Part shown: one piece after another, positions 1 to 64,000 of the stretch
Numbering within the stretch: the first letter of the stretch is position 1
Layout of the letters: the number at the start of each line of letters is the position of its first letter
NCBI GenBank assembly: GCA_002633005.1
Contig: NMRA01000429.1
Coordinates: 124,001 to 188,000, forward strand
Reading direction: 5' to 3'
DNA length: 64,000 bases
Source of the DNA: Phoronis australis
Lineage: Eukaryota; Animalia; Phoronida
The notes under the pieces: generated by a model
What the model was told of the DNA's origin: nothing
Databases searched by the model: none
What the model saw: the letters and a program-made list of their open reading frames with translations, nothing else
Made by a program: the position numbers and the translations under genes

Positions 1-150
1 CTGCTCAAAAATGATCTCCTGTGGCATGTTATGCTGTAGAATTAGTTCTCCAGCAATAATTATCTGTTCTTTCCAAGCCCAAAAAATCGCATTTTTTGTG
101 GCCTTAAGCATTTGACGGGAGAATGGAGTAGCATGGTTAGTTCCACTCAC

Positions 151-227
151 GTTCACGAACACTGCATTTATGTAGTCATTTCCTCCATCATCGGCCGCCG
201 TCATCAAGAAGGGGCGACATATTCTAA
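151..227 (-). CDS. RPTP exon: PTP D2 (gene continues beyond the window)
   Basis: Phase 1-0. RICRPFLMT...[10 protein letters not shown]. Confidence 0.92.
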
Positions 228-3200
228 CTGCAATGATGTCCAGAACGCCGTATTAAAAAGTGCTCTAAGCTGGTTGACTTAAGACAATCTTGAATGTAAG
301 TCTTATACCAATAATCCACAAAAATCTTGTTGGCCATCATTTTCAAAGTCAACTTCTATCCTACATGTACGTACGCTGGCATCCTGAATGTGGTGGTTAC
401 TTCGGAACCATAGCTTATACTTAATAAGTTCCCAAAATCGCCACGAGGTGGGGACACTGTAGCATCAACATCATAGTTTATTATTTGCAATAAGGAATGC
501 AAACCAGCCATATTGGCTTCAAGCAAGAAAAAAGTAATAGGAACATATCTAGATAATGAAAATTTAACGGCTATTTTAGGGTGGAATGCCGTTTTTTTTT
601 TAACCATGAACATATTCAGAGTGAATGTAACATTATTTGTGAGAATCAAAAATTTCCATGACTAGTTCAGTAACCTTTTAAAGGTAATGATGGGCATAGC
701 GAAAAATGGATTCATGAGCGATGCTCACTTTTAAAGTTGAAAAGTAGGCCAAACTAAATCAACAAAATCCTTTTTTGAGCTTCACAGTTTTCACTACAAA
801 ATGGACAATTTCTTCATTCAGTAGCTAAAAAGGGACTATAAAATTTAAACTCACGTGGTAGAATGTTTGGATCTCTATTCTTGGAAGAGTTTTCTTTCAG
901 TTTCCCCGCTGCATACTCCTCTGCGTCTGCAGCCAGGCACAGTCGATTTAGAGTCTACAATGAGAGTCAGTGACCGAGATTATAACAAATAACTAATGAA
1001 TTAAGTACATTTGACTTTACTTCATCGAGCACAACAACATCAACATCAACGACAACAACCAATATATAACTAACAATGACAACAATAACCTACATGTAAG
1101 TAGAACGACAAAAGCGATAACTTTAAAGTTCAACTAGTATATGGAAACAAATAAACAAAAAATCCACGGGAACATTCATTATTTTTTAAAATCTTTCCGA
1201 CGGACTTACTAGAAACCTTAACGTTGATTGACTAAAATATTTTGACAGTTAGCAGATAAACATTTCCCGCAAATTGCGTGCAATAGAAAATACTTACTTT
1301 GAGCTCTTCCTTTAAAGTGGTTTTGCTGGATATAATTTCCTGCAGACGAAACCGAAACTCAGCTGTTGGGATGAATGTGTCGCCTGTGTGTAGCTTTTCT
1401 ACCATGGCAGTGTAGATGAACTTGTATTGGTCCTTAGAACAGAGACAGACGGTGCTTAAAATCAAGGTGTGCAAACTGTTGTTCGAAATATACAGTTAGT
1501 TGTTGCCATTATAAAATCCACAACTTTCTCTATCACCAGAATTTGCACCCCTTTCTCAGTAGGTAAGTTCCACTAAAATGACAGGATCTAGGTATGCGTA
1601 AGGTGCCTGTATTAAATGTAAATGAGCTTTAATTAATGTTTCAAAGTTTACTCACTCTTGAAACGTCTCGTAAAGTTGGCATCAGATGGCGTTGCCAAAA
1701 AAACCTGACCAATTTTAATTGTCATGTGGGGACTTTTTTGAAAACAAAAGCAAAAACACCACGTCACCGCAGCAATAACAACAGAACCAATTATATGATT
1801 TTTTTTCTAATCAGTAGAAGGACCCGTTTTGATAAAATTATGCAAACAATTTCAGACGTTTCGTTTGACATAAAAACTCGAGTAATTCCTATCATCGTCC
1901 TTCTCGCGTTTCACTGTCGCCAGTTGGGCATCGTTAAGCTGGATTATACAAAGGGCAGTCCACACACATTTGCATATAAACTATTCATACCAGCGTTTGC
2001 ACCATGTTGACTCGCTGTTGGCGAATTTGTCCGAGTTGGCCTAAAACGTCAACCGCACCCTCCGCGTCTGCTTGATCGGACAGAATGTCCATCATGATGA
2101 AAGTGCCAGTTCGACCCACCCCAGCACTGCAATTTAGAAAAGTGAAATTTAGAATACCGTGTCTCCTGCGACATCATCGCTGATCGGAAAATTCGTCATT
2201 GGCTGAGACAGGGCTCAACAGGTCAGCTTATTCCGATATTCACACAGAGCACGATAACAAGCAATAACGAGATGTTTGTCCTCTCCATGGTCAGAAGTAG
2301 CAGGAGTGACAAAACACACAACATGCGAGTTGATCGTCATTACCTTCATCAGCCTTAAACCTGGGACAATAGCAGATATACGAGTAAAGAGACCAGGCAA
2401 TACCTTAATACAACATTATAATATTATATGCGACACATACATGTATTGTCACCTGGGCGTCAAAATAAACCTATTCCGTAACGCATGATGCTCACCAGCG
2501 AAAGCTAATGCTAATATGTGCCGTGCTTATGATGAATTGCGACTTTTCCCGAATACTTGCATCATCTCACAAAGCTCACAAGAATCTTGCTTTATGGAAC
2601 AGAGCGTACAATTTTGAAAAGTAAGTTCGACTGGAGGGGAAATATTAGATAGACGAAGGGTTCGTACGTTAAAAAACAATCATGGCGGATTTGCGCGTAG
2701 TTTCAACTCATTTGTACTGATTCGTCAACAAGAAGACAATTAGAGTGTATATACTTTGATGGAGGACTGTAATTCTTTTGGCTTACCTGCAGTGAACCAC
2801 AGTGGGCACGCCGTCATTATCTTCCCGGATGTGGTCTTTGACGGTTCGGTAGAACTTCCACAGAGCTGAAGAGCTGCTGGGCACTCCGTGGTCTGGCCAG
2901 GATGTGAAGTGGTACTGACTGGTAGTAAGCCTCTGCTGCTCACAATTATCCTTTGGCAAAAATGCAACTTTGTTTTGGCTTACAGTAAAGTATTTTGCAC
3001 AATTTAAAAAAAACAAATACACCTGAGACTGACACAAGAACGTTTACTTACATCAGTAAAACATTACCATCCGTAATGTCTGACTGATTACCATTCGTAC
3101 TATCTGGCTGATTACCATTGGTAATGCCTGAATGATTACCATTCGTACTATCTGTCTGATTACCATTGGCAATGCCTTCCTCATTTTTGTCAAACGCTAG

Positions 3201-6200
3201 TCACGCTTACTCATTTATCTGACTTTCTAAAGAAGTTACTAAAACATTCAAAATGTTAATCTAGAACAAAGCCTCATATTTAATCAAAGGTCTGATTCAA
3301 GTTACATGAATGTGGTGGTATACGACACCCTTTTGTCGGATAAGACTCTATTCCGACTTAAACACGCATCAATCCTACCTTTGTTACTTCAAATTTTCTT
3401 ATTGTGAAGTCGGTCCCTTTTTCTTTGTCGACAGCTGTTACTCTGACGTCACCGTACTTTTCAAATTGAGTGTCTTCTGGCCAGTAAACCTCACACTTGC
3501 GCTAGAAGTATATCGTACATGTAAGCCTGGCACATGCCTGTCGTCTTAAGAAAAAAGGTGCCTTCACCCAGTAACCATTTTATAGGTCGGGAATGGTCTT
3601 TAACGATCACGAGGAATTACTTTATAAATCAGAGAAGGGTGAACGTTGAGAACGCCTTTACAGCACTATGTCCAGACACTGGGATACGATTCCCGAGTAC
3701 GACAGTCCTGCTGCAAACGACTTATTGGACATGGATTGTTCCAAGCCCCCTCGACCCCCACACCCCACGNCTGCCAGACACTCGTTGTAGCTCCATATTG
3801 GAATGTGACGGAGTAAAGATCCATAAAGTTTCATTATGTTTTAAACTTTCAAACTTGCCGAATCGACTCTCTTATTTACAAAAAAAAAGCATGGAGACGA
3901 CAGCTGAGCTCATGGCCCGAATAGTTGGTCCTGCAAGTCAACGCTTGTTACGTGTATATGTTCAGATATAGTCGAGCTTGTGTAGACTGGGTCGAGGGAA
4001 TTGTGTGTCGTGGACCGAGGGTTTTGTAGGGTGTGGGGGTTGGGGGCGGGGGGTTATAACAATCCATTGTAGTGGTTTTCTTCGTATCATAAAATGTGAA
4101 TGGCCCAGAATACGTTCGATACGTCCGAGCCGAGATTTCCCTTGCATTAAGGTATTTGCATAATTTCACCAAAGTCCGCACGGCAACACCAAAGACAGGC
4201 ACTTGGCGGCGCAGCGGTGTTAATTCTAAACATATAATAAAATCAGTTGCTTTTTTGTTAAGGTGTTTCCACCTGTTTAAAAAGAATAACGTCTGAGAAA
4301 AGAGAAACATTGATTTTGAGGAACATGCTGTTCGTCACCTTGAAGAAAAATATTTACACCCCTCCGGTTTTTGTGCGCGCATTTTCTTAAAAAAAGGGTA
4401 ATGAAAAACAAAAACCTTCCTTTGCAATTTCGTGTAGGTTAGGCCCTCTGGAACCAAATAATGACTGGGCTACATCTTCATACCACAACACACTACTCCT
4501 AAAATGCCCAAGGAGTAGTTTACACGTTTAAACTGAGTTTAATGCTTGTAACAAGTTTGCCGTCGGATTATTCAATTCAAAAAACAAAAGCTATGCTCCT
4601 ATCAGCAGAACATCCCGTATTTATGCACGTATCTTGGAGGGGCTTACAGATCCAGAAATTCTCCTGCACTAGGTTACTTGTTATAGCTGCAGTGTTATTA
4701 TACGTGTTGCTCCGATGTCTTTCTACTAAGACCCCTTCTTTACATGATCCATGGTACGCGCCTGTCGTTATACAGTACATGTATGTCCTACCTTCCCATC
4801 TTCCACGTTCTTGGTCAGCATCACAATCCGTGTAATTTGTTCTTGCCATATCATTCGCCAAAAGTCTTCCACAGTGTTTCTATTTGGGCCTAAAGAAGGC
4901 AAGGTACAAGCATTGACAGTGACAAATATTTTCCAGGAAAATGCTTACGATTAGCTAGGCCACATGGTGACCTGGCCCCGGTATCTAATCTGTGTACTCC
5001 AAACAAACTTGAAAATGTTTTTGGCGATTTCTCTGCCCATTTTTACGAAGTCAATATAAGTGGTTATCACACTGTTCTCGAAAACATTATACGCCGCAGT
5101 TTATGCATATGAGTTTCTAGTCCAAGTTTGCACTTGAAGACCCTTACATTCGCGCTACAAAATCAAGTAAAAACTCGAAATTTCGAACTTTTAGCCTTAA
5201 TGTTGGGTTTATCAACTGCAAAGTAGGACTAATAAATTATCAGTGTAAATCATTATGAACTCTAGTACAATATAATTAAAAAATTGCAAAAATAATTTCT
5301 AGTTCCATTTCAATTAAAAAGATTTTAGAGACCGGGCCAGCATGATAAGCATTAAGGTTAGTCTCCCAAGAATTCTGCGAGATAGATATCAAAGTCTTCG
5401 CGAGATGTCGTCAAGCATTTAAAGATAATTAGTACGTAATTTCAAAATATTCATTCGTTAGTGTCTAGAGCTAACACAACGGGCAACATCTTGTATCGTA
5501 TTTGTCTCAAATAAATAAACTAAAACTATATCTCTAGTCAAAAGACACTCTATTGCAATACGCGCCTCCATTACGTACCCATAGCAGCAATGAATGCCTT
5601 AGGACGATTGTAACCATCAATGTAGCTCGCGTTAACATAGCCAGAATTAATGTCGTGGGGCAGAAGTTCAAGGACGACGCGATTTTTGTCATCTAGAAGA
5701 TGATGTTGGAGGATGTTATAATTTGTATTAGAAATGCGAGGTTCACTGCCAATGGCAGACAACTCACTAACAACAAACGACAGAGATCTGACGTAAATTT
5801 GGACGACAGGGTCAATAGTTACGTGAGATTTCAACGACTGGTTAAGTAAAACGTAAAGTAAACGTCAAGAACATGCAACAAAAACAACGCCCGTTAATAT
5901 CCTTAACCTGTTCAATGTAGGTTAAAAAATCTGCATTCTATTTTATTATTTTGTTGTTTTATTCTTCAACGTCAGAGGGCGTATCCTGAGGTGAAAGAAG
6001 TCCGTGAGATATGGACGAAACGGCTATACACGTTTTACGCATGGTACGGTTTCTTTGGTTTCAAAATTGATCTTTTTTTCTATATTTCTATAATTTAAAT
6101 GAAAACCAGGAGTATACATGGTATAAATCTGCTTTAAGATTTCAAAATCCTTAGCAAAACTAAACGTTGATAGGTAAACAATTGCAGAGCCTCCTTTAAG

Positions 6201-9200
6201 TAAATAATTTACATGCTAAGATGTTCTTGAATCGGTTTTTCTTTTTATTCTCCTCTTTACTTCCCTCGGTATGGGGAAAAATGTGATTGGAGGGTAGGCT
6301 CTGAAAAAGATATGCACAGAATACAGGCAGAAGCTACACAACACATTCGAAACAGTGTTTAACACGAGCAAGGTTTATTCATACATTTCCTACCTAATAA
6401 ATGTATATTGTTTGCAACAAAGGCGTAAAAGCAAAGCTGAACTTCAGTAAGTTTATGAAGGCTAACATAGTCATCTTGGATAAATGTAAACACTATCTTA
6501 AGTTGTAAGATGATCTTATTTTAGGAGCACGTGTTACCGTACGTTGTCAAAAAGAGGGAATAAGAATTCACGGAATAGCTTACGTCGGCGCAGGCAGAAA
6601 AACACAGACTGTTAAACTTGTATTGTTTACAGGACGAACTTCGTCAAATTAAACTTGACTCGGACTGTCAACTATACACTCTTAAGTGGTGCGCCCAAAA
6701 TGTGTAGAATGCGTGCTCTCCAGTTCGGACAATGCCTTATTCAACGAAAGTGAGCGATATGTCAAAGTTATCATGCCAAAATTTACGTACCTCATACTCT
6801 TTCACAACTATGTCGTTGTTAAAGGCACATCCGACGTACCACACCAAATCTTCCACTTTGATTGATTTATTGAAGTCTTCGTAAACTGGGTCCGACACAA
6901 GTGGGTTCGACGCTTGGGGACTTCCATTCATCGGTTCCGCATTTACGTACGCATTTTCGAAGCCATTGGAAGATTCTGTTTTGGATTATAACCATTCGAG
7001 GAATTGCCAATAATTTAATGCAGTGCAAAATCTCTTACAAATAAAACAGTTTCCATTATAACCATTTTGAGTGTCACAGCCATGCGATATTACCACTACC
7101 GTTACCACCTTGAGAACTGAAAAGTCAGCCGGCCAATTCTTGAAAAGTCATTTAAATAGTTTTTTTTGATGGAAAAGTCATGTTAGGAGAAAGAAACACA
7201 TGTAAGAATTATTTCAAGACATTACAAATCATAGTTTGAGGGGTTGCAAAGCTCAAATTGCAAATTAATAAAATTATTGTTGTTTAAAAGTTGTATTTAT
7301 TTCGAAATGGCTTGAATTGAGTCTGCTACACAGTTATACAGGTAGTTGGCGCGCGGGTTTCTGGCCCTGTATTGAACTTCTACCCAATATGTGAGTTAGC
7401 TTAGGTCAGCAAAGGAGAAGTCCGAACTCAAAATCTTCGCAAGACGTTGTCAATTTCTCTTTATGCGAATACGAGAGCAAACTCCGTCTACAACTTTGTG
7501 GGCAGGTTTAGCCGTAGTATATACACGTAATATGATAAGTACACTGAAGCACAGTAAGACACAAAACTAACACTTACCGTCAGACTCTGCTTCGATGTTA
7601 TCTAGGTGCAGATCTGAGGAGGCGCCCTTGTTTGCAGACTGGTGTCTTCGCCTAACAAAGAGGAATGTGAGTTTCAATTTTGTCCATATACATTGTGTGT
7701 AGTCACGTCAATATTGCGAAAAACTCCAACACAAAATACATGTTCATTATTTTAAACAAAAACGCATTGCTTTGATTTCAAATTTTTTGCAGACACTTCC
7801 CAAAAGATCAGTTGAGGATTTAATTGATGCTTCAGTGTTTGTTTCCGGGTTTTGTCGGCAAGTCTTATTATGCATAAATTTGTGTTTAATAAAACCCTTT
7901 TCGAAAAACCCTTTAATTTATGCTGAAAACATCCAAAAACCCCTGACCACGTTGTCAACCTGTTTTAATTGGTGCACTTACATGTTTTATCTGACACTCG
8001 TAAGTCATTTAATTGAGTTGTTTGTAAAATGTGTTCCAGTTAAGTATTTCAGCCTTTTTCGGTGATTGAGTTGGAAACGTCTTGTTCTCACCTCCGCACA
8101 ATGAAAACTGCCAATGCTAGAACCAAGAGGAATGCTGCAACTCCACCACAAGCGCCTCCAATCGTTGTCATCCTGCCTTGTTTAAAGTTCTTTGCTGACA
8201 TCGATGGAGAATAAAACGTTAGTCCTAATTCATTCATTATAACAACAATTTCCTTCATATCACAGACCTTGAATCTGAACATTAGCGATAGCGGTGGCCA
8301 TCATTGGACATTACATAAGATTTGCAGGGTAAGCCATCCCGGAAAACCAAGAAAAAAACGGACTGAGTTAACATATAATACTTGTTTTAATAAATGCCCG
8401 GATGCTCCATTCTGAACACTGTTTACATAGCACATTTGGTCCTTTTACACTGGGACAGAACCAAACCAATAAGCCTCGATTCCATGTAGCGGGTACATGT
8501 AAATCAGTAAATGGCTACTTAGAATGAAATAAATGTCATGATATTCCCAATTTTATTATTAATAAAATTGGGAATATAATGACATTTATTGTATTCTAAG
8601 TTTACTTGTGGGCTACAAAAACTGGTTGAACTTGTTTACATTAAGCTACAGTTTCACGTAGGTAGAAGCAGACGAATGTTTCAATGAATTTCAATGAAAT
8701 TTCAAAGTTGTTTTGGCCATGTCATCAACCTGGGACTCGTGTAGGATTTTTTATTTATCGAATGGTGACAACAAGTCTTCGCTCCAGTGACTTCAAAGCA
8801 CTATATACAATATACCGGGAATTTCCGAAAATACGCTCATAGGCGTACTTTTGGTGGGGCTATTTTTGGAGATACCCGGTACGCAAATCACTGTCCGCGC
8901 TAAAGTGCATGGCGTCTTACACAGATGTACATGTAGATTGTGCAAGTTTACACAGACCACTTGTAGGTTTAGAATTTACCTCCCTCTTCAACAGTCTCAT
9001 AAATCGAACTGCTCCAACTGCCCCAGTGAGTAGTCTTTGCACGAATCTGGAATATGTACATAACAAAATATAAAGCTCTTATTCCCACGTGACATCGTAC
9101 AACTATCAACTAATAATATGGTCACTCAGACACAGTGACATCGTACAAATCCCACTAATGATACTAGCACTGAGGCACAGTGACTGATGACTGGAGAGAC

Positions 9201-12200
9201 CATGCTAAGTTCATGTTTGAAAGCTTTGAGTAATACAGTAGTTGATTCATGCTAATGGCGGCATTTGAACGAACACATGTGCACTGGGGTATATGGACTG
9301 ATTGTGGTATAAGCTAAGACAAATGATAGTCCGAATTCCACAATAATAGAAAAAACATCCATGAAAACGTCTAAAGCAATAATTCAGAACCCATACTGAG
9401 ACACCAAAGACACCAGGGCTGAGTTGCATAAAGCTTCAAAAGTTATCCGCTGGATAAGTTTGATTGTTGCATGACGTCAGGTGTATTGTTCAACAATAAC
9501 AAGGTGGCACGTGATAATGCAACGTCATTGTTGCTATACGGCGTATAACTTTTATGCAACTGAGCCAAGGACAAGTCAACTGAGCCTCACCTTAAACTCG
9601 TATGTGTTCTTGATCTTCAAGTTAAGAAGCTTCAAAGAAGAACAGTCGGTACACGTGGTTCTGTTGTTGTCATCCGTTTCGTTTAGACTTTGGTGATTTA
9701 GCTGATATTTGCGTATGACGCCGTTAGGGGGACACGGTGGCGTCCATCCAATAATGACTGATGTTGCGTTCATGTCTATCACACCTAAGTTATTAGGTGA
9801 TGGTGGAGCTGTAATGTTTAAACAACAGCATTGTGAGTAGCAGTAGAAGGCAACGTAGGATTGTTTGAATGTGGCAAGATGGGGTTCTAGTAAAAATACA
9901 TAATTCTCGTAATTACAAAGAGACATTGTCCAACTTTGCGGGAAGTGCATACACCGCCGACAGACCGTCGCCATGTCGTGGTTATAGACAAAAATGTCTG
10001 AGGGCTACACAAATGAGGCTTACATAGGCGCTTGCGTATATCCAAGAGTTCAACTTTACTCTAGTGCTAAGACAATTGACACACGCTTGACCAAAACGAT
10101 ATTTTACACTAATTTAATAAAAAATGCTTTAAACAGCTATGACGTTGTTAAAATTCACTCAGTTTCAGTGTATGATAAAACATCACGGCCCGTTACCATT
10201 AATAGTGAAACAATAGCCGACTCGGAATACTCATACATGTACATTGCTTTACAAGAAGCACGCCAGTCACGCTATTGGTCACATTTTACTCAAGCCTCAG
10301 TCTCAGCTATGGTGCCCTTGAGCATAGACAAGTTTTCTCCCGAGCCCAAAAAAACTGCTTTTAGAAACGCAATTGCTTTCTGGATCATGGTGTTGTACCT
10401 AGTTCAGTTACACATACATGTAATGAATACCAGAGGAGCGTTCAGTAAGGTAGCATTGAACAGTTAGGCTGAAGCCACTGTTTATGGTACTAGATCAGCT
10501 GTTCCTTTGCGCATGCNAGGACGCGTCTCCACCTGGGTGTGTGTCGGCAGCCAAAACCCTGTAACAAATGCACTGTGCCTTCTTAACGATAGGATCTAGA
10601 CTAGGCGAGATTATTCGAGATGTTGACGAGTAACTTAAATGAGAACACATGGTTTTGGTTAGACATTGCTACTGTACTCTGGGATGTCAAGTTTCACCAG
10701 AAAGCAGTTTACGAGCAGAACGCATTGTGCTCTGGTGTTCTGCGACTTTAATTTGCTCTTCACCTGTAGTACATGTACCTGTAATACCTGTCACGGACAG
10801 GATCATTGGGGATATGCTGGTGCATTAATCCCCTCCCCAGAACATCCCCGTCACAGCAGAAGGCGCAGAACTCTAAGGCTGACGTTGCCTGTAAGCATTT
10901 GATTAGACAGCACTCGGGCACGGCTCTTCTTGCGACTCTTCGCAGCATGGCCATAAATAATACCGGCTTCGAGCAGGCGGCTGCCATCATTGAACTCAGC
11001 CAATTGGGATGCAGTCTGCTCGAGGTTGCGTTTGCGAGCCAGCAAATTATTTCATTTAGAAGTAGGTGAAGCGATTTTCTTTAGAAATAGACAAATACGT
11101 CCGTAGCCCCTTTTACATTGAATATGCAACAATTTTACACCCATACCTAAATATACCTTATACGAAACACCAGCGTGTAAATGCAGACTTACATCGCGCA
11201 CGTTTTCTAATTAAGAAAAGAGATTTCTAAAACAATTGCCCTGAAACTGAGGGACGAGTATAAATCCCCACATATTGCTTTGGAACTACCTTGCAAATGG
11301 AGGTCCGAAATGTTGTTGGCGGTTTTTGTTTCAACAGGTTTCCAGTATTCGATTATTTGGTGTGTGATTACTGATGTAAACATAAGGTGGCTTGTTCATA
11401 TTGCGTTCACGACGTCATGGCTTTTGGAAATACAGAGAACAGCTAACTTGTTCAGAGTGAACCAAAAAGTTGATTCGTCCTGATGAAGTTAGTATGCCTA
11501 TAGTACCTCTTAGGGATGTCGCATATTCAGAGAAACCGTGACATAAAAACCGTGAAAGCTTCACCCAGCAGCAGTGGCTGCGGCAGTAGTAGCGGCAGCG
11601 GCCGCGGCAGCATTTCAATCATCAAAGACCTCACCAAATCACATGTGATAACAGATAATCTTTTGGAAGTTTAAAGGGAAGTGCTTAGTGTTGCTTTATG
11701 AAGAAATGAGATCAGAAAACAAACACTTTTCTGGCGGAATGGTTTAATTTTCACACCCATACGTACATTTAAGTCACGTTCACACCAAGTGTATATTTGC
11801 ACGCGTGAAAATTTACATTTACACGACATGGGCGGCGAAGCGCTGAAAAAGGTGGGGGCTATAGCTTCAAGCCCCCTATGGTGTGCCGCTTATGCACGAC
11901 TTCTGAAACTGGTGTAATTTTTTCATCCGAGTATAGTGTTACATCCGGGTGTATGTTGTAAATATACACTCGGGTGTAAACACGGTCAAGTAAACGGGCT
12001 TTTTGCGTCTGTTACATCGCAAATTTAAAACTTAACAGTGAACAACCATAAACAAGTTGGATATCTGAGGCCTCGTTTACATGATGAAGTTCAGAGCGGA
12101 GTTTATATTTACTTCCGAGTGTATACTTACTTACGGTGTCTCTCGTCTCAGGAGAAAACTTGACATAGCCCATTAAGAGCAATTCCATATAAAAACCAGA

Positions 12201-15200
12201 TGGTGGGCTATATATGCAAAATCACCAATTTTTTTGAAACTTAGCATGTCAGCTGGCCTTGTCAAAAGAAACCTGAGCCTGAATTTTTAAGAGTTTCCAA
12301 GTTTTTTTAAACCCTTTTTGCGACCACTTTATACTTTTTCCGAAAAATAGCAAATAATAGTACTTGGAAGTAGGTGACTTTTTAACAGCAACAACACATC
12401 ATCGCTTCACGCTATAGAAAAAAATAACTATATAGCAGAAAGAAGAAAGAATAACGTACAAGAAAAACTTGTTTGGATGGATTTTTTGATTTTTTATGTC
12501 CTCCCATTTTAGCCTACAAAAATGTCATTTTCACTGCTTATTATTAAAGCCATTTNTTACTGCACGCACTCTGAAGCTGTATGTCGCGTGGGGTTGGAGG
12601 CTTCCAAACTTCTTGGAAAGTCCATTGGTTGAGTCATTGACAAACTCCTCAGAAAGACAAAGCGACGTTTCTCTTTTTAGTTGGTAGTCAAAGTTTTCAG
12701 TAGGACCATTACTTGACAAGCAGGTTGGACGTTCCCAGATGAATTCCAATGTGTTATCAGAACGTTCTGCAATCCTGACGCTTGTCGGTGGTTCAGATGG
12801 TACTGAAATAAAAACCCATATCAATATATTATTAGTTTGAATGTGTGGCCGCTGAAGTACAGTTTTACAGTCTCATCAACAAGTATAAAATACTTCTTAA
12901 CAGTCATTTCACAACCGATTAAGCAACTTTTTGCCGTCCACTTGAAGTTATAGAAAACAAATGAATTCGTGTTACTTATTTAACGCTCGTGTGCTTTGAA
13001 TAGACGATTATTATAGAAGTTACTAAAAATATACCACTGTAATAGAAAAGGATATTTCCACCTCAACAATTTTTACTAACGATACGAAAGGGTATCCTTG
13101 GTGATTTTCTCCTCCTCTCCATCCAAGATACCGGTTCTGGCTCGTACACTTATTTCGTAACGTGAGTACGGACGTAGGTTGACCAATGAAGTTGTTAGTT
13201 CTGTAGTATTTTCCGTCCTTCTGTCCTCTGATGGTTGGTCCGCCATACCGCACGCTAGCACGTTGATGAGCCTGCACTGGATTATGTAGGTTTTCACAGG
13301 ACACCCGTTGTTAATTGGTGCTGCCCATGTTAGGCTTATTGTATCATGCGTGATTGATGAGCTCGTCAAAGTCTCTACTTTGTTGGCCTCTAGAGAAAAA
13401 AGAATCCTCTATAAATAAATAGAAATCTTAAATGGGAGTGGACGCGTGTATCGCAAATATTTCTAAGTCTGGTCTTAGGAACCTTGAAAGGCATTCTGAT
13501 TAAAATGAATTTGCCAGTTATAAACACATAATGTATGGATTAATCTTATATTCCAATTAAGCTGAATTCACTTTGCAATTCGGTTAGTCAAAACCATAGT
13601 TTTTCAAAAGATGACCCTGCTGCAAAGTTTTATATAGAGTATAAGACTTTGCACCGCTGTCGATAAAAAATTCGCTAAATATTAGGCGATACAAAATTAA
13701 TCTTATATTCCAATTAAGTTGAATTCATTTTGCAATTCGGTAAGTCAAAACCATAGCTTTCGAAAAGATGACCTTGCTGCAAAGTTTTATACTAAATATA
13801 ATCTTTGCATGGCTGTCGATAAAAAATTCGCCAAATATTATGCGATACAAAATTGTTGTCATTAAATTTTAAACAAAACTCTTCCTTGAGTAAACTAAAT
13901 TGTTTACCGGTGTTAGAGAAATAGATGTTCTAGCGTAATTCTGTTGCTCAAGTTGTGGAGCGATCTCATGTATAGGCTATTGGCGCCATGGAATGTTGCG
14001 TCACCTATTGGCTAGTTTCTTTTTTCGCCGATTCTTCAATTAGATGTTTTTCTCACAACAAACACTAAGAAGTGATTTCATTTTATTGCAAGTTTTTAGT
14101 ATTTTAATTCCAGAAAAACGATTTTCAAGACAAATTTTGATGCTACAAAGCTGCCTTCATTTCCCGAGAGATGTCGCAAGCAGTTATGATAATGGCGCGT
14201 GCGCGCACCACGAGCATATTGTTTTCAAAACCACGTCCGAAAACGGCCCTAAGTGGGTATCACTTTATGTAAATGGCTCGTTGGCAATGTTGTATGTTAT
14301 TGGAGTTCAGTGAAATCTACATTTCATGCTCCCCCGAACAACTACGTCAACATATGTCCGCACTTTTTGTTATCTAGAGTTCAGGTGAGAGTATTTATTT
14401 GTAACAAGATAAATAACTGAAAGAGCTATATTAGAATCGTCAAAAACAACAAGGACACCTAGAGCGTGTACCAGCGAAATGTAAACAACACCACCACAGT
14501 AACAATCAAATCATCAATAACAGCAGCAATAACAACAATAACAAAAATAAAGAAAACTTCACTTGAAATACCTTGGTGTACGTTTACCTGTATGCATATC
14601 CACCCACCTTTCTCGAGACTGGTAACAGAGCTCTCTTGTGAGACGTCGGAGTTTAAATCTTTGTTGTGTGCTTGTATTTTGAATGTCCACTCAGTGCACA
14701 CTAGGGTAGAGAACACTCTTTTCAACGTGCTGGACGGTATGTTAGCTTCACTTGCCCAGTCTGAATTTTTGCTCTTGTAGTGCAGCGTGTAAGTTCCCGC
14801 AGAGTCGCATCGCCAATCTGGCTCCTGCAAAGTTGAATGACCAATGAAAAGCGTAAGAGTCATGCAAGATCCTGCAGCTCATTGAAAGATACTGCTTAGT
14901 CAAAACATGATTCAAATCTTCTATAAAATGAAGTAAGGACAGTTTGAATTAAAAAAAACAGTACTACAAAACCGGAAATACCGACAGCTTCAACTTGAAT
15001 GGCAATTTGACATACATGTATATAAAGACTTGGAAAGAAAAATCAATTGGCTCCAAAACCGAGTTTACTGTTCATGATCGACTTACATTCCACGACACGC
15101 GAATTGCAGTTGATTTCGGGATCAAAGTTACGATTGGAAGACGTGGAACTGAAATTAAACATTTAATGTAAAAGTCAACAACCGCTCATGTGTACATTTC

Positions 15201-18200
15201 GGAGTTTCATTTTAAATTACTTAAGAATCATAATTCGTTTTCAAACGAAAGCCTAACATGTAGACAATTATTGGCAAATTCTTCACATAATACGTCTCCG
15301 GTTTTCTAAGAAAGGAGGTTGTCACTAGACACATGCTGTCGATTTAGATATAAAAAGTCAATCTTAAAGAATACCAAAGTGTGTCCCTTAGCAGGTTTCT
15401 TTAATTGTACTAATTTACAATAAGCATTTTTATATCAATATCTTACGTCCGCACACTGATGACTCAGGACTGGCAGCTCCAACGTCGTTGTTGGCAAGCT
15501 TTATTTTGACCCGTACATGCATTTGGTACTGGTTTTGGTCGTCCCCAGGTCGAATTGAAAATGAAGAGACGCCACTGTCAACGTCATTGCTTCGTGTCCA
15601 GTCAGAGGCCGTCGTTTGTCGATACTCCACAATGTACTTGTGAACTGGTCCAACACCACTATCAGTTTGAGCTGACCACAGACGCCAAGTCACAGTTATC
15701 ACAGTGCGGCTTCTCGATATACTGGGTGCGTTAACTAGACGAGCTATGTCTAAAACACACAAACGCATTTAAACCAAACAAATATATACTGGAAGGTGAT
15801 GGCGGAAGCAGTTACTGTTGCCTGGCGATTGGTCTGTAACGAAACTTTAATCTTATTTTCTGCGTGTCAGCTTAAATTGCCGACAATCTAGACTCTCAGG
15901 AGTGGACAAGAAAGCTCACTCAATACAGCACATACGCAACAGGACAAAGAAGTATGGAATGTATACCAATTTTACAGTATGGCGTCTTATATCCCTCCTG
16001 GCACGTGCAAATTCCTCTGAACCTGTCACAAGTTCCAGGCAAGCAGCGACCACAGGACTGTAGGCAGTCTGCACCGTAGAAGTTGTCTGGACATTCTGCA
16101 AAACTAAACTAATGTAAATCAATGCTCAACACCTCGCTAACAGAGTGAAACTAAAATTGGAAAGTGATATAAATCACAAATGAGTAGTCAAATGACTTCA
16201 CCAGGAATGTAGTTATTCCATACCGTTTTTATCTTTATTTTTATACCAGCACATGTTCATTTTACAATGCCCTCCGTATACTACATTTGCATTCGTACAC
16301 CTCCTTTCTCGTTATCTCATTGGCCATTTGTTTTTGATTGTTCTAAAACTCCCTCGACCGAAACACATCACGACCCCCTCTAGCCCATCGATCCATCACT
16401 TCTCGACCCACAACCCCCACGACACACAATGCCCTCTACCCATGACCTGTGGCAAGAAGATGTTTTGCTGTTTACACAGTTCATAATCATATTACGTCGA
16501 TGAGTGACTTTTGCATAAGACTTGCCTACACGCTAATCTGCTCTGGCTCAAGACTGGTGGTCAAAAACAGAAATAGCACACTGTGAGCGTGCTATTGTTG
16601 TCACAGAAATAGTTGCACCAGAGGTTACCAATGACCATGTTAAACTTAACTTAGGGAGAGAGTACATGTACCATAACGTGAATGCACTCAAATATACATT
16701 TTTCTATTTACTTTCTGCTGTATATTTTTTCTCAATATACTCCATTTTACGGTGAGATAAAATACCTTTTTAGTTAACAGTTTGTTTTTCAAACTATATT
16801 TTCTGAAGAAACTACGTGTCTCTCGGTTCCATGCACTCTCCAAAAAGTTTGAATCTGCTGTTCACTGAAGATCAGACAATACAGTGGCGGATCTAGGATA
16901 TCACAAGGGGGGGGCCCAACTTTTGTCCGGCTGTAAACATTTGCGCAAACTGAACCACGATTGTAGATGCACATAGCACCGAAGTGGGGGAGGTCGGGAC
17001 AAACCCCCCTCCCGCCCAAGAAATTTTTCTGTTTTTACCTCTAAAAATCAAGCATTTTCCTTGATTCCTGAAGAAAAAAAGAGGCAAAAAAGAAAAAAAA
17101 AAAACGGAAAACGTGTCGAACAGAAAAAAATGCAAGAACCTAAGATTCAAACCCACGACCTGGAGGATTGGCGGATAGAACGCGCGTGCATTACCACTAC
17201 ACCACCACGACTTAACTACTAAACGCTTTCTGAGAGACCTACTTATTTATGGTGTACAGCGTTTGCGCGCGAAATCTACTTCTTTTTGTAATGCTTATTA
17301 CACGTTTTATATTTTGTGCCATCAATTCTTAACAAATTTGTCGTATTTAAAATAGTCTTCAAATGTCCAAAAGACCAAATCCGTTTTTCGTGTTCAACTG
17401 GCAATAATGACGGGATTGCTTTGGAAATCGTCTTAAGATAAGGTTTGACAAAGAGAGTATTGCGAGTTTCCGAGTGATTCACTACGGCTTCGATTAAACA
17501 CATCTTACCAGCAGCTTCTGTTTTTCATCGTCACTCAGATTCCATTTTCTTTAAAAAATGAAGTAAATTTTCTTCATTGCACAGTGGAGCAGACGACGGA
17601 AACGGAGTCGTAGTGCGCAGCGCCACTGCCGGTCGCCTGGGATATCGCNATACGAATACACTCTGCCGGAAACGACATTTGTCAAGTTGGTAGGTATTTA
17701 ATTTGGTTTGATCGCGTTGTTTTTGTCTATTTTTGGCTTTCAAACTTGCCGAATTTTCGTAATTGCAAAAACCGGAAAAGCCAACTGAGCTCACGGCCAG
17801 ACTCGTTTGTCCTGCAAGTCAGCACTTTTTATGTACCGATCGAGGCGAGCTCTCGTAGACTAGGTCAGGGGAGTTGAGGGCCTTCGGTCGAGGGGGGCGT
17901 GGGGTGTGGGGTCTAGGGAATTTTATTACAAACCAGTTATTTCTATTTTTTCAGTATTATGTGACCTAGCTTAATCATTCACCTATCGTATTTCCCACAA
18001 GACTTCCTAAGTGCTTTTTTCGGGTTAAATTCCCCAACATCCTTAGGGGGTTATTGGATTTCCCGTTCTACCCAATTTTCTGAAAGACACTTCAGACTTT
18101 TTTCTAGTCACACATTTGTTAAATCTTCTGCTTACTTTGGGACCTTCTATGTTCCACGGCTTAAACCTTTTTCCTGTCTTCTTTTATTGCTTTTTATACT

Positions 18201-21200
18201 TACGTCGTAATACACGACATTGCTGTAATATCCACATGTTATTTTACTCTGCGACATACCTCATGTCGTACCCCTGGCAAAACAGATTCCGATTAATTAC
18301 CTTAGAGGCGGCGAACACGAACTCTGTTCGATCTATAGTATTATCTTGGGTAAATTATAACTTTTAATCGCCATCTTGATAAGGAAAGCAAAGCGATTTA
18401 CCCCCAGATCATAAAAAGATTGTTCCTAAGCCCCCTCGACCCCCATATCCCACGACCCTTTCGGCCCACAACCTCTACGACCCACGACCAGTGGTAATAG
18501 ATGTATCTTTGCGCTTTTTACATATTTCATAATCACACTACGTCGCTGAATGACTTTCCTAGATGTACATGTGTGAAGACATATCTACATGTACACGTGA
18601 ATCTGCTCTGGTTCAAATCTGATGGTTAAAATCAAGTTGCGTGAGAATCTGATCAGACATAGACGATGGTGAGCGTGCTATCGTCGTCAAAGAAATGATT
18701 TCACGCGCGGTTACCAATGGCTCTGTTCCAGTGAACTTAGGGAGAGAGTACGTTAATGTGGATGTAGATAATTTCACATTTTATTTTCCTTATTTGCTTT
18801 CAGTTGTGTACTTGTTTACAGTATACTCTATATAACACTAAGATATTTTTAGTTAACAGCTTGTTTCTTTCAAAACGTGTAATATTAAATTACATATTCG
18901 TCGGCTGCTTGCACTCTCCCAAAAAGCTTGAATTTGCCTTGCACTAAAGAGCTGACGAAACGATTACCGTCTGCCGGGAACGATAATTGTGTCGTCGGTA
19001 GGACTTTTGATTTGGCCGCGATTTTTTTCCCGTTGCTGGCTTTCAAATTTGCCGATTCGACTCTCTTAATTGCACAAAAGCAGGGAACAGCCAGCAGAGC
19101 TCACGGCCAGACTTGATGGTCCTGCAAGTCAGCGCTTGTTCTGTGCTCAGATCGAGTCGAGCTTGTGTACACTGGTTCGAGAGGGTTATGGGTCGTGGGT
19201 TAAGGGGTTCGTGGATCGTGGATCGAGGGGGTTGTGGGTCGTGGGTCCAGGGGATCGTGGGTAGAGGTGGTCGTGGGGTCTGAGGATCGAGGTGGTTTCA
19301 GAAGAATCCATCATAAACCAAAACAATAGTTTTAAGAGACAGCGATGAATGCGAGTTAAAGCAGCACTCGTCATTTAAACGATCTGAGCCATGTCTCAGA
19401 AACGTTGCAAATCTCCCACAATGGCTTCACTTGTTTTAGCGATGAAACTCTAAGTAAGCCTGCGGGATTAATACTGAAACAATTCGGCAATGAGGTTGAA
19501 AGATGAGACGTCACCTATGGTTCGAATAATGTACTATGGTAAATATTGATAAATGCAAGAGCTTATGATAATATAGTTCCGTGACCAGCAATGAGTGATG
19601 CTATCTTACCTTGATCACATCCAATTCCTTTAAAACCAGTGGCACACGAGCATCCATACGGGTCTATAGTACATACTTGTCGGTATCTACACCCTGTGTC
19701 TACGTCATCAGAACAGTGGAGGGCACAGTCATATCCAAATCTGTTTGGACCACATGCTGAAACATGAGGTGGGGTTGGGCAGCGAAAAAATCCAAACTCG
19801 CACGGGTTTTGCGCGTGATCAATGTAAATTTAGAAAAACAAGGCAACGGATGCAAGGCTGAAGTATTTTTCTTGTGACTATTATGTTTTGTAGTCACGGA
19901 GTTTTATGGGCATGTAAAATATTGGTTTAACAATGTCCTCGCATGCTATGCTTCAGGGATGACGGAAAATGTCCAAACTGTCAGGAGCAGGTGTACTGTC
20001 TACTATACTTAAACAATAAAAGTTTAATTAAGACTTACCTAATACCAAAGAATTGTCGAATAATTACCTTCAGAACAATGCCTCCCCTTAAAACCCGGAG
20101 CACAGATGCATTCACCGGTTATATCATGACATACTCCGCCATTTGAACAGGTAGGACAGTTGTGCTCACATAGTCCGCCATACTTTCCGTCGGGGCAAAC
20201 TGAAACCAAAACAGTACATGCGACTCGACTAGATATTCATCTCTCCAATGCCAATATGGCACAAGAGTCAAACTTTAAAATGTCTATAGTTGCAGGGTTT
20301 TCCAAAATATACAGAGTGAGCCAGTGTCAAACAAAGGTTCTTGAGACACACGCCATTTCCCTTTGTTAAAAGCTCCATTGCACCTGTTTCATGTCAGGAA
20401 GTTTAAAAAGCTAACCAGCCTTCACCATAAAGCAGTTTCGTTCAAACTGGTTGTACTCGTATGTAAAACAAGTAACACAGGTTGTAATGTCTTCGAGAGA
20501 CTGGAACAACCTCTATTGTCTATCAAGAATTATTTTGCTCTCAAGTGTATTAGTAAGAAGAAAAATTGAGATTTGTGGAAAATATCGGTCCTTTTAATCA
20601 ACAACAGTGGTAACAAAGAATATTTTTTTGTTTTATAAGAAAGTTCAACTTTGTGAGACAGGGAATTTTTTCAACAATTTCGTTTCCGTTTTGATAGACA
20701 GGCGAGTGATAAAACGAGCTCAACACATTATTGAAATGTATTCCCTCTTGCGTAGTCCTTACAATTCCATAGAGGCCTAACTACATGAAAAATATACCAC
20801 TAATTGATGAAGTTACAGTACTCCAAAATTATAACAAGATGTCACAGGAACGTATGGAGACTGTAGGATAATGTGCCATATAATTCATCATGAGCTTACT
20901 CAATACTAAAATATTTCACGCATCATATCGTAAATTTTCGTGGCAGTATGTGTGCAGTAGCCTTAAATTTCCTCTTACCTCGCACAATGAGCCTGAACAC
21001 TCCTTTCGCCACTCGACGGTAGCCTTGCTGAGTATACACCATGTATATTCCACTGTGGCCCAACTCAACAGTGTTAATCGAGGGTGTCTGTTGCCCGTTC
21101 CAAATACTTGAATATCTCCAAGTAAAATCCCCACCATCTTTCTTCCAACTTAGTCCGCTCTCTGAACCTTTATACTTAAATTTTACGTTAGCGGCCCCAA

Positions 21201-24200
21201 CACTTGTACGCTGTGTTAAGTGCTCTGCCAGAAGGAACAAAAACATGTGTACTTTAAAAGTCTTTAACATCACTAACAACTGTTCAAAAAATCCCATTCT
21301 ACATTGACCTCTGACAAAACACTCGACCTGGGGTCCGTTTCATGAAAGTGACTTAAGACTTACATGTAAGGCAGAAAGTTGGGTCTGATACCCCCACTTC
21401 ACGATTTATGAATAAATACTTCGCCAAGTAAATGTAAGCGCATCAGAGTGTAACATAACGTATTGAAATGATCTTAGTAACTATCAGTTGTGTTTTATGA
21501 AAAAAAACACCTGAGCTCATGCAGACGCTCAAAGAGTACTCCGATATTCACATCGTTCACTTAAAATTAATTTATGCTAATGGAAATCTCGATTCAAATC
21601 TCAGTGTGCCGTTATTCGAAAAAGACGCTAAATTTCTATTTTGGAACGATGTGTTGATAAACTGGCATTGACCGTATGTACTAAAATGTACACAAAACGT
21701 ACCGACAGAGGAGTACATGAAGTAATATGCCACGAGACATTGTTCCGCTTATCGAAGTAGAATTTCCGTTTTGATCGATAAGCGGGATCATGTCGAGTGG
21801 GATATTACTTCAGCTACGCCAATCGATCTACAGTTTGAATTTATCCCATATCATCGAATTCGTAGGTTTCTAATATTCTCTCGACATATTTTTTAAGTAC
21901 TTCACCGAGACTGTTCACATGACGGATCATATCCTATAAGTTCTATCTAGTATATGAGACACCTATATTACTTGAGACAACAAAGACGAAAACAACGGTA
22001 ACTGTGCATGAACTTGTAATGTCTCCTGAAAATAGTTAAATAACGACGATATTTGATATTGAAGTTACCAAGCTAGGAATCGACGTCTGAGTTGCAGACA
22101 ATATAATATTTAGCAATTGAAAACTGAGACAGAAGTGTGATATATTTAACATTTTTGTTCTAGATCTCACGCTTGGGACCTGATTGCATGATGAGCGTTA
22201 TTCATACTGATGCAATTGGATTACCTTAAACTACAGTGTATTACATAGGTGGGTTTATGGGGGGGGGCAGGGGGCCCTCCCCCCTTGGGTGCCGCAAGCA
22301 AAATGAAACAGCAACAGCGTGAAGCGTGTAGAAATATTGAGTTCAGTAACTAAGACCGGTAGCGGATGACAAGGGGGGCTCAGACCCCAGATCGCGGCGG
22401 TATCGTGTTCCCGTTTTTTCAGTCCAGCGATAGATTTTCCGAAATGGAGATCCACAACCCCAGCCCCCCTCAAATTTCGGGTCGCCTACACACATACAAA
22501 CATACAATCGCACTTTGCCCGATTCGCGAGACAACATATTGGGTCTCCTTTTGGTATCCTAGATCCGCCACTGTATTATGGGACAGTTTGATGATCGTAA
22601 CGGTTAACGAAGTTGAGTCGAACTTTCCATGTCAGAGGTCGCTGCTGAAGTAGTCCGGGAGGGGAATACGGCCGTGTTGCACTCGACAGATTCAATGCAT
22701 ACGGGACAAATAGCTAAATTACTTTGTTCCTTTTTCACATCTGCCTTCATCCCAGTTGTTCTTATTGATGTCTGATTTTGCATTTATGATAGAGATCTTA
22801 TCAATGCCAATGGAATTTTAGTTGCGTAACTATATTTGTTGCGTAACTTTATTTGTATATTTAAATCTAGATTTGTATCGCTACACAAATAAATGACAAC
22901 ATATTAACTATAGTATTTAGCCGAGATAACGAACCGTTATGTCCAGGCTTGTAACTATTAAACAATGACTTACTTAAGCAAAACGCAACATTGACCAAAT
23001 ATACCAAAAGTAAAGGAAACAAAAAAGAAAAACAAAATCACAATTGTAAGAATGTGTGTTCATCTTTATATATTGATGACGTATTTAATATTCTTGATGC
23101 CTACACATAATATCAAATACTTTCTAGGCATAACTCCAAATATACTACATTAAACTTTTTTGTAAAAATATATTAAACAGAAGAACTTTGATAGGTCGAC
23201 ACATTTACAATCACGTGATACCAATGCCACGTTACCATTTTTTCCACGATCAAGGGTGGTGAATGACAAACAGTTATGGGCCACTTACATAAAAAGATTT
23301 CTTGATATGCGCTGGCTGACGTGGTTCTATTTCATGTTCCCTGGTGTATGTTAGTGAGACACAGAGTAAGTATTTCAGGAAAAGTTGTTGAGGTTTCCTC
23401 CTTGGTAAGGAATCGGTAACCTTCCCGGACTAAGGAAGATTACTGTTTTATGCATAGCTGTCCAAGTGACTCATTGATCTAGACATGCTTAATAAAATTT
23501 TTAATAAAAATAGAAAAATTAACCTACCTTTACTCATTTTAAAAAAACTTTACAGAGTTAACATGGAGATTCACCTTGCGTGCAGACTGGTACGCTGCAA
23601 TAGTCCCACCGACGACCAGAGGTAGTGTAACACCAGGGTTGTCGAGTTTCTGGCCATGCTTGTTTATTTCTACAATAGTTTTCCTTAAACCGTTCTCCAG
23701 TGATACCGTGCGTGTGTGGAGTTTGGGAATCCCATCGCTGGCAGATGATGCCACCTAGTGTTGTGTTAATGCGACCTCTGTAATTATCTCCTTTCTCGTC
23801 CTCTTTGCAATCTCCTACAAATGAAGTATACTACTGTGATCGCACTATATAGCGAACAAAAAGTTGATGAAAAATGGAGATTACGTAATGTTTACAAAAT
23901 GAAAGAAACATGTAAGTACAGAAAACGTGGACAATATATTTTCAATAAACTTGCATAGCCTCTAAGAAGTCACAGAGCTAAGGAAGCTCAACACGTAAAA
24001 TTTTCGGCTATGAAAAATTTAAAGCTCCTATTTGAGAAAATGTCTAAATGCTTGACAGATTTTTTCCGAGAGATTATACTAAAAAATTGGCCTTGTCGCG
24101 AGTCAAATCACCATCTTTTTTAAAAATGAATGAAACTATGTAGATCCCACCTTATTTAGATATCAAAAGATGTGTTACACATGTCACAAGGCTGAAAAAA

Positions 24201-25624
24201 GATGTGTGCTGTTACCGACCTTAGTATGCAAAAATAATAAATATAAAAGTGCACTATACAAAGGTTTTATAAAATCCAAACATTCTCTGCGTCCGTTTGC
24301 ATTTTACATCACTGCTGGTGAAAAGAGCATCGATGGAATCTTTGAACTTTTGTAAAAGTGTGAACCTTCTACGTCATGTGTTTTGTTTTTTATTTAAATA
24401 CAAGATACGTGAATTAAGTCTTGCTATTTGCCCTGGTCTACTCAACCGAACGAGAGCCGAAAGCCGGAAACTCCAATGCCGACAGAACAATTGTCTACGC
24501 AGGATATTGAAATTTAGCGCGTCGTGAACTTGTTTCGTTGAGTTCATAGTTACTGGTTAAGTATAAGTAGCCATTCTGTACTTGCATAGAGTTCCTGTGC
24601 ATTCATATTACCGTTTGATCACCGTTGAACAGATTCTCCCTGACTCTGCTATGTTCACTCCAAACGTGTGTGCAACTTTACACGGTGCTTTCCCGAGTGA
24701 ACAATCCAAGATGTTCTCAACAGAGAACAAGAGTCAGTCACTCAACCATGTTTTTGGCCAAACAAATGAAACACAAAACATTATCAACGCCGCCCACATT
24801 TAGCACCTAGCCAGCATAAACATTCAAAGCATGCACGTGGTGTCTACATGTAGTAAATGGTTAAATAACAACTTTCATATTACTATGTACAAGTAGTGCA
24901 ACTCAATAGAAATTGGTGTTAATGTGAAGCTTTAGAAATTCCTCAAAATCTAGTTGAGTAAACGCAATTACTAAGATTTCAGTTTCTTGTGTTTGCCCCA
25001 GTAGCACTTGACTTGCCTTCATTTAACCCATACCCGAGATAAGACGCTACAATTCCACCTTTCTTCGTTGAAATAGTGTTCTTCGCACTATTACTAAATG
25101 TTTGTCCTATTACTCTTTAATGAAATGGAAGTAATTTTCAAAACTTAATGCGGACTACGTTCTTAGTAGTGTGATATATTTACAGAAGCTGCTGTTGATG
25201 TCCAGTAATAGCAGTTATGTGCTGTAAATCTAAGTATATGACCTAGTTCACGACATTTCCATTTTAATTGCAAGGAATTAGGATGGTCAGGTGACAACAG
25301 TTATGATGGATCTTGCATCGTGACTACAGTACAAACCTGTTGAAAATGTAACGCCAGGAACGATCACCCACGAGTAGAGATTTTTCTTGTTGACTGTAAA
25401 GTAGTAAGCGGCGAACTTGTCCTCTAGTGTGAATCGGGAATAAGCATTAGGTCCTGTGCCTACGTTTCCTTTTGATGCAGGCGCCGAAGTAGCACCTCGC
25501 GACCCTATATTCACGTGCACTCCGCTCTCTATGGCGTCTGTGTCGATGTGAACGTTACTTCCACCATACACTCTGACGTCACCATCAGATAAAGACACCA
25601 GCACGCTGATGTTGTATAGCGGTT
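151..25624 (-). CDS. Receptor-type protein tyrosine phosphatase with Tie-like ectodomain (Ig-kringle-Ig-EGFx3-FN3x5-TM-PTP D1-PTP D2 partial); whole-gene span, incomplete at both ends
   Basis: 26 exon pieces with GT-AG boundaries whose phases chain in frame, apart from the interrupted FN3 repeat 4 exon. PTP motifs [51 protein letters not shown] and MVQTLDQY are present. Confidence 0.93.
855..954 (-). CDS. RPTP exon: start of PTP D2
   Basis: Phase 0-1. TLNRLC...[14 protein letters not shown]. Confidence 0.92.
1298..1432 (-). CDS. RPTP exon: D1 end and D1-D2 linker
   Basis: Phase 0-0. [22 protein letters not shown]...LKEELK. Confidence 0.94.
1991..2126 (-). CDS. RPTP exon: PTP D1 P-loop and Q-loop
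   Basis: Phase 2-0. [13 protein letters not shown]...[12 protein letters not shown]. Confidence 0.97.
2787..2950 (-). CDS. RPTP exon: PTP D1 WPD loop and catalytic Cys
   Basis: Phase 0-2. [13 protein letters not shown]...PTVVHCS. Confidence 0.96.
3063..3177. repeat. 24-bp minisatellite, ~5 units with alternating variants
   Basis: attaccatt(c/g)gta(c/a)t...ctg units. Confidence 0.85.
3379..3501 (-). CDS. RPTP exon: PTP D1
   Basis: Phase 0-0. [21 protein letters not shown]...[10 protein letters not shown]. Confidence 0.96.
3731..4067. mobile_element. MITE family A copy (ATGGATTGTT...AACAATCCAT, C-rich and G-rich arms)
   Basis: Terminal inverted repeat; homologous to ~16335-17935 and ~18417-19311. 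Contains an N. Confidence 0.75.
4792..4889 (-). CDS. RPTP exon: PTP D1
   Basis: Phase 1-0. [32 protein letters not shown]. Confidence 0.96.
5579..5692 (-). CDS. RPTP exon: PTP D1
   Basis: Phase 1-1. YDKNRVVL...[22 protein letters not shown]. Confidence 0.95.
6213..6300 (-). CDS. RPTP exon: PTP D1 wedge and pTyr-recognition loop
   Basis: Phase 0-1. [29 protein letters not shown]. Confidence 0.93.
6791..6975 (-). CDS. RPTP exon: juxtamembrane and entry to D1
   Basis: Phase 1-0. [14 protein letters not shown]...[15 protein letters not shown]...VKEYE. Confidence 0.88.
7578..7651 (-). CDS. RPTP exon: juxtamembrane
   Basis: Phase 2-1, strong donor gtaagt. [24 protein letters not shown]. Confidence 0.85.
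8092..8194 (-). CDS. RPTP exon: transmembrane helix
   Basis: Phase 1-2. [22 protein letters not shown] followed by the basic stop-transfer RRRR across the junction. Confidence 0.92.
8518..8600. repeat. Near-perfect AT-rich palindrome
   Basis: cttagaat..aataaatgtcat.atattcccaattttatta|t|taataaaattgggaatat.atgacatttatt..attctaag. Confidence 0.85.
8980..9046 (-). CDS. RPTP exon: FN3 repeat 5, second part
   Basis: Phase 0-1. [22 protein letters not shown]. Confidence 0.88.
9591..9808 (-). CDS. RPTP exon: FN3 repeat 5, first part
   Basis: Phase 1-0. PPSPNNL...[21 protein letters not shown]...NTYEFK. Confidence 0.92.
11827..11894. mobile_element. Mini inverted-repeat element, TSD CACGA
   Basis: CATGGGCGGC...GCCGCTTATG flanked by CACGA on both sides. 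Confidence 0.75.
12131..12176 (-). CDS. RPTP: probable 3' remainder of the FN3 repeat 4 exon
   Basis: [15 protein letters not shown] completes the FN3 AVNxxGxGxxS pattern. It ends in A|gtaagt, phase 1, matching the next exon. Confidence 0.6.
12177..12555. mobile_element. MITE/DNA-transposon fragment inserted at TTAA inside the RPTP FN3 repeat 4 exon
   Basis: Abrupt start ttaa|GAGCAATTCCA followed by AT-rich non-coding sequence. The other end is hidden by the N at 12556. Confidence 0.55.
12557..12802 (-). CDS. RPTP exon: FN3 repeat 4, 5' part (ends at the assembly N and insertion)
   Basis: PSEPPTSV...[11 protein letters not shown]...[14 protein letters not shown]. Confidence 0.9.
13081..13389 (-). 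CDS. RPTP exon: FN3 repeat 3
   Basis: 309 nt, phase 1-1. TISLTWAAP...[16 protein letters not shown]...G. Confidence 0.92.
13539..13852. repeat. Tandem duplication, ~157-bp unit, two copies
   Basis: ttaatcttatattccaattaag...gcgatacaaaatt occurs twice. Confidence 0.9.
13876..14310 (+). repeat. Dispersed repeat, second copy at ~33563-33980
   Basis: Shared blocks aactcttccttga.taaactaaatt, ttgcgtcacctattggc and attttaat.ccagaaaa. Confidence 0.7.
14608..14824 (-). CDS. RPTP exon: FN3 repeat 2, second part
   Basis: Phase 0-1. [17 protein letters not shown]...[10 protein letters not shown]...SLEK. Confidence 0.88.
15087..15148 (-). CDS. RPTP exon: FN3 repeat 2, first part
   Basis: Acceptor aatttcag, donor gtaagt, phase 1-0. 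[20 protein letters not shown]. Confidence 0.85.
15447..15749 (-). CDS. RPTP exon: FN3 repeat 1
   Basis: 303 nt, phase 1-1. ITVTW...[11 protein letters not shown]...YQMHVRV...GAASP. Confidence 0.9.
15967..16095 (-). CDS. RPTP exon: EGF-like repeat 3
   Basis: 129 nt, phase 1-1. [41 protein letters not shown]. Confidence 0.93.
16335..17935. mobile_element. MITE family A copy interrupted by a nested insertion (16882 to ~17649)
   Basis: Colinear with 18417-19311 on both sides of the insertion. Confidence 0.7.
17136..17211 (-). repeat. tRNA-derived (SINE-head-like) degenerate sequence
   Basis: A-box-like TGGTGTAGTGG and B-box-like GGTTTGAATC. No clean anticodon arm. Confidence 0.55.
18417..19311. 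mobile_element. MITE family A, longest uninterrupted copy
   Basis: gattgttcctaagccccctcgac...gaagaatccat. Shares the internal block cagagctcacggccagact...cctgcaagtcagc with the other copies. Confidence 0.75.
19610..19756 (-). CDS. RPTP exon: EGF-like repeat 2 (Tie type)
   Basis: 147 nt, phase 1-1. [48 protein letters not shown]. Confidence 0.95.
20068..20199 (-). CDS. RPTP exon: EGF-like repeat 1 (Tie type)
   Basis: 132 nt, phase 1-1. [43 protein letters not shown]. Confidence 0.95.
20979..21224 (-). CDS. RPTP exon: Ig-like domain (Tie Ig2-like)
   Basis: 246 nt, phase 1-1. HLTQRTSVG...WKKDG...HSGIY...GVFRLIVR resembles Tie2 DAGVY...FTRLIVR. Confidence 0.9.
21720..21811. repeat. Imperfect palindrome
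   Basis: gaagtaatat...ccgcttatcga...tcgataagcgg...atattacttc. Confidence 0.8.
22244..22573. mobile_element. GC-rich MITE, TSD TATTA
   Basis: CATAGGTGGG...AGATCCGCCACTG flanked by TATTA on both sides. Confidence 0.75.
23575..23814 (-). CDS. RPTP exon: kringle domain
   Basis: Acceptor catttgtag, donor G|gtgaat, 240 nt, phase 1-1. [77 protein letters not shown] has all six kringle cysteines. This frame is missing from the ORF track. Confidence 0.93.
24430..24830 (+). mobile_element. Possible decayed LINE (L2/CR1-like) 3' fragment
   Basis: [14 protein letters not shown] and LHRVPV resemble the KLQ..QN..AR.I...LHWLPV tail of L2/CR1 ORF2; heavily frameshifted. Confidence 0.35.
25337..25624 (-). 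CDS. RPTP exon: N-terminal Ig-like domain (Tie Ig1-like)
   Basis: Acceptor tttttacag, donor G|gtttgt, 288 nt, phase 1-1. [12 protein letters not shown]...[10 protein letters not shown]...; assigned mainly by position and phase. Confidence 0.7.
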
Positions 25625-25754
25625 CTGTAAAAACAAACAAATAAATAACACAAGAGCAACACAAAGCGTTTATGTGCGCTTTATTGCACTCAAAAGGAAA
25701 TTATGCTTGTAGGAGTATTTACCAGTTTCATGCATATATATAGGTTATCCCACA

Positions 25755-25795
25755 CATGGGCGGCGCAGCACAGAAAAAACGTTGCGCCGCCCATG
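25755..25795. mobile_element. 41-bp minimal inverted-repeat element, TSD CCACA
   Basis: Perfect 13-bp TIR CATGGGCGGCGCA flanked by CCACA on both sides. Confidence 0.8.
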
Positions 25796-26040
25796 CCACA
25801 TGGATAGGAATACTACCTTTTTCGAATTTATCTGGTAATGTCCCAAGGAGACCAAACTATATATATCCCACATATAAGAACTTATTTGCATCATCGTGGC
25901 AATACCGCCTTGCCGTGTGATCCGGCTTGTTGTTGTATGACATCATAAGTATGCCAAGTGCAGTGTAATAGCCGGTTAAGCGACAACTTAAAGACAATCG
26001 GTGAAAGTGTTGAATAACCCAGTAATGTTTTATGACATAC

Positions 26041-28543
26041 TAGTCGGTGGGCCAGATCTCATAGCCTTCATCCTTGTGAGTACTTGGGGGGGGGCAACCT
26101 AGTTTTTTCCATGTGGCTAGATAATATACCTAGCAATCAAATTCCAAATAGTTCCCACGTCTACACTTGCACATTTTTTTAAAAAAGGTGTTTCTGTTGC
26201 ACAAAATATGATGCACATTCCTGCCACTTGATGGCGCTTTTCTATTGAATTGACCATTCAGAGAGCCAGATTGTATTGTTGTGATTAGTTACTTCAATAT
26301 GGCTGCTCCCATGGAGTGTGATGCCTGTATAATTCAAGGTTTATCAAACAGCACAAAATTGTGATGTCAGAGCCTAAAGAAGCTTAGGAAAGCTTCCTGA
26401 CGAAAGATGATTGAATGTGAAACTCTGTAGATCAGTAGATCAAAAAGAAGAAGAGGTGTCACAAACGTTTGTGCAGAAAACAGCTGCATGTCCTGGTAGC
26501 CTACACAGTATACTGCTGAGTGCTGTACTGCAGACTAGAAGACCATGTGTCAGACCAAAAAATTGAAAGGACATAGAACGCCATAGCAACGTTTCAAGGC
26601 ACCAACAGTAGTACTAAAGCTGAAGTTGCTGAAAGGGATACAGATGTTATCCAAGATTTCCGAAGAAAATCAATTATACTTCCAAAATCTGAAACACCCA
26701 ATTAACCTGAACAAGATAGGAACATTCTGAAACATGAGTGCGTCATTTGTTAGCAGGAAAAGTACATTATGGGCAACATTTCAAGAAGGAGAAAGAAGTA
26801 TAGCTTTCAAAAACAGGTACGTGTTTTTGAAAAATACATCTTGGTGTTTTCCATGTGTGTTTCAGTATTATCACCATTTGTTTTTTAACTTGTTCAGCCC
26901 CTTGGCTGCCTAGGCCTTAGACAATACTGCTGACCCAGTAGAGACGATGATCATACCATAGGCACTCCATATGCCGGATACTTTTCGGCAAATTATGTTC
27001 CTATAAGTTTAGAAGTACCGCGTAGAGAGATGCCTCTAAGGAGGTCGTTAATGTTTTCATTTGTTCCCAGTTTAAACAAATACTCCTGCAATCCTGTTTT
27101 TCGAACACTCCATTCAGTTGCCACATCGACACTGCTTGCGCTAAGGGATAATCCTATGGCGTTATACTGTGGGTATGATTTTAAAGTACTTTAAATCAAA
27201 AAAAAATTGAGAAGGTTAAATGGAGTAGCTGGTTGCAAATAACATGCCCAAGTGGCCGTCATGTCCTGCCGTAGTCTCATTTTTTTGTAAACATTAATTA
27301 CTTAGGTAGCTGCAATGATAAATAAATTAAAGTGCCTAAGTGGCCATCGTCGCCGTCGAAATTTGAGGACGATGGAAGGCACTGTCCATTTCGTCAAACG
27401 TCGAGTACCTTGGACTTGTATCGCAAGCAACAGCTCAGTCCAGAGCCCTGAATATGCAAATGAAATTCAAAGATAATGAATGTGTTTTAGAAGCCAAGTA
27501 CCACAGATCATCATGCTTTAAAAAATAGAAAGACAATTAACGAAGAGTGACGAATTCACAGTTTTCAGAGATGTTTTTCTACAGTTCATTGAATCGAAGC
27601 TTCTAACACGAAGAGATGTCATTTGCCTTTCAAAACTAAAGCAAGACTTTGAAGCTGTTCTTCAGAAAGCTGGTGTGCATGAAGTTATTTGGACAGGCAA
27701 TCTTAAGAAATATTGTTGAAGCTACTCACTGTTGTAGTTTGTGCCCGAGTAAGAGATACGAAAGTGAATTGAGGCTAGTGTTCAATAATTCACTTGCTGA
27801 CTCTAATTAACACAGCCCATTATAACATATTTTGAATCAAACGTTTGCCCATATAGTGCCCGCCTCCAAACAAGGACTTAGTGTTTGACCCTTCATTGCC
27901 TGCGGGCTAATCACCAGTGTGCAGTGCTGTACCCTCTCTAATCGACCATAGTTGGCTCCTTGGCGGTGGAGCTTTGCGGTTAATATGTACATGCATGGCA
28001 ATGACCGCATCTCCATTGACAGTACTAAACGATGAACGCTGCAAGTGCAAAAAAGAACATGTGTGCTGGAAAACTGAGTTTGTGCTGCAATTCTGGGTCA
28101 AACTGTACAGAATTGTGCAGCTGTGACAACTGTAGTAACATCAGCAACACTGACTGCATAACATTGGATAGTTCTTTGACAAGTCAACCCCAATTAAAAT
28201 AGACCTCCAACCCCGTTATTTCCTTTTTGTATTAAAAAGTTGTTGATTAAGTCATAGAAAGTACATACTTTGATCATTGTCATGTATTTGTCTCATACTG
28301 CTTGATAAACGCTGTCAGAATAATCTATTATTTTCATACAGTCTTTGTGCACATTCACAGAGATCATTCAACTATATTGTTTTTGTACTATAACGTATTT
28401 CTGGTGTATTGTGCAAACAAGCTGTATTTTACACCATTAGTCAATGTTTTAGTCATTGAGGCACAAATTTTGCCCAGTCTCAAGTGTTTTGTGTTAGTTT
28501 TGTTGCCAGACAATGCCAGAATAACTTCCTAGTAACATTCAGA
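26041..28543 (+). mobile_element. Second, right-truncated copy of the same Academ-like element
   Basis: Near-identical to 41224-43677 with different internal indels. Left TIR present, right end missing. Confidence 0.8.
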
Positions 28544-31500
28544 TTTACATGTTTGATGTCACAGTCTAAAGTCATGAAAATCTAAACCATAGAGTATGAT
28601 TTCGAAGTTAGAGCATTACAAGTCCGTGGGTTTAGGGTATACAAGACCGTGTATTTTGCGTCTTTACTGTAATATTATGAAAATAAAACAACCGAATTTG
28701 GAGCTCTTCGGTGCATTAACTCACTCACTCACTATCCCATCATCATGGGCGCGTGATAGGAGACCCGTGAAGAACTTTAAAAACGCAAAAATATGCAGTT
28801 CGGCGTAACAGAAATAACTGTAATTATAAAATAACTACGGCGTTGTATTGACCGGAAGCAGCCATGCAACTTGTTAATGTCACGATCGAATAAAGAGATC
28901 AAATATACAGAAAACTTTCACGTTTTGATTTCCAAAACTTGTTGCATTGTCCATAATCCAATGTTCAATTTAACCGCCTGCCTTCAACCATTGAATTAGT
29001 GGTGTTACACAACCGATATGATCTCGTGTAAGGGGGACACAGTAAAACTAGGTTAATTTATTTGACCCTGTGCCTAGTCAAATATGCATCTGCACGGAAA
29101 GCAGTATCAGCCTGACAACCTATTACGCAACTGCTACTAAAACAGCAGCCGACCCGCTGATGGCCGGTCGGCAGCTAAGATCGGTTGAAGAGTCGTCGGC
29201 CGGTCGTCGACTCCTAGCCGACCGGTCGGACAAAAATTCGTGATGTGTGCTGTACGTACACAATACTTCAAGCAATTTTAACAATCAGCATTAAGGCATA
29301 GCCAGGCGAAGCAAGAGTTGCGTTTTGATATTTTCCGTATTTCCAATTAATAATATTATATGTAATACTATCAGATGTTTACAAGTCACTTCTTACCGTA
29401 AAATACAGTAACACCGTTTTAACAACAAAAATGTCTTGTTGAAAAATTCCTAGCTCATAGTTTGACAGGTTTTCGAAAGTGGTTCAAAGACTGGACATAA
29501 AAAGATATCAGAGGCCAGACTATTTCTGGTATCCGGTCAGGGCCACGGGTCGGTGCATATAAAGAATGGTTTAATGTAATTGTTGTGCTTATTCACTAAC
29601 TTTGGTGGGACATCGCTGCTACAACCGTAGCTCAAGAATCTCGCTGGGTGAACAAACGTGTCAAAATGAAAAGTAAGCTATTAGATTTGATTTGATAAAT
29701 ACAACACTCGATCGAAACTCAGTCAAGCAGTCAGCCGGAAATTCAATACAAACTCTCGCGGCTACATGTAGTCTCAGGGTCGTAAGCTCCAATAATACCT
29801 TCCATCAGAGCGCAACAGCTAAAAAGTGGCCTGGTGGAAAGAACGACACACGGAACAACGTTTATGGACACTAATGCGCATGCCTTGGGAGGAAGTATGT
29901 CGATCTCATCGCCACTACTTCCATATGCCTTAATGCACTGTACTTGTTGGGATTAAGCCATTGGATCGGGGCTTCCTCGATTTTGTTTACCTCGATCTTT
30001 GCTCGTTTTAACGAAATGCAACTATTCAAGTTAACGGTGGTCGCCATACTCGGTAACTGTGGACTGAAATGGGGTTTCCCAGATTTCAAGTAACGGAAAT
30101 GACTGAAAGTTATTACGTCGGTCTCATTACTTTAACCATTGTGAAACCATTTTAAGCAACATTAGTCAGTGGAACATTTCGTAGCGCTGTGAAAGAGTGT
30201 AGCTCTAACACAATACATTGGTCAAGTGCCGGAGTTGGCATTTCAATGGTGAAAGTGAATGCCACGTTTAAGTTAGCATACCGTTACTTAACCTCAACAG
30301 TTCGTCTGAAGATATGAAATGTCTTGTCAGTGTGAATCTATGAACTGTCTTGTAAATCCTATCGGGTTTTAGGACTACCATTTACGTTAATTTCATTCAC
30401 TATCTCATCATGATACAACTTACCTTTTACCCTTGCACTTGTGAAATTATATCCTCCATAAGAGCCAAACCTTCATGAATAAATAAATCATTGTATTACA
30501 CTGTTGCACTAGAATGCAATGTGATGAAACGACAAGAATTAACTTAAACATAATATGCTCGATCATGTGAAATAATACAAAAATGATATAGACGGTAACA
30601 ATAACATCAAAACGGAATATGCCATCATTATCACAATCAACACAAACGGGGAAAACTTAATGACCCAAAATGATAATAAAATCGTATAATATTTCTCAAT
30701 GAAAATCACCTAATTCTCTTCAGGAATTCTTGAGAAAATGAGTAGCTTGTCTAGAGATAACATAATTAACGCATTACAATTTGGCAAGGTCATTTCAATG
30801 GGCACACATGGACTAAGTTTAGAACGCCGCTAGAGCAGTTTAAAGTAGGTGTGCGCAAGTCCGGGAACCAAGTCTCTTTCCGTTTTTTCCCATTAATAAA
30901 CGCTTAAGGCTACCATACTTCTTAAACTAGTGGAACACAATAGTGACACGAAGCCTTTGCCAAACATCAACAGTTCGGAGCCTATTTGAAAAGTTCATTT
31001 TTTGGTGTGTCAAATACGAAAATGCAGCCAACGTCTTTTAAAAGTTTTGCAGGGATTATAGCTAAAGATTAAGCACCGAAATGTAGACCCACTCAGGAAG
31101 ACGACCTTAAACAGAACAAAGGTTTTATGTGCCAGGGAGAAACTAAACGTACAAAAACAGGGGATTTGGAATGAAATACGAGTGAAGTCGCCAAATCGGA
31201 GCTCAGCGATATTTTAAATCAATGCTAGATTTTTGTTCTTACCCTATTGTTGTAAGCCCATAACGCCTTGTTCTGTAATACTTGTGTAAATATAAACGCG
31301 GCGACCACGTGACCGTTCTATCTCCCTGATTGTCGCTCCAAGGTAAGATTCTACCATCATGCCAAGCAGCCCGACAAATACTGGAATCCTGAATTGATTA
31401 AAAGCATACCAATCACACTGGAGGTAAAGTTCTACTGTGACTGGCTGGGAAGTGAACTTTACAAGAAGAACAACCAATCATATCTCTTGACACTTACACT

Positions 31501-31911
31501 GTAATTGTCGTACCAGCAGCTTATTTTAAATTATTACACAAAACCAAACAAATGCATTTGCATAATACCTTCTTAAAAGTGTTTGAATTTATTTTTAAAG
31601 CCCCATGAAACGGTCACCCAACTAAAAATTAACATTCGTTTCACAAGTAGGTCACAAAATTTATAGCACATATCGGTTTCGAGTTAGGAAGTTGTAGACG
31701 TCTTCTATTTCTTATTCGGCGTTTGGGAGTAATTCTTGCTAAACAGAAATCTACACGGAAAATGTCCAGAGTTCCTGGCAGTCTATTTAATTAGATGTTT
31801 TTGTATAAGTTATTAATTTTTTAAATCGGATGATTCTGCGGGGCATACCAAAAACTTTTGCAAATAATGTTTTTTTCATGTGTATTTATCAGCAGTGTGT
31901 GCATTTTCTTC

Positions 31912-32402
31912 GAGATGCTATGTTTATTAAAACCGTTAATGTTCAAATTTGCAGTATTAGCGTCACCTAATGACTTCCTGGAGAACTATGTGTATATAAG
32001 TATAATCAGGAAAAGAAGACACACCTGACAAACTTCATTCTGGATGCAGAGTGTCACGGGAAAATTAGGATACATGTACCTACCCATTTACATAGTAATA
32101 CCATGTGAAAATGATGACACTTTCCACATTTACAAAAGGCAACCTTTCAGAGTGTTTTTATTATTTGTGTATTTCACTATCAAATAACGTTAACTTTGCG
32201 AAATATTTGAAATTACTAAGTTTTTATGTGACCACACTTGTTTTTCAGAGTAACAGCTGTGGCGACTTCTGTAAAAACCGCATTAATTTACAAATTGTTT
32301 CTTTTCCTAATTATACTTGTACACACAATTCTCCATGAAATCCCTAGGTTGCGCTAATGCTACACATTTGAATGTTTACGGTTTTAATAAGACTTAACAT
32401 CT
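31912..32402. mobile_element. MITE with ~75-bp imperfect TIRs
   Basis: 31912-31987 is an inverted copy of 32327-32402. Confidence 0.7.
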
Positions 32403-32406
32403 TTAA

Positions 32407-35367
32407 AGGAGAATGCCACCCAAAAAACAACCTATTTTGTATCAATTTAGATCGAGTAGTTCTACTCGATAATGGCATGTTCGGTTGCATTACCTGACAC
32501 CTGACGGCAGACTGAGGTGTTGAAAGTACCCAATGACGTCATTGGTATCACATGCAGTCCCATCAGCAGTTCACAACACGGATTACTCAGTGGTGTAAGC
32601 TTATCGCTTGAATTCATCGTTTACCACCAATAAATCACCAAATTTCGATGTAAAACCCTTAAAATACACCTAGTTCCGTTACGGATTTATTGATATTTGG
32701 ACAGTCAGTAGCCTACAGAGTGTGGCATACCAATTTACCAAGGTCAGCAGCAGGAGTTTGGGGTCTGTTCGGAGAAGAATTCGAAATATTCTTCCGTGAA
32801 GTGCAGATAGGAGAACCTAGATCTGCCTTGTTTAGAGTTGTGATTTTTTGAGTTCTAATCACGAAAAACGCTTGTTATCCCGGCCAGTGGCTCGGAACGC
32901 AATCAGGCCCGTCGCGCCGGACTGACTCGTTATCCCGGCCAGTGGCTCGGAACCTGATCAGGCCCGTCGCGACCGCCGGGATTGGCGCGAACATAAACCA
33001 GCTTGAGATGGAAAATCATCTTCCAGTCACGAAAAAACTATAATTGTGAGCCAAAAGAAGTAATGTACACGTAATTAATATGTGAATTAGCCACGAAACT
33101 GAAAATCTACTTAGTTGTCGGGGGCCGCGAGGTCGGGTTCCCCTTCCACAGACCGTCAGGGCAAAGGTTGTGCAGTAACACTGATTTGAATAACGCATTT
33201 GTATTTCTAAATAAAGATTCCCCTAACATGTCACCATCTGTTATATAAAATGCATTCTTTTCACAAACTCCATCCCCCAATCCATTGTGCCCGTTAGTTT
33301 CGGAACCGCCTTGGTCCCAGGTATTGCACCGACCCCCTAGTTGGATTCGAGGTGTTCTATTTTTCCTCGCCTGCAGTTTTTTTCGCGGACGCGGAGGGAG
33401 GGTGGTCAGTTTCGGACTGGCCTTGGTGACGTCAGTCCGTCGGCTCAACGGCCTGGGTGACGTCACTCCGTCGGCTTAATTTCACTCCCTCCGGCTTCTG
33501 TCGCGTATATAACTCATTGGGCCTGTCGCCGCCAAAATTAATGATGCCTCATGAAAAGATGTTAACTCTTCCTTGAATAAACTAAATTATATACCCCGGT
33601 GTTGGAAAATTGGCTTTCTTCATTTATTCTGATGCTAAAATTGCGATACGCTCTTTGAGCGCCATTGCGTCACCTATTGGCCCATTTCCATGTTCTTCAA
33701 TCAACTGTGAGGTTGCGTACGTGTCATAACAATTCAAAGTAGTTTCATTTCGTTGCAATTTTTTGCTATTTTAATACCAGAAAACCCAATTTCAGAACAA
33801 ACTCTCGAGCGATATTGCAAAATCTTAGGAAACGGCGTGTACGTGCGCGTGTCACGAATATGCACTGTTTTCAAATCGACGGCAGATTTTCCTTTGTTAC
33901 AAAAGGCGGAGAATTGCGATATTAACGTTTATTAGATTCTTTACGTCTATAAACGGCTGTAACGGGCAATGTGAATGTCGCTTCATACCCAGATTTTGCA
34001 GGCTCTCCTGCAGGTTGTTAGCTCTAAGATTCAAGACGAGGTGACGAGCTGAGCACGCGGGTTGTGTGAAATTTCGGTGTCTAACGGAGCTCTACACACG
34101 GCTACCTCAGAAGCTGTGTGTTGACGATATTCTTCATACAGCTAGCTGGCTTTCTACTTCGGTATGTACATTTTTTATGTAAATTTTGTAAATACATCTG
34201 TATACTTTGTGCTCTATACAATATTCTAAATGCATTCTTAGTTTTCACTTTAAGAATATCTGATTACCGTACTTAAGTTGTGTTACGGCACGGTCAAGTG
34301 TTCTGGAAAGAAATTTGTACTACCCGGGGAAACATCCTGCAGCCGCAAACGTTGCATTCTAAAATCTGACAGTGACATAATCTGCTTGAAGCTTTGAACA
34401 CAGTCTCTTCAAGAACTATTCCTGTGTCTTGCGATGAACACCAATGTTCACTCTTAGGTGTATCTATCCCCTTCGGCGTTTCCCAACTAGCTGTTACCCG
34501 TGCGGCTAGTAGCGTATAAAATTGAGTAATTCTTTCACAACAGCTTTCAGTTAGCAAACACTGAATTAGCATGTGCTCTCACGTCCTCGGTGCCCCGTCA
34601 ATTAGCTTTATTGCCAGCCCCAAAAGCCGGTAACGCAGTGGTTTATTTATTACTGTCTTCTCAATATTCGCACTCACGAATACTTCAAAGGCGTTACAAA
34701 TTGTTTCTAATGACACAGACTTCGTTTCACTTTTATATAAGCATTGGTTAGGATGGGAATAATTCATTTTGAAGCAGAACTCAGAATAATGAACGTCTAC
34801 ATGGCAACCCGCCCTACACCAATCCTGACTTAGTCAAGAGCTTATCCGACGAAGACTTCAAGGGTCGGATCGTTAGGTTTCACAGGCCATCAGTTTGAAC
34901 CGGAATGCACTGACCAAGGAATACTAGAGAGGCGCCGTGATCATGCACATGCAAGGAACGTATGGATAGTTCTTTGATAAGCCGGAATTCGTCAGAGAAA
35001 TCACTGTCGACGAAATGCCGGCAACAGACAAGGACGTGTTTCACGGTCTTTTACTTGCTATTAACAGTGTACCTTTTATTCTTTACCACCGTGAGCCACT
35101 TTCTAAGCATTTCGGGCTCTCGATGAAGTCGAAAAAACGATATACCCGCTTTCTTCGCAGCATCATCGTTTGGACAAGCGGGAGCAATGCACATCAATAT
35201 AGCGACATTCATTCTACAGACGAACCACTGACGTAGCTGCGTCGTTTCTCACCTTACTCACAAGTTAACGCAACATCACTAAGCAAGATGAGGTCTACCG
35301 TATAAGAGGCAACGTGGATATAGGGCGATTAAGACGGTAAAAAAGACTAATTAAATCGGGTGGCAGT
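32407..35367 (-). mobile_element. Decayed Kolobok-like DNA transposon with nested insertions
   Basis: Left end TTAA|AGGAGAATGCCACCC, right end GGGTGGCA-gt|TTAA (partial TIR). Contains a THAP relic and a weak KolX-like relic on the minus strand. Confidence 0.55.
34965..35212 (-). pseudogene. THAP zinc-finger relic with an in-frame stop
   Basis: MCIAPACPN...GISFFRLHREPEMLRKWL...*...VCCRHFVDSDF matches the C2CH THAP signature. Confidence 0.85.
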
Positions 35368-35499
35368 TTAAAGTTATTAAGATTTACTACCATTGCTTTT
35401 CACAATGACTATTTTCACGAGATATTATGTTTGGTTTTGGATCAAAATTTAACATGACATCCTTTAGGTTACCATTACGCACTCTTGCATACATGGTGG

Positions 35500-35905
35500 C
35501 ATTCAAATATGCATACATGTATAAAGATATGTACATGAATGCATACATGCATGCGTACGTGTATAAATACATGTACATCCACACATGCATGTTAACGCAC
35601 ACTTCTATGCATACATACGTGCACACATGCACACGCAAATATCAATACATACATACATTCGTACGTTAACACAAAATTCACATATACATTCATAAAACCA
35701 ACATACATGCAACATACTTACATAAAACTGTATGAATACGTTCGTTTTCTCATTATATAATTTCTTTATATATTTCGATGACATTGTAAACTACAATCAA
35801 TACAAACACCACTGTCTGTTGCATTTAGATGAAACTTCATCACTACAACCACCAATACAACCACAACAACCGCAACAACAACAACAACTATACAACAACA
35901 ACAAC
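35500..35905. repeat. Degenerate (ATAC)n and (ACA)n microsatellites
   Basis: Visible low-complexity runs. Confidence 0.85.
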
Positions 35906-38900
35906 CTCTTGTACTACTCTCATTTCTGTTTCTACCTCTACAGCTTTCATAGGCTGGTTAAAGAGTACCCTTCTACTCCTCTTTACTTACATAAGTGTAC
36001 GAACCAGTCCCCCACACTTTACGTGCAGAATCTGTACACTCTCTCTTTGGACATATGTATCTATAACAGAAGACATTCGTTATACATAAGCGAAACTACT
36101 GTTTCAAGTGCGACCAGTTTCAAGAAACAAACCTCTAAGTTCATTTCTGTAACTCCAATGGACTGGGCATCCATTCTCAGTTATAGAAATATCGCCCACG
36201 ACAGCAGCATGCACTGTCTGGTCGCTACGAAATAACGCATTAAATAACAATGTCGTTCAACTTCTAGTTGATAAAGCTTACTTTGAACATGTAAATGTGG
36301 TTCTAAAAAGAATCTTCACAGCACTACTCTAACCACATTAGGACATACATGTACATCGGTAAATGTCACTTCCTTTAGCATACTACATGATTGCAGGACA
36401 AAGGAAGTTGTGTCGCATTTCCGTAGTGAAGCCACGGAGGAGTTCAATAACTTTTGCTCCACCCTAAAAACGAGATGTCACAAGATTCCGCGAGATATGG
36501 CAACGTATTTTCAATAAGTCGCATGTGATTTTAAAACCCCGCGAGACAGTTATTGAATTTTACCCTGACTATTCGTGACAACGTGTTAATGGACATTTTT
36601 GAGCGATCAAAGAAAACAAGCATATTCGGGTGTAATTGTTGCTAATTTATTCCACATGTTTTGATACTTCATTTCACTTATTAACTCTGTCACTTGCCCG
36701 TAAACTATGTGTGATGCTATGAGCTGAGTATATACTGTATACTGCCGAGTAAACATGTACTAACTCGGTGCAGCATAATAACACAACTACAGTGTATGTA
36801 ACATACGTGGTGCGACTTTATCAGTGGTTGCAACCCTTCCTCTGTTTGCAATCGCGCAGCCAAATTCACTCTCTCAAAGTGAAGGTAACATTTCGTAAGT
36901 TTCTTTGCGTATATGCGTTTTCATTAAATTTTGCTAAGTTCATAAACGTTTTGTGGTATTCAGCGGGGGACCTTTGACGGATGAATAATTGGCTGATGTT
37001 TAAATTGAAAAATAAAACCGATGTCACTCACACAGTAATCCGAAAACAAAGCCCATTTATTCTGGCACTTGCTCATCAGTATGCATGTATTTGTCTTAGA
37101 AAAGAAGGCTTGTCCACAGTTATCGAAAAGTCCTTGCGGTAACATTTTATTTGCAGCTCGACCTACCTCGCACTTTCAGCTGTGCCTTTTTAAAACTACA
37201 GGTATGAAAGGAATTTTTAAGTTAATAATTTCATTTTATGTTTGAAAATAAAACCGGCAAAACGTGAGTGAAAGAAACCAAGATTTAGCTTTGTAGTATG
37301 GTTTCCGTTAATAGTTTTTCACGTTTGGCTGTTTTAGTGTTCATGTAATGTGTACTTTCACGCTGTAAAATAATCTCACTCACGGCTGACCCCTGCCATA
37401 GAAGTAGTCACTGCATTGTCCAGTTGCGTCGCTGTTCAACACTTGACAGAAGAGTGAACCTGAAATGTACATGAAAGGCATGGTCGTGTTTATGATTCCA
37501 TTTTCAGACAAAGTATTGTGCGAAGTATATGATAAACTGAAAACACTTTTGCAGTAATTTTGGAGAAAATAACACTTTCTCTATTGATTTCTGGCTGCTA
37601 ACAGGGCTTTTAAACTCGAAATCACATGCGCGCACCCAGCCTAAAATATAGGGGGGCTCGATTTTTTCGATATGCTGACCTTTTAGTGGAAGAAATCAAC
37701 GGCGACTCGGACTTTTTGTTTCACTGTTCGAGCCTCCCGAGCCTCCCCCCCCCTCTTGGTGCGCCCATGGATTAGACTCGAAATTGTTTTTGTCTATTTT
37801 TACTTTTTTACTAGTACATTAATAACTACGTAATTCTAGTTCTCAGTTTATTACCCCGGTATTAACTTTAGAATTTTAAACCTCGGCCCCGGAGCTTGGT
37901 AATGCAAAAGTTTCGATTAGCAAGGAAACTCATTTATGGTTAAGCATAACACTGTCACATTTGTAACGAAACTTTTTTACGTTTCGTGCGACATCGTCTA
38001 CAACACGTGCGACTCCTGTCTTCACGCATTCACTATTGAGCGGATTCCACTCTGGCGATGCCCAAGTGCAGCTGAAGGCACTTGCTATGGATTTTTGCGA
38101 TCTACGCGTTCCACAGCAATTGGGCAATCAGGATTCTTTAAACGTGGTGGGCCTACTGAGGTTGTCCCCTCGAGATAAAAGTTCTGCATATATTACGGTC
38201 GTAGGACAATTTTTACGCCCGTGCTTTACGAGCAGAATTGCTATATCCGCTTGTAAAATCGGATCATGCCAGCTCTGAAAAAGGTTGTACTCTCGTAATG
38301 CACGCCCGTAATTAAGCTCATTAATTACGCTCATGATTGACGAAGTGTAAAAGAGAAGCAAACCTCATCGTTGCCCTGCGAAGGAAAATATTTGTCCGTG
38401 AATCACGTTTGTAAACTACGTGCCTTCTTCACGTAACCCGTATGTCAGTAACCTTTCTTGGAGCAGGTTACTAATGTCGTTGGAATGATTGCCTATTCAC
38501 TCGTTATACGTTTTTTCAGGACGTTGACGAATATTGGATTTTTTACAAGTATCCGTGTCCAACAATATACGAACTTTGAAGAAAAGGCCTAGCAGAGCTT
38601 GAAATCTGTTATCTAATTTTAGGTTGTAATGTGTACCATCTTCGCAAATCATTATGTATTCGATAAAACACACTTTTAGTGTCTCGAATGACTTACAATA
38701 ACATAAGAATAGAAATTAATTTGTAGTGGAACAGAATTCATGGAATGGATGTCCAGCCCCAGTGAACACGGTTCGTTTTTTTCCAGCACCATTGCTTTTA
38801 ATACCGGTGGACAAGGCACCGTTTTCAGGTCATCGGATGTTCTAGATTTGACGATTTGTTGAGAAAATATTGTGTCCCAGGTCCCCACACAAATGTGAAT

Positions 38901-41223
38901 GTGCTACCTTCAAACATGAAGCATGGTTTTAAGGAAACAATATATATGTTGACAAACAATCCAAACATACATGTGTGGCGGGGCCATGTGATAAAAGGTA
39001 ATTGTTTCCAACTGGAGAGTATCGTGAAGTGTTTTACCAGGTCTTGCGCATGACCATAGTGCTGGATGTTACCTGTCCGTCGAGAGCATAACAATGTTGT
39101 GTTGAGTAGGACAATTCGGAGAAACTAAAACTGTAAGTTTATCATGGGCCAAGAGAAATCACTCGTTACAAACAATACACGGAAGGTCTCCTGTCACATT
39201 TTCGTCAAGACTGTGACAGAGTGGAGAAAAAATTTCGTGTTTTACACCAGTCAGGAGGATCCAGGTTTTTTTAAAAAGGGGGGGGGCAAATCAACAAGTC
39301 GAAAATTCGAGATTTGTATTCACTAATATCAAGGGAAAAAGGAGTCCGAAACCCCATTCAACCCCCGCCCTTGGATCCGCCTACGATATCGCTGTGATCA
39401 CTTATTGGCGTGTTTCTCTATCAGTGAGAAAAACACTCCTTTTTATTTGCCCTCAAGATAGTTCATCAGATATCGCCTGGAGACTTCAGTCACGTGATAT
39501 GAACTATGTCATTGGGTCCAACAGATGGCGTCAGACGTCCGACGCCTCATCGAATTCCTGTTCATCAAGATGTCTTACCTCAAAAATAGCAATTCTGGTC
39601 AGGTGTCTATTTTTATGTGCTCAGAATTATGATTCAAGCACATAAGTCATTGGGTATAGTCTTTTTTCACATCTGATAACCCCTAGATTCAAGACCCGGA
39701 TTAAAGTTCCAAAGTTCGTGTAAAACTTCAATTTCAATACATAATCGAAACTTCGAATTTGACTGGGACTTAAAGCTTTATGATAGACTCATCGAGTAAA
39801 ACTGAGATAGATCCAACTAAACGGAGCTCCATAAAAAAAACACAAAAGTTATATTTTGAGTTAAGGTCATACAAAAGTAGCACGGAAAATGTCAAAAGCA
39901 ATATCGAGTCTGGGATCAAAATTCAACCAAGGCCTTGATATTTGATATTTTCAGAAAATGTAAAACAGAAATTATTGAATCTTGAATTCGGAGAGTGGAT
40001 TACGAACACTAGGTGTGGTGTAATATACTGTACCAAACCAATTTGCTTATGCATACATTTAGAAGTCAACCGTGGCATTATTACCATTTTTGAAAGTGTT
40101 TTGGACAATTTTGCATGTTCTACTTACCATTTTAAACATTTTATTCGATTTGTATGACCCGATATTAATAGATGAAATAGTAATTTCTCAAACCGGAAGT
40201 TCGAAAATGTTCTCTTATCCCAAACGTGCTGCATTCACTCGCTTTCCGTTCTAATAACTTTGCGCAATGGCTACAACGTGATCGGGGAAAGCTAATGCAG
40301 CAGTGTTTGCATTGGGCGACTTGCTCAACTTCAAATGTTCAAAATATCTAATAAAGTATTAAGTAAAAATCCCAAATTGGCTTTAGGTAACATCATCCTT
40401 TATTATGCAGCACCAAATAGGAGCACCGCTTTGCCCAACTAATACTGATGTCCGTCTGTAACATTTGCTTTCCTGAAAACTATGAAGTAGATTTGTGTCC
40501 TTTAAAATAGCTTTCCTCCAAAACTAAAACACCACAAATTGCGAAATTACCACAGTGGAGACTGGAAGTTTTTGGAGTTTATGCGCTTCTGGAAAGTTTC
40601 TTTTTTTCGAGAGGGGTATTTCAAGAAATAGTGAACTTAAAACGGCGATTCTAACGTGGTTTTATTTTCAAATCGAAATTCAAACCTGGTATGCGAAACG
40701 CACAAAGACTGTTTTATTATCGTTACTCGCAATTAAGAGAGTACGTACATGTCCAAAATGTTGAAAACGTTTTCCTCCGAATTACAGCTTCGATAAATCC
40801 AGAATTTATTTCAAACAGTCGACTTCACGACTGCCGCGTTTCCGCAGTACAATGTTTTTACCGAAACGACTAACGTTGTGTACTGTACGCTCATAGTAAG
40901 TTTATTTGTTTCGGTGTTCAGTTGATCTTCTCTTTTGTAGTTGTACCACAAAGGGCTGGAAGCAAACGTCGCATGGTATATCTATCGTGTTCTACGCCGA
41001 TAACGCGTTATTTATATATGTTAGCAAACAGGGGCTGTGGCAATAAATAGCAAATATGTTAAAAGTAAAATGGATAACTCTTTTTGAAAAACAATTATAA
41101 TATTATGACACTAAAGGGAAGAGACAAATCATTCAGCTCATCTGTTTTCTAACTCGTCTGAAATCTGACAGGGCGCTATTGCATTAGATCTAACACTTTA
41201 GCTAAACATCCTTATGAATCATA

Positions 41224-44058
41224 TAGTCGGTGGGCCAAATCTCGTAGCGTTCATCCTTGTGAGTACTTTGGGGGGGCAACCTAGTTTTTTCTATGTGGCT
41301 AGATAATATACCTATAAATCAAATTCCAAAAAGTTCCCACGTCTACACTTGCACATTTTTTTTAAAAAAGGTGTTTTTGTTGCACAAAAGATGATGCACA
41401 TTCCTGCCACTTGATGACGCTTTTCTATTGAATTGACCAATCAGAGAGCCAGATTGTATTGTTGTGCTTAGTTACTTCAATATGGCTGCTCCCATGGAGC
41501 GTGATGCCTGTATAATTCAAGGTTTATCAAACAGCACAAAATTGTGATGTCAGAGCCTAAAGAAGCTTAGGAAAGCTTCCTGACGAAATCTGATTGACTG
41601 TGGAACTCTGTAGATCAGTAGATCAAAAAGCAGAAGAGGTGTCACAAAGCTGCATGTCCTGGTAGCCTACACAGTATACTGCTGAGTGCTGTACTGTAGA
41701 CTAGAAGACCAAGTGTTAGACCAGAAAATTGCAAGGACATAGAACGGCATAGCAACGTTTCAAGGCACCAACAGTAGTACTAAAGCTGAAGTTGCTGAAA
41801 GTGATACAGATGTTATCCAATATTTCCCAAGAAAATCATTTATACTTCCAAAATCTGAAACACCCAATTAACCTGAACAAGATAGGAACATTCTGAAACA
41901 TGAGTGCATCATTTGTTAGCAGGAAAAGTACATTATGGGCCACATTTCAAGAAAGAGAAAGAAGTATAGCTTTCAAAAACAGGTACGTGTTTTTTAAAAA
42001 TACATCTTGGTGTTTTCCATGTGTGTTTCAGTATTATCACCAGTTGTTTTTTAACTTGTCCAGCCCCTTGGCTGCCTAGGCCTTAGACAATACTGCTGAC
42101 CCAGTAGAGACGATGATCATACCATAGGTACTTCATATGCCGGATACTTTTCAGCAAATTATGTTCCTATAAGTTTAGAAGTACCGCGTAGAGAGATGCC
42201 TCTGAGGATGTCGTAAATGATTTCATTTGTTCCCAGTTTAAACAAATACTCCTGCAATCCTGTTTTTCGAACACTCCATTCAGTTGCCTCATCGACACTG
42301 CTTGCGCTAAGCACTTTAAGTCAAAAACTTTTGAGAAGGTTAAATGGAGTAGATGGTTGCAAACAACATGCCCAAGTGGCCGTCATCCCCTGCTGTGGTC
42401 TCAATTTTTTGTAAACATTAATTACTTAGGTAGCTGCAATGATAATTAAATTAAAGTGCCTAAGTGGCCATCGTCGCCGTCGAAATTTGAGGACGATGGA
42501 AGGAAGCCAGTGTCCATTTCGTCAAACGTCGATTACCTTACATGTAAGTGTAAATCGATTGACTATGGTTTGAGCATCTGATTTAGAAAAATTAAATTTC
42601 AATCATTGCACTGGTATATCAGCTGATTTATTTTCACTTGCATCAACTTATCTAATTATTAGACGATCAGCATTATTAGGCTACAGATCAGACGGCATGT
42701 AACTTTGTCAGGCTGGTGGTGGATCAGTTCCTGATAAGTCCGTCTGAAAAAGTTGCATGCCAACTCACTCATAGTTGAATGTTAAATTAGTGTTAACAGT
42801 TCGGGTTTTTTTTCAGTTGGACTTATATCGCAAGCAACAGCTCAGTCCAGAGCCCTGAATATGCAAATGAAATTCAAAGATAAAGACCTTGTGTCTTAGA
42901 ATGTGAATTGAGGCTAGTGTTCAATAATTCACTTGCTGACTCTAATTAACACAGCCCATTATAACATATTTTGAATCATACGTTTGCCCAAATAGTGCCC
43001 GCCTCCAAACAAGGACTTAGTGTTTGACCCTTCATTGCCTGCGGGCTAATCACCAGTGTGCAGTGCTGTAACCTCTAATCGACCATAGTTGGCTCCTTGG
43101 CGGTGGAGCTTTGCAGTTAATATGTATGGCAATGACCGCATCTCCATTGACAGTACTAAACGATGAACGCTGCAAGTGTAAAAAGAAAATGTGTGCTGGG
43201 AAACTGAGTTTGTGCTGCAATACTGGGTCAAACTGCACAGAAATGTGCAGCTGTGACAACTTTAGTAACATCAGCAACACTGACTGCATAACATTGGATA
43301 GTTCTTTGACAAGTCAACCCTAAATAGACCTTCAACCCCGTTATTTCCTTTTTTGTATTAAAAAGTTAATTTTATTTGTTGATTAAGTCATAGAAAGTAC
43401 ATACTTTGATCATTGTCATGTATTTGTCTCATACTGCTTGATAAACGCTGTCAGAATAATCTATTATTTTCATACAGTCTTTGTGCAGTCACAGAGATCG
43501 TTCAACTATATTGTTTTTGTACTATAACGTATTTCTGGTGTATTATGCAAACAAGATGTATTTTACAACATTAGTCAATGTTTTAGTCATTGAGGCACAA
43601 ATTTTTCCCAGTCTCAAGTGTTTTGTGTTATTTTTGTTGCCTGACAATGCCAGAATAACTTCCTAGTAACATTCAGACTTAGTTTGCATTTTTGCCACTA
43701 GGTGTCTCTTTACGTTTTTTAAATTTCAGTGTTTACAATTAATTTACAATAGTAAAACATGTAATGTGAGTGTAATATTGTTCAATACAATGGCACTCAT
43801 GGGACCATATTACTTGTTTTACAAAAAAGTCACCAAAACTGTTGTTTTTACAAATATAAGTTTACTAAGCTCTTTGGTGATTATTAGGTAACTTCAAACT
43901 CAAATTTCTCAAAAATGTGCAACTTTATATGTGGGAACTTTTTAGATTTTGAAAACACTCTAATAAATGAATTAAAAACCACCAAAATAAAATTGCCCCC
44001 CTAAAGTACTCACAAAAACCATTTTCTAGAGGCCCTACAAAATCTGGCCCACCGACTA
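41224..44058 (+). mobile_element. Non-autonomous Academ(X)-like DNA transposon with both ends
   Basis: Termini TAGTCGGTGGGCCAAAT...ATCTGGCCCACCGACTA, with imperfect inverted homology extending ~140 bp. Decayed C-terminus LHCLRANHQ...HSW...CKCKK.MC...CC.TG.NCTEMCSC at 43030-43270 has a Cys8/CXC pattern. Confidence 0.75.
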
Positions 44059-44886
44059 TCAAGGCAACTTGATAAACTGAGTTTTGAGCTATAACGAACT
44101 GTCAGTTTTTTCTAATTCCAGGAATCACTTGTACTTTGAGTAAGGAATGGGCCAAGACAATAAATAGTCAAAATCAAGCGTTGGTTTAATTGAAGGAAGG
44201 CAGGTTTATAGCAGCTTTAACAGCAATGACATAATCACATTAACGAACAAAATGGATTTTTACTGCCGAAGTTTAACCTGTATTACATCAACTGCATTTC
44301 ACTGCAGTAATTCTCAACACAACAGAAATGTAAATGCAAAGAAGAGTTGCTGCATGACATGTAATTAATCGAAATATGTTTGAAGTCATGGACACATTTA
44401 TTTTAATTACGTAGTCAATTCGCACAACCACGTGGATCAACAAAAGTAGATGATGATGGTTGATAGACTCAAAATGAACCAAGTTACATGAGCACTTCAA
44501 TTAAAAAGCAGGTACTGTATCACACTTTTGGAGTCAAATGTAGGCAAACAGTGGTCAAGGACTGTTGGTTTACACATATAAAAAGTAAAATGTCAGACTT
44601 ATATGCTGTACGGTAAATGAGTAAGATCAAAAATATAGCCGTGTCCTTTTGTATTGACAACAGTCTATATCCACGTCAAGCTACTATGCAAAGGTAACTT
44701 TAAAATCAATGTCAAATATTCACTGAAGCAGTGATAGTTCTTCTGATAGATCAAATAACATTTGTTGTCATTGCAAAACCATTGATCGTCAAGGCAGTGA
44801 ACTTGGTGGCCCCTGGAAGTCATGTGTCAAGTTTGTGCACGCCTTGTTTTTCTCTCAAGCATCTGATAATTATGGACACCGGTGGC

Positions 44887-47800
44887 ACTGGAGTATACAC
44901 CTTTCTTAATCCTTGACAGCATTACTCTTGGATTTCTCACTGAAGTACCTATGTAGCCTGTAAGTGTAAAATATTGTGAAAAGTTACAATATAATTGAGC
45001 ACTGAAACACTAAATCCTACTGGAGTATAGACCTTTCTTAATCCTTGACAGCATTACTCTTAGATTTCTCACTGAAGTACCTATGTAGCCTGTATGTGTA
45101 AAATATTGTGAAAAGTTACAATATAATTGAGCACTGAAACACTAAAACCAAAAATACAGTGCAAAGAAAACCACCATTGGGTACAAGTAATGATAACTGT
45201 ATCTAAACCACCAACGAAATGCTAGTATCAACAAGTGTGAGAGTTTGCAAGTTAGAAAGATGGTGCAAGAACTAATGCACGTATTGCCATATCTTCATCG
45301 CATCATGATAACTTTTGATGGCCATTGCCACTTTATGGTTTAAGTGGATCCTAGAGTTCCAAGACAAGAAATTGAACTCATGGCAACATGGTTATGTCCC
45401 AAGTGCTACTCAGCAGCCGGTCATACTATTATCGTCTTTTAACAAGCAGTAAGAAACCTACATTGAGAGAAAATAAGAGTTGCATTTTCAAAGAAAAATT
45501 TCTGCGGCTATAAACCCTGTTATCCGCGCAACTTAACTTTTGATTTTAACCACTTTCCACATTCAGATGAGAAATAAGTTTTGGTCTTGCAAAGAACTGT
45601 CAGTTCATTATGGTTGTGACCATGTCAGGTGAATGAAATGGCATGCTGTGACACGTCAACCTAAAGAAACCCTCAAGTAGTAACAAATTGCTGGAGATTT
45701 TCAAGCCCAAAATTCACACCTTATTTTTATCAAGGAACAATTCGAGATCAATATCATACTAATGGTACATGGTCTAAATAAACAGTTGGTTTTCGTGACA
45801 TAAGGCATTCCTATATCTACTTTAAATTCCAATAGAGCATAGAGTCTTTACAAGAGCAGACACAAACCTTTGATCCAGATTGTGAGGATGCAGGTGACAA
45901 AGAAGATAAGGACAAGGGTGAACAACAGCTCTGAATCCCTGCAAGATGACAATAGTGGCATTTATAAGAAGACATTCAGTTTAAAATTTATTCTGAGGCC
46001 TCTACACTGAAAACTCAAACATGTATCTGTGAATCTGAAACAGTGACATTGAATCGACAGATGGAATCGTAAAAGGGCAAATTTTCCCCACACCAAACAT
46101 GATGCACAGAATTTCAACCAGCAGCTGGAGTTAGCTTGCATTTATACTACAGTTGTAAGCGAGTTGAAAATTTTCACATGCCAATTAGTTACATTACAAA
46201 TGTTTTTTGCTCAACTGGACATCCTCCAAAGCACTGATACATTAGAATAAAAACTTCACACTAAAGTACGGTTTACACAAACCCAATATAAATAACTCAA
46301 ATGAAACACTGCTTCGTGCATTTCAATGTGCATTTCCATGTTTTAATATGGAACAGCAGTGACACCATCATCTGCAAAGTGCACTCATTCATAGAGTCTT
46401 TACAAGAGCAGACACAAACCTTTGATCCAGATTGTGAGGATGCAGGTGGCAAAGAAGATAAGGACTACGGTGAACAACAGCTCTGAATCCCTGTAAGATG
46501 ACAATAGTGGCATTTGTAAGAAGACATTCAGTTTAAAATTTATTCTGAGGCCTCTACACTGAGAACTCAGAAAATGTATCTATGAATCTGAACCAGTGAC
46601 ATTGAATCGACAGATGGAATCGTAAAAGGGCAAATTTTCAAAATAAGGTTTTTAGAAATCATAATTGCTCCCCACACCAAACATGATGCACAGAATTTCA
46701 ACCAGCAGCTTGCATTTATACTACAGTTGTAAGCGAGTTGAAAATTTTCACATGCAAATTAGTTACATTACAAATGTTGTTTCCTCAACTGGACATCCTC
46801 CAAAGCACTGATACATTAGAATAAAAACTTCACACTAAAGTACGGTTTACACAAACCTAATATAAATAACTCAAATGAAACACTGCTTCGTGCATTTCAA
46901 TGTGCATTTCCATGTTTTAATATGGAGCAGCAGTTACGCCATCATGTGCGAAGTGCACTCATCCTTAAAAAATATCTCTAATATTTGTCTGGTAAGCTGC
47001 TTGGCTGTATTNNNNNNNNNNNNNNNNNNNNNNNNNNNNNNNNNNNNNNNNNNNNNNNNNNNNTGATGAAGGAGGGTTTAAATACAATTTGACTCACTTT
47101 ACCAGGAGCAATCACAAGATTTAAGAATGTACTTTCAGTGAATTTGTCACACCTTTATGCTTAAAACAACTTTGTTTTAATTACCAGAAGGCAAAATTTG
47201 TAGCTGAGACAGCATCATTAATATAAACGGACAGCGACTTAAGAGACTTGTAATTGATGAAAATTCCGGCTTACGTTGAAGCCCATAGCCTAATCTCTGT
47301 ATTCGATACACAACTCGAAAATTTAGCAATTCCATGACATGAGAAAACATAAGATTTGTACTCCAATCACGTGATTTGACTGGCTAATTTTTTGAGGTTG
47401 TGAGTTCAAGTAATGTGCCTGGACCATGCAGATTGCAATTAACCATTTTCTCCTAACCTGCACAGTCTAAGATGGAAATACAGAGAAAAGTGGCCACCAA
47501 TAACTGAAGTTTAGCACACCTATTCTTTCTTTTAAAACTTAATGGAATAAGAAAGATCAACTTACGGTTACACTTTTGACTGGCTAATTTTTTGAGGTTG
47601 TGAGTTCAAGTAATGTACCTGGACCATGCAGATTGCAATTAACCATTTTCCCCTAACCTGCACAGTCTAAGATGGAAATACAGAGAAAAGTGGCCATCAA
47701 TAACTGAAGTTTAGCACACCTATTCTTTCTTTTAAAACTAAAAGTAATAAGAAAGATCAACTTACGGTTACACGGGCCCCTGTAGGTGGTCAGTATTCTC

Positions 47801-48860
47801 CTAACTGGAAAAAATAAAGCAAAACTAATAAGACATTCTCAAGTATAGCCATCTTGACCAAGACTTATCCCCCCCACTGTACTCAGTACGACAAATACTG
47901 ATATGAGCTTTCTAATAAAGCTATTAGCGTGGCCAGGTGAAGTCTCTAACACATCCTACAAACATCCCCCCCTCTCCCGCCACAATTATTTACACCACCT
48001 GCCACATTGTTCTGCTAGTTGAAATTGATCTAAAAGCCCTTTTGTACTTAATTTCGGTCTAAGCAGAGTGTCGACATAAACTGGAAAGTTAATTGAACCG
48101 TTTTTACCGGCTTTGGATGTCTAAGTAAACTGTAGCTGATGATGTCGTCATCGAAGTAATAGCAACGTAGNATTTCGGTCTGAGCAGAGTGTCGACATAA
48201 ACTGGAAAGTTAATCGAACCGTTTTTACCGGCTTTGAATGTCTAAGTAAACTGTAGCTGATGATGTTGTCATCGAAGTAATAGCAACGTAGTGCAGATGC
48301 AACACTTGTACACCAGGATTTTTTAATGTGATAATTTGGGAACATTGACATGTGCAAATGGACACAAAAACCTATTTCTAATTCGATTAGTGACTACTCG
48401 AGCAAAATATGAGCAGCTTTTAGCGACGACATTACCCTGCAATTGTCGATGATAGCAGTGGCCCCTGACAATAACTTCTTCGATGTAACCGAAGTTAATC
48501 ATTCATACTACCGTACACCACAGCATCGACGCTCCGCTTGTCTGCTGTGAAGTCAACTGGCACAGTTAACTTCGATTCAGGACCGTAGTTAACCATCCAT
48601 ACTGACTGCAACTCCCCAAAACATTGCCATGTCGACGTTAGAATGAAAGGGCCTTACCAGTTTTAACTACATGTTAAAACACTAACATGGTGTAACTAGT
48701 CCGGGTCAGCGTGAATCAGTACTACTACTGGTTACTGCAACTCCCCAAAACATCGCCATGTCGACGTTAGAATGAAAGGGCCTTACCAGTTTTAACTACA
48801 TGTTAAAACGCTAACATGGTGTAACTAGTCCGGGTCAGCGTGAATCAGTACTACTACTAG
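44887..48860. repeat. Cluster of local tandem duplications around the assembly gap at 47012-47063
   Basis: Duplicated units of about 130 bp (44887-45146), 550 bp (45837-46962), 200 bp (47375-47772), 120 bp (48052-48290, across an N) and 130 bp (48603-48860). Confidence 0.85.
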
Positions 48861-50164
48861 TACTAGTAGTATTAGAACGAAAACTGAACTGCTGATCGAA
48901 TTGTAGCCAGCCAGCTAGCTGAATGATGACTGTATATTATATAGCTTTGTACCAAGGCTAATCGAATTGAGGCTCTTCAAAATGATTCGGGTCCGATGTA
49001 TGCTGACTGAGATCAGTCACCCATCAGCGAATGCTCTGTATACGAGTCATTGAACATTTCACAAACAGCACACTTACTGACTTATACTTGTCCATCCAAA
49101 GCCTGGTATTGTTCATTTGTTGTAATGTAAAACCTTCACGAGTTCGAACATTCAGTCTTGTCCTCACTGTTTCTCACCTATGGAACGAGTCGATTACAGG
49201 TACAACGTTTGTTGGTAATGCCGCTTTTTGTACTGGCTAACACGTCTTTTTCTGAATCTCGTAGAGCAGGACGACTGCGTTTCGCCTTCGGACGTTCACT
49301 TCATAGATCTACCTCTCCCCGCCATTTGTATAAATTCTGTTGACCTCTAGATCTGTGGCTGCGCATGCGTTGTTGTAATGTTTATAATCTGTTTAGCGGT
49401 CGGGATACTAAATTCTTTGTAAACATTTCATTCGTTTGTAGTATTTACAACGATTTTTTTCAAACTTTTTGCACAAGTTGAAAGTTAATAACTTTTTGAA
49501 CTGCATGTCACATCAAAAAACCGGCTTAAACGGCGTTAAGAGGTTTTTCTTCTATAACTCGGACCATAGGCCTTTAAACAATTTCTGAGTTGTTTTTTGT
49601 TCCGTCTGAAGAAAATTTAATTTCGAAAATATCTTCTGAAAATGAAAAAAAAGTGCATCAGTAAAATCTACAAGTTTTTAAGTGGTCTCAAAAAAACTGT
49701 CGGTGAATGCATTAATTTTACTCTCAGTTCTTCCATGCGTGTTTCTCCCGAGAGGTTAGTACCTAACGTGCAGACGAGCACTCCAAATTGGAACGCTAAG
49801 TCCCGAGTGACTGCGCTGCACGCGAAAGAAGATGGCGGACGACCTTTGGACCCTGACGATAGGTATCCGGACTAGCAAATATACAAGCGGATGTTAGCCA
49901 TGGCCAGGGTCCACAGCCGGCTTTGTGCTTACTGTGAACCGCCAAGGTCTGACCCTGCAGATCCGATGACCTCCCTCATTCATCAGCGGTCGACGGGGAG
50001 GGCTGAGTTGCGATGTACAGTTCGTAGTCGTGTCCCCGGCTGATTGTCTGTGAAATGAAATCTACCCGGAAAATTTGTGTCGCTTTTAGAAACTTATCAT
50101 TAAAAAATTATTAAGGTCCCTTGAAATGTGTCGTTTATTGGCCATTTGTAAGCCGATCCTCGAA

Positions 50165-53155
50165 CACCCCGGCCAACCCGCGATCAAGAACGCCCGGAAG
50201 ACGATCGAGAACGAGACCTTACACCAAAATGGCAGACGGCAGTGAAGTACCCGGTGAGTTTAAGTGTCATTTTCTTCTTAAATAGAGGCTACTTTGGTAC
50301 CAATGCGATACATCGAAAAGCGTCAGAGCTTAGCCTTTGTTGTGGATCTGAAATAATACTTGGCTTTTGCTATTTTTTGAAATAGAGACCGCAGAATGCA
50401 ATGGCTTTCGGTAAAATGACTTGCGTCTCGTAAATTCGTCAATTACTACTTGTTATTAGCAATTCCTGGGTTCTTCAGTGGACACGTGTGACGTTTATAG
50501 TTAAATCGTCCCTGGTGACACCTTTGCTAGTTATAATTTGTGAAACAATTCGAGCTATCTACCGATACAAGTAGGTCCTTGTGTGAGACGGCGATCGGGA
50601 ACGAAGCTGTTAATTCTCCATGGGGATCGTGAACGCAAAAAAATGCGATCGTGAACGCACGTTTTTTTTTCTGTGCATTTTCCTGAATAATTGTTCAAGT
50701 TAAGGTGTTATATCAATAATTTTAGAATAATACGACCATGAATTAGTTGACAGGTCAATTGTTTGTTATACTTTTACCTTTTTTATGATTTCTGTGTAAG
50801 ATGTAGCCTCACAAATATGATTAAATGCGTTTGATTTTTCAGTTGAACTGTAGCCGCATGAGGCGTCCTTCAGAGTGTTAAAATACACGCCTTCAAAAAA
50901 GAGTACCGGTAGCACAACAGCTGCATGTGACAAAGGGCTGTGTATGCATGTATGTTGTGGAGCTTCGTTCAGGAAGAAATCTTTTTTGTATAACCACATG
51001 ACAATAAAACACAGTGTCACTCAAGACCTTTACCAGCCCCGTGTTGCATGGAGCAAGATTTTTTTACCGCATAAGAAAACACAATATGAAGCATAGTGCT
51101 CAGGAACCAAGTTGTTTCAGTGCCCTATCTGCGATCAATGTTTCACAGAAAGAGTAAGCCTGAGGACACTCCTTGTTGTAAGTTGTGAATGTGTCGTGCA
51201 AACAGTATGCCTCCTTCTACAGACATGAGAATCAGAATCACCATGAAATTATTCAGTCCAGTAATGAAAGTTGTTATTTCACGAAACTTTATTCAAATTT
51301 ACAGAGATTATGGTTGGTAGTTGTCTGATGTGATAGTATTTTGACGTTTTGTTTTGAACCTTTTTCCTAATTGTGTTATTTCAGCAGCATCTTTAACAAA
51401 ACTAGTGCATTTTTTGTTGTTTGGGTACATTTAAATGGCCACTCTATGTGTCATTGGGTGATTCTTACATACAATTGTTATGACCAATTAGTATTTTAAA
51501 AGAAAACTATATGTCTGCCATAACTGTAGAAACTGTTTTCATATTGTTGTTGATTCCCTGTGAGAGAATTTTATACTATTAACCTGTCCGAAATAGATTG
51601 TCTATGATTCAGTGATGATTCAGTCTAATACACTCCAAAAATAATTCGCAGGAAATGTACACTGGATTTGTTATGTTGATTTCTCTAAAGCAATGTTTAT
51701 ATCTTTTTTCCATATGACCAATTTTGAGGTATGTGTGATAAAAGATTAATAATATTGTAGAATTGCTTTAATATTGTTGTTGATTTCCTGTGTAATCACA
51801 GGCACGATCATCATCATTCTCTAACTTCACTGGCGTATTTGTTTTTTTCCTTTTTCTTGCAAGAAGATTCGGCACTCGCTTTCCAGGGGCGAATTTTTGG
51901 GTTTGTGGACCTTATTACTAAAAAAAGGTACAGGGGGTTTGTTCAAGGGCCTATGAATATGCGCACTAACCCTTCGAGCCAACTTGGGTGCGCGCATATG
52001 CTAGTCGGCAATTCGCACCCTGAACTGCCAAATGGTATCTGGGAGAATTTTAGAGGGCATGGCCTCCTTGACACCCCCCTCCTAAATCCGCCACTGCTAT
52101 CATCTGCATCAACATTTTGTTTACTCCTTGCTTACACGCCACATTTAACAATTGCTGGGTGAGTCTTAGTTTAGAACCCCTTGTTCCACTTGGTTTCGTC
52201 TAAAAGTATGTCTGTATTTCACGCCCTGATCAATCTGTTCGTTGAAGCTCGCCTCACAATAATAACAGTTAACGTGTTTCCTGAAATGAAAATAAATTCA
52301 TTTGTGAAAATATCTATAATTTAAATAGGGCTGGTGTACCCAGTTACAAACAGAGATTTCGCTGATCAACCTTTACTGACAGGTGTGTCCACCTATAATC
52401 ATATTTTATGTGGAAACACTATATTTATGTGGGTGTCCCCATTTTTGTCCACGAAAAGCGAACTTTTATTAGATAAGAAAAGTTCAAATTAAATAAGAAG
52501 CTGTTATGTATAGTCGCTCATTTTAATTTAAGGGTAATGCTATGATATTGTTTAGTTTGGAAACGAAAGTAACCGTCAGTAATGACTCAACATGTGATTA
52601 ATTCATTGCACCACACTTATTTTGTAACCTTTTTCACGTTTTATAAGTAAAAAGTTCATAACTGTTCGGCACACCACGATGCGTTCTCGATCGCATAAAC
52701 ACTACAAAAATTTGCGTTTCTGATCGCTTATCTTTGCGTTCTCGATCGCATCTTTCAACAGAAAAGTGTCGAAAAATCAGAGATCCTGACAAAACTACAA
52801 AAAACAAGCAATGTGTTATATTTTCACAAGTCATTTCTTCATAACTTCATGGTCAATTTATTGATTTAGTGCCAAAAATAACCGCAATTTGCCAAAATGA
52901 CATACGAATCTCCTTTGACTCAAGCGATGCCTCGTTCAACGTAACTTGTCTCCAATAATTGGAACAGACACCAGCCTAAACCTCTACCTGCCCTTCCTCA
53001 ATGTGTTACACTTTAAACTTATGTCTGTTTTCACATTGGAAGTAAAAACAACGTAAATTCATCAAATTTACTCACCTTGCCTGGCTTCGCTTCTCGCAAC
53101 CGGTTTCGTTCTCGATCGCTTTCCGGTCGTTCTCGATCGCGGGTTGGCCGGGGTG
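50165..53155. mobile_element. Non-autonomous DNA transposon with CAC...GTG termini and 5-bp TSD (Transib/CMC-like)
   Basis: ~54-bp TIRs beginning CACCCCGGCCAACCCGCGATC, TSD TCGAA (50160-50164 and 53156-53160), subterminal GCGATCGAGAACG-type repeats, and internal C2H2 zinc-finger relics. Confidence 0.85.
51884..52096. mobile_element. GC-rich MITE nested in the Transib-like element
   Basis: CAGGGGCGAATTT...AAATCCGCCACTG; flanks CTTTC and CTATC match at 4 of 5 positions. Confidence 0.7.
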
Positions 53156-54720
53156 TCGAAGGAGCCTTGAAAATATAACAGAGGTAAGCAAGGATAGCGG
53201 GGTCTGAGTACCACTGAGGTCTCTCGCGCTTGGGCCGGTGTCTCCTCCGGATCTGCGCTCGGTAAAACGCCGCGGCCCGTCTTGTCGACCTGTGCGCTCT
53301 TGTGCGCTGTGTAGTTCTACATGTCCACTGCAGACCCGGCGATGAGCCAGTATCGGCGAAATCTGCGAAATTTTCCAAGTCCGCGGATTTGTGTCGTTTA
53401 TTGGCCATTTGTGTAGCTTTCAGAAACATTGAATTGAAAAGTTCCAGAAATGTGTTCCTTTCTCAAAGGTGCTTTGAAAATGTAACAAAGGTAAGCAAAT
53501 GTAGCGGGAGTGTGTGCCACTGAGGTCTCGTGCACTTGGCCGGGGTCGCCACCGACTCTGCGCTCGACGAAACGCCTGCTAGTGCCGCCTTTGCGCTGGC
53601 AGGACCGAAGCGCTGCAGTCCCCCTGCAGATCTGTCGCTACGTATGTGCGAAAATTTCGAAGTCCACAGAAATGTATCGTTTATTGGCTAGTTGTGTCGC
53701 TTTCTCAAGGAGCTTTGAAAATATAACAAGCGTAACGTAGCGGGGTGGATTGCCAGGTTTCCATTTTGGCCGGAGGCTGCCGGCTCTGCGTACGGCGAAA
53801 CGCCATCGTGGTCTACAGTGGTCAAGTCGGGCTCTGCGCTGGCGCGCGGGGCGAGGCGCTGTACGGTACCCCCATGGCCCCTGCATATCCTCCGTAATAG
53901 CGACAGTCGCGGACTGCATGGTCACGCATTCATTACCCCCAGGTTGGTGGAGGGCCCATTCGAAGGTTTGCAAACCCGGTTGTTCCGCCATCCGAAATCG
54001 AGAACCGAGTGGTGCAGGTTCAGAACGTTTCGGCAAGTTTCCCTCGCGAAACAAATTCTGTCTTTTATCGACACATTTTAAAAGGCTACTTTTCACTTTA
54101 CCCTATATCGTACCATATATCGTCAACGCAGCCAAGGGCGAAGACGGAGGCGGGCAGCTAGGTCAAGTCAACGGTTGTCGATAAAGTCCGCAGCGCCATC
54201 AAGGGCAGACGGTGGAGACGGGCTGGGTCATAAAAAGCTGACAATGAAGTTGGCTGTGCGGCGAAGGACCGACGACCCCTCAGAGTACGTCAGGCGGGCC
54301 GTGCCAAGCTGCCGGTGAAGTCAGGTGCTGGGCAGAGGTCCGTAGACCCCTCAGAGTACGTCAGGCGCCGGTGCCGGGCCAAGGTGGCAGCAATGCCGAC
54401 TGCGCGGCCAGGGCCAACGACGACTCACCGCGATGGGTAAAGGCGGGACGGGCTAAGCTGCCAACAAAGGCGGCTGCGTGGCCAAGGGCAGACGACGACT
54501 CACGGTGGGTGAGGGGGGCCGGCCAACTGTAGGCGGATGAATTTCAGGGCTAACGGCCACTCATGGTGAGTGAAGCGCGCCTCGGCCAAGCAGCGACGGC
54601 GGGCGGCTGATTTCGGCCGGGCTGTCGGTTGGGCGGCCGTGCGGCTGGGGAGCAACGGCAAGTTTTCCTTCGCTATCCGAAAACTCAAAATCAACCATCT
54701 AGCCAACACAGGCTCCGAAC
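53156..54720. repeat. GC-rich complex tandem repeat region, continuous with 49780-50164 once the inserted transposon is removed
   Basis: ~250-300-bp units (gtcgtttattggc...ttgaaaat.taaca...cactgaggtctc), then shorter units such as gacccctcagagtacgtcaggcg and gacgactcac, each occurring twice. Confidence 0.75.
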
Positions 54721-56726
54721 TTGAACATGTAGGGACTTAGAATAATAACGTGTTTGGCTTTGACTTTTAGATTCAAGATCAAAATAATAGACCCATTAGG
54801 CCTCGTATTGTGACTCAACTCTGTTGAAAAAGTTTACTGGGTCAGACTGAAAACGAGTTAAGAGTGTGGACACTCATCGTGCACTCAGTTTGCTGATGTC
54901 GGTCAAAAGAGCACACATTGATTCAACGAATTTCTCTTGATGTCAAAGCATTTTTCTTTAGTTTCAAATTTCAAGTTTCAAAAAACCCTTTCAACTGCTC
55001 GTCACTTCGTCGATTTTTACCACATTGCAAAGCACGCCTCCTTATTTGGTATGTCAAGACGTAGACCTAGCACGTTTTCCTTATACGGAAAATGTGATCT
55101 TTGGTCTTTGAAGTAAATGAAAAAGGAGATTTCAAGCAGCAGCCAGTCTCCTGTCTTCTATCTGTCCCGTTTTGTGACCTCTGGGTTATGTGTGTCCCGG
55201 GTTCTGTATGTCCAGTTTTCTGCGCATCGGACGGAGCTCTATAAGTCCCGGATTTTGTGTGTGCCGGTGTGGTAGTTACCCGGATGCGTCATTCAAATCC
55301 ACGCATGCCAGACAATTTCTCCAGGGGGACAATGGCTCCTTTCACACCGTGTTCAATTTGTCTCTGGTCAGCACTTATCCAGCCAAGAAAATCAACATAA
55401 GATCGCCCTTGCGACCCAGCCAAAATTTCACAAACTAAAGGCGCATTTTCAAACAAATGGGGCTTTGCTTGATCTGACAACGACGATGAGGAGGGTGCAT
55501 AAAAATAACACGTTACTTTAGCACTTGGCAATTTTTTGTCCTATATTAGGATCGAAAAAGCACCACAAAATTGTCACGTGGGCCTAAAGTGGCAATTGTA
55601 GGTTAGCTTAGCGCCTGGACTATAACGCAACAGACCGGGACACATAGAACACAGGACCCGTAGAACGCGTTACATATAGGACCCGGAGCACATAGAACCA
55701 GAGACACATAGAACCCGAAATCCACAGGGCCTGGGTCTGATCTTTGAACTCGAAATAGAATAGGGCCGTATTGGAGTACACAGCGACACTCGAATCTCGC
55801 TGTGTTTACCCACAATGCTGAAAACATCCGTCAGACACGTTTGCTGCCTCATTTTCCGTTCTAATATAGTGCAAGAGTTTTTATAATTCTATGCTCGTCT
55901 GTGTGTTGGTTTACGCGGATGACTGTCTAATCCTAGTCTACACTTGCTGAACCAAACATTAAAGCATTAAGTTCAAGCCTGAATTCGAAATTTTGAGCTG
56001 TTACTCGAAATCTCGAATTTTTACACTAATCTGTATCTCAAAACTAGAAACTCATCCGCTTAAACCATAATGTACTCGAGCATAGAGTTACGTACACTCA
56101 TCTTGAGTTTGCATTGAAGTAGAACGGGAATTTTCGAGTTTCGATGTTGAATACATTTATTCAAACCGTGGCCCGGAGCAGATTATTTGAAAAGCGGGTA
56201 CGTTTTCCATACACCGCCAAAAAACGTTCTGAGAACGCTGACGTCACGATCATATTAACGTATTTGAATGTACCGGCGAAAACGCAACCTGTTGAAAACG
56301 CTGGCGTTAGTATTAGCATATTTTTGTGGACAGAAATGTTTGAAAACGCAAAGGAAAAATGAGTTTGGACGGAGAAAGATACGAAAAGGACGCGAGTGGG
56401 CGGAAACGTTTTTAAAAATAGTACAAAAGTGACACACGTGGCTGGATAATTTCTTAACATATGCATGGGGAAAGTTGATGTTTTAAATGAAAACGAGAGA
56501 AAGGACATTAGAGCAGTTATTTTTTAACCTCAATTTCAACCCGAACTTTCAAATCGAAACCTTACTCACTTTGGACCTACATGTAACAATTGTTCAGTAT
56601 CTCTGTTATGGATTAGTTCTTATCATAAGTTGCTAATGCATCTCCAGTGTTTATCTTGCAGTCGACGTAAATGTTATCTGTAGAGACACGTCGTGTTACC
56701 TGAAAGACCAAAGGAATATCTGAGCA

Positions 56727-57000
56727 ATGGATGAGCTGCAGAGTCCGCTGTTTATAGCAATTCTGCTGGCGTTTTTGTGCACGCCAGCCGACGCGTTTCT
56801 ACCCAACCATCTTAACGGTTTCCTGGGCGGAAAGAAAAACGATGACTACACGCACGAGGACATAACAGAAATTGGTATTCTGCAAGTTGTGGCGAAAATG
56901 ATGGAAGAAGACACGACAGATGGGAAGAACTTCACCGCTGGAAGTCTGACGTCACTAAATCCACTCACACCGCAGAAGTTATTTGACAAGTATTACGGGG
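56727..57000 (+). CDS. VWA7: VWA7-like exon 1 (signal peptide)
   Basis: MDELQSPLFIAILLAFLCTPADA|FLPN...; donor G|gtatgt. An upstream acceptor at ~56661 suggests a non-coding first exon. Confidence 0.9.
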
Positions 57001-60000
57001 GTATGTACAGTAATAACTGCTTGTTGTTCTTAAACGCTTTAATTTTCAATTCTGACAACCAAAAATCACCCCACAAAATTCCTGTAATTTTTGGTAAAAT
57101 ACAAAAAGAGCAAGCCAAGACTTCGATAACACGTTTCATTGTGGTTCAGCATTGTTTGTAAGAAAGATTATTATTGCACAAACCCGTTTACACTTTTGTT
57201 ATTTTTAATTCCCAATAATATGATTCTATGTTGTTCACAACAGAAAGTTATGGAAAGGCTCATCATATCCAAGTTAATGTCTTATTTGAGATCTTTATTA
57301 AAATTATACGATAACTTCAGTTTAAACTTCAGGGTAATGGTCCTAAACATATGATTAGTCCATATTTTTTCTAACGTTCTTTAATTCGTTATTTTTAGCC
57401 TAGATATGTTGTTTTAAATGTTCAAGCAAATCCTTTCACGCAGTTGGCGTCCAAGCAACAAAGCTTAAGTCAGCCATTGACGAAGTAGTTACAGCTAATA
57501 ACAGAGTAGACCTGGAGCAAGCGGACTCAGCTAAGTACCATTTTAATGGCGAACAGATAAAGGAAGGTACGGACTGCTGTTATCTTGTGTCATTTATCAA
57601 GCTGTCGTTCAGGTAGCTGTGCACAATGTGCTCCGCTTTTCCTGCTCGTGCGTTGTTCAGGTCAAAATTGACACAAGGGCACCGAGTGCTACAGTTTCGG
57701 AATTGCGACAATTTGGGTCAGCATTCGTGGCATAAATTGTCGCAATTTGCCCAAATTGTCACAGCATTTTCGCTTCTCGCGAGTGTCATGCGTTACGGAA
57801 CACAGCCAAGACTAACACGTCTGTATATACACGTATTTTAGCTACCTAAATTTGTAGCATGCCTGCGTGTGGATTTAGCGTATATTTGAAAACGTCTCGC
57901 CGAGCCACAAACGTTTGGATACTGGCTACTGTAGCTTAGAAAAGTGGCGCAATTTTCATGACTTTAGCATCAACAGTCATCATGGTATTTTTCGAACTGG
58001 CATGTAAAGCGGCTATGAACCCGCGTTCCGTCGATTTAGAAAACTCATTGGTTTCATATTGTTCCTTACTCAGATGAGAAATGATTTGATATTCGACAAA
58101 GAAATGACAGTACGTTATTGCACGATAATATGCTCAGGAAAAAATGACACGCTAGGAAAAGCCTGGTCTCAAGCAATAACGAACCGTCACTTTTTCCTGG
58201 TCCACAAATCACACCAATTTTGACTGAGGGGAAATTTCAGACCAATTTCATAACGGTAAATGGTCTAAATCAAAAGTTGGTTTTGTGTATTTCTAGCAGT
58301 TTTAATGGAAAGTGGGTTTGAGTGGCTTTAGCAGAGCCATCAATGGCTTGGCCAGGGGAGAGGGGAGCTGATGCTGTTTGAAAAACCATCCAAGCCAAGC
58401 AAGTCCGATGGTGACTCAAGAGAAAAACTCCTTGGGAAAAAGTTTCGTTCGTTACAAAACGTCGGAGCTTACCGGCATTACTTGGCATTCGTTTGTGCTT
58501 TTCGGATGCTTAGGCAGCTTTCGAACTGCCATGTGTCTCCTGTTGGTCTTTAGTCCACACTTAACTAGTCTGCTGGATAAGTATGACTATTGCATGTCAT
58601 CAACTGCATTGTTCAATAATTGTCACGTGACGTGTGATGATGCGGCGTCGTTGTTACTACCCAGCGCGTAACTATGATGTGAACGGGCTCCTGATTGTTT
58701 ATTGTAACTGAGTCCCATTTTCGTTCTCTCCTCAAAGATAATATAATTTTCCTTTTATCAGGTAATTTGGTTCTCCAAACTTTACGTGACAACTTGATCG
58801 CACTATTAAAATCACCTTCTCCCGACTACAGCGCCGCCAGAGAGATGGTGGGGAAGTATCTGCATACGTTGCAGATGTTCTATAGCAACACGAACTGGGT
58901 CGAAATGAAGGGAGAGGCTGCTTACGAAGACCTGGGTAAGACTCAAGGAAAAGTGGTAGTACATGTTGCTATACGTGAAGCTGGTTGTGTACTAGACATA
59001 TGGGCTTGTATTCCAAACATGAGAAAAACACTGACATTTGAGTTATCAATTACAGTAGATGATGACATAATTTCAATTTAAATTTACTGGTTATTAAAAT
59101 GTTCAAGACATGCACCTGCATAAGACTCACCTAACTAGATGGACTCAACGCGAATAAACAAGGCCTAGAGTTATCGATTCTAATTATGTCCAATTTCCCT
59201 TAGAGTTTACACATGGCTCTTTCATAGTTATGTATTCGTATTCAAAATAAGCCCCAAAAGCATAGTTGTTCTTCGTCTGTACCATGACTCATTTTGAGAC
59301 ATGTGTTAACCGATTTAAAAGCAACGTCCACCCACATCGAATTCAGCCAAATTCTGGGCCCCGAGTCTAATATTTTTACCAGAAATCTACCTGGAAATTA
59401 TTTTTGACATTTCCGTTCTACTTTTGTTATAACACAGAAGATACGTGTCTATCGTTTTATGTTCAAGTACATTATGACTTATATGAATAACTGCCTCATC
59501 CTATTTTGCACTTGATGACCCCAGCAATAAGGCTAAAAGTTCGAGTCTGAAATTCTAATTTCTGATTTTTGCTTTACTTTGTTTCTCAAATATAGGGGTC
59601 ACCAAGTACGAACTTGGGTCTAAAAAGTCATGGATAAACCATAATGTATTCGATCGCATACATAATAGACACGTATCTTGAGCTCGCAAAAAGAATAATA
59701 GAAAATGCAGACGATAATTTCATGTTTGTTTTCGAGCAAAAGGATTAGACTTTGGGCCCAAGTGTTTTTCTTTGAAAGCTGCAGAGAGGTCCGTAAGCAA
59801 GGGTGAGTAAGACTTGAAATGGCGTGGCTTGCCAAGCCATGAGTAAACAATAACCAAATCCCGCATCATTTTTGGTCGTCTTAGGTGAATTTTCTTTTTT
59901 GAACAAGTGAGCAACTAAGCAAAGTAATATCACACCACCGATTTGACATTTAAATAATATACGCTAGAACCATAGAACCCTTATCCTGGGACCCGTTCCA

Positions 60001-63000
60001 AGAAAACTGACTCAGCTAAGACAAATCTTAAATTTCAGCCAATTTTAAGATGAAACTTAAATTTACCTGAGGTCCATATCAAGAAAGAGATCTTAAGTTT
60101 GACCTGAGTTTTGACTTGAGTTTGTCTTAATTTTGACTAACTTAGACTTAAGTGAAACACGAACTTAAGTCAGTTTCTAGGAACGGGCCCCTGGACTAGA
60201 GTTCTTTGACCAGAACGAACTGTGCTTTTTGGCCTAAATGTAAAAAGATTTGTGAACCTGACATGTAGTTCCTGAGAGGTAATTGATCTGACTTATTTCA
60301 GGAATAACTGGACGTCCTTTGATGGCCGTTGCCCCACTTAATCTTCCAACATGTCAGAACTGCGAGACTTCGCCACTGTAAGTTAGCGGTCCATCGACCT
60401 TATTAAGGATTGAATGAAACGTCATACACACGAAGGACTGTAGGATAGCGGCCATCCAAAGTGGCACCGCTAGTAGGCCTTGACACATACAATTAATATC
60501 TCCTTCAGACAAAAATATTGTTAATCTAAAATAGGTCCTCATTGTGTCGCAAGATGAATCCTATGGCTCGAGGTTATTGGTTCATCTTCACATCAGGCAA
60601 GCAACTGGCACAAAACTATCGTCACGCTCGCCGAACTGACAGACTTTGTAAGGAACTTTCATGCCCAGATTTTTCAAAGTTAATAATTGTTATGGGAACT
60701 TGAACACACTGTAAGACCCTAGGGAGATGTTCAAATTTGGCTAACTTGGGAACTCACGTGTCATAAATGGCTGGTTGGATTCACATACTATGCTTTATTT
60801 TTCTGTTCGCCAAAACATTTTGTGAGAAATTGTTGTTAAAATGCTCCATTTTTGGACGAGGGGCTGTCAAAACGGTGTTGCGTAAACCAAAAACGAAATG
60901 ACAATTTGGAAAACTGTTACAGTGTATATGAGCTTTCATCTTGAAAATTCGTGTCAAATGACCATCTCATCGATATTGTTGTTTTGAAAATGAATGTACT
61001 GGTCTCTTTGCTTCTTTTTACTAAAACATGGTCACGTGACTCAAATAATGACAGATTGGTAAAGTTTAAAATTAAAGTCCACAGGCTTTCTACATTGAGA
61101 ATATATGTAATTTTACAGGGTTGACTTCTATAATTTTGTATACATTTGGCTAAATGTAAGCTTGTGAATATACAACCATAACAATTGGGTCTCTTTCGGC
61201 AAGAAATGTGCCAAAAACTTAGTTTAACTGATTATATTTTCTATCCTAAATGACAAACAGATCAGTTTTTATGTGCTTACTCACATAACATCGTAAATCA
61301 TTTCGACTGATGAATCAATGGTAAATCAAAATAGTTCAACACCGTTTGCGATATTTAAGGGGTGTGCGAGACCCTTGCGACGGTAACATCATCGTCAGGG
61401 ATATTCTGACCAGTGGTTACAAGCCAGGACAAGACGTCACGAAACCACTGAGTAAGTAGCCTAAATCAACTTATTTGCAACTCCAATGTTTTTATTAAAA
61501 TTACCAGAGAAGCCGCCACTTTTCGGTCATTGAACAGACGACGTAAAAACGTGCATCTCACCAGGCGCCGCTAGTAAGTACATGCGCGCACCCAGTGGAG
61601 GGGGAGAGGCTCGGGGAAGGTGCTCGTTCATTTGGCGGAGTGGGCAAAAAGGTCCATCTCAGAGAAACAAAACCTACGAAAAAAGTACAAAACGAGACAA
61701 AAGACCACTAAAAAGGCAGGAGCTACCAAAATTCGGTGAATGCACAATTCAGAGCTCTGAAGGTATCCCGTAAATCTTAGTACTAAAGGCCACACTTAAA
61801 ACATTCAAGCCCCCCATTTTAGGCTGGGTGCGCGAATGAAATAGCAACGTCTCCGCCATTAGTGTTGGTCGTGGCTTGGGGGCAAGATCGCATATTTTGT
61901 GCATTGAAAATATGCACAGTTGGAGGCCCAGACAGAAAAACTACAACAGACCGTGGACCTATTTCAATAAAATGCTGTAACTTTATTTCGTAATTCTCCG
62001 TTTAAACTAAGTGTAAAAGTGTCATAAAGTTAGGCCAGTTTAGTGAAAAAGAACCCATATCAGATTTATGTAACGTGTGGCATGTAATACAGAATTTTAA
62101 GAAAGTGTACGTCTACTTGCATTTGGAGGTACTCATGTTACAAGTTAGAGGGTCATGCAGCAGAGTCAGCCGAAGAACATGTGGGGACCTCTATCGCAAA
62201 AAAGAGGGAAATCCTTCTCACGAGTAGTCGTATACGTAATTCTTCCCAAAACTTCTTATTACAAGCTACGTACTTATGGTGTTTGGCGTGCTCAATACTA
62301 CAAAATCCAAGAACCAGCTCATCTTTTGTAACCTGAAGGATATCCAAAAATGAAGGCTGTTTGCAAAAAGAACATTTTGATTTTGTAACTAAAAGACTTA
62401 CAAGCATTTCTCTGCGCTTTGCCAAAGCCTTGTTTCTATTAGATCTACACTCGGAAGTTTATACTATCAGGAATGCACGTATCGAGTAAATTAAATGTTT
62501 TTGGTTACTATACTTTACTTCACTATCACCCTTGTTTCTGTTTTGTTAGTCATTGACACAGAGGGCAAATGCAGCCACGGAGGTGCTCCGGACACAACTC
62601 GTTTTTTTGCTGCAACTGGTGGCATCAATAAAGACACAAGTGATGTTAATCTGTCGCCTCATCATGACTTGCACGTGACCGCCGCCAAGGCTGCAATAAA
62701 AGCCACCGTTTTGTTTTTCGACAACAAAGTTAAAGGTATGTAGTTTATCTTCTCGGGAACAGATAGGCATGGAATTAAGTTCTGTTGGAGGTAAAAATGT
62801 TCTAAAGATGCGGTGGAAATTGAGTGCAAAGTTACAGAAATGTTCTCCTGAACATTAACGTTGCCCATGAAAACAAAAAGTATACCATTGAAAGATTTAA
62901 CGAATGTTTTCGAATCAACAGACCACGGAAATATCGTTGAATGGTAATGACTGTTGAAAGATTGTGTTGTCGAAACTATTGCAAAGACTAGTTTATGCTT

Positions 63001-63360
63001 TTTAAACAGTTCAAGGTTACCAGAGTGTTACCCTGCATATTCATCTTGTCACTGGGTGAGTTTTAGGCTTTACAAAAATTTTTGAATTCAAAAATTACGG
63101 AATGACATTTCAAAGCACGTAATGTTACCTGCTTCATTTTCATATAGGAACTGGACTAAGGCAAATTATTGGAGACGGCAAAGTGAAGGAGTTGCTGAAC
63201 ATGGGAAGTGGGAGATCGCTTGTGTTAGTGATTGACATCTCGGGTTCAATGAGTAACGATATCGCGGCTGTTAAGGTGGAAGTGAACAAACTCATCCGAA
63301 AAACTGCTGGAACACCAAACGCCCCATACAACTATGTGTTATCAACGTTTAGCGATCCGC
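56727..63360 (+). CDS. VWA7: VWA7-like secreted protein (signal peptide, HET-C-like N-terminal region, start of VWA domain); continues beyond the window
   Basis: Seven in-phase exons. Motifs AFLPN...THEDIT, HFNGE, LHTLQMFYSNTNWVE, LTSGY, GKCSHGG, GGINKD, SPHHDLH..AA.AA and LVLVIDISGSM follow the VWA7 layout. Confidence 0.9.
57444..57566 (+). CDS. VWA7: VWA7-like exon 2
   Basis: Phase 1-1. AIDEVVTANNRVD...AKYHFNGEQIKE. Confidence 0.9.
58762..58935 (+). CDS. VWA7: VWA7-like exon 3
   Basis: Phase 1-1. AREMVGKYLHTLQMFYSNTNWVEM. Confidence 0.92.
59986..60194. mobile_element. Palindromic MITE in VWA7 intron 3 (related copy at ~21327-21515)
   Basis: cctgggacccgttccaagaaaactga...tcagtttctaggaacgggcccctgg. 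Confidence 0.7.
60302..60377 (+). CDS. VWA7: VWA7-like exon 4
   Basis: Phase 1-2. ITGRPLMAVAPLNLPTCQNCETSP. Confidence 0.85.
61360..61451 (+). CDS. VWA7: VWA7-like exon 5
   Basis: Phase 2-1. GVRDPCDGNIIVRDILTSGYKPGQDVTKPL. Confidence 0.88.
61581..61838. mobile_element. MITE CATGCGCGCACCCAG...CTGGGTGCGCGAATG (related copy at 37625-37769)
   Basis: Inverted termini; dispersed copies in the window. Confidence 0.7.
62550..62735 (+). CDS. VWA7: VWA7-like exon 6
   Basis: Phase 1-1. GKCSHGGAPD...GGINKDTSDVNLSPHHDLHVTAAKAAIKAT. Confidence 0.92.
63148..63360 (+). CDS. VWA7: VWA7-like exon 7 (start of VWA domain, MIDAS)
   Basis: Phase 1-1. SLVLVIDISGSMSNDIAAVK...NYVLSTFSDP. Confidence 0.93.
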
Positions 63361-64000
63361 GTGAGTACATTTGGCAGGACCATATTACCCATAACTTGTC
63401 TCAGTATTGTAATTTATATGTATATCATTTGATATGAAGTGTAGATATGTATAACTTGTTCGTCGGAACATTCTTCTACATAGTACCATTAAGCCAACAT
63501 ATAGCTACAGCTTAGTGACAAAACAGTGGCCCCGCCTCGTAGCCACAGGGACCCCACGTCGCGAAACCAAGGCAAAGAATTGTGGAAAAGGAAGGTGAGT
63601 CGAAGTTTCGACCGTGTAGAACTGAAAATGGTTGTGCAACCGATGGGGGGCTACTGGGAGGCGAATAGCTCGAATTGTGACGACCCGGGAGAGTTGAGGA
63701 TTGTTGCGACCGTGGTTAGATGAGCGTGCAGCTCAAACGTCTGATAGGTTCGTGTCACGAAAAACCCCAGCACAGCACTTAAGTTATGGGTTACATTCTG
63801 TTTCAAGAAAAGTCACCTAGTACTTAAGTAAAAAATTTGGTATTACGCTCCACGCGACTATTTCAGAAAAATAACTAAATCTCACTTTAACACAAGTACA
63901 AAGTCTTTTAGAATATACACATAGCTGCTAGTTACTGAGATAATTTCTATAAATTATCTCTAGACTTTGATCCACTCATAATTCCTTGGGTAAACCTTTT

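Follow-up and report, generated by a model that had tools for sequence, protein, structure and literature searches.

The vertebrate Tie kinases TIE2/TEK and TIE1 combine Ig domains, three EGF repeats, FN3 repeats, and one transmembrane (TM) helix. In Tie2, the angiopoietin-binding Ig domain is the second one (Ig2), and the receptor depends on a separate phosphatase, VE-PTP. Tie1 has the same architecture as Tie2 and does not bind angiopoietin directly. Vertebrate tandem receptor protein tyrosine phosphatases (RPTPs) of the R2A (LAR/sigma/delta), R2B (mu/kappa/rho), and R4 (alpha/epsilon) subtypes consist of an ectodomain, a TM helix, and the phosphatase domains D1 and D2, and we know of none with EGF repeats or a kringle. 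A further parallel is offered by the paired immune receptors KIR, LILR, Siglec, and SIRP, whose clustered paralogs are almost identical in the ectodomain, carry signaling tails of opposite sign, and recruit kinases or phosphatases through ITAM or ITIM motifs. Among invertebrates, sea-urchin SpTie1/2 (Stevens 2010, cited in PMC13409769) belong with the vertebrate Tie receptors among the closest described systems, and mollusc SCARF/MEGF-type RPTPs are represented by Biomphalaria "subgroup 1C" and SudRes1 (PMC13712769).

We analyzed a 64-kb stretch of the Phoronis australis genome, referred to as the window. Splice-site and reading-frame analysis revealed a minus-strand locus of 25 GT-AG exons that encode, in this order, exon 1, a kringle, an Ig domain, three EGF repeats, five FN3 repeats, a TM helix, PTP D1, and the start of D2 (Table 1). 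The Ig2 domain and three EGF repeats of the gene match those of TIE2/TEK and TIE1 in order and spacing, and, as there, FN3 repeats and a single TM helix come next. The gene differs in carrying a phosphatase instead of a kinase, a kringle cap, and five FN3 repeats as against three in Tie, and in lacking a recognizable first Ig domain and a third one. The second is thus the only recognizable Tie Ig domain, and EGF3 is spliced straight to an FN3 exon in both the DNA and the reads. With the tandem RPTPs, the gene has in common a TM helix followed by D1 and, as far as the window extends, D2; unlike it, the mollusc receptors carry SCARF-like EGF arrays. The Ig and three EGF exons are in frame, as read previously from the sequence only; they have GT-AG borders and phase 1-1 and contain all the motifs quoted at the time. 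The kringle exon upstream of the Ig domain was missed in that sequence-only reading. Exon 1 had no match in a Pfam search, scored 3.3 bits against a profile of the Tie Ig1 region, which is inside the shuffle range, and gave a single-sequence structure model with a pLDDT of 34.8. A search upstream within the window for the 5' end and signal-peptide exon did not identify them; it returned three signal-peptide candidates, two of them inside a duplicated repeat.

Table 1. Features of the receptor phosphatase locus (window positions)
Feature	Position	Strand	Details
Exon 1	25337..25624	-	95 aa; phase 1-1; GT-AG; in frame; putative member of the gene
Kringle exon	23575..23814	-	Phase 1-1; PF00051, E 2.8e-17; frame fits both neighbours
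Ig exon, Tie Ig2-type	20979..21224	-	Profile scores, shuffle control, Ig fold
EGF1, Tie-type	20068..20199	-	Best PDB match Tie2 (2gy5)
EGF2, Tie-type	19610..19756	-	DPYGCSC motif; PDB matches to Tie2 chains
EGF3	15967..16095	-	Pfam EGF_2, E 2.3e-4; RNA joint to next exon in X1 and X2
FN3 repeats 1-4	12561..15749	-	Exons 15749-15447, 15148-15087, 14824-14608, 13389-13081, 12802-12561; Pfam fn3 on three exons, one weak; four internal joints all in RNA reads
Phase-chain break	9809..12560		FN3-4 short of about 20 codons; one N each at 12556 and 10517
FN3 repeat 5	8980..9808	-	Exons 9808-9591, 9046-8980; Pfam fn3, E 5.2e-9; joint 9591/9046 in reads
TM exon	8092..8194	-	Hydrophobic stretch in translation; read joints on both flanks
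Juxtamembrane exons	6791..7651	-	Exons 7651-7578, 6975-6791; tyrosine motifs; joints in reads
PTP D1	1298..6300	-	Exons 6300-6213, 5692-5579, 4889-4792, 3501-3379, 2950-2787, 2126-1991, 1432-1298; joints 6791/6300 and 6213/5692 in reads
PTP D2 start	151..954	-	Exons 954-855, 227-151; remainder past window edge

To characterize the Ig-EGF block, which had been read as Tie-type, its exons were compared with structures and profiles. The best PDB match of EGF1 was human Tie2 (E 4.5e-12, as against 1.2e-6 for SCARF1), and human Tie2 chains were the only PDB matches of EGF2 below E 0.1 (E 2.2e-6). EGF3 alone had no PDB match at E 0.1, nor did the Ig exon alone match a PDB Ig domain at E 10. The Ig exon scored 14.5 bits against a profile built on 9 Ig2 sequences from vertebrate Tie receptors, where the best of 1000 shuffles reached 8.7, and 49.2 bits against a 61-row Tie-like profile. 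Its predicted structure is an Ig fold (pLDDT 82.6; Z 11.0, rmsd 1.6, and 77 aligned residues); the fold searches returned generic Ig domains, with Tie2 absent among the matches listed. Within the block, no other part has diverged as far as the Ig domain. Profile A1 matched Tie2 with E 2.8e-64 over 217 of 218 positions, compared with 1.4e-15 over half the positions for SCARF1. When 168 proteins were ranked by the EGF block of the window protein alone, the 14 sequences labeled as vertebrate Tie occupied ranks 6 to 123 and 13 MEGF/PEAR1-type sequences ranks 150 to 168, in agreement with the earlier expectation that the block is closer to Tie than to MEGF10/SCARF-type repeats. By these sequence comparisons, the Ig-EGF block is Tie-type and not MEGF/SCARF. 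A word search of proteins with EGF2 returned 2 matches only and, at that sensitivity, no close ortholog on record.

On the cytoplasmic side, PF00102 was matched by five D1 exons (E 9e-11 to 4e-6), and the best PDB matches of the WPD exon were RPTP sigma, epsilon, and alpha. The WPD loop, the HCSAGVGRT motif, and the Q-loop are intact, whereas KNRY is replaced by KNRF (Phe for Tyr), a change also present in 14 of 37 homologs; D1 is predicted to be catalytically active. Only the first ~58 residues of D2 are present, as the window ends there, and its two exons were matched by tblastn from the D2 regions of homologs (E 0.03 and 8e-5). The exons that follow the TM helix are those matching PF00102, and no kinase match was found anywhere in the 64 kb. 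The nearest relatives of the window protein are distant, with at most 46% identity in the Tie module and at most 50% in D1. No tree placed the protein, including a D1 tree of invertebrate Tie-module PTPs.

Inspection of public invertebrate gene sets showed that this architecture is not unique. Among 168 fetched proteins, the full Tie module was present in 151, a PTP in 46, and a kinase motif in 49, and none had both. The 46 Tie-module PTPs cover the five classes of echinoderms as well as amphioxus and spiders, and are annotated as "PTP mu/kappa/F/T-like"; such automatic names refer to vertebrate PTP mu, kappa, F, T, and delta, whose ectodomains differ. Judged by sequence, the combination is thus common in invertebrate RefSeq and GenBank sets, where it is misnamed, and a rarity of this design is not supported. 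Examples include XP_038066610.1, XP_038048244.1, XP_071800236.1, XP_033636860.1, KAG8199340.1, XP_067124638.1, XP_077981809.1, and XP_035698254.1. These receptors resemble the window protein in their Ig-3EGF-FN3-TM-PTP layout (module 41 to 46% and D1 44 to 50% identical) and differ from it in their caps, which are F5/8-C, PAN, LCCL, or extra Ig domains. A kringle joined to the Tie module was found in none of 288 fetched proteins. Several amphioxus Tie-module proteins (P0053, P0081, P0087, P0088, P0094, and P0104) contain a fused fibrinogen-C domain. The oyster protein P0067, without an Ig domain and a DPYGC motif, fell outside the Tie branch (100/99). Among the literature matches listed, judged by titles and the starts of abstracts, there was no description of Tie-module PTPs or of a kinase/PTP pairing, though Byrum 2006, on sea-urchin phosphatases, may describe some.

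Kinase-tailed and PTP-tailed paralogs were found to have ectodomains that are 66 to 84% identical, with identity falling to ~20% at the cytoplasmic side; these pairs are drawn from automatically predicted genes in tandem clusters, where mis-joins are possible. They include pairs from Asterias (P0042/P0039, 84% over 710 aa), Patiria (P0037/P0034, 66% over 756; P0032/P0027, 80% over 899; P0054/P0050, 73% over 1297), and Branchiostoma (P0059/P0060, 80% over 797, with members from different assemblies). Within classes, ectodomain identity was 42% for both kinase-kinase and PTP-PTP comparisons (one control pair each). A kinase from the same genome with more than 65% ectodomain identity was present for the sea-star homologs, and the two members of a sea-star pair were located on contigs equal in length. 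For 17 of 19 invertebrate kinases, a PTP-tailed module was found at 72 to 94% identity, although the nearest sequence for 11 of the 19 was another kinase, closer than any PTP, which counts against pairing. In an AU test of 23 selected rows, a single kinase clade was rejected (p-AU 1.9e-6). The partnership with a Tie-like kinase suggested earlier therefore appears at the level of the family, in sea stars and amphioxus, but not for this gene within its window.

The phase chain, previously described as continuous through D1 and D2, indeed runs on through FN3 repeats, the TM helix, and a full D1 to the start of D2, but is broken once: exon 11 closes at 12561 in phase 0, unless it continues into the N at 12556, and exon 12 opens at 9808 in phase 1. 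When 12560-9809 was searched for a 0-to-1 exon that would bridge the two, five candidates emerged, of which none resembled an FN3 repeat. The single N's at 12556 and 10517 are probably assembly gaps. RNA reads (X1, X2, and X3; runs chosen by species label) were mapped on positions 5650-17000, with exons 1-5 and 19-25 outside. The locus is transcribed: stranded splice joints link EGF3 through to exon 11 and exon 12 through to D1. Some reads at the juxtamembrane joints represent a variant with a 6-nt in-frame deletion. No RNA joint across 12561/9808 was among those listed. It is very improbable, in our estimate, that two neighboring genes or paralogs were mis-joined at the N's, with the Tie-type and PTP exons in separate transcripts. 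The phase break does lie exactly at the N's, other single N's in the window are found at repeat ends, as at contig joins, and the reads at the locus fall into several sequence classes, indicating that paralogs or very divergent alleles exist. However, in the homolog alignment, exons 11 and 12 are two consecutive FN3 domains with only ~20 aa absent between them, and homologs commonly show the joined architecture. Sense depth, summed across five exon bins on each side of the break, was 84 versus 86 (X1), and between-sample ratios on the two sides also matched (X2/X1, 0.65 versus 0.71; X3/X1, 0.056 versus 0.037). The homolog alignment and the agreement in depth thus favor one gene, and the link between ectodomain and RPTP, claimed outright before, is very probable. 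The locus most likely encodes one receptor in which a kringle and a Tie-type ectodomain would be joined, across the gap, to a phosphatase predicted to be active.

As to function, we consider it an even call that this is a single-pass, kringle-capped, Tie-type receptor PTP acting as the inhibitory partner within a paired set of kinase and phosphatase receptors. The Ig-EGF-FN3 ectodomain with its kringle cap would sense an extracellular ligand or a partner cell, and D1 would strip phosphotyrosine, making the receptor the likely "off" half of an on/off pair. Duplication followed by ectodomain exchange, through exon shuffling at phase-1 introns or gene conversion, could keep kinase and phosphatase tuned to one ligand; this ligand would cluster both receptors, so that the phosphatase damps or sets a threshold for the kinase signal. 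Clustered copies and changing N-terminal caps suggest a role in recognition at cell surfaces. It is rather unlikely, by our assessment, that the gene encodes a fast-evolving RPTP for adhesion or recognition that stands alone, having borrowed its Tie module long ago and lacking a kinase twin, and that works as other invertebrate RPTPs with EGF ectodomains. The window holds no kinase partner, and RNA depth over the ectodomain exons does not exceed that over the TM/D1 exons and so gives no sign of a near-identical kinase twin being co-expressed. Consistent with such a receptor are also the Tie-PTP clades of sea urchins and sea cucumbers, for which no kinase partner was found among the matches, and snail SCARF-like tandem-PTP receptors in TM-gene clusters tied to parasite resistance (PMC13712769). 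Against it, the pairing recurs in sea stars and amphioxus, and missing partners weigh little because the partner searches were word-seeded and incomplete. The original proposal of an inverted-sign angiopoietin receptor, whose Ig2 binds a secreted fibrinogen-domain ligand and which opposes a canonical Tie kinase, seems improbable to us. Conservation is lowest in the Ig2 domain; the paired kinases form a group separate from the canonical Tie kinase (identity with frog Tie1 is 65% for P0047 and 47 to 51% for the others); and Tie1 illustrates that this architecture need not bind angiopoietin. VE-PTP nevertheless provides a vertebrate model for such opposition. The Tie-type Ig2-EGF block and the fibrinogen-C domains of several amphioxus Tie-module proteins are in its favor, as are the angiopoietin-like genes reported from amphioxus, sea urchin, and acorn worm (PMC5237311).

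Taken alone, the paired inhibitory receptor favored here adds a further family member with a new cap, the kringle; as far as sequences can tell, the stronger result is the sharing of ectodomains between kinases and PTPs across the family. We suggest tentatively, with somewhat more doubt than confidence, that invertebrates possess an overlooked family of paired Tie-ectodomain kinases and PTPs, kept alike by repeated exchange for on/off sensing of one ligand, with the window gene as a kringle-capped phosphatase member. This family would span echinoderms, hemichordates, amphioxus, and chelicerates, and its PTP branch may have arisen in early bilaterians and disappeared from the vertebrate lineage. 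Dozens of invertebrate gene names of the "PTP mu/kappa/F/T-like" kind are misleading. If the pairing is real, it would be easily testable in sea stars or amphioxus, and a kinase and a phosphatase built into receptors with the same ectodomain would represent a more direct design than that of the enzyme-recruiting immune receptors of vertebrates. The origin of Tie signaling would then be recast, with the Ig-EGF block as a mobile recognition module that acquired several tails, of which vertebrates retained the kinase.

The gene rebuilt from the window sequence has AG/GT ends on all 25 of its minus-strand exons, with stop-free frames of 771 aa in exons 1 to 11 and 560 aa in exons 12 to 25. A Pfam run on 20 of the 25 exons returned a kringle, EGF repeats on three exons, PF00102 on five, and FN3 on four, with one of the FN3 matches weak; the kringle exon was missing from the domains listed in the sequence-only reading. 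The first phosphatase domain (D1) retains [18 protein letters not shown] and the Q-loop, and its KNRY motif reads KNRF (KNRF or RNRF is also found in 14 of 37 homologs), while only two exons of the second domain (D2) lie within the window. The continuous phase chain previously claimed is broken between exons 11 and 12, and no suitable small exon was found in the 12561-9808 interval. The gene is genuine and expressed, very probably as a single Tie-module RPTP, and its kringle cap has no counterpart in the fetched set, in which 0 of 288 proteins join a kringle to the module.

Features of the window and their positions
Feature	Position	Strand	Remark
Tie-module RPTP, exons 1-25	25624-151	minus	
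Kringle exon	23814-23575	minus	Pfam E 2.8e-17
Exon 11, end	12561	minus	phase 0; the N at 12556 follows five bases later
Exon 12, start	9808	minus	phase 1
VWA7-like secreted-protein exons	56724-59081	plus	PF25107 E 1.9e-11; head to head with the RPTP
Signal-peptide-like candidate exons	46513-46420; 45961-45868		both within one tandem duplication
Two-copy tandem duplications	44887-48864		several; 120-300 bp; 94-98% identity; around N gaps 47012-47063 and 48171
Two-copy segment, ~2.5 kb	26030-28547; 41212-43681		91-94% identity
G+C-rich stretch	53031-54736		overlapping open frames on both strands; internal repeat
Reads of several classes	6213-7651; 13081-13389		within one run

The VWA7-like gene limits where the missing 5' exons of the RPTP can lie. 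The tandem duplications are possibly haplotype or assembly duplications, and the 2.5-kb segment is probably a mobile element.

Three raw RNA runs (X1 to X3) and a contig run, all under the same species label, were aligned to 5650-17000, an interval that reaches from exon 6 to exon 18. Stranded joints formed two chains, one leading from EGF3 by way of the FN3 exons to exon 11, the other from exon 12 by way of the TM exon as far as the second D1 exon. A mis-join at the N's, which would divide the Ig/EGF and PTP exons between two genes, agrees with the phase break at the N at 12556, and none of the RNA joints listed links exon 11 to exon 12 (14 more joints and 566 loose ends are unlisted). However, homologs align these exons as consecutive FN3 domains with ~20 residues absent between them, the summed sense depth in five exon-bearing bins per side was 84 and 86 in X1, and between-run depth ratios agreed across the gap (0.65 and 0.71; 0.056 and 0.037). 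A single gene is therefore favoured, indirectly. Most aligned reads, repeat-derived reads included, were 90-95% alike, and several junction variants were present; the reads thus derive from divergent alleles or close paralogs and not necessarily from the window copy. The read classes in the two tabulated intervals showed intermediate allele shares, a 6-nt in-frame deletion, and 13- and 16-nt stretches replaced at junctions, which suggests close paralogs, pooled animals, or high polymorphism.

Judged by its sequence, the Ig-EGF block is Tie-type, as had been proposed. Human Tie2 was the best PDB match for both EGF1 and EGF2. A profile of ten homolog stretches (one of them frog Tie1) and four window exons covered 217 of 218 positions against Tie2 (E 2.8e-64), compared with half its span against SCARF1 (E 1.4e-15). 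The alternative of a closer kinship to MEGF/SCARF-type repeats fared poorly: with the window EGF block alone, all 14 labelled vertebrate Tie rows ranked above all 13 MEGF/PEAR1-type rows, and a 68-row tree with long branches split MEGF-type rows from all Tie-module rows, the window among the latter (100/99). The placing of each EGF on a phase-1 exon of its own would match the gene structure of TEK. Divergence is far greater in the Ig exon than in the EGF exons. Alone, the Ig exon found no Ig match in the PDB; a vertebrate Tie profile gave it 14.5 bits (best shuffle, 8.7), and its predicted structure is a generic Ig fold.

The implied rarity of such a chimera did not hold, since the architecture is widespread in invertebrate records. 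The module of a sea-urchin homolog retrieved 65 proteins out of 247 candidates (by the Pfam column, 33 PTP, 22 kinase, and 10 neither). With the best 120 of 442 matches of a profile search, 168 proteins were fetched; 151 contained the full module, of which 49 had a kinase motif and 46 a PTP, a count that includes isoforms and near-copies (34 with two PTP matches). Another 120 proteins came from cluster representatives searched with HMMER; 57 of them had the full module and 12 a PTP. The named sources were sea urchins, sea stars, a brittle star, sea cucumbers, crinoids, a hemichordate, amphioxus, spiders, and a scorpion, with no PTP-tailed vertebrate protein among the named matches. Tie-module PTPs are already in databases under wrong names, assigned automatically after vertebrate PTP mu, kappa, F, T, or delta. 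Byrum 2006 reportedly named sea-urchin-specific RPTPs, which may include them. N-terminal caps differ across the family (F5/8-C, PAN, LCCL, C-type lectin, fibrinogen-C), and the nearest fetched relatives of the window protein are remote (module, ≤46%; D1, ≤50%). Among individual homologs, P0002 (Lytechinus pictus), a Tie-type EGF/FN3 receptor, lacks an enzyme domain and ends in a short tail with tyrosines, which makes a third tail type, and P0018 (Diadema antillarum) joins a ZP domain to a module nearly identical to that of PTP-tailed P0016. Five Apostichopus proteins (P0017, P0020, P0021, P0022, P0024) have a degenerate PTP domain without catalytic motif, at 24-26% to D1 in four and a short partial match in P0022; these are possible decoys.

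Kinase- and PTP-tailed proteins were intermixed on starred branches of the module tree. Starred pairings occurred in Asterias (P0042/P0039), Patiria (P0037/P0034, P0054/P0050, and P0032 with P0027 and P0033), and Branchiostoma (P0059 with P0060 and P0058). Pair ectodomains were 66-84% identical and the cytoplasmic sides ~20%, against ectodomain controls of 42% each in one kinase-kinase and one PTP-PTP pair; for P0037/P0034 and P0032/P0027, the match stops before the TM because the PTP member has fewer FN3 repeats. Pairing with a Tie-like kinase is thus borne out at family level in sea stars and amphioxus, on evidence derived wholly from automatic gene models. Sea-star partners sit on contigs of equal size, with the accessions of one pair four apart. 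Holding the kinases together was 800 log-likelihood units worse (p-AU 1.9e-6; 23 rows, picked after the first tree was seen). A PTP-tailed module at 72-94% identity was found for 17 of 19 invertebrate kinases and none for two; the closest module was PTP-tailed in 5, tied in 1, and another kinase in 11. Partnerless P0047, whose kinase domain is 65% identical to frog Tie1 (other kinases, 47-51%), is by that domain the canonical Tie, so the paired set is a side family beside it. Diadema P0015 and P0016 have near-identical D1 domains and unrelated modules, a mismatch that is a further sign of ectodomain exchange.

No account of the architecture came up in the searchable literature, which leaves out most subscription papers. 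PMC13712769 reports SCARF-like receptors of snails that combine two PTP domains with a Tie2-superfamily EGF signature and lie in resistance-linked clusters, PMC13409769 a Tie-2-like kinase together with an "RPTP F-like" protein in Asterias rubens coelomocytes (Tie-module PTP P0197 of this species matches by name alone), and PMC5237311 angiopoietin-like genes in invertebrate deuterostomes; PMC5336234 covers R3 RPTPs only, and no passage bearing on the subject was found in PMC4284660.

In sum, the locus is transcribed and spliced, and it specifies a Tie-type ectodomain, a TM helix, and a D1 that keeps its motifs intact. In RPTPs, D1 is the active domain and D2 has a regulatory role, with activity or location set by ligand-driven clustering; the window protein would follow the same scheme. 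Judging from the family, one ligand would cluster the phosphatase together with any kinase twin that shares its ectodomain, and the phosphatase would damp or threshold the signal of the twin. Whether the window RPTP is itself so paired we judge evenly balanced, because the window holds no kinase twin, RNA depth showed no excess on ectodomain exons (5650-17000), and some lineages have PTP-only clades in the module tree. An angiopoietin-type ligand is possible because a fibrinogen-C domain is fused to the module in several amphioxus relatives, although conservation of the Ig domain is poor and the variety of caps points to more than one kind of ligand. Fibrinogen-C, the domain type by which angiopoietins bind Tie2, is fused to the module in Branchiostoma P0053, P0094, P0104, P0081, P0087, and P0088, three of which also have kinase and SAM domains. 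The pairing of kinase and phosphatase ectodomains in the relatives is the part that would strike a specialist as new, and as testable.
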